DNA from: Spongospora subterranea f. sp. subterranea
Taxonomy: Eukaryota
Assembly: GCA_049724395.1 (NCBI GenBank)
Contig: JAUGWO010000014.1
Location: 1 to 64,000 of the forward strand
DNA: 64,000 bases
Direction of reading: 5' to 3'
In this document: positions 1 to 64,000 of the stretch, piece after piece
How the letters are laid out: every line of letters begins with the position of its first letter
Numbering within the stretch: position 1 is the stretch's first letter
Translations under genes and position numbers: made by a program
Notes under the pieces: model-generated
What the model was told of the DNA's origin: nothing
Seen by the model: the letters and a program-made list of their open reading frames with translations, nothing else
The model's database searches: none

Positions 1-403
1 CAGACTTGGACAGTTCACCCGGCACGATGGACTGATCTGCCTGAGCAGCAGCCATTGTGTAAATAAATAACCCACAGTTGACAGAGTCCCTTTGAAGTGG
101 ACCATGGGCCATTGCGGTTTCCCAATCACGGTCAAGAAAAATGTCAAAAAGCCATGGTGGTATACACAACATATTGACCTCCTGTAACTTATCTTGAACC
201 CTTGCCGAACTAAATGGATCATAGATGAAAATCATCTCATCATTCAGGTAGATGAATATCAACATCCAGTGATCATCGAACTATATTGCCAACTCAGTAC
301 AGCTGTTTGTTGAAATGACGCGAAACACAAACAAAGATAGTACAGAGAATCAGTTTGATCGAAGTGTCGACCGAATGAGGAAACGGGATAGGGGAACTGT
401 CTC

Positions 404-565
404 GGCAGACATCACACGATAGGGCTAACGCCTTAGGGTGGGATGTTCGGAAATATGAGAACACCGCATCGATAGAAAATTATCGAGACGTTGGCCCTTC
501 CCGAACCTGAACATCAAATCGCCCGAGTTGAGGCCACGCCACAATTTCGTGGTATTGAGCGGCGA
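404..565. repeat. 162-bp dispersed repeat; near-identical inverted copy at 58421-58582
   Basis: The sequence is the reverse complement of 58421-58582; both ORF translations share SPLNTTKLWRGLNSGDLMFRFGKGQRLD. Confidence 0.85.
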
Positions 566-920
566 ATCCTCGACAATCCATGTCGCCATCAACTTGGTAA
601 GCCCTGGAACAATCTCTTGACCGGTCTTCGACGAGAGACGTAGTGTCCAATCATCGAGGGATTGCGTTATCAGAGACATCATGGTGTAATGGCGGCCTGT
701 GGACGATATTCATCGTTAGGCCCCGTGATGATCATCGACTTTGACGATTTCCGAAACATTTCGGAGCTCCTTGTAAGGACGAAAAGCGGCAATTGAATGG
801 ATGCGGTTAATGATGGACACTGTCCCTGCAATGAGCGCCACATTTGAGGAATACGATTTTGAAAACAGAACAATGCCCACATAGCCGTCAACGTCGATAC
901 GTTTGGCAAATAAAAAAATA

Positions 921-993
921 TGCCAACATCGCGGATCGAACGCGAGACCTTACGATCTTCAGTCGTACGCTCTCCCAACTGAGCTATGGCGGC
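921..993 (-). tRNA. tRNA-Phe(GAA)
   Basis: Minus strand reads GCCGCCATAGCTCAGTTGGGAGAGCGTACGACTGAAGATCGTAAGGTCTCGCGTTCGATCCGCGATGTTGGCA: A box, CTGAAGA anticodon loop, GTTCGATC T-loop and a downstream T7 terminator. One acceptor-stem mismatch. Confidence 0.92.
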
Positions 994-1006
994 AAGTTAC
1001 TGATTT

Positions 1007-4000
1007 TATTGACCGGTAGCGTATAGATTAGGGCGAAAAGCAAAGAAGCGTTTATATAGAAGTATAAGTAGCAATAAGGATCAAACGTACGCTAGGATCG
1101 TCTCTATCTGACACGCCCCTTCGATTCGAAGCTTACTACGACTTCGTCTCGATGTTTCTTGAACGAGTTTGGTCCTAGTGGTTTAGTCAAGATGTCTGCT
1201 GTCATCTTATCTGTACTGCAATATCGAAGTTCGATCGTCAGTTCTTTAACTTGTTCGCGAATAAAATGATATCGAATATCAATATGTTTTGTGCGTCGTT
1301 GTGTAACATTATTCTTTGCTAAGAAAATTGCGCTCTGATTATCTTGAAATATAATCACAGGTTGAGAGGTCTTCTCAATCATTTCTTGATATAAGTTCTT
1401 CAACCAAATAGCTTCCTTTGCTGCATCACAGCAGGCCATATATTCTGATTCAGTGGTTGATAGCGCCACAGATTTCTGCTTTGTTGATCGCCAAGATATG
1501 ATATCTTGTCCGAACATCAATAACCATCCAGTTGTAGACTTGCGATCATTAACGTCGTCAGCGAAGCTGCTGTCGGCATAACAGGCGATTGTCTCATCAG
1601 GCCTGCCAAACATTAGTCCATAATTTGCCGTTCCCTTCAGGTACTTGAATATCCGTTGGACGTATCTCCAGAGTTGTGTTGTTGGTTTCGACACGGATCG
1701 GCTCAGTTTGTTAACGATGTAGGCGATATCTGGTCGTGTCGCGTTCGCAATGAACATGAGTGCTCCTAAAGCTTCTCTAATTGGGTAGATGTTCGGCACG
1801 ATGTTTTCGTCTGTAATTTCGCAACCTGTCGCTGGTGTGGATTCTGGTTTGCAATTTACTTGTTTGAAGCGTCTTAGGAGTTGTAGGATATATGCACGTT
1901 GAGTTATGATTGAGTTGGCTTCTTGGTGTAGGATCTCGATCCCTAAGAACGTTTTTACTTCTCCGAGATCTTTCATTCGGTACGTTGAATGTAAAATCTG
2001 ATCGATCTCTGCGATCTTCACTTTGTCATTTCCAGTTATCAGTAAATCATCAACGTAAATTCCAATAATGATGACCAATTGTCCTGATGTACGATACCAT
2101 ATGCAAGGCTCGTAACCAGATTGTTGTAAATTGGTGTCTTTCAGTGTCTTAAACAGGGTTGTTTGCCATGCACGGCCTGCTTGTTTAAGTCCATATAGGG
2201 CTTTGTTTAGAAAGCAAACTTTGTTCTCCGCCCCTGGCTGAACGAAGCCCTCTGGCTGGGTCATGTAAATGGGTTCCAGCAGTTGTGCGTTTAAATATGC
2301 GGTTCGAAAGTCCCTGTGTGATAGTGGCCAATTGCGTTTCGTTGCAAGGCTCACGATGAAGCGCAGAGATGTGTAAGTTAAGACGGATGAGAAAGTGTCT
2401 GTATAATCAAGGCCATACCGTTGGGTAAAGCCCCTGGCAACGAATCTCGCCTTGAATGTTGGATGACCGTTGTCCATCTTTTTGGTAAATACCCATTTGC
2501 CTCGTATTGGCCTGTGTCCTTCGGGAATAGAGTCAACTAGTGTCCATGTACCGTTTTCTGAGTGTGCCTTCATCTCTGTAGCAGCGGCTCGCATCCAAAA
2601 TGCTGAATCGGGGCTTTGCAACGCGTCTTTAAAGGTATTGGGAACCTCCGATTGTGTTGTGTGGTAGTTGCTGTACTGATCGTGACTGAGCGCCAATGGA
2701 TCCTGATCGTCAATGGGTTCAGGTGGGCGTTGTCGCGGGAAAGATGATTCGTCAAACGTCATGTCGCGTCGAACAAGCACTTGTTTATCGTTATCGCGCA
2801 TGAAGATGTACCCTTTGGAGTATTGGGAATATCCAAGAAAAATACCTGGTTCCGCAGTGGGATCGAGAGAGGTTCTTAATGATGAATTGATATGAGAGTA
2901 TGCGACGCATCCGAAGGTTCGCATATGTCGTACATCCGGTTTGATGTCGCACCATAGTTCATGAGGTGTCCTCCATTGAATCGATTTCGTCGGTAATCGG
3001 TTCTGTGTATAAACGGCATAGCGCACGGCGAATATCCAGAATTCTGGTGGGAGACCGGCATCAATAAGAATCGTTCTCGCCATGTTCATTATCGTCAGGT
3101 TTCGACGTTCTGCTGTTCCGTTTTGTTGAGGGCTGTACGGTACAGTACGCTGGTGTTTAATTCCTTTTATCAGAAGGAAATCACTCACTGTCTTGTTGAC
3201 ATATTCTCCGCCGTTGTCTGTTAATAGTATGCTCAGGCGTTCTTTGGTTTCTGCCTTTCCATCAGCTAGGAATCGTTCAATACTTTCCTTGACTTCTTCG
3301 GGCGATTTGGTTTTTAAAAATGTTACCCAGCACCATTTCGAATAAAGGCAGTTGAATGTGATATAATACTGATATCCTTGACTCGTTGTTAGTAAGGGTC
3401 CTTTGAGATCAGAGCTTACTATTTCGAATTTTCTTGTCGATTTTGTTGTCCGTTCGGATGGAAATGGCTGGCGTCGGGCTTGGCCTAAAGCGCAACCACT
3501 ACATCGCGGTCGTTCGTCGATCATTATATCTATGCCATCGCAGTGTTCTGGTATTTTTCTTAATCTCTCGTCGCAGGCATGACCAAACCTTTGGTGCGCA
3601 TTGTGTAGGTTGATTTTTGCTCGTGATGTTGTTGAGTGTGCTTCATGTTCTCTGATTGGTTTCAAGTGGTAGAGGCCATTCTGATTGTAGGCAGTCAGTA
3701 CTATTTTACCACTTTCGTTTAGGACATGGAGATCCTTTTTGATGCTAATCTGATACCCTTGGGTAGTCAAAGAGTTTGTAGCGAGCAAGGTCTTCGTAAT
3801 ATTTGGAACATGAAGAACGTCCGGTATTGATATTGGTGGGGATTCTTGATAACGTCAGGGTCCCTTTTCCTATCGCTTGCAGGGTTCCACCATTACTAGC
3901 AGTAACTGGTGATGGCCTCTTCAAAGTTTGATATTTTGTGAGAAGATGTTTGTCCTGAGTCATGCTCACGTTTGCACCGCTATCAACGATCATGGCATTC

Positions 4001-5137
4001 TTTGACTTCTCCCATTTTCCTTGCTTTGATATGGTATGGAAACCATTAAACTCTTCTTCCTCTATCTCTTCTTGTTCTTGTTGGTTATGATTTGTATATC
4101 CCTTCCTTTGGTGTTTTCGTAATTCTGGGTGAGCAAACCAACACTGATCGATTTCGTGGTTTGTTTTCTTACATTTTGCGCATGGTTTGTTTTTCTTTGA
4201 GTTGTTCTTCCATCTTTTTGCCTCGGTGTTCAGAGATTTTATGTCTGGATCTTGATTTCTCGGCTGTTTGGTATCATTCATCGATGATACGCCGTCTTGC
4301 TCACTAGACAATAATAAGTTTGTCAGCCTGGGAATCGTTGTCACTTGGGCTGCTCTGGCGGCTGCCTTGATCTGCCGGTATGATTCCGGTAATCCGTCCA
4401 GGGTTTTTACACACACCGCTAGTTCGCTTAGTTCGATGTTGTATACTCGCAAATCATGGTGCAGCTCCACTATCTTGTCCAGGTAGTTCTTCATTGTTTG
4501 GGTAGGTTTCTTGGTACTATGAATAAACTGTAGGAACAGTTCTGATGCTTTTGCTTCAGCAGATGTTTCGTAGATTTCGTTTAATCGACTCCAGATTTGT
4601 CGTGTAGTTGTACATGTTGAGACCTGCTTGTACTGGGCTTGTGTCAGTCTAAGGCTGATTTGAGCTGTTGCCAGTCTATCGTTTCTTATTTCCCAACTTC
4701 TGGTTTGTATCGGGTCGTGTAGTAGGTACGTGTCTAGACCCATTATTACGAATTGGGTTTCTAGTTTTCGTTTGAATTCTTCCCAGTTCTTGCCATCGAA
4801 TTCTGGTATGAGTTTTAGTCCGGCGTTATATTTTGACAATTCGACTTCTTTGTTTAGCCAATGTTGGCTTGATATATTTTCGACTTGTTGTTGTCTGGTT
4901 TCGCGTCGATCTGGGTTTGTGACTTGATCAGAGTCGTCGACGGGGTTTGCGCTTCGTGTTTCGACCATTTGTATTTGTGCTTGGCAGGATTTTTAGCAGG
5001 GTGTGGGACTCTTAATCTATTGACCGGTAGCGTATAGATTAGGGCGAAAAGCAAAGAAGCGTTTATATAGAAGTAAAATAAAACCGTACGAGTAGCAATA
5101 ACGATCAACAGTACGCTATGATCGTCTCTATCTGACA
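1007..5137 (-). mobile_element. Full-length Ty1/copia LTR retrotransposon, copy 1 (4131 bp)
   Basis: LTRs at 5018-5137 (120 bp) and 1007-1113 (107 bp); 5-bp TSD (GATTT on +) at 1002-1006 and 5138-5142; PBS about 5003-5017; PPT GAAGGGGCG; domain order gag-PR-IN-RT-RH. Confidence 0.97.
1104..4968 (-). CDS. copia gag-pol polyprotein, split by a 1-nt insertion near 3843
   Basis: Zn knuckle CAKCKKTNHEIDQC, protease DSGA, integrase HQRFGH...CSGC with TDNGGEY and NGTAER, RT YVDD, RNase H YADSSFA and ADILTK. Confidence 0.95.
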
Positions 5138-5818
5138 GATTTCTCATAAGCGTGTCACGCTTTTGTCGTAATCAATGATCATGTTCTGGCCGTTGCCATT
5201 TTGGAATCAGGTAAATAGTACCATCCTACAGGAAAAAAATTCGTTTCCACAGCAAATGAGTCTTTGGAAAACCCCAAGTAAACGACGCTTGACTCTATCT
5301 GAAAAAGCAAGAGATATAATGGCGAAGTACTCATTTTCCAGCAGTTTTAAATGGCGAAGTTGACGCGCTCAATAGGGCAGCATGGAGTAAATGAATCGAC
5401 GTAGCGATGCGGAGAATGTGGTGAAAGTTTTCTCATTAAAGTTTCTGTACTCTTGTATGTTGTTCAGTTCGAAATTTGTTTTGGCAAATGTGTGTTGTTC
5501 CCCGTAGTGTAGTGCAGACAACTGAGATGGCTTTCATTGCGGTCATCATTCATACTTGGATGCTTCAATCGTTACGCCAAAAGCGGAAATGGGAGTTAGG
5601 TGTTATGTCAGATATGCAGGCTTTACACATATGTCGCTAAGAATTCACTCAGCTGAATCGTTATTGCATGAACCGATCGAGCTGCAAAGCTGTGGCGTGG
5701 TCAGGATTGATGCAGAATGGTGTTTGTAGCTGATGAATGACCCAAAAAAACGCGAAAGTTTTTGCATGAGAAATCGCATCGGAATTATATTCTTTTTAGT
5801 TGTTTTCATGCAGCCTCA

Positions 5819-6951
5819 GAGCGCGTTTGGATGCCACTCAAAACCCGGGTTTTGTCCGTGGAAACCCGGTTTTTGAGTAAACCCGGTTATTTTTTCAAAA
5901 TGGCTTGTTTGGTTGCCTTTTTTTGTGGTTTTGAAAACCCGGATTTTCACTTCAAAACCCGGGTTTTCGAAAACCTATTCGGAGTAGGTTATTGCGTGGG
6001 TTATTTGCTCGCATCCTCTCTGAACCACTCTATGACTATATATCCCATGCCAGGCGCCAAACAAGCTATTCGTGGTTCTCGGGCAGCCTGGGATTTGGAC
6101 AAGGATGCGGTCCTAATCAGTTTAATGCTGGAACAAGCGCGGAATGGGAAACGCGCAGATTCAGGGTTCAAGAAGGAGGCCTGGACGGCAGTTCTGGTTT
6201 CATTCAGATAAAGAATCGGGTTAAATTGGTAATAGCGAAATACTTTGCAAGAAACATTGGCACAGCGATATTTGACCAGCGTTTGTTGTATCAGCTGAAG
6301 AAACAATATTGTTTGTTTCGTCGCCTCAAAGACAACTCCGGTTTTGGTTGGGATGACGACAAGAAAATTCCAACGGCCAGCGATGAAGTCTGGGATGAAT
6401 ACTTGGAGGTCAGGGTGATGGGCATCAACTACTACTGTCCTTAAATCTGTTCTTAGGCTCACCCTAACGCTGCTCTATATCGGTTTACGACTTTGCCGCT
6501 TTTTGAAGAACTCAACGCCCTTTTCGACCAAAGTTGGAAAATAGACACCTGCTCGTCGATATCCATGTTACGTGTGGGCTGTAACAAACCCACACGTACA
6601 ATTTCATGGTTAAGCTTTGCAAAAATATGTGCTGCCATACGGAGTGTCTCATATATACGTCGCGGATGACCAGATGTGAGTTCTTGAACCCAAGCTGCTC
6701 CTCGCAGCGTCGACGTTCTGCAAGGGGATTTCAGGCAGTATGTTTCAGCATACCAATCGGCAACGATGGCGGCAATTTGCCAATTCCGATGATCTACTTC
6801 GAATTCGTCATCTTCCTCTGAAGAGCTCATGTCTTGTTTGGAAGACATAAGCCCGCGCAAACCGGTTTTCGAAAATCCCGGGTTTGCGGGTACCCCAACC
6901 CGGGTTTACATAAAACCGGGTTTATAAAACCCACGGTATCCAAACGCGCTC
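5819..6951 (+). mobile_element. Non-autonomous PIF/Harbinger deletion derivative, copy A
   Basis: TIRs GAGCGCGTTTGGAT / ATCCAAACGCGCTC; TCA/TTA flanks; subterminal AAACCCGGGTTT palindromes; Myb/SANT-like ORF (GFKKEAW...NSGFGWDD) converging on a transposase N-terminus (CRTSTLRGAAWVQEL...LRM) with no DDE core. Confidence 0.85.
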
Positions 6952-7330
6952 TTAGGTGTAATAACTTTGGGAAAGAGTCCAACATGACCTGCCTCCGGAG
7001 CGATACTGATAACATGGTGATGATCGATACGGGTATGATTGTGAGATATCCAGCAGCGCCGATGTTTCATGTCCTTGACGTAACCCGCTGAAGGGAACAC
7101 CAGCAGAATGTTTACAGGACCTTGACCCTGTTTCAAACTAAATGAACAGCATAATAATTTAAACTTGCTTGAACCTGGTCGACGTTTCAAAACACAGAAT
7201 CCGACCCAATGAATGTTCTTGATATCTACAATAATTTTGACCGTATTGATACAATCACGTTGTTCATCATCAAAGCTCCACTGATACCGTCAAGCGGAGA
7301 ATAAAATTTCGCTGGGTTTGCCAAATAGGC

Positions 7331-8493
7331 CAGCGCGTTTGGATACCGTGGGTTTTATAAACCCGGGTTGGGGTACCCGCAAACCCGGGATTTTCGAAAA
7401 CCGGTTTGCGCGGGCTTATGTCTTCCAAACAAGACATGAGCTCTTCAGAGGAAGATGACGAATTCGAAGTAGATCATCGGAATTGGCAAATTGCCGCCAT
7501 CGTTGCCGATTGGTATGCTGAAACATACTGCCTGAAATCCCCTTGCAGAACGTCGACGCTGCGAGGAGCAGCTTGGGTTCAAGAACTCACATCTGGTCAT
7601 CCGCGACGTATATATGAGACACTCCGTATGGCAGCACATATTTTTGCAAAGCTTAACCATGAAATTGTACGTGTGGGTTGTTAGCAGCCCACACGTAACA
7701 TGGATATCGACGAGCAGGTGTCTATTTTCCAACTTTGGTCGAAAAGGGCGTTGAGTTCTTCAAAAAGCGGCAAAGTCGTAAACCGATATAGAGCAGCGTT
7801 AGGGTGAGCCTAAGAACAGATTTGAGGACAGTAGTAGTTGATGCCCATCACCCTGACCTCCAAGTATTCATCCCAGACTTCATCGCTGGCCGTTGGAATT
7901 TTCTTGTCGTCATCCCAACCAAAACCGGAGTTGTCTTTGAGGCGACGAAACAAACAATATTGTTTCTTCAGCTGATACAACAAACGCTGGTCAAATATCG
8001 CTGTGCCAATGTTTCTTGCAAAGTATTTCGCTATTACCAATTTAACCCGATTCTTTATCTGATCCAGTGTATAGTACAAATCGAATTGACTATTCAATGA
8101 AACCAGAACTGCCGTCCAGGCCTCCTTCTTGAACCCTGAATCTGCGCGTTTCCCATTCCGCGCTTGTTCCAGCATTAAACTGATTAGGACCGCATCCTTG
8201 TCCAAATCCCAGGCTGCCCGAGACCTGTTCGGTCAACCACGAATAGCTTGTTTGGCGCCTGGCATGGGATATATAGTCATAGAGTGGTTCAGAGAGGATG
8301 CGAGCAAATAACCCACGCAATAACCTACTCCGAATAGGTTTTCGAAAACCCGGGTTTTGAAGTGAAAATCCGGGTTTTCAAAACCACAAAAAAAGGCAAC
8401 CAAACAAGCCATTTTGAAAAAATAACCGGGTTTACTCAAAAACCGGGTTTCCACGGACAAAACCCGGGTTTTGAGTGGCATCCAAACGCGCTC
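7331..8493 (-). mobile_element. Non-autonomous PIF/Harbinger deletion derivative, copy B (inverted relative to A)
   Basis: Near-identical reverse complement of 5819-6951 with small indels; Myb-like ORF 7810-8205 (-) and transposase fragment from about 7436 (+). Confidence 0.85.
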
Positions 8494-8578
8494 TAAACAC
8501 AACACCAGCGACCCACCGGTAGTTTCCTGCCGAGAGCGGCTGCTCGATTCGGTCTTTGGCTCTGGAACTGAACCTGCA

Positions 8579-8831
8579 CATGTAATCCCATGAAGCGTTG
8601 ATCATGTAATCCCATGAAGCGTTGACCATGTAACCCATGAAACATTGACCATGTAACCCATGAAACGTTAAGCATGTAATCCCATGAAACGTTGAACATG
8701 TAATCCCATGAAACGTTGAACATGTAATCCCATGAAACGTTGAACATGTAATCCCATGAAACGTTGAACATGTAATCGTCCATGAAACGTTGAACATGTA
8801 ATCCCCATGAAACGTTGACCATGTAATCCAT
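8579..8831. repeat. About 24-bp minisatellite CATGTAATCCCATGAAACGTTGAA, roughly 10 copies
   Basis: Direct tandem units with small variants are visible. Confidence 0.9.
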
Positions 8832-8992
8832 AAAATGCTGTACAGTACTATAAACGTTGCGCACGCTAGCACCAAACTCGTCGATTGCGCGACCTGTATC
8901 TATTTGGCGACTCGTGACCTCTGTTGCTATTGCGCGACTCTCTACTTGACGGGTAGCGGATAGACATTATTGTAGATCCCATTCTGGTTTAC

Positions 8993-9642
8993 ATGTCGGA
9001 CCCATCTCGAGACGAGCTTCTACCGAAGCTTGTCGCGTTCGATCTGGATGGGACCTTATGGTATCCAGAAATGTATATGTTGTACGTATTTACACGGGTG
9101 ACCGTCTCCGGAATGTATAATCGCGTTTTAGATGGGGAGGCGGTGGCGCGCCGTTCACTCAACATCGTTCTGGTAACTTGGTTGATCGCAAGGGCCAGAA
9201 GGTATACCTGTTAGGGGATACTCGCGATATATTGTCTGAGATTCATGCTGATCCATGCTGGTCATCCGTCAAATTGGCCATTTCTTCAAAGACCGACGAA
9301 CCATCGTGGGCAGAAATGTGCCTACAGCAAATAGCCATCAAGAAAGGAGTCTTCCTCAAGTCCTTATTTCACTATGAGCAAATCTCGCAGGTTTCGAAGG
9401 TGAATATTTTTTACTGTCGTCACTACCTTCCAAATCAATTTGTTGCTCAGGATCGACATTTCAGAGAACTGCAGAGCCAAACCGGGTTTTCATTCAAAGA
9501 TATGATTTTCTTTGATAATCAGCAGGATAATTGCCAAACCGTATCTAAACTTGGCGTACATTGCGTCTACACTCCTGATGGGTTAACACGTTCTTTATGG
9601 GACGACGGAATATCATCATGGAGGGATTGTTACCATCAATAG
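8993..9642 (+). CDS. MDP1: Magnesium-dependent phosphatase 1 (HAD family), two short introns
   Basis: LPKLVAFDLDGTLWYPEMY, AISSKTDEPSWA and DMIFFDN motifs; GT..AG introns about 9082-9131 and 9400-9450. Confidence 0.85.
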
Positions 9643-10033
9643 ATCGCATGTGCTTTAAATTGATTCACTACATGCAGAAAATAGGCGCGTTGGTCTTGGT
9701 ATGACCAAGCAGATGGTTCATTTACCGCTGCTTGCCTGGTACGGGAACAAGATGTTTATGTTGGTCTATAAATCTTCTAATCTGAGTTATCTGCCTTACA
9801 TTGTGTCGGTGCACATTTTTTGGGCAATTCTACCAATCGTGTTTAGACGTTGTTTATTCTCCGAACGTCAATACGGGTTGCCAGTATTCCGTGTTCGCTG
9901 CTGTTGATTTGCTGCAGCGTCACTTTTTAACATGTACTCTTGTATCTCATATTGACTCATGATGTTGACAGAAATCATTCGACTAGCGCTAATCAATCGG
10001 TCTGAGTCATTTTTTCTTTATTGATCTAGTGCA

Positions 10034-10686
10034 ATGCAGAAACGACATAGGTGGCATTACATCGTGTTGGCCATTGCTGTCATCATCGATATATGCGATG
10101 GGCATAGCAAAGGGGCTGGGACTTGTTTCGCCAGATATGAAGACGTCGCTCAGATGTCCCGCCCTGTGGAGGCTCAGCTCCAGTCTCCTTATGGCTTCGC
10201 GTTGCCAACCAACCAGATCGATCCTAACGTCATCATCCCAATACAGGTCGTTGGTCCCGATCCCATCAAAGGATTTCTGATCTACGCTGAGCCATTCGAC
10301 GTTCACGATGACATACGAGTGGGCACATTTATGCTGCCCCCGTTCAGGCGCGGCAAGGGTAATCTTATTCGCCCATAATATTCAGCAATATTGAATCGTT
10401 CGCCATAGGAATCGGACAGCACCATTTCCTAGAAGCTTGTCGTGATGGACAGCACACGATCACGCACACCAATGCCAATCCGAAACTCGCAACGGATATG
10501 GTGTTCAACTGGCTATCGCCAAGCGATTTCGTTGGCGCTGTCGTGTTCAAGGCCGCGGTCCTGATAACGCATACCGAATGGTATATCATCGAATCGGAAC
10601 CGCTGGAAATCGGTCAGGCTATCAACATGGTGCCCGGGGCTGCATATCCGCAACCTGAACAGGAATTCCAACAATGGGTGTCGTGA
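10034..10686 (+). CDS. Secreted Reeler-domain protein, one intron
   Basis: Signal peptide then HSKGAGTC, KGFLIYA, VGTF, TITHTN and FNWLSPSDFVGAVVFKAAV, as in Reeler domains. Confidence 0.75.
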
Positions 10687-11014
10687 TCTCATCAGTGTTT
10701 GAATTTCGTATCATATCTATACTCAATTATTTATTCTAAAAGTATCGGTTCAACATTAATCCTTTCGGGTAGCGCCTTAGACCGGTTGGTCTGTCGGGAC
10801 TAATTCGACGTCATTCTGTCGTAGTTCTGGCCGCAGTTATCGGTTAAGATTGACTTGATGCGGAACCATCTTTAGGAAAGAGCATTAGTCACGGGTTGTA
10901 TCAATGCCATTTCGATGAGTCACGAGTAGTAATGGTGATGGAGCCGGTCTTGGGATCGGAACGGAGGTCAAAACCACAAAATCTTCAGGCTGCTGACGTA
11001 TATCATTTCTGTCG

Positions 11015-12379
11015 ATGTCGCAGGCAATGATGGTCGTGATCACGATCGTATTCATTGCCGTTCCCCATTGCCACGCCATTCTTCACGGCAATGACGATGA
11101 TATCGAGGAATGGAACCCCCCATCGCATGGCGCGACTGGGAATCCGCCGCCGACCCCGGTGTCGCCACAGAGTACGACCGGCAGAACGAATACCGCGTCG
11201 TCAGTACCGAGCGTGGCGTCACCCTTGAGAACGGGCAGCAGTAGCTCGGGATTACCTACACCAACGACCAAGTCCACCAACTCAGCTCCATCCACAGCGA
11301 ATACCTATCATCCAACAGCCCCGGCAACGACCAACGGCAACACCATGGTAGCGAGACCACAAACGACCACGACACCGAGTTCAACCAGCAATGGTAAGCC
11401 GCAAACGACCGCAACACCGAGTTCAACCAGCAATGGTAAGCCGCAAACGACCACGACACCGAGTTCAACCAGCAATGGTAAGCCGCAAACGACCACGACA
11501 CCGAGTTCAACCAGCAATGGTAAGCCGCAAACGACCACGACACCGAGTTCAACCAGCAATGGTAAGCCGCAAACGACCACGACACCGAGTTCAACCAGCA
11601 ATGGTAAGCCGCAAACGACCACGACACCGAGCTCAACCAGCAATGGTAAGCCTCCCGCTACGGCGCCAGGACCGAAGGCAACGCCAACGAGCTCAAGCAC
11701 CAATGCGTCAACCCCCACAACTGGCACCTATACACCGCAAACTTCTGGTTCACCAGGTAGTCCAAGCACCTGGACGACGACATCGAATTCGAAAACCGGC
11801 CAGTCCGGGTCATCTTCAACATCGGCGACATCCGTCGGCCAGGCAAGGAATAGGACGACGACCACGACAACGGTATCGCATGCGACGCCTAGACAAGTCG
11901 CCCGGCCAACTTCGCCAACTCCATCAAGAGCAAGCTCGCCTAGTTTGTATGGTGCACCGTCAACAACAAGCAGTATGTATGGGGCGATATCCACGATCAA
12001 GCGCCCAGTTTCGAAATCAACGCTGTACGCGCCCACCACCACATCCAGGCAAGTTCCCCCAGCTTCAAGCCTATATTCGGTGACAAAGAGGCCCTCGGCG
12101 CCAGTGTATTCGCCGGTCGTACGCAAGCCAGGACAGGTCTACAGTCCTGTCAAGGCGCATTCGCCACCGTCGCCACAGCTCTACAGTCCTGTCAAGGCAC
12201 CGTCGCCACAGGCACCGTCGTCACAGGTCTACAGCCCTGTCAAGGCACCGTCGCCATCCAAGAAATCAACTCCAGCGCCATCGCCCGCAACCTACTCAAA
12301 GCAAGAAATGAAAAGCTCATCAGGCAAGGCGAAACTGGGAGCGGTTATCGCCATTCTGGTTGTGGCCCTTACGTTTTGA
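11015..12379 (+). CDS. Secreted Ser/Thr/Pro-rich mucin/extensin-like surface protein, probable GPI anchor
   Basis: 454-aa ORF with signal peptide, 14-aa repeats (PQTTTTPSSTSNGK), YSPVKAPSP motifs and a hydrophobic extreme C-terminus. Confidence 0.8.
   Translation: MSQAMMVVITIVFIAVPHCHAILHGNDDDIEEWNPPSHGATGNPPPTPVSPQSTTGRTNTASSVPSVASPLRTGSSSSGLPTPTTKSTNSAPSTANTYHPTAPATTNGNTMVARPQTTTTPSSTSNGKPQTTATPSSTSNGKPQTTTTPSSTSNGKPQTTTTPSSTSNGKPQTTTTPSSTSNGKPQTTTTPSSTSNGKPQTTTTPSSTSNGKPPATAPGPKATPTSSSTNASTPTTGTYTPQTSGSPGSPSTWTTTSNSKTGQSGSSSTSATSVGQARNRTTTTTTVSHATPRQVARPTSPTPSRASSPSLYGAPSTTSSMYGAISTIKRPVSKSTLYAPTTTSRQVPPASSLYSVTKRPSAPVYSPVVRKPGQVYSPVKAHSPPSPQLYSPVKAPSPQAPSSQVYSPVKAPSPSKKSTPAPSPATYSKQEMKSSSGKAKLGAVIAILVVALTF
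11357..11650 (+). repeat. 42-bp coding tandem repeat, about 7 copies
   Basis: CCGCAAACGACCACGACACCGAGTTCAACCAGCAATGGTAAG units. Confidence 0.9.
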
Positions 12380-12841
12380 AACAACTCAACTAAAAACTCT
12401 TGTTATATTTTTCATCGTAAACGTTGTATCTCCCTTTTGTCTGCGCCGTTCCGGTATCTGCGCTTGGCTGAACACGTTATGGTGGGAGTTTTCCCAGGTG
12501 GTTGGCAAGTTTGCTGATGGTGGCCATCAGCCACTTCATTGTGCACAACCTATATTTTCTGGCGGCTGGGAGCGTCTCAAAGTTTAAAGCAAAATTGCTC
12601 ATACGATATAAACGTATCTCGTAAGATGTATCCAGATTAGGTTGCTGCTTTGGTGCTCATCGCAACGCTGCGGGTTTCATTTTGGGACACAGCAAAGTGA
12701 GACCATTTCACGACAAATTGGGGAGAAATCTGAAACAATTTGAATGACGTTTTTCTACCTATCTGTGCTTGAATTGCATTCACGAGTATTTGCCAACACC
12801 GATTGGCCATTCCAGTCCACCAGATTCTTTGTTTCGTTTAG

Positions 12842-25957: not shown

Positions 25958-26128
25958 AATTTTTGTTTTGTTGAAAAAAATGACCAAAATATGGAATCCG
26001 AAAGCGCAATGCAATCCAGCTGTAGAAGATATTTTGTTACCTTTGCGCGTGCCTGATTATCCACCTCTCAAAATTGACGGATTCTATGGCGCCGTAGTTC
26101 TCCGTCTGGTGTCTACCGACATTTCAAC

Positions 26129-26710
26129 ATGCCTTTGCTTGCCTCATCGCCATATCTTCTCTATCTAAATAGACCTGGCCCGGTGCGGGAGCCTAGACTC
26201 GACGATAGTCCAAGCCCATTGAACCAAATTCCGAATGCTCCAACGTCCTTACCAAACGATGCCCATCGTGCTCTTTTGATCCAAATTACGGCGAGACCGT
26301 TTGATAATAGTGCTGAAGATGAGGACGTTCGCTGTGCTTGGGGTCGATATACCCCAACTCCAGCAAAGCCATCGTCCGAGGCTTTCCTGAGGCGCAGGAA
26401 ACTGCAAAAATTTGCAAGGCGCCGTCCCACAATCCCGATCGGTGCTTATACTAAGGTTGTCGTTAGGGAATCTCGGGAACCAGTTGTGAAGCCCAACACG
26501 AAAGGAAACACTGGGCGAGTTCCATTAAGTTCGTTCAGGCTAGCGTTTAATGAGTTATCCCTTGAGTCTGGGGTACCTGGCTCAGGCACACAAAACTCTG
26601 TTATCGGGCCATCACAATACTTAGAACTACTTCAAAAGTACAGACACGGTAATAGCGGCCGGAGGCGAAGGCGGCTAGCTCAGGAAAAACTCCCAAATCG
26701 AAGGCCATAA
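26129..26710 (+). CDS. Hypothetical basic protein
   Basis: 193-aa ORF only; no recognised domain. Confidence 0.3.
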   Translation: MPLLASSPYLLYLNRPGPVREPRLDDSPSPLNQIPNAPTSLPNDAHRALLIQITARPFDNSAEDEDVRCAWGRYTPTPAKPSSEAFLRRRKLQKFARRRPTIPIGAYTKVVVRESREPVVKPNTKGNTGRVPLSSFRLAFNELSLESGVPGSGTQNSVIGPSQYLELLQKYRHGNSGRRRRRLAQEKLPNRRP

Positions 26711-27302
26711 CTTGAAGTGATGTAATAATTATATATATGTCGATTTTTTAGTCACCAACGGCAGTGCCAAAATCCTTTCGTCAAAAATCTCAGCCGACAT
26801 CCAAAGGAGTTAGTCCTTGGATTTTGATAAACTTGTCGTGCAATTTCGCTGTGTCAGAAAATCCGAACTGGCGAAATATTTGGTTCTGGAGTTAACCGCA
26901 AGCAGATCCGATATGATCGAGACTGGTTAAAAACACGCTGATATTATTTTTCAAAAAACCGAGGTGATAGTGTAGCATGTAAGAATGCGATTTTGGGCGA
27001 AATCCATCAATGTAAAGACAACGATAAATAGTGTCAACATTGGGAGTCGATCATCGCTGTGAATCTGATCCTGAACGAAAAACAGCTCTGATCAACAGAT
27101 TGGGTTCAATGTAGTGTAGTTAGCGGTTTCCCAACTAGAGTCTGCGAGAAAAACACAACGTCGATAATGTTACCCCCCACACGGGATTCATGACCGTTAC
27201 CGACTTAATGTGAGTTTAAGTTCACCCTATTCACAGCAGATCGCGAATATGCTGTGGTGATGATCGTTAGGTCATAGCCGGGGCTCTAGAACCACGTCAA
27301 CC

Positions 27303-30166
27303 ATGGAAGCGGGCGAGCCGGCTTCGGATGCCACCGTGCTGGTGGGGCTGGTCGAAGCTGGTGGGCCCGTAAGTACGTCGATCAAGGCTGTCCTGGATAG
27401 GTCCATGTTCGCCACGTACGATACGTGTATTCGCGCACATATTAGGCAGAAAGATGGACTAATTGCACGACTTTGTTCATCTCATTATCAAGAATTCATC
27501 GATTCAATCGACTCGCTGATTACAGTCAAAGCCGATATTCGGGCTTTGGATGATCGCATACAACAGGTTAATGGCGAATTGCAAGAAAGCGGCAAAGATC
27601 TGATCGAAGTCGCAACAAGGCAGCTTGCTTGGAGAATAACATCACAAGCTTTATCTAAGGCGAAACGATCGGTTACCATTTGCATCCGGGCTTTAGAACA
27701 AATAGGAAAGGCTCAAGTTGCAGTATCGCAAGGTCAATTAATGAATGCTTTGAAATACGCTGATGCGGCAGAACGCGAAATACGAGGATCAGTTCCCGAC
27801 CACGCCCGCATTTCTTCCATCATTGAAGGAACGATGATTCCTGCAACTATAAGTATTGTCAAGGATCGTGTTAAAGCCGATACAGATATTTGGTTTGAGC
27901 AAGCGCAAACGAAATCACCTCAAATTGGTGCCTGGGCCATCATTAATATGGAGCGTCGCGTACGCCAAGAGATGGCCAAGGAGTCCAAGCGCCGTCATCA
28001 ACGTATGCAAGTTCTTCTCAATTCTGTCAGCGACTCAAGCGAAGTATTTTTCTGTAGATCTCACGAGTTTTCCTTTTGTAGGGCGACCCTGATTTGGATG
28101 TTTCCAGTCTTAGTTCAGCAGTTTGTGATGCCGTCGATATTGATAGTGCCGTACCGGATGAGGATATATTCGAGCGAATTGCATTTGAGTTCAACGCTGT
28201 TTATGACGCGTTACACATTTACGAAACGCTGAATATTCCTCATGTCTTTACCAGTCAGTATTCTGAGCGTAGGAGTACTCAGGCAACGCAGGTCCAGCTT
28301 AACCGGCCAACAACAACGTGACAATTTATTAATTTCTTCATCAGTGTGTCCAATATCAAGCGCCATCTGACACTTCCAAGCTATTGTCCAGCATTTCGCC
28401 ATATTTCGCCGGTGTTGCAGGGTTTTTTATCATTGAAGATTCAATATTCAAATCGGGAAATCAACTAATGATCAGGTTTCTTTTTTTGCCGTGTTGACAT
28501 TGCTCAGTTCGATGCATTAAGCATTTTTTTACTTTCAAGAAGTACAAAGTCAATGACCTACCAGTCTTGTAGGTCTTCGATGAGAGCTCTCTGTGGGAGA
28601 TGGCTGTTTCCTCTATAAAAGTTGCTCTACTCGAGCAGCTAACGAGCACACTCTCTCCTAGTGACATGCTAGAACTCAAGCATCAAATTATTCTTTTCTG
28701 TCGCACAATGGATACTTATTCACTTAACACGACTCCTCTTACAATATTTATGGCTTCCCACCGCGATAAATATGAGGAAGTCCTCGTCAATCAATTTAAG
28801 TCTGAACTAGGTAAGCCTTTGTTACTTCACAGAATGGCAGACTGATTTGTTCTTTCAGAAATTGTCTTTGCTAAAGAGAAATTTGAACCGCTGCAAATTG
28901 ATAACGCAGAAGATTATAACAAACTCGTGGTGGCGTACAATTTAGAGTAACGCTAATGCTGTCACAGCCCATCTATGTCTGATTTTCATTAACAGTGCTT
29001 CTCTACCTGTTAATGAATCGAAACAGTTTCCTTTACGCGTCCCATTTTCCGCTTCGGTGCCGCAGATCTGTCGCTTTGTCAAGCATTACATAGCAGACTA
29101 TTTTTCTGTAAACTTCACATCTTAGCCGCTTTCCGTCGTAGCTCATGTTTGTTTCTCTTACTCTCAGTTTGCAGCTTCACTTCCCGATATGTTCGCTTTA
29201 ATCAGTCGGTCTATTGATGAGCTGTTATCAAATTCTGTCAATGCGAAGCTCAATGCCATTCTCGATGACCCTCATTCCTTGAATGTATTTTCCTTTCTCT
29301 CTTTACATACTCAGACCTTAGCTCTTGGAATTAGGTATCACAAGCGGTACAGGTTGCTGTCAATGCTGATTATTTAGTCATGGCTTGTAATTTTTTTGAA
29401 CGCTTTACTATGGTTTTCTTGGACCCAAAGTACTATGTTAAACCCGTTACTCTAACTGCTCGTGCATCCTTTGCCGATACAAGGACGCGAGGCGAGGACT
29501 CGATTTTTGATGTATTTTATGTCTCTTTTCTCTTGACTGATTTCTCGCTCATCAAATCGACAGGTCATTGACAAGAAGATTGCGGAAATGCTGGACCTCT
29601 TGACTGGAACTATTGACTGGTGTCCTCAGAACCCTCAGACTGGCCCTTGCGATACAGTCCAAATGCTTGTTTCTTTCTTAGAAACCACGATGAACTGTAC
29701 TCAGTATATGCCAGCTAGCGTCCGTACTGCTGTTCATTTCGCTTCATGCCGAGCGATTAGCCGGATATTTGTACAGTTAGCTCACGATGCACAACATATT
29801 AATGTACTTGGTATATACAATCTTGATCAAGATGTACGCTTTTTGGAAGGTTATGCGATCAAGACAGCGATCCCCAACCTTCAAGAAGCGTTTATCCATT
29901 TACGGCAGCTCATTAAACTTTTTACCAAACCAGTTGAACAACTTCTTGATGAAAATATTCGTCGATCTGAATTTTCTTTGGTGCCACCAGTAAAAATTGC
30001 ATTTTACCTGGACAAGTATACTATCTACATTGTATCTAAGTTCACGAAAATAACGGTTATTTTTAGGCTAAAGGAAGTACCGTTTCTCAGTGTTATCCCC
30101 CCAGAGGTTCCGAAAATTGCGAAAAAGAACGTGGAAATGGTAGCAAAAAAGCTTAGGCATTTATAA
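27303..30166 (+). CDS. SEC15: Exocyst complex component Sec15/EXOC6, multi-exon
   Basis: IARLCSSHYQEFIDSIDSL at the N-terminus, GFFIIE motif, and GIYNLDQDVRFLE...LRQLIKLF at the C-terminus. Confidence 0.88.
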
Positions 30167-31736
30167 CCACTGCAAACCAATCTTTGCAGAGCCTGATTAT
30201 ATTCACCATTAAACCACGTTGACATGCACAATAAAGGGCCGGGTCAATGCTCTAGATTGGCTTGGTCAAATATATTGTTTGTTTATTTTACTTCCAACCC
30301 TATTTCAACAAAGCTGGATGCTTGTAGGGTGGAAGCTACATTAATTCTTGGTGCGTACATCTCACATGAATAAAAATGCTCGTTTTTGATTTGCAATGCT
30401 TCCTTCAAGCGCCCGACACTATCTAACCGCATCTCCTATTGCATAACACAGATGACTAACAGTTGGTTGATAAACGGAAACTTTGATGGTAAAAAAACAA
30501 AACATGAAAACTGTGTCAAATGGGCCACACTCGCCTCAAGTTGGGCAATATGTTTTCTACCGTCATAAAGATGCGAAGGACTTGCCATCCGACCATTACA
30601 GATGATACTCATGCAATCAGGATCAGACATACTTCAACGCTTTTCGTGAACACGCAGAAAACCCATGCATTCCAAACGGGACATCGCCATCAGTGGCATT
30701 CAGCAGACGTGTATGTAGAATGCTCTTTGCACGTTCAGCCGTCTCGAGGCGACCCCTCGCAAGCCTATCTGAATGAAAGAAGTTCAAAAATTTGAAAGAG
30801 AACGAAACCCAAAAACAAGCGTGGCTGCACAAACGTCAATGATAGACTACGTCGCAGGTCCATAACACGACTCTTCATATTCGTATTCCTTTGTCCAGGC
30901 TAAAAGTTTCAAATCCTCGGATGCAAGTTTCATCCTAAACCTGGAGCGCCTGACTACAAACCTTATGCCAATTTCGATTGGCTGGGGTGTTGGTCAGGGC
31001 TAAATCATTTTTGTCAACAGGTGCACTACAATGGGAAAATCAGGGTGTTCATCCTCGTTCAGCGTTTCTCCTATATAAACGGTTATACATACTGGGGAAG
31101 CGAAGACATTTCAGATCTGTCGAACAACATGACTCGGCTGAACAAAGCATGATCATGATATACTTAAAAAGGAGGCGTCTGGTAATTCTAAAATGAACCA
31201 GTCCCAGCAACTAAAACCAAACATACACGATTGTTTGGTTGATTTATTTGTACATTCGACCGACCAGTCAAATGATCACATATGTTGCTACACGTGCAGA
31301 TTGTGGTTGCAATGGGATCGCTTTTCGAATTGTGACTCTGGCCTTGACGCTAATGATTCAATTCATTATCGTACAACAAAACTGCAAAAAAGAAAAAAAA
31401 TCGAGTTTTCGATTTTGAGCTTTGTTAACGTCCTTCAAAAGACAGAAACAATCTGCGTCGCAACAGACCTGATGTATTCTCGAGATAAATGATTGTCGCA
31501 AGCAACAGGTGACAAGCGCGATGGCAATTTGATGACCCAGACGCAACCTGACAGCACGTCCGGCTGGGCGTCACCTCAGTGGAGCAAATGTGCATTTTCC
31601 ACGCGCGCGGAAAAAAATTACATAGGCGCTGAACTGTGAGTCCTGGTGTACATTCCAGCTGCACTTGCCCTGGCGCGGCCGCCGGTCGTCGGCGTGGCCT
31701 CATGTTGGGTCTTTGTCACAATCTACGGCGGGTGCA

Positions 31737-32333
31737 ATGTCGAAACTGGACGACTATGCATTTAATCTCAGGTTCATGTCGAAAACCTTGGCCCGGCAGT
31801 CGACCAAAATGGAGAAAGAGGAGAAGGCGTCGAAGTTGAAGTGCAAAAAAGCGATCGAGAAAGGCAACGTTGATGGCGCCAAGATCTACGCCCAGAACGC
31901 AATCAGACAGAAGAATGAGGCCCTGAATTATCTTCGGCTAAGTAGCCGTATAGATAGTGTCGCATCCAGAGTGCAATCTGCAGCTAAGACTGCCAATTTA
32001 ACCAAAGCAATGGGTGGTGTTGTCAAGAATATGGACCAGGCTATGAAGTCCATGAACATAGAACTGGTCTCGCAAACAATGGACAAGTTTGAACAGCAAT
32101 TCGAAGATCTGGATGTTCGCGCCGACTATATGGAGAACGCCATGTCGTCGTCAACGGCAATGACAACCCCAGATGATCAAGTCCAACAGTTGATGCAACA
32201 GGTCGCCGATGAGTACAATCTAGAGTTCTCGTCGAACCTAAACGATGTCAACGTGGGAAAGTCAAAAGAGAAAGCCGAGGAGAAAGAGGATCACGTACTG
32301 GAAGAACGTTTGAAAAGGCTTCAGGGAATCTAG
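31737..32333 (+). CDS. CHMP1: ESCRT-III CHMP1/Did2/Vps46
   Basis: FNLRFMSKTL...GAKIYAQNAIR...MDKFEQQFEDLDV...EERLKRL; the likely start is MSKLDD. Confidence 0.93.
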   Translation: MSKLDDYAFNLRFMSKTLARQSTKMEKEEKASKLKCKKAIEKGNVDGAKIYAQNAIRQKNEALNYLRLSSRIDSVASRVQSAAKTANLTKAMGGVVKNMDQAMKSMNIELVSQTMDKFEQQFEDLDVRADYMENAMSSSTAMTTPDDQVQQLMQQVADEYNLEFSSNLNDVNVGKSKEKAEEKEDHVLEERLKRLQGI

Positions 32334-34253
32334 GAAAACTAATGCTTTATTTCTTAAATTTATCATAATTATTCGTTGAAACCTGGAACGATGCTCGTCC
32401 TAAATAATGTCGAACATATTCCGTTCTGTAGCCAGACGTCTTGCATCCACTTCACCTGAATCAAACGTCGCCAAATCAGAGGCTGGTCGAATGGTTTAGT
32501 TGCCACAGCCCAATAGGCACAGGGTTGACGATTTCGTTTACTGATGCCGTCAATGACGATTGCTTTTCGATTTCTGCAACCTTCTTTGGCAGACATCCTG
32601 AGCAGATGATGTAGATTGCGACGAGCGACTTTCGCGCGCTCCAAAAATGTTTGAGAGCGGCATCACTTGATTTCCATGAACGATCTGGAACGCGATTCGT
32701 ATTGTGGCGAACTTGACAACAATCTACCGATATGTTGGATTGATTAGCTGAACTCTGGTTCATGAAATTACACCCGTTTTTCATCCGCCGTCAATGGCGA
32801 ATCGCAGCTCGAAACCGCATTCAAGTGGCGTCCTGCTGACCGATATGGACCCTTTCAGGTTGCCCAAGACCGCAGCCCGGTCATCATTTGGCCAATCTGG
32901 TCCGGTCATGGCGCCATTCAACCCGTTTTCTGCACCAAGCAATCTCGAAGGGTGTTTACCCCCCAACAAGCGGCACCACTATCTAGGTTGACTACGGTTG
33001 ATGGAGGATTGGCGAAAACCACTGGGGACGAGTCGTGTCAGTGCGAGAGAAATGAACTCAACGAATCAAAACGCCCAGGTTTCTGCGGCTTAAAATTACA
33101 CTTGAGACCTGAGAGCTGTGGACCGAATTACAGGTTTTGTGAGCTCGCGCAGCTGTACATACATGGAATACAGGATCAAAAGACGTTGATTTTGATAGCT
33201 CGTAATCAACGGGTTTATGACGTTGAGACTGCGACAACGACAATTCACCAATCCGAGTCAGACCCTGTAGTTGTCATCTATTGTATCATCTCGAGCTTCG
33301 TTCAGCCCTACTCTCTCTCTCTCGGTGGTCTTCCCTCGTATTAATCCCTTGTCCACCTTGGCGTTAGTTCCATACCAGTCAAAGGAGCCCCATGCGAGAT
33401 CCATTTTATCGACAGCAGTTTTCTGACAGCGCATTCCCCACGACGAGCAAACGCGCCACCTCAGCAACGAATTCCGACGATCATCGACATGTTGCCCCTT
33501 CGACCTCTGCCGAATCCGTTCCAGGTACCCCAAATGGCCGCCCTGGGGTCTTCACTACTGCATCTGACCGTTGTTGAGATCCGCTGACGTCACCGGTGTC
33601 GTCATTTGCTCGGGAATCCTTCGCCGTATTTGTTATCCAAACCCGTTGTTTGCCGACATGGTGTCACCATCGTAGACCATCATTGAGCATCGCTGCTGTG
33701 ATCGCATCGGTTACGATGTTGACACCATAGCGGCAATACTGGGGTTCGGATAACAGATATGGCGAAGATTATTCTCCTGTTCCTGCATCAGCGCACTGAA
33801 AAATACTGCAAACGACGGCATGGTGACGCCAGCAGATTGAGGGTGTTGATCTGCTGCTACTGGGGCCAGACAATATCATGATTGATATAGCCTGTTTGAA
33901 GACTTACTTTTACCAGCGTCATCAAATATAACATCTGCTGCAGAACCCCTCGGAAGGGGCTCCAACTGACTAATATCTGGCGGAACAAGGGTACAGTTTG
34001 GACTAGGGCGATACTCTATCGCCATGTGTATCTCGATCAGCCAATCGCGATACGACCTCTCGAACCCCAACATAGTGTTGATGAGGGTCCGAGTCATCAA
34101 CAAGATTCACTCAATCAACGCCGGTCAGGAACGCGGCGAAACGACGTGTTTTTTCAAAACTCAATCCTGTTGGTCAGGAAAACTGCGTGACGGACTCCGG
34201 GACGGCAAGGTGCTCTCCTTAATTCCAAGGTCAAAAATCATTGGCGCATCAAC

Positions 34254-35885
34254 ATGCGGCTTCTAATCGAATACTCGGCCCCGTGCCCTGAGCCGATCGT
34301 GTTGAGATCGTGCTCCGAATTCCAGATCAAGAACGTCGAGCAAGCGGGCCGCGCTTGCCACCATCGACTCCATGGAATCACCCAATCCGCCGTCGCTCGT
34401 AAACCTGTGAAGAAGGTCGCACCGAAAGCCGCCAAGCGCCCGGTTGCCAACCTGAACGTCGACCTCACCGATTTCTATGGCCTTCTGCAGCTCAAGAAGA
34501 CCGCCAATTTCGACGAGATTCGCGCCGCGTATCGCTCAATATCCCTCATCTACCACCCCGACAAAAACCCGGACGCCGAACACGTATACAAAGCGATTCA
34601 GGAGGCGCACACGACGCTGACGGATATTCGCCGCCGACGCGTCTACGATTCCACGCTCAGTTTCGACGATAGTATTCCTGCCGACGTCTCCACGATCACC
34701 CCCGAGGCCTTCTTCAAGCAGTTCGGTCCGTGCTTTGATCGCAACGCGTGGTTCTCTGAGGCGCAGCCGGCGCCGTTGCTGGGAACGGCCGAGACCTCGT
34801 TCGATGACGTCGACAACTTCTACGACTTCTGGTTTTCGTTCAAATCGTGGAGGGATTTCTCGGCGGACTGCGAGCACAAGCCCGAACTGGCTGAGAATCG
34901 TGAAGAGCGTCGATGGATGGAGAAGGAAAACCAGAAGGTCACGAACGCCAAGGTCAAAGCCGAAGCTCAACGAATCAGGAAGATAGTTGATCGCGCCTTC
35001 AAGCTTGATCCTCGTGTGAAAGCCCAACGCGCGTTTGAAAAAGAAGAGAAGTTGAGGAAAAAGAAGGAGAAGACGGCAAGCCGCTTCGGAGTCCAGAAAC
35101 CGGTTGAAGAAGACCGGGAAGCTCTCAAGCAGGCCGAAGCAGCAAAAGCGACCGCTGAGGAAGAAGCGAAAACTGCCAAGAAGGCGGCGCAAGACGAGAA
35201 GCGACTCGCCCGAACACTGAGAAAATCCGTTCGTGAACTGATCAGCTCTAACTATAATGAGATTGTTGAGCGTGGTGGGTGGCTAATCGACGATCTTGTT
35301 CAAGGGCTCAGCAATGTGCAATTGAATGAGTTCATCAGCAAGCTCCAGGATTCCGCCGACGCTGCCGATGCGATCTGTGGGCACATCCGTCGTGTGTACG
35401 ATGGCGCTCAACCGTCTCCGGACCATTCCCCAGTTCGGCCGGCTAGCAAGGAAACCCCTGCGCCTCCCGCTCAATCGGAAGAGTCTCGCTCTGAGACGCC
35501 GTCGACGTGGTCAGTGCAGGAGCTCCATCTTCTGGCGCAAACCTGTCAGCGATATCCACCCGGTACTCCAGAGCGATGGGCAACGATTGCCAAGGTGATC
35601 AAAGGCCGATCTCAAGAGGAAGTGATGGAGAAAGCCAAGTCGCTGGCGAAGGGTTGCACTGGCGGTAGCGCCGGGGCGACGTCGCAAACGAAGACGACAG
35701 GTCTTGATGGATGGTCGGCCGCACAGCATGCTCAGTTCGAGGAGGCGCTGAAACAGGTTCCTGATAAGATTCATGATCGATGGGCGGTCATCGCCAAACG
35801 GGTTCAAGGCAAGACCAAAGTCCAATGCGTTGAACGATTCAAGGCCCTCAGGGCACAGGTATTGCAGGCCCAGGGCTCCGTCTGA
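34254..35885 (+). CDS. DNAJC2: DNAJC2/zuotin/MPP11 (J domain, ZHD, two SANT domains)
   Basis: HPDK J-domain, FYDFWFSFKSWRDF, AENREERRWMEKEN, and two C-terminal SANT repeats. Confidence 0.93.
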   Translation: MRLLIEYSAPCPEPIVLRSCSEFQIKNVEQAGRACHHRLHGITQSAVARKPVKKVAPKAAKRPVANLNVDLTDFYGLLQLKKTANFDEIRAAYRSISLIYHPDKNPDAEHVYKAIQEAHTTLTDIRRRRVYDSTLSFDDSIPADVSTITPEAFFKQFGPCFDRNAWFSEAQPAPLLGTAETSFDDVDNFYDFWFSFKSWRDFSADCEHKPELAENREERRWMEKENQKVTNAKVKAEAQRIRKIVDRAFKLDPRVKAQRAFEKEEKLRKKKEKTASRFGVQKPVEEDREALKQAEAAKATAEEEAKTAKKAAQDEKRLARTLRKSVRELISSNYNEIVERGGWLIDDLVQGLSNVQLNEFISKLQDSADAADAICGHIRRVYDGAQPSPDHSPVRPASKETPAPPAQSEESRSETPSTWSVQELHLLAQTCQRYPPGTPERWATIAKVIKGRSQEEVMEKAKSLAKGCTGGSAGATSQTKTTGLDGWSAAQHAQFEEALKQVPDKIHDRWAVIAKRVQGKTKVQCVERFKALRAQVLQAQGSV

Positions 35886-36665
35886 TTCCACCTATCGATC
35901 TATGTTTTATACAATTCTGTACAGCATTTCCTTTAATCGCTGATTGACCCTTGAAATTCGTAGTTCCAGCGAATTTGGTGAATGTTGCTATACGTCGTGT
36001 TAGAAATGTCAACAGATTTGATTCGGAGTTGGCCTCGGTGTTTAGCGAACACGTTGGTTGGCGAGATCATTGGACAGGAATCGAGACGATATAGAGTCAA
36101 CAATGGTTTCGGCGGGCCGAACGATTGTCGGATCATCAACATCGATTCAAATAATGAGCCCATTCGGCAACGTCGGAGCCTGATCCGCCCAAACCGGATC
36201 CATTGAAAACAACCGTTCAGGTCCTGCTTTGAGTAATTGCATAAATTTGAAACGACGCTAAACCAGCTCCACAACCCCTCGAAAACTCTTGTCTAGGTCG
36301 TGGGTGCCTATGATCCGACGCCGGAGCGTCCTCACCGCGACATCCATGATTTGGGAAACGGCCAGTGATTCCACCAGCTCCGCGTTGATCCTGGACATAA
36401 AAAACCTACTGATTCGGCATCTGTTCAGAAGGTAATTAAGTGATGGATTGGTTCTTCCGCGTGGTATTTCTGCGTAAATGTCGCCACCGACATTGCAACT
36501 GGCGTACAGTAGTCGGTATTAATTGCGACAGTTTACGTTATGTCTGTTATGTTACGGCATGAAGTTCTCAATCGGATCACTGTTGTAACTCGATCTTCAT
36601 CTTCAAAGTCGATCTCGTGTGTGTGTGTCGTTGTTGTGATTCGGCCGAGAAGGTGTCGGGGTCGG

Positions 36666-37998
36666 ATGGGTGGCGTGGAGGACGAAGCGGCGTACGACGG
36701 GTCACTCACCAACCGCGCAGCGGTGCTCCAGGCCGTCGATGACCTGGTAGTATGCGACATTCCCATGCCACCGGTCCCCGGCCCGGGCCAGGCGCTGGTC
36801 AGGGTCGAAGCCCTAGGGATATGTGGTTCCGACGTCCATTGTAAATGAAGTTGGACTCAGGTCTTCGTCATTTTCTTGATGGATATTACTGATGTAGACT
36901 GGAAACATGGAAGGATCGGCAATTTCGTCCTGGAAAGTCCAATGGTAATTGGACACGAATCTGCTGGTGAAATAGTCTCGATAGGGCCGAATGTCACAAA
37001 CATACAAATTGGTCAAAAAGTGGCTCTGGAACCTGGCCTGCCTTGCCGCCATTGCCACTTCTGTCACTCAGGACAGTATAACTTGTGTCCAGATATGAAG
37101 TTCTTCTCGACACCACCTGTGAACGGATCGCTTGCTCTTTACATACTTCATGACGCCGATTTTTGTCACCCTATTCCCGATAATATGACAGTTGAACAAG
37201 GAGCATTATGCGAACCGTTATCTGTCGGCGTATACGCATGCCAGCGCGGAAACGTCGTGCCTGGCGATACGGTCCTGATTTTCGGAGCGGGCCCAATCGG
37301 GTTAATCTCCATGATGGCTGCACGCGCATTTGGAGCGCACCATATCATCGTTGCAGATGTATCTCAAGTACTTAATTGTCTTTTTTATCAGTGTATCAAC
37401 TGTTTCGTCTGACGGTGATTGCTACAGAGTCGATTAGATTTCGCTCAACGCATAGGTGCCAACAGCACACTCAACGTAAAAGACAAACAGGAATCCGAAA
37501 TGGTTGCAGACTTGCTCAAACTGAACCTCGAAAGCCAGGTACGTAACGCATCCGATTATTCAGCAGTCCATATTTACCTTGAGTGTTGAAGTATTCCGTC
37601 AGCATCGATTGCTGTGGCTTCGAATCTGCTTTACGATCAGCAATACGGTGCACCCTATCCGGTGGAAGTGTTGTTATGGTCGGGATGGGGTGCCACGAAG
37701 ACACAACGTTGCCTTTGTTTAACGCAGCTTCTCGACAAGTCGATTTACGAGGAGTGTTTCGCGTATTTGCGACTACATGTGTTGAGGCTTGTACCAAAGT
37801 CTGATATCGCTATGATAGTATAGGAATACTTATCCAACATGCATTCGTCTGCAAGCCAATGGAATTGTTAACGCGATGCCTTTGATCACACATCGGTTCA
37901 ATCTACGAGGTCTCACTGACCAGAAAGCGTTAACAGAAGGTTTTGAGACAGCCAGAACTGGCAAGGATGGGGCCATCAAGGTGATGTTCAAATTGTAA
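36666..37998 (+). CDS. SORD: Sorbitol/xylitol dehydrogenase (Zn-MDR), multi-exon
   Basis: GICGSDVH, GHESAG, CRHCHFCHSGQYNLC, EPLSVGV, GAGPIG and IKVM. Confidence 0.9.
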
Positions 37999-38052
37999 TT
38001 GCGCAATGTGTATTCTTTCGCATCCTGTGTGCGATAAAACTGTAACCACGAG

Positions 38053-38918
<866 letters not shown>

Positions 38919-39033
38919 TGTCAGATATAATGAAAATATCTTACCTCAGGATCGATTTCCCGTGTCGTATCTCCATGGGGAGTCATTCAACGGTCTCAGT
39001 ATAGACATTGCAAAATACATCCTTAATTGGTTT

Positions 39034-39974
39034 TCATTGTTGGAGCCAAGAGTGGGATTGATGTTCATTCATCGCGTTCTGCTTGAGTCGAATCCACAAA
39101 TATGGTTCGCAACTGCCCTCCCCGAAGATCAACTGTGGAATGTGTTCAGCGACGACAGTTCCAGGGTACACACTCACGTGATTCGGCGATAGCTCCCAGG
39201 CCCATAGCGCTGAATCACCGCCACGTGCTTGATTGCCAATTATGCTCGCTAAAACACGCTTTGATCGCAATGACTTCCTGCTCCTTTTCGTCCTGAAAGA
39301 AGTCAAATGCACAAAGTGAACACAAAAGCTATTATAAATAATTTCTCAAAACTCCAGCGATTTTCAACTATCAACAAATCGATTAGCAAACCCCAACCCC
39401 ATCAGCTGCCATTTTTCTCAAGTTAGCATCAGGAGAGCGAAGTACGAACTATATGAGAATGGAACAATGAACAATAGCTCAAGGCATCATCACATTTTTG
39501 CTGGTCAAACACTATGTTAACTCGAACATGAAAAATAGAAGTTTAGATAGTGGAGGCCATGAGTGCTGGCTTCTGCGATATCACCAGTTTGTTGATCGCT
39601 GTGGTTGATTTAACGGGCTGGACGATGTTTCATCGCTGTTTTGGGTATAGAAAGCGGCCATCGTTTCCAGCAACTTGCCCAGCGAGACACGAAGTCGCCC
39701 AGATCGAATTTATCACGTTGAAGAACGTAGACGGATCACGAAGAAATCGGAATACGAATAAGACATGGAGCAAACCTATAGTGATGACATACAGATTACT
39801 CGTGTTGAAAAATGGCAGCATAGAAGGGCGGAGGGCGATGATAACTGCATCAGTCAAATCGAGCGATGAGGTAGAGGCGAAAAATTGAACTACATCAGAT
39901 GGAGTTGGCAATACGATGCTTAATGAATGTGGATGACAGGGGGGTGGATGACAGGGGATTGAATCGGTTTTCAA
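39034..39974 (-). CDS. Possible multi-exon membrane protein or pseudogene
   Basis: Hydrophobic ORF segments (LYVITIGLLHVLFVFRFL); gene structure is unresolved. Confidence 0.25.
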
Positions 39975-40404
39975 CTGGAACAGAAAAGGATAGGATAGGT
40001 TCTCATCTGGAACCGTAAATGCACAACACTTAACGTCGAGCAGCGATGTGCTCTGATTCTCAAACAGACGGCGTCTTTTTCCAGACCAAACAAAACCGGA
40101 ACAATTGTTTGCTTAAGTTTGATTGAACCGATCGTCAACGAGACGAAACGATGCTCAAAACCTTATTTGTAAATGCAATGAAATCACATTCAGTCAATCC
40201 CTTGACAACCCAATATCAGAGGATCCGATTACTTTGAAAACAGACTGAAGGCATGTACTCCATTAAAGTCGGGCAAGATAGTATGAAAGGCAACATGAGC
40301 GGATGACCCATGGTCCAAGATGGGATCAGGTATTGGATAAATAAAAAAGTCGAGAACAGAAATGATTACCATCCGTGTCTTCTCCTAAACGCCAACAAAA
40401 AAGC

Positions 40405-40476
40405 AGGCCCCGCGCAGACTCGAACTGCGGTTGCAGGAATCAGAACCCTGCGTGATAACCCCTACACTACGGAGCC
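40405..40476 (-). tRNA. tRNA-Gln(CTG)
   Basis: Reverse complement of the 25886-25957 gene, followed by a T6 terminator. Confidence 0.93.
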
Positions 40477-40489
40477 AATATATATCAAA

Positions 40490-41900
40490 TAGACTATTGT
40501 ACATGACATTTGTGTACGACCTACGGTAGTGGCACATGTTTTTGTTTTTTGTGAGTTAAGGCAAGTAGTCTTAGCACGCCCCTTCGTCGTCACCTTCCTT
40601 GACTCCAAGGTTGACCTTGGTGTCTGTGTCAGTAAAGGAGTCTCGATGTTTTGTGAGCAACGATCTTGCCAAGCGCCTTAGTACGAATATTTCCGCCCAA
40701 CATGGGACGTTTTCTCACCATATTCACGCGCGATCATGTTGGCTTGGATCTGTTCGCGAACAACATGATATCGCACGTCAAAAGTTGGTTCGACGTTTGT
40801 CGACTGTGTTATTGCCTATTGGCCATAAAAACTGTCTCTTGATTCGATTGAAGGATAGTGACTGCTGGATCTGGGCTACTTGATAGTATCTGAACCGGTA
40901 ATTGTGTTGTTCCAACAGATGTACGAGATATTGACAGTGCGCCATAGGTCAAGGCAGTCACCACTGCTTCTCCTTCTCAGGGCGTGGATATGCGCCTTCG
41001 CAATCGAGTGGCGTTCACAACGTCACGGTGCGAAATGCGACGAGTGTCAGACGTGCAATCGCCAGGGCAGGTGACGCGTCCGGTAAATCAGATCAACTGG
41101 TCGCCATCGTCCTGGGCAGTCCTAGAACGATCGGACAAACGTATTCAATTGTTGAGCAACCTGTACGATATCGGCTTGACTAACCCGATTGACGGCCAAG
41201 GAATCTGTGTCGACGACGTTGATGGAACTGATGGCGCTTGATGTAAGCACCAACCGATTATCGAGTGCGCCGCACACCATCCGTTTTCCCCTACAAAGCC
41301 TCAATCAAGGCATTTGCATCCGGCATGGTGTGTTCATGATCAGCCCGGGTTCGTCCCTCATATCAAGCGCGTCGGGTCGCATGGCTTCATTCGCCGAAAT
41401 CGTGTAATGGTCGCACTGGCGCCGAGTTGCTCATGGAACTGCCTGTTGGGTTCATTCATTGTTCCTTCCTTGGTTGCGTCGCGACACGCCATGTTATTCA
41501 CATTCGGTCGTTGACAGTGCGAGAAGTTTTCTGGTGCAAAACTTTGATTGACTTGGGTGATCGTCGTATCCTCGCACCCGGTTATTATCGAATTATCGCC
41601 ATTAACTCCAATTACGATAGTAAGCCGTTATTCCACCACCTTCAACGTATCCCATCATCCCAAATCTATACTCATGCATTTCAAGCGTTTTGGCGAAAAC
41701 GGTTTCGAACGGTCGCTTGAATACTTGCCACAAATGCTTGAACATCTTTACCACAATCTATCGACCTTGTGGCAACACATTTGTCTCATTGAATACACCA
41801 AAGTTCCCCCTTGAAAAGCCGCGAATACGTGGCAGGCGTGATCCGTATTCGGAAGAGTGAGATGTGGCTTTAGACAGCTGCCCCTTTCCACTTTCAACAC
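40490..41900 (-). mobile_element. Highly degenerate copia 3' half (RT-RNase H, PPT, 3' LTR) of a related family
   Basis: Minus-strand peptides LTIVIGVNGDNSIITG (like IIIGIYVDDLLITG), QSNQETVFMA, FDVRYHVVREQI and TKALG..KHRD; the same PPT CGAAGGGGCG is followed by TG at 40576. Confidence 0.75.
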
Positions 41901-42035
41901 GTCGTCCCAGATTCGTGAAATTTCCACCGTCTTCGCAGGTCCGTGGTTCCGGTCTCAGCATTGCGCCAACCCGTTGACTGTTGTCCAGCCGGCTGGAGTG
42001 TTGCTGGTGTGCTACACACGCTGCCATTACATATA

Positions 42036-42296
42036 ATGCCATCCCCATATGCCACACTATATCGCCAATTCCTACGAACGATTCGCGGGTTCCAATGCCC
42101 CGGTCACGTTCGCCGGAAGTTGCTGGATAACGTGGCCGTCGTCTTTCGTTCCCCTGTCGATCGAGACGATGACGACCATCTTGTTCGAGGAAATCATGAT
42201 CTCCAGATGCTAAAAATGATAGCCGATCTTCCGCCTGAACAGTTTCGTATGCTTTGCAGAAAGACGGATATTCTACCGCCTTTGGAGAAACGATGA
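42036..42296 (+). CDS. Small LYR-motif (Complex1_LYR-like) protein
   Basis: MPSPYATLYRQFLRTIRGF...VAVVFR. Confidence 0.6.
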   Translation: MPSPYATLYRQFLRTIRGFQCPGHVRRKLLDNVAVVFRSPVDRDDDDHLVRGNHDLQMLKMIADLPPEQFRMLCRKTDILPPLEKR

Positions 42297-42455
42297 TGAT
42301 CCCCAAAAACATCAATCCAGTAATGAGAAACCGTTCACCTTTTTTTCGATCTCGTCAATGATCCTTTGCAGACCATTTCCTGAACTCCAAGAAGAGACAA
42401 CGCCAGGATCATCGCTGTTGGGAGCAGTTGGTCGAAGACAGGCTAAGAAATATAG

Positions 42456-44005
42456 TTAATAGGGTTTATTGTAATATTGAGCAGGTTGAGGATAAGAGTT
42501 TCCTGTTGGTGGTTGTGATGGGGGAAGAGCACCGTTGAACACAGGCGGTGTCCCTTGTTGAACATATGGCGGGTACGGAGACGGTGCCTGAGCAGGTCCC
42601 AATTGGCTTGTATAGAACGGCATCTGTTGCGGTCGTGCTGGAACCGGCGGTGCCGCCGCCGAGTATGGTGCATTATATTCCGAATAAGGAGGCGGAGGGA
42701 AATCAGGCTCTGTCTGAACATTGTTTTGAAGTTGATGATTATACTGTGGGTTGTACGCCGGACCGGGGGCGTATTGGGGGTTGAACGGTGCTGCGCCATA
42801 TTGCGGGCCTGCCGGTGGTGGCGCCTGCATTTGTTGTGGAACGTTGCCCATCATGGGCGGTTGCTGGGGAGCGTACTGGTTCGACACTGGAGAATACGCT
42901 TGCCCATATGGAGCATTACAGGAGACCGGGGGAGCGCCTTGATTGAAGGATTGCACAAAGACCGGCGGCCCTGGAGCGAACCTGTTTTGAGTTGGCGCTT
43001 GCTGCATGTACTGAGGATTCGGCTGGGCGTAGGCGGGGTTGACATAGGAAGGCTGTGCCATGGTTTGCTGACCAGGCCTGAGCGAAACATCGTAAAACGA
43101 TAGATCGCCGCGCGACTTGGATTGTTGTACTTGCATCAGCGACACTTTAAATTTCGGTTTGTTGGAAAGAAGCTGGCGTAGTGAAAATTTCGCATCGCCA
43201 ATGTGGTCTGGTGGCTTTCCTACGAATCAGGGTAAATGACACGCTGAAACGGGCGATGTACGAGAACAACAACAAACCGTCATCAAAATCGAAACACCTC
43301 ACTAAAATTGAACGTTCCGGGTCGCCAAAGCACAATAATTCAACAGGAATGCTAAGGTTGGCCCAGATCGGTTTGAGAGTGGCTTTTTGCACGGTTGTTG
43401 TGAAGACCTTGATCCACCCGTTTTGTTCGAGACGATAAAGTTCAACGAATGGATCCGATTTCCCGTTCTGTAAATGCGACAATAATCGGCACCGTATAGA
43501 GAAGGAACTTATTCGATATTACCCAGTCCATAGCTTTCAGCTTTTTCGCTAAATACAGTTGATGAGTTTGACAAGAGGATTCGACGGTACATTTGAACCA
43601 ACCTTTGATACTAAAGTGAAGAATATCTCCCCTGTTGACGCTAGCGTTATGGACAGGCCCATGATGCGATGAATTATTAGGAACAAGACTGGACTTTAAT
43701 TCCATCGCCGCCTGTTTCATCGCTTTGTGTATTTGGCCTGAACCAGCCAGGAATCTCAGCTTCGCAATCAAACCCGCCATCGGCATTCCCCGACCTGGAT
43801 ACATCCTGACAATCGGCGCCAACGCGCCTCCGGTTTTGCCAATTCAATACCGACAGGGCGTTCCGTGTAGTGAATTCCTTGGAACACAAAAGTGATCAGT
43901 GTCCGATGATAGCGCCACGCCACTTATGTTCACTCGTGAGTGTAAGAGCAGCCCCCACCCCCGTCCACCAAAGCCATCCGGCGTTCCCCTCGAAGTCGAC
44001 GCCAT
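42456..44005 (-). CDS. Copine-type C2-domain protein with a long Pro/Gln/Tyr-rich tail (5' end approximate)
   Basis: AKKLKAMDWNGKSDPFVELYR...TLKPIW...LCFGDPERSILVRCFDFD, then a low-complexity PQY-rich C-terminus. Confidence 0.7.
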
Positions 44006-44032
44006 GGCGTCATTCGTTTCTTCTGACTCACG

Positions 44033-44544
44033 ATGGCGCCATCGCAGATCATATATCAGCTGGCTGGTCACCGTCGGGCTGTATATCGGGCGCTAGGGTT
44101 CGGCTCCAGAATGCAGCTGGCCGTTTCATCAGGGCTGGCGGTGGCAGCTGCGTTTCTGGCCGACCAGGCGCCAATTCTGACGTCGGCGGCGATCATGACG
44201 GTGTCCACTTCGGTCGCGCTGGTGATTCACACCGTCAATCGTCGGATGGTTTCCGAAATCAAATTGAACGAGGGCGGTAATACGATCCTGATCCGCTCGA
44301 TTGCTGGAGGCGAAAGCAACGTTCCATTGAGGTCGTTTATTCAATCGGTGCCGTTCGATTTGGGATCGGTTATGGAGAAGAAGCCTCTCATTGTCCTCAA
44401 GGTCGCTATTGCACACTTTCGTATCTGTTTAGGCACCAACTCACATTACTAGACCAGGCCGAAAACGACAAGCTGTTTCTCGACGTCAGGAACGACATGC
44501 TACGATGCGGTCCATTGAAGGAAATTGCTACCCGAATTTCATAA
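44033..44544 (+). CDS. Small two-TM protein (TMEM70/TMEM186-like), one intron
   Basis: Two hydrophobic helices followed by RRMVSEIKL...TILIRSI. Confidence 0.45.
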
Positions 44545-45019
44545 AGTTCTGTCGCACCTCACTTCCCTACAATTAATCGATATATCCAGTCCGCCGCTTT
44601 TTCTATCCCTTTGTTTGTAACAGCTCCACCGCACGACAGTTAATACGCAATCGAAAGTTTATCCACCTGGTTTCTCCCTAATAAAGCTACGTGTTCAAGG
44701 CGTCACTGTTTCGTGAGAAATTTTACATATAACGACCCCTTTCGAAGATGGCCTGGATCATTTCTTTACGTAATGCATCCCGTGAAGCTAAGTTTCCTAG
44801 CGTTGACAACGCGAAAGTCATCACCTCCAATTCAGAAAGCGCAGTCAACCTGGACGCCAAGGAAAACCAGGGTTGTTCTAACCGTTTTACACTCAATTCA
44901 GTTCGAGCAATAGCCGGAATTCGGAGTCAACAAAGCGTTTGATGGTCAAAATTGACGTTGACTTTCTTTTGAGCCAACGGGACGGTACAACCGTAGGCAC
45001 CAACAGGAAGGACAGTCAG

Positions 45020-45303
45020 AATTCCAAGAGCAAGTACCCCGCCGAAGGGAAAGCTAACGGCGATGACCATGAGCAAGACGTTAACGAAACGGAGATGTAG
45101 ATTGTTATCCAAACCAGCGCGATGTCATTCGGTCGTCTCCTGCCCGGTCCTATTGGACATCTACGCTGCTGGCAGGGGACGACCGAATGGTATCGCACTG
45201 GCTTGGATGACAATCAACATCTCCCTTTCGTGAACATATTGCACTTTTGCTCATGGTCATCATCTGCCGCTCCCACTCCGGCGACATCCTTGTCTTGGAA
45301 ATT
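45020..45303. repeat. Long imperfect inverted repeat (arms about 125 bp, loop about 25 nt)
   Basis: GGAGATGTAGATTGTTATCCAAACCAGCGCGATGTCATTCGGTCGTCTCCTGCC pairs with GGCAGGGGACGACCGAATGGTATCGCACTGGCTTGGATGACAATCAACATCTCC. Confidence 0.85.
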
Positions 45304-46694
45304 TTAGGGGTCGTTCTTGTCATTATCACCTTCCTTGGGCTATTGATTGCCGTACTCGTAATTCGCATCGGTTTGGTCCTCGTACACCGCTATCTTTACA
45401 CCTTCAGCGCTCCCCAAGAGTCGCCACTTTCAAGGGATTTCGGGCGAGAGCTGTTGTTTTTTACTTTCTGAATTCAGGTCAGTTGACTCGTCGTTATCAA
45501 CTAGTTTTAGATCGGAATCGAATAACCGGAGTGGGCCAACCTTTAGCTGCCAGCAAAAGTGGTCGACCGTTGTTTCCCAGTGATCTGGCGTTTTTAACTC
45601 TGCCAGTTTTCATGTCCGCTCATGCCTGCCTTCTATTGTCTTTGATCTTTACTTGATCAACTCGCAAACCGCAGCAATGGTCAATTGATTGCGAGAGTCA
45701 TATTTTGGCCCGCGTCTTGTTGTATTTCGGAAACGATCTCTCTCTCTCCTAGCACAATTTCGATCATGTCTGTGCTCCAATCGGGGTTTCTCGACAACGG
45801 CCAGTGGCCCTGCGAACCGTCTGAAAGCGGAAGCTCGTCCTGCGTTCACTGATTCAGGGGACAGGCGTTTACTGGACCGACACTCCCTCACGGAATTGCG
45901 ATTCCTCCGGCGATTTCTTGAGCTTGGTGAATGATTTCTCGCATTTCACCTGAACCGTCCTCTTTTGCGTCGTCTGGAACAATGTTTGTTTCTCCCTATG
46001 TTCGTTCGCACATACAGCGCGTGAACCTGTCTGCAACTTGCTATGGCCTTCCGCATTGATTGCTGTGGGCCAACAAATGGCGTGCGAAAATATAAATAGC
46101 AATGCACCAGTGGTAAAAACGGTCCGCTGAGCAAGTCCAATGTGTACATGCACGCTCTGCGCAAATCACAGTTTTCGTTGGCCTGGCAGGCACTCCGATG
46201 ATCCTGTTCGTGATATTCGGCCTTCGCCGAGATACGTCCACCTTTTTTACATCCCGCTATAGTATGGCTTCCAACCACACTAGATACTATTCACGTTGTG
46301 ATCGGTCGCGTTGGTTGCACAAGGGGCACGGGAGTCGCAGACGAATCCATACCAAATCAAGCCGGACCTCACCACTCCGCACACAACTTGATCCGTTGAC
46401 ACCGCAGACGTTAGATTTCACTATACCTATATAGTGACAGGATTCGATTTCGGCAGGTTTTCGATCATCTTGTGGGCTGGCGTCATCGCCTCGATCGACG
46501 TCGACGTTCCAGAAATCTCCATCTTTTGCGCCAGCTGAAAGTCAAACACAGTCAGCGCGCAGTGCGTAGCCCCAATCCGTTCGTACACTCTGCACTCGCG
46601 CACTTTATTCGCTAAGTAAGTACCTAACCAACAGCTGGCTCATATCTGTCAAAGCGAATATTGTTGATATTCGCGGCCGTCGCCACCGAGGGCG

Positions 46695-48336
46695 ATGATC
46701 AGTGCTGTCCTGTTGATCAACGTCAAAGGGGAAATCGTTATTTCGCGGTTTTTTCGCGATGATATTACCAAATTGGACACGGACACCTTCCGTTTGCGAG
46801 TGATTGCGGCGAAGGAGGCGGCTGCCGTTCCGATCATCCGAATAGAGGACTGCTCGACGATGTTCATTAGACATGGCGACCTGCACGTTGTGTCAATGAC
46901 GAAATCGAACTGTCATCCAGCGCTTGTTTTCGAATACATGTTCAAATTAGTTGAGGTGTTCAAGGCTTATTTCGGCGGATCTTTCGATGAAGAAGCAATT
47001 CGATCTAATTTCGTCCTGGTTTACGAACTGCTCGATGAAACAATGGATTACGGGTTCCCACAGATTCTTTCAGCGCTGAGCTTGAAGCAATATATCAAGG
47101 CGGCGACGATGAAGGATGTCGGGAGCAGTGAAAGTGGTGCTGAACCTGTCGACAATAACAAGATCACCTCAGAAATTACAGGTGCTATCGACTGGAGACA
47201 GCCCGGCAAGTTCAAGTATAGGAATAATGAAGTATATATTGACGTTTTAGAAAGCGTAAATATTCTCATGAGCAGTGACTGTAAGAATTCCAATTTTTTT
47301 CACAACTGAGCAGTTTTGTTTTCGCAACCGTTATCTATCCGATTATCACCGTTGTCGTGTGTCCAGTTTTTTTTTCTTTGAACCGTTGTTAACCCTTGAG
47401 GCTAGCTCTAATACGGTGACATCTACAGCAACTGTCTTAAGGTCTGACGTCAGTGGAAAGATTATGCTGAAATGCTATCTTACCGGGATGCCAGAATGCC
47501 GATTTGGTATGAACGATAAGCTGGTTCTGGATAAAGAACAATCAGGAAGAGCGACCTCTAACAAAAAGTTAGCCCATCGTTTCTTAAAGTGTCTGCGGAA
47601 TAACACTTACATCCACAGGAGTGCGTCGGGTATCGCCATTGACGATTGTACGTTTCATCGTTGCGTCCGCCTTGGGCGGTTCGATATAGATCGAAGCATC
47701 AGCTTCGTTCCCCCGGATGGTGACTTCCAGCTGATGTCGTACCGCATTACACAAAACGTCAATCTGCCCTTTTCAATAACACCGGTTATTACTGAACATG
47801 GCAAATCAAGAGTGTCCTACAGGTGGAAAACCTTTTTTGTTGAATATATCTACGACTATCTGATTTCTGTTAAGAATTGCACTGAATGGAGCTTTTGATA
47901 AGAACCTGTTTGCGACAAATGTGTGCATGAAAATCCCATGTCCGAAGAATACATCAACACAGACTATGCATGTCGGACAAGGATCAACGAAGTACGACCC
48001 TGTTACGAACACTATACAATGGAAGATTAGAAAATTCGCCGGGGATGCTAGGGATGTCTTAAATGGAGAAGTGCATCTGAAAGCGCTATTGGTCGACAAA
48101 CCCTGGCAGCGACCTCCTATTGCTTTAGAATTTCAGGTAAAAGGAATCCGAGTTCTTTTATTTTACTTGGTCAACGTGACGTGAATTAAACTGTTTTCCA
48201 TACTCAGGTTAACATGTACACGGCCAGCGGTTTACAAGTACGATCCTTGAAAGTTGTGGAGAAAAAGCATAGTTATCCGACGACAAAGCTCGTTCGATAT
48301 GTCACAAAAAATGGGCAATATCAGATTCGAATATAA
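46695..48336 (+). CDS. AP2M1: AP-2 complex subunit mu, multi-exon
   Basis: MISAVLLINVKGEIVISRFFRDD, NFVLVYELLDE, NEVYIDVLE, GMPECRFGMNDK, SFVPPDG and GQYQIRI. Confidence 0.93.
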
Positions 48337-48555
48337 CGCAATATTGCCTGCATGTCGACCCCTTTTGACTGGCAACACGAGATAAAGATATTATTCGCGC
48401 GTTTTTCTCAAATTGTATACATACCATAATTTTGAATAGTTCATGTGTCCTTGACCTTGGATATGTTCGGATTTTGAGGTGTTCGCATGATGTACTGTGA
48501 CCGCATGGCGCCATGAAGCAGTCTGTTTGATCGATATTATTTGCCGTTAAATGTC

Positions 48556-50696
48556 ATGAAGACGTTTTCAACTCTGGTTTTCCATCTGTGGTTACAAATC
48601 CATATAGCTGCTGCTTCGTCCGTCTGGACTGTCTCCCCGTGGTCGCGTTGCTCAGCGCCCTGTGATGTTGGCGCATCAACACGGCAAGTTACCTGCCGTT
48701 CATCTATCAACAATGAGTTTCTACCTGCATCAAACTGTTCTGATCCATCGCCGAGCGCAATGAAGGCGTGCGTATCTCCGTCTTGTCAATGGGCGTGTGC
48801 GCCCAATTCATCTTTCCCCATATGTCTATCATCTTCCTTACAACAGGTATGGATCGACTTACCAATTTCTGAAGAGTATCAGTTCAACAATGCTGAAACC
48901 CTTTGACTACTTACGCCATCATGCTTTAGAAGTGTTCCTTTGAAATCATCTCCTCAAAAATTTCCGCTTTTCAGGTCCCAGACGCTCACTGTACGAATAG
49001 CGGCAAACCTGGAAAATTCATGGACAGCTTAGTGTGCCCATACAGTCTGTCGGAGCTGTTTACAATCACTCCTTCATGCGATGGTTGCCCAGCAGAAGCC
49101 ACAACTTACTCATGGATGACGCTGTCCCCATGGTCATCATGTCGGCCAATGTGCGGGTCAAGCCGATCGTCGTGGCGTCATATTGCATGCGTGGACTCGT
49201 CTGGGACCATTTCTGAGGATACGATGTGTTCTGGTTCCCGTCCCGACGACCATCGCCCGTGCCCAGATACAGAGGCGTGTCATGTAGCTGGTAATCGTTG
49301 TCATAACGTGGATGGAGAAGTTGTGGCCGATGTCTGGTGTAAGCCGTTCCAACGTAAGGCTCCACCAGAAGTTCATCCAGGTTCTAACTATGTGAAAAAA
49401 AGATGAATGGAACATCGAATCAGATTGGTCTCCCTGCGATGTCTCCACCTTTGTCCTCTCGACCCGACGTGTTGTCTGTGGCTCTGAACCGTGCACGTCC
49501 CCACCACCCGAGTCAGTCCGGCAATGCCCTGAGTCATCGCCACTGTTCTATATCAAGGACAGCGAGGCGCCTCTGTGCAGTGACGCATGCGGCATCAGCT
49601 ATCAGTCCAACGCGTTTTCATGTTCCTTACAGGACATGATGTTACCCAAAGAAGTCTGTCAGTCCGCAGGTGAAACAATTCACAGGCCACAGTTGAACTG
49701 TAACATCACCGGCTGTTTTACTCTCTGGATTGTCTTCATCTTTTCACCTCAGTGATATACGTTCTTCACCCTTTTCTCCAATTGCTGTTGCTGTACTGGG
49801 AATTTCGGTTACAAACTTTACATTTCATTGATTGCGGTGCACTGGCACACTGTCACATCAACGTCGATTCGGTTACAGCTTGCAGACATGGTTATGTTTC
49901 ATATCTAGATAGACGATCTCAAGTTACTTTTCACCTTCATTCATTCGTCAGTTCATTGATTTCCTCAATAACTTCGCATGTGCTTGTGGTCGTTTTGAAT
50001 GGGCTGTGAATTTTGCAGGTGTTCCAGATCCGCTGCAGACAGTATGCCCAGACCGGGGCATGTAATTCTGGCGACTCGGGTAGTTGCGACTTGCGCGCCA
50101 GGATGAACGTATCCGTTCCTAGTGGGGTCTTTTCGGTTGATCAGGTGCAAACATTGTTCATTGCGGATATGGAATCTGCGATTCCGCAATCCGATTCAGT
50201 TAATGTGAACTCGGTCGTTAAGCTCAACGTCGACCGTTATGGAATCGATTTCACCGTTACGTGCAAAGACTTATCATATCCGGTCGCCGATTCAATAGCA
50301 GGTCAACTTCTAGATGTCAACAGCACATTACGTCAAGGAATTATTACTCGGGGAGTACAAGGCGGATTTGTTCCTGTGAAAAATGATGAGAAATCTCCAG
50401 AAGGTTGAAACTCTCTTTGTTGGGCTAAATTGGAGACTTAAAACAATTTTTCAGGTGATGGATATGAGCCCGTGTATGCAGTGGTTGCAGTGTTCGTTGT
50501 CGCGTTTGTTCTGGTGATGGCACTAATAAAGCGCTGCATGCCGAAGCAGCACCAGTTAGTCAGTACAAGTGTAGACGCAAGAGACCTGGATCCTTCCTTT
50601 TCCAAAATCGCCATCTCAGCATTCGCATGCTATCAGGTTGCCCAAATTCAGTGCCATTTCGCAAGCGCGGCGTACATCGTTCGAAGTACCAGTTAA
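48556..50696 (+). CDS. Type-I membrane protein with several ADAMTS-type thrombospondin type-1 repeats
   Basis: Signal peptide; WTVSPWSRCSAPC...RQVTC and WMTLSPWSSCRPMC...RHIAC; C-terminal TM YAVVAVFVVAFVLVMALI. Confidence 0.75.
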
Positions 50697-51322
50697 TCTG
50701 AAATCTCATGGATTACCATAGAAAAGCACAGTAAAAACCACTCTTTGTGCCATTTTGTTAACGATTTTTAGAGGGTTTATGTTAAGGGGCGACGCACATA
50801 CGCAGCAACGGATACAACTTTGGTTTTTCTTCGATGATAGAATGTTTCAATGCGATTTGAAAAATATCGATAGTTTGGCTTTCATCGAACGTATTGCGAA
50901 GATCAGAGTGGCTATATATTGTTTGTGGTGATGATCTTATACTGCCATTACGAAATGACGCGCTGGTTGGTTAACATTGCAAGAGCGTTTTCTTGCTGCG
51001 ATCTCGCGAAAACACACGTTTAGGTTCGGGAGAGCAAGACATGACTTATTGGAAACCTTCTTTACTGGGATTGGGGACCAAACAAGTACTATTTTGAAAT
51101 GACTTTTTTGTTCGAGTAGGTTGTTGATAGCATGATAGTTACTAGGACGCCTGATGCTTTTATTTCTGTCAAACTTTGATCCCAGCAAAGTATGGTATGA
51201 TCACTCACGAGTCTTACGAAGCCCACCATTGTTATCGCCAATTGGTTGCTTCGAACTTGTTATATAACTCGCTATGTGCTGCTGCGAAGGCGGATGTATA
51301 GTGTAAAACAGTCACCGTTTAT

Positions 51323-53647
51323 TTAAACCTCCGAGAACCCAGGCTGCTGATGAAGAGCGACAATGGCGTCATATCGGGCAATTTTTTTTGTTGGTCCGTA
51401 GCCGATGCCATTTTGAGATGTTCCGTCCCATTTGGGAAGTGAGGCTTTCACAGTAAAAATGGGGCAGTGAGGAGGTCCAGTTCTTGATTCCTCAGAGTAG
51501 AGTACCCGTTGTTGAAGACGACCGATAATTGGATCTGGCTTCAGTTGCTTCGCCAACGTGAGGAGATCGCGAGACCCACAAATCCGTTTGTGCCCCTTTT
51601 GATCTACCGCATCAGGAACATCGGAATCCGCTTCTAACTGGTTGATCTGTTGAATCGCTTCGTTCATATTGTCTTCGCGAAGCACTAACCCCTCAACGTG
51701 CATGTCTCGACGCTCACGAACCATACTCAGATATCGAGCCGACTCGTTAGAACGGATCCGTCCACGAATCTGAACGAACGAGATCATGCTATTCGGAAGA
51801 CAGGTGCAGATAACCAAACAGCATGCAGGAATATCAACTCCCTCACCGCAGACCGACGTCGACACAACTACGTTGATCACTTGGTCGCGGAACTTCGACA
51901 GAACGGTTTTCTGCTGAGCGAGTGTCATTTCCGAGATACCGACCATAGCTTCTGCCTTGATAAACGGAATCCTGGAAATGTGTTTAACCAATTCTATAGC
52001 AAGACCTCTGGTTGACACGAAAATAAGTGCCGAAAAACCTTTGGGATCGGCATCATAATGCTGCGTAACAAGTTCCTCGATTTTGTTGACAACAGAACCT
52101 TGAAAATTGGAATCAGGGACGACAGCGGAAATAAACTCCTTTGCTCCAAAGCAATTTTTGGACTTGATGGTCTCGCCGACTTTGTCCCAACTCCATTTTA
52201 GCCCAAGTTCATTCAACTCGGAGCACGCGTTATAGACCTCAACTAAATGCTCGGATAGAGGCTCGTCCTCAGGACGCAACAATTGGGTCATCGCGAAAAA
52301 AGGAGCAGACGGGAACGTTACTGACTGAAGAGGAAGCAACTGGTTGAAATATCGCTCAGCAATATCCAGAAAATATTTTCGAATCCGCTCGAGAAGTTCA
52401 TGCTCGTGTCGATTCTGCTTTACTACAACCTGAAGTAATGGCGTCCGAGGCGATTTTTTACGTAGAGCGGCCAAAGTGGCCTTACTTGGAGCGATTGGCC
52501 TGGCAATGAGCCTTTTCAGAAGCTTCTCGAGCTTCTCACTGGTCTGAAGAAGGTCAAGCTCTCCCGCTGGCGAGGCCGTCAATGCCATAATCTTGGGCCG
52601 ATGTGCACCGTACAATTTGTGGAGTAAAGAGTTGAACAAATGATTCTTAGCGCAATGGTGAGCCTCGTCCATCACCAATGCACAGATCCTACCGAAGTCC
52701 AACAAATTCTATAAACAACAAAAACGTGAAAAGATGACCAGAAAATTTGTTATGCGCAAAGATCTCGTTTTTAAAAAAAAAACATAACCATCACTGAAAA
52801 TTTGGGAGGATGGAGATGCGAAACTAACCTGTTCAACTGCATTGAGATAGGAACCGGCGGTGGCAACGATAATATCAGCGCTACGAAGCTCAGCTATATG
52901 GTTGATATTGGGTTTGGATGGAAGCATGCTGCCAACTAAGATCCTGATCGATAGATCGCCGAGTTCATTGATGAGCACGGTATATTGTTGGATCGCTAAC
53001 GCGTTGGTCTCGACAATAAATAGCGCTGAAAACAGCGGGTTTAATTGAAGCATCCGCCTGATGAACATGGCGCTGATCAGCGTCTTGCCGAAACCAGTGG
53101 GTAAGAATATCAAAGAATTATCTGGCATGGCCATGGCGCGCTGGTACATATCCACCTGATAATCGTATGGTGACGATTTGGTTAATTGAGGGACTGGAGT
53201 ACTCGTATCAACTAATGTTAAATCTTCATTAAAGGTCTGCTTGATCAGGAATGATGTGTCGCTTGGTGGCTGATCTGGTTGACAAACTTGACAACTGGCC
53301 CATTCTCGTTGCTCAACAACAGTTTTCCAACTGGAGATCGGTACGGAATTGTACGTAACTGTCGTCGCTTTCAGCAATGCACCAAAGTCACCAGAATCAA
53401 ATTGTTTGATTGCGCCAATCTTATATTTGCACGCAGCGCAACATAGGTCTCCAATTTTCGAATATGGGGCCTTCGGGGGACGTGGATTCAACAACAAGAT
53501 CGCGATGGTCTCTGGAATTTGATCATTACTGCCGTGGTCGTCATACTGATACCCAACGTGAATCCCTGAAAAGGTCTTGAACCGGCACAGCTGCGTCAAA
53601 TCGGACTCTACCATGGCAAAACATGATCGGCATTCAACCGACGGCAT
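51323..53647 (-). CDS. RIG-I/MDA5-like SF2 RNA helicase with an N-terminal Zn domain and a C-terminal dsRBD (about 734 aa; intron 52709-52828)
   Basis: PYDYQ, LPTGFGKT, DEAHH, LTASP, IFVSTR, TSVCGEGVDIPAC and QIRGRIR; dsRBD GPPHCPIFTVKA...GPTKKIARYDA; a phase-0 GT..AG intron joins the two ORFs. Confidence 0.88.
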
Positions 53648-54919
53648 GACAATACAAAACTACAGTAGCCTGGCGTAATCGATTTATGATAATTCAACAG
53701 CCGCAATCGGAATTTCAGTATCGGTCCGGCAAAATGGCGCTACTGTACGTCGCAAGTGAGACTGGGCGATGGCGCGACTGTGCGTCGCGGATGAGACTGG
53801 GCGACTGGCAGTTGCACGAGAAGCGGTATCAAAAGAAGTGCCGTAACCTCTTCAACGAACCGTTCGCTTCATCAAACGCTCTTTTTAATCTGTGGAGAAA
53901 GTGACTACTGTACCCAGTTTCCAAGACATGACCTCGTATCTCATCGGCGGCGATATTCGCTTCATTGAGCGAAGTGAATCCAATCAGGCCGTATTGCATT
54001 TGTGATATCGAGACAACGCCGCCCATCACGTATTTTGTTCTAGGCTCTTCAGTGCCTATCCTAAATATCACAGAATAACTCGAAGATAAAATTATGATTT
54101 GCCCGAAAACTACAGCATTTCATTCACCGCAATGACAACGCCTCTGGTTCCGACGTTTCCTCAACCGATGTTGGCCATCAATCAAAGTGTTTATGGATAT
54201 TTCTGAGTTAATGGCATATCCTGCGATTACTCTCGACACGTCTTCTTGACTCAAGGCGGAGAAATAGCGATATCGTATCAAGAAATGTTTTTCATTTGGC
54301 TTTGCTACTTCAAAAATCACAATTCGGGATCAAGGCACTGATTTTGAACCCGGAATGCATTTTGGTTGCCGCGATTTGATTGTCGATAAAATATAGGTTT
54401 GGATAACCGATATGTTTGGTCATGATTCGATTGTTCAGCTGCGGCTAGCCATTTTAAAGCCATTGTCAAATTTGACAATGCACACAGAACAATAGTGAGT
54501 ATAGACCTCAGAGGTGTGACATTTTTTCCCAGCGAAGTCCAACGTGGTGGTTAATAAGGGTGGCCGACACTGGGGTAATGAGTAATAACGCGGCACGGTC
54601 AATGACTTGAGGTTTCTCGAAATATCGGTGTTCGGCAAAAAACTCGCATAGAGAATGAACCCGATAATATTGGTCTATTTTCCCTTCCATGACAAAAACA
54701 CTTAACAAATTTGGTGGTATTGAGAGCATAACAGATTTGACAGGAAGGCGCAGCATCAAGTTTGGTGTTGTTCCTCGGCAAAATGAATAACTGGTTTCAA
54801 GAGCTCAAAAACAGACCGGTCACGAGATGTTGCTGCAGCAACTCAGGCAACGGTCGAAGGCACAAAAGCAGATCTTCGGTTGCGCCATACTTGGAGATGA
54901 ATAACTCATGCAAAACAGT

Positions 54920-54991
54920 AGGCCCCGCGCAGACTCGAACTGCGGTTGCAGGAATCAGAACCCTGCGTGATAACCCCTACACTACGGAGCC
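54920..54991 (-). tRNA. tRNA-Gln(CTG)
   Basis: Reverse complement of the 25886-25957 gene. Confidence 0.92.
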
Positions 54992-55002
54992 TTGTAACTG
55001 AA

Positions 55003-56560
55003 TGTTACCAGAAAATGCTCTAACATTTTCACACCGACGTTACTTAACACAGACAGCACTGTACACTCTATGATTCTCTGAGCGGGAAATCTTTATGTCC
55101 GCCAGTATGGTAGTACAGTACAGTGCACCCAACTGGCGGACAGAATCCTTTCCATCCGCCAGTCTCGTCACATAGTGTAGGTACTGCTGGCGGACAGAAT
55201 CCAGTCTGTCCGCCGGCGGACAGAAAGATTTCCCGTTCTCTGAGGGTATTAGGTCGGTTCGCCATCGACCTTCTTGAAAGGTTAAGAGTTCCAACTCTCG
55301 CAGCTAAGGATCAAGTGAACCATGCCCGACGAGGAAAGGACCGCACGACGCGTCCAACGGACAGAAGCCAATGATGCTCAAGAAGAGCATGGACACGTAG
55401 AAAGTGTTCATCTTCTGAAGACAGAAGTAAACCTTCAACCGTACGCAACGGTTTGAACCTCATACCCGAGTTCAACGGTAAGAACTGGGAAATTTTCAAG
55501 AGGAAACTGGATCACAGTTTATCCGCATGGGCATCGAAACTTACCTCGAATTTTTACCAGGCACATCAACGGCCAAAATAAGAAACGACCGAATCGCTTA
55601 CGCAGAAGTTACTATGAGACTTTCTCAACTTGCATACAAGCAAATTGCATCATGCCGCTATACCAAGGACGTGTGGGCAAAATCGTGTGAAATCTATAAC
55701 GAGAAGAAAGATGCTGAAGCTTCAACAAAATTCATAAAGTTCATCGAGGACAAGAAAAGTTCCACCGAGACAGTCAAGATCTACCTACTGTAGACCGCTT
55801 GATTGAGACGTATTATGATCTCGTCACGCTAGGCATAAACATGGGCGAAACAGCCCTATGCGCGAAGGCCCTGCACGGCCAATCACAAGATTATGAAGCC
55901 AAAGCGGCAGCTCGAGCTTCAGAGATCAAGACGATCGCGAAGCTGACGAATCATCGCGACAGAACGGGAGAAGATTGGCAACAAGCCAAAACGTGCAGAC
56001 ACCGAAGTTTGAAGCCGACGTTGCGGTAGAAAACACATGGACAAAGAAAGAAGAAGCATTGCACAAAGTGTTCACAGGACGGCCACGACAATCGTGAATG
56101 CTGGCGCCTGCATCCTGAATTGAAGCCAGACTGGCTAAAAGAGAAGGAGAAGAACCACACCAAATCATCGGCGGGTTTGAATTCAAGGGATACCGCGTTG
56201 TAACGTTCAACAACGCTAGTGCTGTAGATGGATATCTCATTGATAGTGGAGCAGATGTTTCCATCACGAAGGACCGAGCAATTCTCCAGAGTTATCAAAG
56301 CATGTCCAAACCGGTCTTTATACAGGCATGCAATGGCCAGGTATCCAAGGCAGCGGGGAAAGGTACATTGATACTATCAACAGAGCCGCTAATCACTCTG
56401 CCAAATGTCCTGCACGTGCCAAGCGCGACAAACACGCTGATTCTGGCACATACCCTTACGAAACTAGGCCTGACCATCGTCATCAAAGACACTATGCACA
56501 TCGCGACTGTAGATGGAGAGACCATCTTGACGGCGAAGATGAAGAACGGTCTGTGTGTCA
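55003..56560 (+). mobile_element. Degenerate copia 5' half (LTR, PBS, gag, protease) of a related family
   Basis: PBS-like GGTTAAGAGTTCCA at 55280; NGLNLIPEFNGKNWEIFKRKL, AAARASEI, YLIDSGADVSIT and LPNVLHVP align with copies 1 and 2; contains stops and frameshifts. Confidence 0.85.
55083..55235. mobile_element. 153-bp Mutator-like MITE inserted in the LTR
   Basis: 21-bp TIRs CGGGAAATCTTT(A/C)TGTCCGCC and a 9-bp TSD TTCTCTGAG at 55074-55082 and 55236-55244. Confidence 0.85.
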
Positions 56561-58340
56561 TGATCCGAAAGTCTTAGGTATATCAGGACCCGAGAATGAT
56601 GGCCTTGAGCCTTCAGAGTACCTTTTGGGTCAATTGGTAGCTGTCGGGCGACTTACACGTGGAGGTAGGTTATGAGGAGTCACAATTGAATCGCCAGCTT
56701 CGCCACAGTATAAGCATAAATTTTCGCGACAAACCCGTTCGAGACGTGTTCGGACGCGAAAGCCAACGCGCCATTAGTGCTCCCCGCGCTGCTCTCACGG
56801 TAGAAGAGAAGGACCGACGCCGTCGCGAGAATGTATGCTTATACTGTAGCGAAGCTGGCCATTCAATTGCGACTCATAACCTAACGTCACCGAACCATTT
56901 AAGGTCCATGATGGCTTTTTGTACAGACAACAGGAACTCGTAGTACCCACAGAAGCTGCACAACTCAAGATACTCGCACAGATCCACGACGGGCCATTAG
57001 GAGGTCACCTGGGTAGGCGGAAAACGCTTCAAGCATTTCAACGACATTTTTGGTGGTCCGGAGTGACCGATTTCGTTCGACGTTATGTCCAATCGTGTGT
57101 AATCGCTGTCAGCGAACCAAACTGCAGCGCAAGTCCCCACAAGGACTCTTAAGACCAAATCCAACGATTTTGACTCAATTCTCGTCGTGGTTGATCGATT
57201 GTCAAAAATGGCGCATTTTATCCCCTGCAAAGAATCAATCACATCTTCACAACTAGCTGAATTGATGCTACGGCAAGTGTTCCGGCTTCATGGACTTCCG
57301 GACGACGTTGTATCAGACCGCGACCCGCAGATGGTTGCAGGATTTTGGAATCGTCTTCTCCAACGGCTACAGATCTCAGGGAAACTGTCTACGTCAAGAC
57401 ATCCACAGACCAACGGACAGACAGAACTGGGTAATCAGGTGGTAGAGCATTAATTGAGGACGTTCACCTCCTATTAGCAAGATGACTGGGAAGATTGGCT
57501 GGCGCTAGCAGAATTTCAGTACAACAACACAGAGCATTCATCGACTCAAGTCTCCCCGTTCTTCGCTAATTATGGGTTCCATCCCCGCACAATCGATGTT
57601 CCGTCATTCCGCCGATCACAGCTCAATCCCTCTGCTGACGAAAGGGCGAATCACCTTCGAAGCATTCGTTTATTTTTACGACGACAACTCGAACAGGCCG
57701 TGAAATCGATGAAATAATACGCCGATAAAAACGATTCGATGTTCCCGCATATTCACTTAGCGAAGTTGGTTATGGTGAAGAGAACCGATTGGAATACAAC
57801 ACGACCATTCCCAAAACTCGAAGATCGATTCGCAGGCCCCTTCCCAATCATAGAAATCGTTAACGAGTTGACATACTCGGTGAAGCTACCAACAACCTGG
57901 CGGGTTCATAACACTTTCCATGTGTCCCAGCTTGAACCATATCACGCGAACGACATCACGAAACGAGAACAGGTCTGTCCACCAGAACCCGTATTCCTCC
58001 CAGAAGAATCCTCGCAGCCACTGTTTATCGTCCGAAACGTACTGGATTCGAGAATCTTATAGGAATCAACTATCGACTGGGAAGGCTATCCACCATCAGA
58101 GCGGTCATGGAAACCGGCGCGAGGACTCGCCGATAACTCTCCCGCTCTTCGTTAAGCAATCAGTCAATTCCATAGCCGATATCCCGACAAACCGAATGTA
58201 CAGTGACCCACATCAGACGATCTCATTCCCTGAAGACGAGTTACCAGAAGGGAATCAGATCGTATTATTAGTCGCCAATGCACACATCCTTAGTCTATTT
58301 CCTCCGTTTAGTCTCCTTCCTCCGTCCTTATCCTAACATG
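56560..58340 (+). mobile_element. Degenerate Ty3/gypsy chromovirus remnant (gag knuckle, integrase, chromodomain); boundaries approximate
   Basis: RRRENVCLYCSEAGH; HDGPLGGHLGRRKT; VVDRLSKMAHFIPC; VSDRDPQ; HPQTNGQTE; GPF; FIVRNVLDSR...DWEGYPPSERSW. Confidence 0.85.
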
Positions 58341-58420
58341 AAACCGCCAGCTACGCAACAAGAAGGTTGATGAGTCCTTCAATCCGAAACATGATAATTG
58401 AAGTTGTCGGCCAGTTATTG

Positions 58421-58582
58421 TCGCCGCTCAATACCACGAAATTGTGGCGTGGCCTCAACTCGGGCGATTTGATGTTCAGGTTCGGGAAGGGCCAACGTCT
58501 CGATTATTTTCTATCGATGCGGTGTTCTCATATTTCCGAACATCCCACCCTAAGGCGTTAGCCCTATCGTGTGATGTCTGCC
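58421..58582. repeat. Inverted copy of 404-565
   Basis: Direct sequence comparison. Confidence 0.85.
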
Positions 58583-59139
58583 AAGAAAGTGCTAATCGGT
58601 TTGGAGAAGGTTTTGAAGGATATGATTGCATTAGGGGATTTCAAGATTGTTAAATCTAAGAAATCGACTTGGGTAGTTGAGAAGTTCCAAGTTAGACGGA
58701 TATCAGGAATGTGAGTACGTAGTTACAGTGGTATTCAGAACGTAGATGGACATCGAGAAAGATGCTGATAATAGTAGACCCCGGATGTGTGGAATGGGGA
58801 GGAGATATTGAAAAGTGCTAATCGGTTTGGAGAAGGTTTTGAAGGATATGATTCCATTATTGACCGTGATTGGGAAACCGCAATGGTGACCACTGGTCTC
58901 GATCCTCAAAGCTCTGGAAGTGGGGCCCACCTCAGACGAAGCTGATCTAACCTGGTCTGATGCGCATGACGCCAGCTAAGTAATTATGGTTGCAAATAAG
59001 TTCGCACATCTTCCTTGATGTAGTAGAAGTTTTCTTTCAATAATGTTGTAAAGGAGTTCTAAGTTCATGTTAGTTATGCACACAGTGCAGTCTCGCAAAC
59101 ATTTCTCCCCTTCGTCTAAAACGGGAAAGCCCACGCTAA

Positions 59140-60600
59140 ATTAAGCAGTGACCATCTGCCAACAATGATCAAAACTACCATTCCAACAAGGCGACAAAAA
59201 CACACAAACACGCTGAGAGTGCCCTTCAAACATAATAGATAATGAGAAAACCATGAACATGATCATAGCGCAAAACACAACCATGAACCGTGATCAACTG
59301 ACTTCAACAAATATTCAGAATGCTATAACAGGGTCGATCCACCACAAAATTATTGGTCGCAACGCATGTCCCTTATGAAACGATGAACTGAGAATCGCTT
59401 ACAGGAGAAAGAACCGCGCCAAAACAAAATGGCAACAATCAATGGTACAACAGCACAGAGCTGACCGTATCGAGAAAAGGAAACGAAAATTGCAGAACCT
59501 CGACACACACTTCAAACACATGTTTGAGAAACACAGACGCAAACACTTACTTGAGCTGGCAAAAGAAGCCAGTAAGGACAATACGGGAACAGCAACGTGG
59601 AAGATGCTGAAAACCCTGGTTCCGCAAACAAACAAAAAGCATCGTACCTTCGCAACTCGTACCAAGAATGCAGTTGAAGAAGCAAATCTGATCGCCGAAA
59701 ATTTCAGCGTCATTTAAAATCAACTCGAGCTTGAGCTATCCAATGATGAGCGAAAACAATACAACGAATCATGCATAGACCAAAAACGGAGAAGGGCTTG
59801 TAGCCATCGACCACCTATCACATAAAGAGAGCTGGACAGAGCAGCGACAAAGGCAAAAAGAAGAGCAGCTCCTGGAATAGATGGGATCTCTTCAAAACTC
59901 CTAAAACAAATATGTGCATTCCCATATTGGATGACATATTAGCAGACAGCATCAGACAAGCGATTAACAATGAAATCATTGTGAAAGGGTCATTCCCAGA
60001 TATATTGAAGATGGTAAAAATTATCCCGTTACCGAAATCAAAACCTGGTGATTACCGCCCGAAAATCACATATCCCTATTGACTTCTTTGGCAAAAAAAG
60101 TTGAGAGCATCATTGAACATCGACTACGCCAGCAATCAGAAAAGCACATTCCGAAGAATTATTCAAAATGCGGCGAATTTTGAGATCGAAATAGAGCATG
60201 GACCATATCTGTAATCCTTAAAGCTTCAATTTAAGAAATCCGAAGGAGGTCAATCAAAACAGTAACTGAAGGCGAACGTCAAACGCAGTCACTTCCCAAA
60301 CTACCCAGATAGAGATCCGTTTCGCAAACTACCAGGTGAAACGACGCCACACATGCTCATTAACAGAGTGCGAACTGGACATAGCAGATGCATTGACAAC
60401 ACCTCAGCAACATTGGAATGGAAGACACGAACAAGTGCAGGCACTGCGACAAACATCCCGAAACAATCGAACAGCAAGTATTACAATGCGAAATATTCAA
60501 AAGCCTGCTCAAGAAATGCTGACGACTCTACAGGACGCTCCCGGTAACTACGATCAACACAGCAATTTCGAGCCATGAGAAGGCCATGACAAAATCTTGC
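59140..60600 (+). mobile_element. Degenerate non-LTR (LINE) ORF2 remnant
   Basis: APE endonuclease end SSDHLP; AAPGIDGISSKLLK; FPDILKMVKIIPLPKSKPGDYRP; C-terminal INRVRTGH; many stops. Confidence 0.8.
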
Positions 60601-61107
60601 GCAAAGCTGAAAAAGCAGACTGGTTTATCTAGATACGATTGGTCTTTGTTGGGTCTGACCACATGGCCATAATGAATGTGGGAGAGTGAGCTGCCTGGCA
60701 ATGGATAGGCAGTGTAATCGGGTGGGGGCAGGTCCCATTCGGTGTGGTCATTAGGAAAGGTTATGGGGGTGAATACAGCTGGTCTTATAGGTTCCTTCAG
60801 TGGATACCCAATCTACTTGTAGCGGCCAGGGGGAAGTAGGGAATACCTGGGAGTACACAGGATTACACGACCCATAAGGGCGATTGTATCGAGTTGATGA
60901 GTAGTCCCTGATCTGGCAATGATCCTGTTAATATTGTGTATATCGCAACATGTGAGATCCTCTCATGATCCACAATTGCACTGCTATCCCAATATCATCT
61001 ATCAACACGAGCATGGTGAATAAACCAGTTCGGCTGAAAAGTCGACAAAAACCGCCTGAAATCTGTCTAAAGGAGCAGCAAATGCAGTGACCCCCAAGTT
61101 TATCAAT

Positions 61108-62457
61108 TCATTGCTGTAAAAATTCGACGATCTTCGCGACATCTGAGGAGTCGCTCACTTCCTTCATCTGCATTGCCACCTCCAGTGCTGTCTGTCCATT
61201 AGCCACGATGGTGCGGCTGGCGCCTTTTTCCAATATATATTGAACTCTCCAGACTCTACAAGCAGTCCGATTAGCACAAAGAGGTTGATCAGCGACGATT
61301 TGACAAACTGGGTTTTTGAAACTGCCACATGGAGAGCAGTTTCCCCATTATGGTTTTGAATGTTGACGATTTTAAGACACGACGGATGGAATGATTTATG
61401 GATCTTCCTGTGAGATCAATTCAGCGATGATGTTTTAGATGTACGTGATGATAGTTGACATAATTAAACGAATCAACGATGCGCCAAAACTCCCATATTG
61501 TTCCATGATCTCAACCTGCCTCAAAGAACGCATTCCTCCCGCTTCGATTATATGGAAAATAGTCGAAACAAATCTGTGAGGTATTTATCAGATGAGCGCT
61601 TCAATATAAACAGATGATAGCAGAATACAGGTTATGTGATATTGCCAGGTGCAGTGCAGTATTCCCATTCTTGTCAGCAAAAAGGGGATCGGCGCCTTGA
61701 TTCAAAAGCTTCGTGACAATGCGATTTACGGCCAACCGATTACACTAAAGAGCCATATGGAGAATAGTGTTCCCATCACTGTTCACGTGGCTGATATCAC
61801 AGTTTTTAATGATTAAGAGGATGAGTTCGTCCGACCTGTGAACACATCAGTGAATATTTGAGTTTGTGGTGAGATTAGGGCGACGTACAGGTCAGATGGA
61901 ATATCGGTTAGAAACGGTGTGCTCAAATCATGTATCTCGATCAGACTCTTTGAGATATTAACATGTTATAGCAGTATACAGCGCCATCTCTATCGCCAGG
62001 TGCAGTGCTGTATTCCCATCATTATCCGCTATTGTGGGATCGACATCTCTGTCCAATACCCCCTTAACTATCCAATTCCTACCAAATCAGTGTGATTGAT
62101 CGGAGCTAATCAGTGTCAAACACAATTACGACCAACCGACGACTCTTAACAGCACAATGGAGAAGAGTGGAGCCATCACAGTACTGGTGGTTTACATCAA
62201 TATTTTGATCATGGTCAATATGGATTGACTCAAGGTCAGGATGGTTTCGCTTGTGGTTTGAAAATCTGGTGAGAGATTGGCGAAACGCAGTTGATCCTGC
62301 ATAGCCCAGCGAAATGGGATCCACTTTTCATCATCCGGTATTGTGGGATCAGCGCCATTCTCCAACAGAGTTTGAGCGATAACAACTCTGGAGATAAACC
62401 AATATTGAATGTGCTCATCAGACCAAGAGAGTAAATTTTTACCAACCGGTTAAACAT
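61108..62457 (-). CDS. Ankyrin-repeat protein, multi-exon (start uncertain)
   Basis: DGSTLLHCAV, DGNTALHLAI, DGNTILHMAL, NGNTALHLA, NGETALHVAV and NGQTALEVA repeats separated by short introns. Confidence 0.8.
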
Positions 62458-62612
62458 ACTCCTGCTACCGCGAGAGCAGTGCGTGTTAGGGGACGAGGAC
62501 GGAGTAGGAAAGAGTCGAAGGCTGTGTGTATTAGCGACTAATAATTCGATCTGATTCCTTTGTGGTAACTTGTCTTGAGGGAATCAGATCGTCTAATGTG
62601 TGTCACTGTACA

Positions 62613-63894
62613 GACACTACCTATAGTGGGGTCCTGACATGTGGGGCCCTGACACTACCTATAGTGGGGTCCTGACATGTGGGGCCCTGACATGTGAGGC
62701 CCTGACACTACCTATTGTGGGGTCCTGACATGTGGGGTCCTGACATGTGGGGCCCTGACACTACCTATTGTGGGGTCCTGACATGTGGGGTCCTGACATG
62801 TGGGGCCCTGACACTACCTATTGTGGGGTCCTGACATGTGGGGTCCTGACATGTGGGGCCCTGACACTACCTATTGTGGGGTCCTGACATGTGGGGTCCT
62901 GACATGTGGGGCCCTGACACTACCTATTGTGGGGTCCTGACATGTGGGGCCCTGACACTACCTATTGTGGGGTCCTGACATGTGGGGCCCTGACACTACC
63001 TATTGTGGGGTCCTGACATGTGGGGTCCTGACATGTGGGGCCCTGACACTACCTATTGTGGGGTCCTGACATGTGGGGCCCTGACACTACCTATAGTGGG
63101 GTCCTGACATGTGGGGCCCTGACATGTGAGGCCCTGACACTACCTATTGTGGGGTCCTGACATGTGGGGTCCTGACATGTGGGGCCCTGACACTACCTAT
63201 TGTGGGGTCCTGACATGTGGGGTCCTGACATGTGGGGCCCTGACACTACCTATTGTGGGGTCCTGACATGTGGGGTCCTGACATGTGGGGCCCTGACACT
63301 ACCTATTGTGGGGTCCTGACATGTGGGGTCCTGACATGTGGGGCCCTGACACTACCTATTGTGGGGTCCTGACATGTGGGGCCCTGACACTACCTATAGT
63401 GGGGTCCTGACATGTGGGGCCCTGACACTACCTATAGTGGGGTCCTGACATGTGGGGCCCTGACACTACCTATAGTGGGGTCCTGACATGTGGGGCCCTG
63501 ACACTACCTATAGTGGGGTCCTGACATGTGGGGCCCTGACACTACCTATAGTGGGGTCCTGACATGTGGGGCCCTGACACTACCTATTGTGGGGTCCTGA
63601 CATGTGGGCCCTGACACTACCTATAGTGGGGTCCTGACATGTGGGGCCCTGACACTACCTATAGTGGGGTCCTGACATGTGGGGCCCTGACACTACCTAT
63701 TGTGGGGTCCTGACATGTGGGGCCCTGACACTACCTATAGTGGGGTCCTGACATGTGGGGCCCTGACACTACCTATTGTGGGGTCCTGACATGTGGGGCC
63801 CTGACACTACCTATAGTGGGGTCCTGACATGTGGGGCCCTGACACTACCTATTGTGGGGTCCTGACATGTGGGGCCCTTACACTACCTATTGTG
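62613..63894. repeat. About 1.28-kb G-rich satellite: a 38-bp unit plus an optional 15-bp subunit
   Basis: GACACTACCTAT(A/T)GTGGGGTCCTGACATGTGGGGCCCT units, with extra GACATGTGGGGTCCT in some. Confidence 0.95.
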
Positions 63895-64000
63895 ACTGTA
63901 CTGCCATTGACTGAGCATGACTGAGGTTGATAAACAGTATCACAGACGCCCTATCACAGTCAATACCACGGAGTCCGTAGGGTTTTACGAGGAATACTTA

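Follow-up and report, generated by a model that had tools for sequence, protein, structure and literature searches.

tRNA genes and the elements beside them

The window (the whole stretch of DNA analysed, 64,000 nt) carries four tRNA genes, as called by ARAGORN and Rfam, and immediately upstream of each stands an element from a single Ty1/copia clade, in agreement with the four hits out of four reported in the earlier note.

921..993, minus strand: tRNA-Phe(GAA), target of copy 1 (ARAGORN, Rfam)
25886..25957, plus strand: tRNA-Gln(CTG), target of copy 2 (ARAGORN, Rfam)
40405..40476, minus strand: tRNA-Gln(CTG), target of copy 3 (ARAGORN, Rfam)
54920..54991, minus strand: tRNA-Gln(CTG), target of copy 4 (ARAGORN, Rfam)

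The 20-bp zones upstream of these genes make up 0.125% of the window, and the probability of two insertions falling in such zones by chance is 1.6e-6 before correction for the pattern having been chosen as striking. Segmental duplication of the three tRNA-Gln loci was ruled out by their unrelated downstream flanks, which score over 300 bp within the range of shuffled sequences. The other mobile remnants of the window lie far from the nearest tRNA start (1589 bp for a gypsy remnant, 4109 bp for a LINE-like remnant and 4825 bp for an inverted repeat), hence tRNA-proximal placement is not common to them. No RNA gene lies near a faint RNase H-like trace at 13905-13990 (nhmmer, E=0.41), which counts against the tRNA-linked placement. 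The host is a protist, as had been supposed, and is identified as a plasmodiophorid by an AP-2 mu protein 83% identical to that of Plasmodiophora brassicae; no TFIIIB genes are present among the genes identified in the window.

Two of the elements are young and have both LTRs.

994..1006, minus strand: 13-bp gap, with the target site duplication (TSD) AAATC at 1002-1006
1007-5137, minus strand: copy 1, whole element (paired LTRs and TSD)
1007..1113, minus strand: copy 1 3' LTR, variant B, 107 nt, with TG..TA ends
1104..3854, minus strand: copy 1 pol frame (gag-pre-integrase, integrase core, SH3, RVT_2 reverse transcriptase (RT), RNase H-like end)
3745..4992, minus strand: copy 1 gag and protease
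5003..5017, minus strand: PBS (primer binding site) of copy 1, the complement of a CTT-bearing anticodon arm
5018..5137, minus strand: copy 1 5' LTR, variant A, 120 nt, matching the copy 2 3' LTR exactly
5138..21735, no strand: segment inverted between copies 1 and 2 (LTR swap and empty-site contig of run X3)
21736..25871, plus strand: copy 2, whole element
21736-21842, plus strand: copy 2 5' LTR, variant B
25752-25871, plus strand: copy 2 3' LTR, variant A
25872..25885, plus strand: 14-bp gap, with TSD AAATC at 25872-25876

These copies are near-identical, with ten differing columns in their interiors (three substitutions and indels of 1, 1 and 5 nt). The outer end of each 3' LTR is fixed by the paired LTRs and the TSD, which confirms the distances of 13 bp from tRNA-Phe for copy 1 and 14 bp from tRNA-Gln for copy 2 that had been read from the sequence. 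The same 5-mer, AAATC, stands on all four flanks as a 5-bp TSD, and the site of copy 2 was found empty, with a single AAATC, in the public run X3; the TSDs and the empty site together establish true integration, and also place the LTR termini at TG..CAATA. The young LTR exists as two variants, A and B, which are swapped between the copies, and the left end of the segment between them is, by comparison with the run X3 contig, the original upstream flank of the tRNA-Gln at 25886, the inversion being the product of either recombination or misassembly. The copy 2 junction lies in a 66-nt contig of which just 24 letters belong to the LTR, too few for it to count as bridging. In runs X1 and X2 the element has about 10-70 times the contig depth of the flanks, a ratio that is not a copy number. 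Frameshifts are present in both copies. By comparison with copy 2, the break between gag and pol near 3844 in copy 1 is an indel of 1 nt. A programmed gag-pol frameshift was ruled out, since copy 2 stays in frame at this point and each full-length relative is one ORF.

The other two elements are older and incomplete.

40477..41621, minus strand: copy 3, decayed
41621-41465, minus strand: copy 3 RT traces
40859-40590, minus strand: copy 3 RNase H
ends at 40577, minus strand: copy 3 polypurine tract (PPT)
40576 to about 40495-40490, minus strand: copy 3 3' LTR, end inferred
55003..55279, plus strand: copy 4 5' LTR, start inferred
55083-55235: palindromic MITE inside the copy 4 LTR, between 9-bp direct repeats
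55280..56616, plus strand: copy 4 PBS (at 55280) and frameshifted gag-protease remnant

That both are relatives of the young copies and lie upstream of a tRNA-Gln was borne out by nhmmer (E=2.8e-9 at 40859-40575 for copy 3; E=7.6e-85 for the gag-protease remnant of copy 4), whereas the exact gaps given for them, 13-18 bp and 11 bp, are estimates not fixed by a TSD. The PPT of copy 3 ends 100 bp from the tRNA, and the whole 3' LTR must therefore fit within that interval; the gap would be 18 bp if this LTR ends in CAATA as the young one does. A search for a second LTR and a TSD of copy 3 found none surviving. A permissive DNA alignment of copy 1 with the copy 3 region gave only noise-level scores. 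Copy 4 belongs to a different family of the same clade and is cut off by a gypsy remnant, and a second LTR was looked for and not found. Its LTR probably starts at 55003, judging from the TG and a length of about 115 nt once the MITE is subtracted, with 54993 as the alternative start. Aligned with the young LTR, the candidate LTRs of copies 3 and 4 score no better than shuffled sequences. All three PBS-motif matches in the window fall in the four elements, as do all three PPT-motif matches.

Clade and integrase

Assignment to Ty1/copia stands on the Pfam domain order (gag, protease, integrase, RT, RNase H) and the RVT_2-type RT, the RNase H end being called from motifs and full-length homologs as it has no Pfam row of its own. 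Paired LTRs, PBS, PPT and 5-bp TSD are all present as copia hallmarks and the gypsy order, with integrase after RT and RNase H, is absent; the TG..CA termini usual, if not universal, in copia are also absent, the LTR ending in TG..TA. The claim of a single lineage likewise held: each of the four elements groups within or closest to a single clade, which comprises 15 tree rows with an SH-aLRT of 100 and no named member in a tree built without curated lineage references. Its linker between SH3 and RT measures 47-62 aa in every one of the 11 clade rows against 73-180 aa in all 24 other copia rows. From its PBS, the primer of the clade is predicted to be a half tRNA-Lys(CTT).

The clade integrase is small (about 360 aa), with an unstructured C-terminal tail of about 40 residues and no Pfam match to a chromodomain. 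Searching by fold gave retroviral-type integrases of the ordinary kind. Among PDB sequences the Ty1 integrase (635 aa) matches best and aligns over its residues 54-294 only; the long C-terminal part of Ty1, which holds the Pol III-binding domain, is missing here.

The JGI metagenomes gave no match to the LTR pattern and 293 candidates, of which 15 proved to be relatives and four of these clade members. These four loci are collapsed or partial contigs lacking genomic flank, which makes the finding of tRNA genes in 0 of the 15 relative loci uninformative. The clade alignment found no relatives among 60 candidates in IMG/VR or 24 in GTDB.

LTR flanks in public contigs

Outside the window, two of three LTR flanks readable in single contigs (among the 12 of 41 loose-end rows listed) reach a tRNA 5' end, at 13 and about 13 bp. 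They come from runs of two studies, and in both an 11-nt A-box matches exactly at tRNA position 8; this motif occurs in the window at 7e-5 per position. One faces a 3' LTR end and the other a 5' LTR end, such that insertion occurs in both orientations relative to tRNA genes. The third readable flank is not tRNA-like; it may be the far side of an insertion, where no tRNA would be expected. One merged row (two contigs, agreement 0.67) was unreadable, and no LTR joint to another tRNA-Gln gene was found among the public contigs. The six observed LTR-tRNA distances are all below 20 bp, two of the six being estimates.

Choice of the insertion site

The comparison drawn in the earlier note with Ty3, DGLT-A and Ty1 agrees with the published reviews consulted. 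According to these, Ty3, Tj1, Tyl3/Tyl6/Ylt1 and Tca8-beta, all Ty3/gypsy, insert a few bases at most from the tRNA start, in both orientations and leaving the tRNA gene intact (PMC5911963). Like them, the present element inserts at a short and almost constant distance ahead of the mature tRNA and in both orientations, but it differs in its copia domain order and in lacking a chromodomain, the domain by which Ty3 integrase is reported to contact Brf1 (bioRxiv 2021.07.27.453949). DGLT-A of Dictyostelium, for which both orientations are also described (PMC5911963), is a gypsy element of Amoebozoa with a wider spread, whereas the present one is a copia element of Rhizaria; D. discoideum is described as having no copia elements (PMC5006619). 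Ty1, Ty2 and Ty4 of S. cerevisiae are copia elements found upstream of Pol III genes, but they use a window of about 1 kb, nucleosomal and reached via Pol III subunits in the reviewed account of Ty1, in contrast with the 13-14 bp seen here, and the present distances do not follow such a window with nucleosome periodicity. The LTR elements that the reviews searched name as inserting right at tRNA start sites are all gypsy, with copia ones using a broad window, and a literature search found no copia element with such insertion precision. The half-tRNA-primed copia lineages Osser, Bryco and Gymco-II (half Met) and Bianca (half Ile) (PMC6317226, in excerpt) likewise have a PBS complementary to the anticodon arm and not to the tRNA 3' end; the predicted half tRNA-Lys(CTT) is not among the half primers given there, and the LTR of the present clade differs in ending in TA.

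Ty3-like targeting by a copia clade, as the earlier note proposed, is thus supported by the copia domain order, the fixed short distance, the further 13-bp flanks and the protist host. The distance is kept despite different flanking sequence (13 bp at Phe and 14 bp at Gln in the window), a precision that likely reflects tethering of the integrase to tRNA initiation factors. We consider it probable that TFIIIB, the Pol III initiation factor, tethers the integrase of this clade, whose young copies sit 13-14 bp upstream of tRNAs, and that this contact evolved independently. The cut would then fall on the start site of tRNA transcription, as it does for Ty3. With the long Ty1 tail and the Ty3 chromodomain both missing from the integrase, the contact would lie on its core, its SH3 domain or the tail of about 40 residues. 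The broader reading, that a widespread unnamed copia clade independently evolved base-precise targeting of Pol III start sites through a surface unrelated to those of Ty3 and Ty1, also seems somewhat favoured.

Targeting could instead be real and proceed through RNA polymerase III itself or TFIIIC, as a narrowed form of the Ty1 route. Ty1 is the sole characterised copia tRNA targeter and binds Pol III subunits, and its integrase is the closest PDB match noted above; yet its nucleosomal window of about 1 kb contrasts with a spread of 1-2 bp here, its long C-terminal region is absent, and Pol III occupying the start site is described as excluding Ty3 integration there, leaving this route unlikely. 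Less likely again is an integrase that reads DNA sequence or shape, such as an AAATCA-like initiator or bent open start-site DNA, with no protein tether. In both young copies the duplicated 5-mer is AAATC and the next base A, and the identity of their TSDs suggests a sequence component, which counts against a pure tether; the third readable flank begins AAAAT and the copy 4 gap contains TTCAG. However, AAATC occurs at a frequency of 0.0018 per position, giving some 230 sites in the window with no other insertion of the clade, and the contig flank in reverse orientation differs in sequence at the same distance. A lack of any targeting (random insertion plus selection in a gene-dense genome, local duplication or an assembly artefact) is very improbable and largely refuted: the sample is small, the inversion relative to run X3 means that the assembly or genome is rearranged here and the best run may be the same sample as the window, but selection cannot yield a 1-2 bp spread at different tRNA genes, the Gln flanks are unrelated, the empty site and TSDs demonstrate integration, and two more tRNA flanks were recovered from runs of two studies.

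If the broader reading is true, the clade would supply the first copia among the precise tRNA targeters and the first tRNA-targeting element of Rhizaria, and its safe-harbour integrase would be the most compact known. A copia element with 1-2 bp precision in a third eukaryotic supergroup would make such precision independent of the gypsy integrase, and polymorphic insertions at predictable sites could serve as markers for poorly studied plant-parasitic protists. The small integrase would also suit mapping of the targeting surface, since 24 clade-specific invariant positions have been listed.

Elements adjoining the four tRNA genes

ARAGORN and Rfam agree on four tRNA genes in the window, three of them identical tRNA-Gln(CTG) genes, and each adjoins a Ty1/copia-clade element (copies 1 to 4).

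tRNA genes and young copies in the window
921-993, minus strand: tRNA-Phe (ARAGORN, Rfam)
1007-5137, minus strand: copy 1, near-identical to copy 2
21736-25871, plus strand: copy 2, near-identical to copy 1
25886-25957, plus strand: tRNA-Gln(CTG) (ARAGORN, Rfam)
40405-40476, minus strand: tRNA-Gln(CTG) (ARAGORN, Rfam)
54920-54991, minus strand: tRNA-Gln(CTG) (ARAGORN, Rfam)

Copies 1 and 2 carry Pfam domains in copia order (gag, protease, gag-pre-integrase, integrase core, SH3, RVT_2). Between the two interiors, 10 alignment columns are unlike (three substitutions, two 1-nt indels and one 5-nt indel), so each copy is frameshifted. Each LTR opens with TG and closes with CAATA; all four outer ends are bordered by the 5-mer AAATC. 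LTR ends and AAATC flanks together confirm the gaps (LTR end to mature tRNA) of 13 bp for copy 1 at tRNA-Phe and 14 bp for copy 2 at tRNA-Gln described in an earlier note.

That note had also placed a decayed relative and another relative upstream of the other tRNA-Gln genes. Both are real elements with putative gaps. A DNA profile built from copy 1 plus two relatives recovers copy 3 (40859-40575, E=2.8e-9), preceded by RT traces, and copy 4 (55449-56567, E=7.6e-85). In copy 3 a polypurine tract (PPT) of the clade type survives at a distance of 100 bp from the tRNA, and the LTR therefore takes up most of that interval; the gap would be 18 bp if the LTR ends in CAATA, and no target site duplication (TSD) survives at the locus. 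Copy 4 is oriented away from its tRNA, with its primer binding site (PBS) at 55280, and is cut off by a gypsy integrase remnant (56580-58200; Integrase_H2C2, rve, SH3_Tf2-1). Its LTR contains a palindromic MITE (55083-55235) flanked by 9-bp direct repeats, going by which it is presumably Mutator-like, and which has no second copy elsewhere in the window; an LTR start at the TG at 55003 would give, with the MITE left out, an LTR of about 115 nt and a gap of 11 bp. Among 120 listed homologs and copy 1, copy 3 scores highest with homologs P0002 and P0001, and copy 4 with P0003 and P0006, which belong to another branch than copy 1. The downstream flanks of the three Gln loci show no similarity above 200 shuffles, so the insertions are separate.

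Exchanged LTRs and flanks in public runs

Copy 1 has a 120-nt variant as its 5' LTR and a 107-nt variant as its 3' LTR, and in copy 2 the two variants change places, the pattern expected from a crossover between two inverted copies. In a contig from public run X3, compared by eye, the stretch 5143-5172, reverse-complemented, runs straight into position 25872. This is the empty site of copy 2's Gln insertion, with a single AAATC, which confirms the TSD and shows that the insertion is missing from that sample. Together with the swapped variants it also shows that 5138-21735 is inverted in the window, a 16.6-kb change owed either to recombination or to misassembly.

The region is present in six public runs from three studies. 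Contigs from X1, which may be the window's own sample, and X2 were aligned to 25722-25990, and 12 of 41 loose-end rows were examined: eight are element variants or PBS, one is unreadable (two contigs merged) and three are single-contig flanks. The first flank runs from a 3' LTR end through 13 bases to TCCGAAA and an exact A-box. The second, on the opposite strand, runs from a 5' LTR end through 13 bases (+/- 1, four of them tool-aligned) to GCCTCTA and an exact A-box. The third does not resemble a tRNA. Since the strict 11-nt A-box occurs in the window at 7e-5 per position, two in register are not chance; the tRNA identity of both flanks is drawn from 5' end and A-box rather than full genes. 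Two tRNA-like flanks in three fit, since half would be non-tRNA if both orientations occur.

The clade, its host and its primer

An AP-2 mu fragment identifies the host as a plasmodiophorid: it matches Plasmodiophora brassicae at 83% identity, and none of its 12 other matches exceeds 59%. Window GC is 46.9%, compatible with, though not diagnostic of, the 45.7% that a review gives for Spongospora subterranea (PMC12883290).

The pol search returned 454 matches, ten of them full-length, unnamed and 47-70% identical. A quick IQ-TREE analysis unites these ten, four JGI metagenome loci and copy 1 on one branch (SH-aLRT 100); its 77 RT-RNase H rows were the 45 top matches, named picks and loci, with six short matches dropped. 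PBS and PPT are common to the JGI loci L001-L003.

Conserved PBS
Window: 21843-21857
L001: 4488
L002: 4351
L003: 1695

The PBS complement, GTGGGACTCTTAATC, contains a CTT anticodon loop, and the primer is presumably tRNA-Lys used as a half molecule. Half-tRNA-Lys priming is thus a prediction for the clade. Half-tRNA priming is known in copia lineages with Met and Ile, whereas Lys is absent from the half primers described in the accessible text of that source (PMC6317226). At 1540-2086, L003 has an L001-family LTR, then the PBS, then a different gag start, which makes it either a chimera or the product of an assembly join.

Placement, integrase and precedent

The established features of insertion are a fixed distance, both orientations and a 5-bp TSD. 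Since the distances match, the likeliest cause is tethering by TFIIIB; we consider this probable. A tether via Pol III or TFIIIC is unlikely. Direct reading of an AAATCA-like sequence by the integrase, favoured by the identical TSDs of copies 1 and 2, is slightly less likely still. Absence of targeting is highly improbable. All PBS-motif and PPT-motif matches in the window fall within the four elements. The gypsy remnant, a LINE-like remnant and an inverted-repeat element are 1.6-4.8 kb away from the tRNA start closest to them. The case for clade-wide targeting comes from copies 3 and 4 in one genome, because relatives from other samples come without flanks. A faint RNase H-like trace (13905-13990, E=0.41, profile search) has no RNA gene near it in 13700-14700.

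The integrase model (mean pLDDT 83.9) shows the standard zinc-binding, core and SH3 parts plus an unstructured tail, and in a fold search it matches ordinary retroviral-type integrases. Ty1 integrase (635 residues) is alignable to it over residues 54-294 only. The SH3-to-RT linker measures 47-62 aa in 11/11 clade rows versus 73-180 aa in 24/24 others. A further 24 positions, nearly invariant within the clade and rare outside, may be targeting residues or mere lineage history.

Precise LTR targeters are all gypsy in Table 1 of PMC5911963, where Ty1, Ty2 and Ty4 have a window of ~1 kb, as against 13 and 14 bp for the young copies. Neither a copia element with start-site precision nor tRNA targeting in plasmodiophorids was found in the literature covered, which includes PMC5006619, PMC7175516, bioRxiv 2021.07.27.453949 and PMC13746701; the main text of bioRxiv 10.64898/2026.10.14.759018 does not mention tRNA. 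The claim that no equivalent has been described holds within that literature, and a prior description is possible because Repbase and most subscription journals lie outside it. The strategy itself is known; the form seen here is real and probably undescribed.

Among other repeats, the LINE-like remnant (59100-60700) was called by eye and has no Pfam match. The large inverted repeat at 5818-8494 has arms of 725, 260 and 128 nt and Myb/SANT-like frames, a combination that PIF/Harbinger-type elements typically show. Tandem arrays occupy 62507-63970 (38/53-nt units), 8551-8778 (24-nt units) and 11315-11694 (42-nt units, inside a 460-aa ORF without Pfam match). A 170-nt inverted copy (396-565 and 58421-58590, 98% identity) is probably another repeat family. 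A Dicer/RIG-I-like helicase gene lies at 51323-53659 (minus strand), and its apparent in-frame stop likely falls in an intron.

What the first reader, a model, noticed from the sequence alone, without database searches (positions are those of the whole stretch)
51323..53647. Domain-permuted RIG-I-like receptor: RIG-I-CTD-like Zn domain, then helicase, then dsRBD
Seen: RLR/Dicer-family helicase motifs (LPTGFGKT, DEAHH, LTASP, EGVDIPAC, QIRGRIR) with no RNase III, PAZ or CARD. The first about 115 aa (VECRSCFAM...H...PRPPKAPYSKIGDLCCAACKYKIG...LLKATTV...ISSWK) follow the spacing of the RIG-I/MDA5 C-terminal regulatory domain as I recall it (LLCRKC...PKPK..FEKRAKIFC..NC..WG...VIK...YSKWK). A dsRBD occupies the C-terminal position instead. 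Inference: an intact CARD-less dsRNA/RNA-end sensor with shuffled architecture in a non-animal eukaryote, possibly acting in antiviral defence or RNAi like nematode DRH-1, and informative about RLR origins.
Basis: partly seen in the sequence, partly recalled or inferred. Interest (0 to 1): 0.85.

Follow-up and report, generated by a model that had tools for sequence, protein, structure and literature searches.

The report
Protist dsRNA helicase, RIG-I-like domain first
The potato parasite Spongospora expresses an intact, spliced gene for a helicase with a double-stranded-RNA-binding tail and, at its front, a zinc domain predicted to resemble the RNA-end sensor of animal RIG-I receptors; it likely helps this protist's RNA-silencing machinery, and it suggests that the sensor domain is not confined to animal RIG-I receptors.

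Summary
The gene is real. It has two exons, a 120-nt intron joined in 7 of 8 runs laid, and a 734-aa product identical to Spongospora subterranea CRZ09115.1. The helicase motifs are intact and the C-terminal dsRBD is confirmed. [quoted passage not shown] A low-confidence model best matches RIG-I, LGP2 and DRH-3 CTDs, but direct sequence support is marginal. It is not a rearranged canonical RIG-I-like receptor (RLR). The helicase is closest to brown-algal helicase-dsRBD proteins, invertebrate zinc-finger helicases, Dictyostelium helicase-dsRBD proteins and coral helicase-RdRP fusions (125-217 bits, against at most 77 for RLRs). Nesting within FANCM is rejected. The coral fusions carry the same CTD-first layout, and 3 of 16 pass Pfam's RIG-I_C-RD cut-off. 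Most likely role (inferred): a stand-alone dsRNA ATPase serving this organism's helicase-less RNase III. No canonical RLR was in the tree, so direction and age are open. Verdict: a new variant of a known kind.

The parts
52829..53647 (-). Coding exon 1 (aa 1-273): N-terminal zinc domain, linker, first part of Hel1
   Evidence: RNA contigs reach upstream to 53772 with no further exon
52709..52828 (-). 120-nt GT..AG intron, phase 0
   Evidence: joined in 7 of 8 runs laid, from 5 studies
51323..52708 (-). Coding exon 2 (aa 274-734 and stop): rest of Hel1, Hel2i, Hel2, helix after motif VI, dsRBD
53288..53647 (-). N-terminal beta-tent-like Zn domain (aa 1-120), predicted RIG-I-CTD-like; CxxC at 53632-53621 and 53440-53429
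   Evidence: four Cys invariant in a 16-sequence alignment; Foldseek on a low-confidence model; ESM feature leads; sequence similarity marginal
53081..53170 (-). Helicase Q motif and Walker A (aa 160-189)
52568..52669 (-). Motif II (DEAH) and motif III
52028..52567 (-). About 180-aa insertion between motifs III and IV (Hel2i position)
   Evidence: no Pfam RIG-I_C or RNA_helicase_helical hit
51752..52027 (-). Hel2 with motifs IV, V, VI
51359..51529 (-). C-terminal dsRBD (aa about 667-723) with the GPxH loop and KKxA motif
   Evidence: ADAR dsRBD E 7.9e-6; Pfam dsrm E 0.0015
50787..51322 (-). 3' UTR: short form ends near 51300; long form has two further introns (51208-51157, 51056-50996)
   Evidence: no long ORF in the spliced downstream piece

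Best explanation
The gene encodes a spliced, motif-complete helicase of the Dicer/RIG-I group with a C-terminal dsRBD, and it likely works as a stand-alone dsRNA-activated ATPase in the RNA-silencing pathway of Spongospora, with a predicted RIG-I-CTD-like zinc domain at the front helping to hold the duplex. Shown: gene structure, expression, intact motifs, dsRBD, and closest kinship to the RdRP-associated/HelF-type helicases. Predicted: beta-tent fold of aa 1-120. Inferred from the family: Hel1-Hel2i-Hel2 clamp and move along dsRNA using ATP, and the dsRBD adds affinity. Inferred from host gene content: S. subterranea has Argonautes and a single RNase III protein described with two RNase III domains and a dsRBD only, so this protein would supply the missing helicase in trans and feed viral or transposon dsRNA to it, much as DRH-1 plus RDE-4 serve DCR-1. 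Without CARDs it would not signal through MAVS-type adaptors.
For: Gene and motifs. Nearest helicases by phmmer: brown-algal 217 and 193 bits, invertebrate zinc-finger helicases 145-183, coral helicase-RdRP 126-165, Dictyostelium helicase-dsRBD 139-141, fungal Dicers at most 105, Hef at most 96; RLRs in the PDB at most 77. Tree: sister to the brown-algal proteins 100/100, on the non-FANCM side 100/100. Members of the family carry RNA-binding or RNAi modules: RdRP, dsRBD, dsRNA-binding C2H2 fingers, weak Z-alpha. RdRP-associated helicases are a clade distinct from Dicer helicases, found where Dicers lack a helicase (PMC4791657 passages). S. subterranea RNAi gene content: PMC4471660 passage. P. 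brassicae makes 21-nt siRNAs with a Drosha-like protein and no Dicer (PMC13547706 passages). N-domain: among isolated-domain hits, Foldseek ranks RIG-I CTD first (7bah, E 6e-4, TM 0.54 by target), then LGP2 and DRH-3 CTDs. A profile of six coral-type N-domains plus the query has the MDA5 CTD as its only PDB hit (E 0.058); without the query, 6 of 7 hits are LGP2 (E 0.09-1.3).
Against: There is no biochemical or genetic evidence. The N-domain model has pLDDT about 40-60 and was built on an alignment of presumed homologues, so it is partly circular. Query against the homologue profile: not above shuffles by hmmsearch or hhalign (18 of 150 and 14 of 150 shuffles as good), and marginal by global profile alignment (8 of 200 Cys-fixed shuffles as good). 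The domain is charge-neutral (12 K+R, 12 D+E) while four homologues are basic. In C. elegans DRH-1 binds the helicase domain of DCR-1 (PMC11095941 abstract), which the Spongospora RNase III is not described as having. The purified P. brassicae enzyme cuts dsRNA by itself. No P. brassicae orthologue appeared in three word-indexed searches. The one family member with genetics that I could trace, HelF, suppresses RNAi. No RNAi gene was found among 32 window ORFs scanned.
Confidence: 0.5

Rival explanations
1. HelF-like brake on RNAi: the same dsRNA ATPase binds or remodels dsRNA so that less is diced, limiting silencing of the organism's own transcripts.
For: Dictyostelium helicase-dsRBD proteins score 139-141 bits and share the helicase plus dsRBD make-up; grouping with them is not rejected (AU p 0.19). 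Deleting helF makes cells hypersensitive to RNAi (PMC2175303 passage). That these Dictyostelium hits are HelF or its orthologues is recalled, not shown by a call.
Against: The Dictyostelium proteins lack the N-terminal Zn domain and are not the sister group in the best tree.
Confidence: 0.22
2. A true RLR-like sensor with permuted order: the CTD caps viral RNA ends and the protein signals or forms filaments through an unknown partner, independently of RNAi.
For: Fold matches to RIG-I, LGP2 and DRH-3 CTDs. With Dicer and Hef families skipped, chordate RLR clusters rank just after a stramenopile helicase cluster in ESM features (0.92-0.93 against 0.95). Alignments to RIG-I run past motif VI. The host vectors potato mop-top virus.
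Against: RLR bit scores are no better than Dicer scores and far below the HelF/RdRP-type family. No CARD or other signalling domain and no RIG-I_C hit. Acidic D67 and neutral charge in the N-domain.
Confidence: 0.12
3. The N-domain is a beta-tent of the Yippee/Mis18/At4g08330 kind, or a decayed CTD, that binds protein or nothing. RNA is handled by helicase and dsRBD alone, as a free-standing remnant of a helicase-RdRP gene.
For: The top two ESM feature hits for aa 1-125 are At4g08330 beta-tent clusters (0.78, 0.77; RIG-I-CTD-named cluster 0.75; all leads only). Yippee-Mis18 scores as high as or higher than RIG-I_C-RD in 5 of 16 homologues. Neutral charge.
Against: No Mis18, Yippee, CULT or MsrB entry among the rows shown by Foldseek, where RLR CTDs recur. 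The His, Asn-Pro, Gly and Trp positions line up with the homologues.
Confidence: 0.14
4. FANCM/Mph1/Hef-type DNA translocase, as the UniRef label 'DNA helicase' suggests.
For: UniRef name. Archaeal Hef-like clusters fill 8 of 10 rows of the Atlas structure search. A position at the base of the Dicer/RdRP side, next to the Hef/FANCM outgroup, is not rejected (AU p 0.21).
Against: Nesting with eukaryotic FANCM-like proteins is rejected (AU p 0.0003). Motif VI is of the QxRGRxR type seen in Dicer-side rows, not the QRxGRxxR of Hef/FANCM rows. It has a dsRBD and no ERCC4 domain.
Confidence: 0.02

Closest known systems
RdRP-associated DEAD/H helicase clade (Dictyostelium RrpA-C, oomycete RDR, Hydra and Nematostella RdRPs; PMC4791657)
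   Same: Same helicase type, much closer than Dicers or RLRs. Coral-type members have a CxxC...CxxC domain at the same place and spacing before Walker A (59-60 against 63 aa between the pairs; 117-127 against 114 aa to Walker A).
   Different: No RdRP, a dsRBD in its place. The passages read describe only DEAD, helicase-C and RdRP domains, not an N-terminal CTD-like domain. The query and the CTD-bearing helicases as one clade is mildly rejected (AU p 0.042).
Dictyostelium HelF-type helicase-dsRBD proteins
   Same: Stand-alone helicase with a dsRBD, in an organism whose Dicer-like proteins lack a helicase.
   Different: They have no Zn domain, and their dsRBD is N-terminal or at both ends.
Brown-algal helicase-dsRBD proteins (Choristocarpus P0004, Discosporangium P0011)
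   Same: Sister group, 100/100; shared variants of motifs Ia, V and VI; weak C-terminal dsRBD in P0004. Probable orthologues.
   Different: Uncharacterised. The gene models look incomplete at the N-terminus, so whether they have the Zn domain is unknown.
RIG-I-like receptors (RIG-I, MDA5, LGP2) and nematode DRH-1/DRH-3
   Same: Duplex-RNA ATPase core with a Hel2i-type insertion, plus a predicted CTD-fold Zn domain. CARD-less like LGP2.
   Different: The CTD-like domain is N-terminal, a dsRBD is C-terminal, and the helicase is from another lineage by score. The host is a rhizarian, whereas RLRs are described as animal-specific (PMC3879448).

Membership tests
RIG-I-like receptor (RLR) | SF2 DExD/H helicase core with Hel2i insertion | tested here: met
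   Motifs and a 180-aa insertion between motifs III and IV; PDB hits to RLRs and Dicers
RIG-I-like receptor (RLR) | Zn-binding CTD/RD domain (Pfam PF11648) present | tested here: inconclusive
   No Pfam hit in the query; fold match on a low-confidence, alignment-dependent model; 3 of 16 homologues pass the cut-off
RIG-I-like receptor (RLR) | CTD lies C-terminal to the helicase, after the pincer | tested here: not met
   The C-terminus is a dsRBD; the Zn domain is aa 1-120
RIG-I-like receptor (RLR) | Helicase groups with the RLR clade | tested here: inconclusive
   Scores argue against it (at most 77 bits against 125-217), but no canonical RLR sequence could be fetched for the tree
RIG-I-like receptor (RLR) | N-terminal CARDs (RIG-I, MDA5; absent in LGP2) | tested here: not met
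   No CARD hit; RNA contigs show no upstream exon
RIG-I-like receptor (RLR) | dsRNA-stimulated ATPase and RNA-end binding | not testable with these tools
   needs biochemistry
Dicer | Tandem RNase III, PAZ, DUF283 | tested here: not met
   None found; the transcript ends without further coding sequence
FANCM/Mph1/Hef | Helicase nests with FANCM; QRxGR motif VI; ERCC4 or helical-bundle domain | tested here: not met
   AU p 0.0003
RdRP-associated / HelF-type helicases | Helicase closer to this group than to Dicer or RLR helicases | tested here: met
   deeper branching among these subgroups is unresolved, and grouping with Dicers is not rejected (AU p 0.08)
RdRP-associated / HelF-type helicases | Fused to an RdRP, or to a dsRBD as in HelF | tested here: met
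   dsRBD present; no RdRP
Yippee/Mis18/CULT/MsrB beta-tent domains | N-domain closer to these than to RLR CTD | tested here: inconclusive
   ESM leads favour At4g08330 slightly; Foldseek rows show RLR CTDs only; the VIA list was filled by the helicase half

The most novel reading that the evidence does not exclude
The pairing of an RLR-type CTD with a duplex-RNA helicase is older than animals. It survives in a CTD-first order in a rhizarian protist and in coral helicase-RdRP fusions. Animal RIG-I/MDA5/LGP2 would then have arisen by moving an existing module behind the helicase and adding CARDs, and the Spongospora protein would be a one-chain 'DRH-1 plus RDE-4' that completes a split Dicer.
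Probability: 0.3. Interest if true: 0.82.

Novelty: new variant of a known kind. Interest (0 to 1): 0.58.

Why it matters
A main account of RLR origins says that RLRs are absent outside animals and that their RNA-recognition domain has no detectable relative outside the family (PMC3879448, passages). A CTD-like domain in front of a non-RLR helicase, in a rhizarian and in coral RdRPs, names candidate relatives and makes the origin of that domain testable. It also offers a candidate for the missing helicase in plasmodiophorid RNAi, where small RNAs are made without a canonical Dicer, in an organism that carries a plant virus. The coral result is the firmer half: 3 of 16 homologues pass Pfam's curated cut-off. 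I did not find this layout described in ten literature searches. The library lacks most subscription papers, so reviews of RNAi domain evolution may already note it.

Tried and rejected
No whole genome is held, so paralogues, Argonautes and the RNase III gene were not checked directly. Single-sequence searches with the N-domain gave nothing: Pfam, PDB, 1.84 billion representatives (the one other hit, P0009, is a repeat protein and was rejected as spurious). A single-sequence fold of the 723-aa form failed (pLDDT 35) and was not searched. The VIA wide search was filled by the helicase half and did not test aa 1-141. The viral fold library gave mainly generic helicases. Profile tests of the query N-domain were negative or marginal, whereas the unnamed JGI protein P0034 matched the same profile strongly (0 of 120 shuffles as good). 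No canonical RLR was returned by any protein search, so none is in the tree. The raw-read run X22 held no read of the locus. The HelF paper was not held. Three look-ups of earlier findings returned nothing. Papers with K858/K861/K888 passages were not found, so the RIG-I residue equivalences are recalled. I rejected an extra coding exon after the stop and a FANCM identity.

Full report
Observation. The minus-strand gene runs from ATG 53647 to stop 51323 with one 120-nt GT..AG intron (52828-52709) and gives 734 aa. The joint is present in 4 of 4 runs and 3 of 4. In one search, X12 has only 20 letters on one side and X22 held no reads of the locus. The seven positive runs come from five studies. 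Contigs reach 53772 upstream with no further exon. The product is identical to CRZ09115.1 of Spongospora subterranea, a plasmodiophorid that vectors potato mop-top virus (PMC4471660, passages). All helicase motifs are present. Pfam finds DEAD, ResIII, Helicase_C and a sub-threshold dsrm, and no CARD, PAZ or RNase III. The last 89 residues match an ADAR dsRBD at E 7.9e-6.

The helicase. Against the PDB the best scores are an ancestral Dicer helicase (107 bits) and plant DCL1 (92). LGP2 reaches 77, RIG-I 60-76, MDA5 62-66, FANCM and Hef 61, DRH-1 50. With the same program, fetched relatives score 217 and 193 (brown algae), 145-183 (mollusc and hemichordate-type zinc-finger helicases), 126-165 (full-length coral-type helicase-RdRP group) and 139-141 (Dictyostelium helicase-dsRBD). 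Fungal Dicers reach at most 105 and Hef 96. These relatives were collected by likeness to the query. The tree used 43 helicase cores: 57 were labelled, 4 dropped for lack of a motif match and 10 to save time. It places the query as sister to two brown-algal proteins (100/100), on the non-FANCM side (100/100), and leaves deeper forks open. AU tests reject nesting in eukaryotic FANCM (p 0.0003) and mildly reject one clade of all CTD-bearing helicases (p 0.042). They do not reject grouping with Dicers (0.08), with the Dictyostelium proteins (0.19), or a basal position next to the outgroup (0.21). No canonical RLR could be fetched, so the tree does not test RLR membership. The ESM Atlas, with Dicer and Hef families skipped, ranks a stramenopile helicase cluster first (0.95) and chordate RLR clusters next (0.92-0.93); its structure search returns mostly archaeal Hef-like clusters and two chordate RNA-helicase clusters, one named DHX58. 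PMC4791657 (passages) describes RdRP-associated helicases of oomycetes, Dictyostelium, Hydra and Nematostella as one clade apart from Dicer helicases. This is the closest described group.

The N-terminal domain. Alone it has no Pfam, PDB or library match. Of 39 family proteins examined, 16 have both CxxC pairs before Walker A, 7 have only the second (probably late starts), 14 have none and 2 lack Walker A. Of the 16, 3 pass Pfam's RIG-I_C-RD cut-off, 8 hit it below the cut-off, 2 hit only Yippee-Mis18 and 3 hit neither. Spacing agrees with the query, and the four cysteines and a glycine are invariant in the alignment. Profiles of these N-domains find MDA5 or LGP2 CTDs in the PDB, weakly (E 0.058 with the query; 0.09-1.3 without). 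An AlphaFold2 model built on that alignment gives a beta-rich domain at pLDDT about 40-60. Its best isolated-domain Foldseek hits are RIG-I CTD (E 6e-4, TM 0.54 by target), LGP2 CTD and DRH-3 CTD, with no Mis18, Yippee, CULT or MsrB row shown. This is partly circular, because the alignment supplies presumed homologues. Independent single-sequence features point to the beta-tent clan at lead level only, with At4g08330 clusters slightly ahead of a RIG-I-CTD-named one. Direct tests of the query against the homologue profile are weak: within shuffles by hmmsearch and hhalign, 8 of 200 Cys-fixed shuffles as good by global alignment, pairwise E 0.038. I put a beta-tent fold at about 0.85 and specific homology to the RLR CTD at about 0.75. 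The domain is charge-neutral while four homologues are basic. D67 falls where chicken MDA5 has a glutamate (by transitive alignment); that RIG-I has a triphosphate-binding lysine there is recalled, not from a call. H30 matches the conserved histidine of the homologues; its equivalence to RIG-I H830, whose role is given in PMC6652118 (one passage), is inferred. 5'-triphosphate sensing is therefore unlikely, and RNA binding by this domain is unproven.

Mechanism. S. subterranea has Argonautes and only one gene with two RNase III domains and a dsRBD (PMC4471660). Its relative P. brassicae makes 21-nt small RNAs with a Drosha-like protein and has no Dicer or RdRP (PMC13547706, passages). In Dictyostelium the helicase is on the RdRPs and on HelF and not on the Dicers, and helF deletion increases RNAi (PMC2175303, passages; the HelF paper itself was not held). 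In C. elegans DRH-1 supplies most ATP hydrolysis to a DCR-1/RDE-4 complex (PMC11095941, abstract; PMC3793227, passages). The simplest reading is a free dsRNA ATPase with its own dsRBD that serves the helicase-less RNase III (0.5). The alternatives are a HelF-like brake (0.22), an N-domain that does not bind RNA (0.14), an RLR-like sensor (0.12) and a DNA translocase (0.02). All functional steps are inferred. Against the best reading, the P. brassicae enzyme cuts dsRNA unaided, no P. brassicae orthologue came up, and no RNAi gene was among 32 window ORFs scanned.

Novelty. PMC3879448 (passages) states that RLRs are absent from non-animals and that the RD has no relative outside RLRs. PMC8998645 (passages) treats variation at the RLR N-terminus only. 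PMC6396948, PMC8476169, PMC12768352, PMC10328071 and PMC5101713 (passages) showed no mention of a CTD-first helicase in the passages returned. Ten searches gave none at listing level. No supplements were read, and those of PMC4791657 may hold domain diagrams that bear on this. The helicase family is known and the protein is in public databases under the label 'DNA helicase'. The combination of CTD-like domain, helicase and dsRBD, and the CTD-first layout shared with coral RdRPs, appear undescribed. I rate it a new variant of a known kind, interest 0.58. The bolder reading, a pre-animal CTD-helicase module from which RLRs were rearranged, has probability about 0.3.

Noticed in passing
window 50787-51322 (-): One RNA contig extends the helicase transcript into a long 3' UTR with two spliced introns (52 and 61 nt) more than 100 nt past the stop; other runs end near 51300. 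This could be an isoform open to nonsense-mediated decay (inferred).
   Followed up: partly
window 50598: RNA contigs of three runs lack one base here, near the 3' end of the + strand thrombospondin-repeat gene; possibly an assembly error or an allele.
   Followed up: no
L001:84-6143, L002-L006: Coral-type CTD-like/helicase/RdRP genes occur as single long ORFs (L001 2020 aa, complete RdRP domain), often in clusters with many members. Only two proteins of this type carry a name, Stylophora pistillata.
   Followed up: partly
P0007, P0008, P0010, P0012, P0030: The same helicase type carries other modules: C2H2 dsRNA-binding fingers, a weak Z-alpha hit, or a nucleotidyltransferase domain. The family appears to swap RNA-sensing modules.
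   Followed up: no
P0034: An unnamed JGI protein with the CTD-first layout sits on a long branch apart from the coral group, so it may be a third lineage with this architecture.
   Followed up: partly
window 1107-4992, 21758-25758, 55482-58059: Two near-complete copia-type retroelements and degraded copia/gypsy fragments, the last about 2 kb upstream of the gene.
   Followed up: no
window 53799-54804: A transcribed neighbour upstream of the gene; its two ORFs scanned had no Pfam match.
   Followed up: no
window 27264-47895: Ordinary housekeeping genes: Sec15, Snf7/CHMP, zuotin-like DnaJ, an alcohol/sorbitol dehydrogenase, AP complex mu subunit.
   Followed up: no
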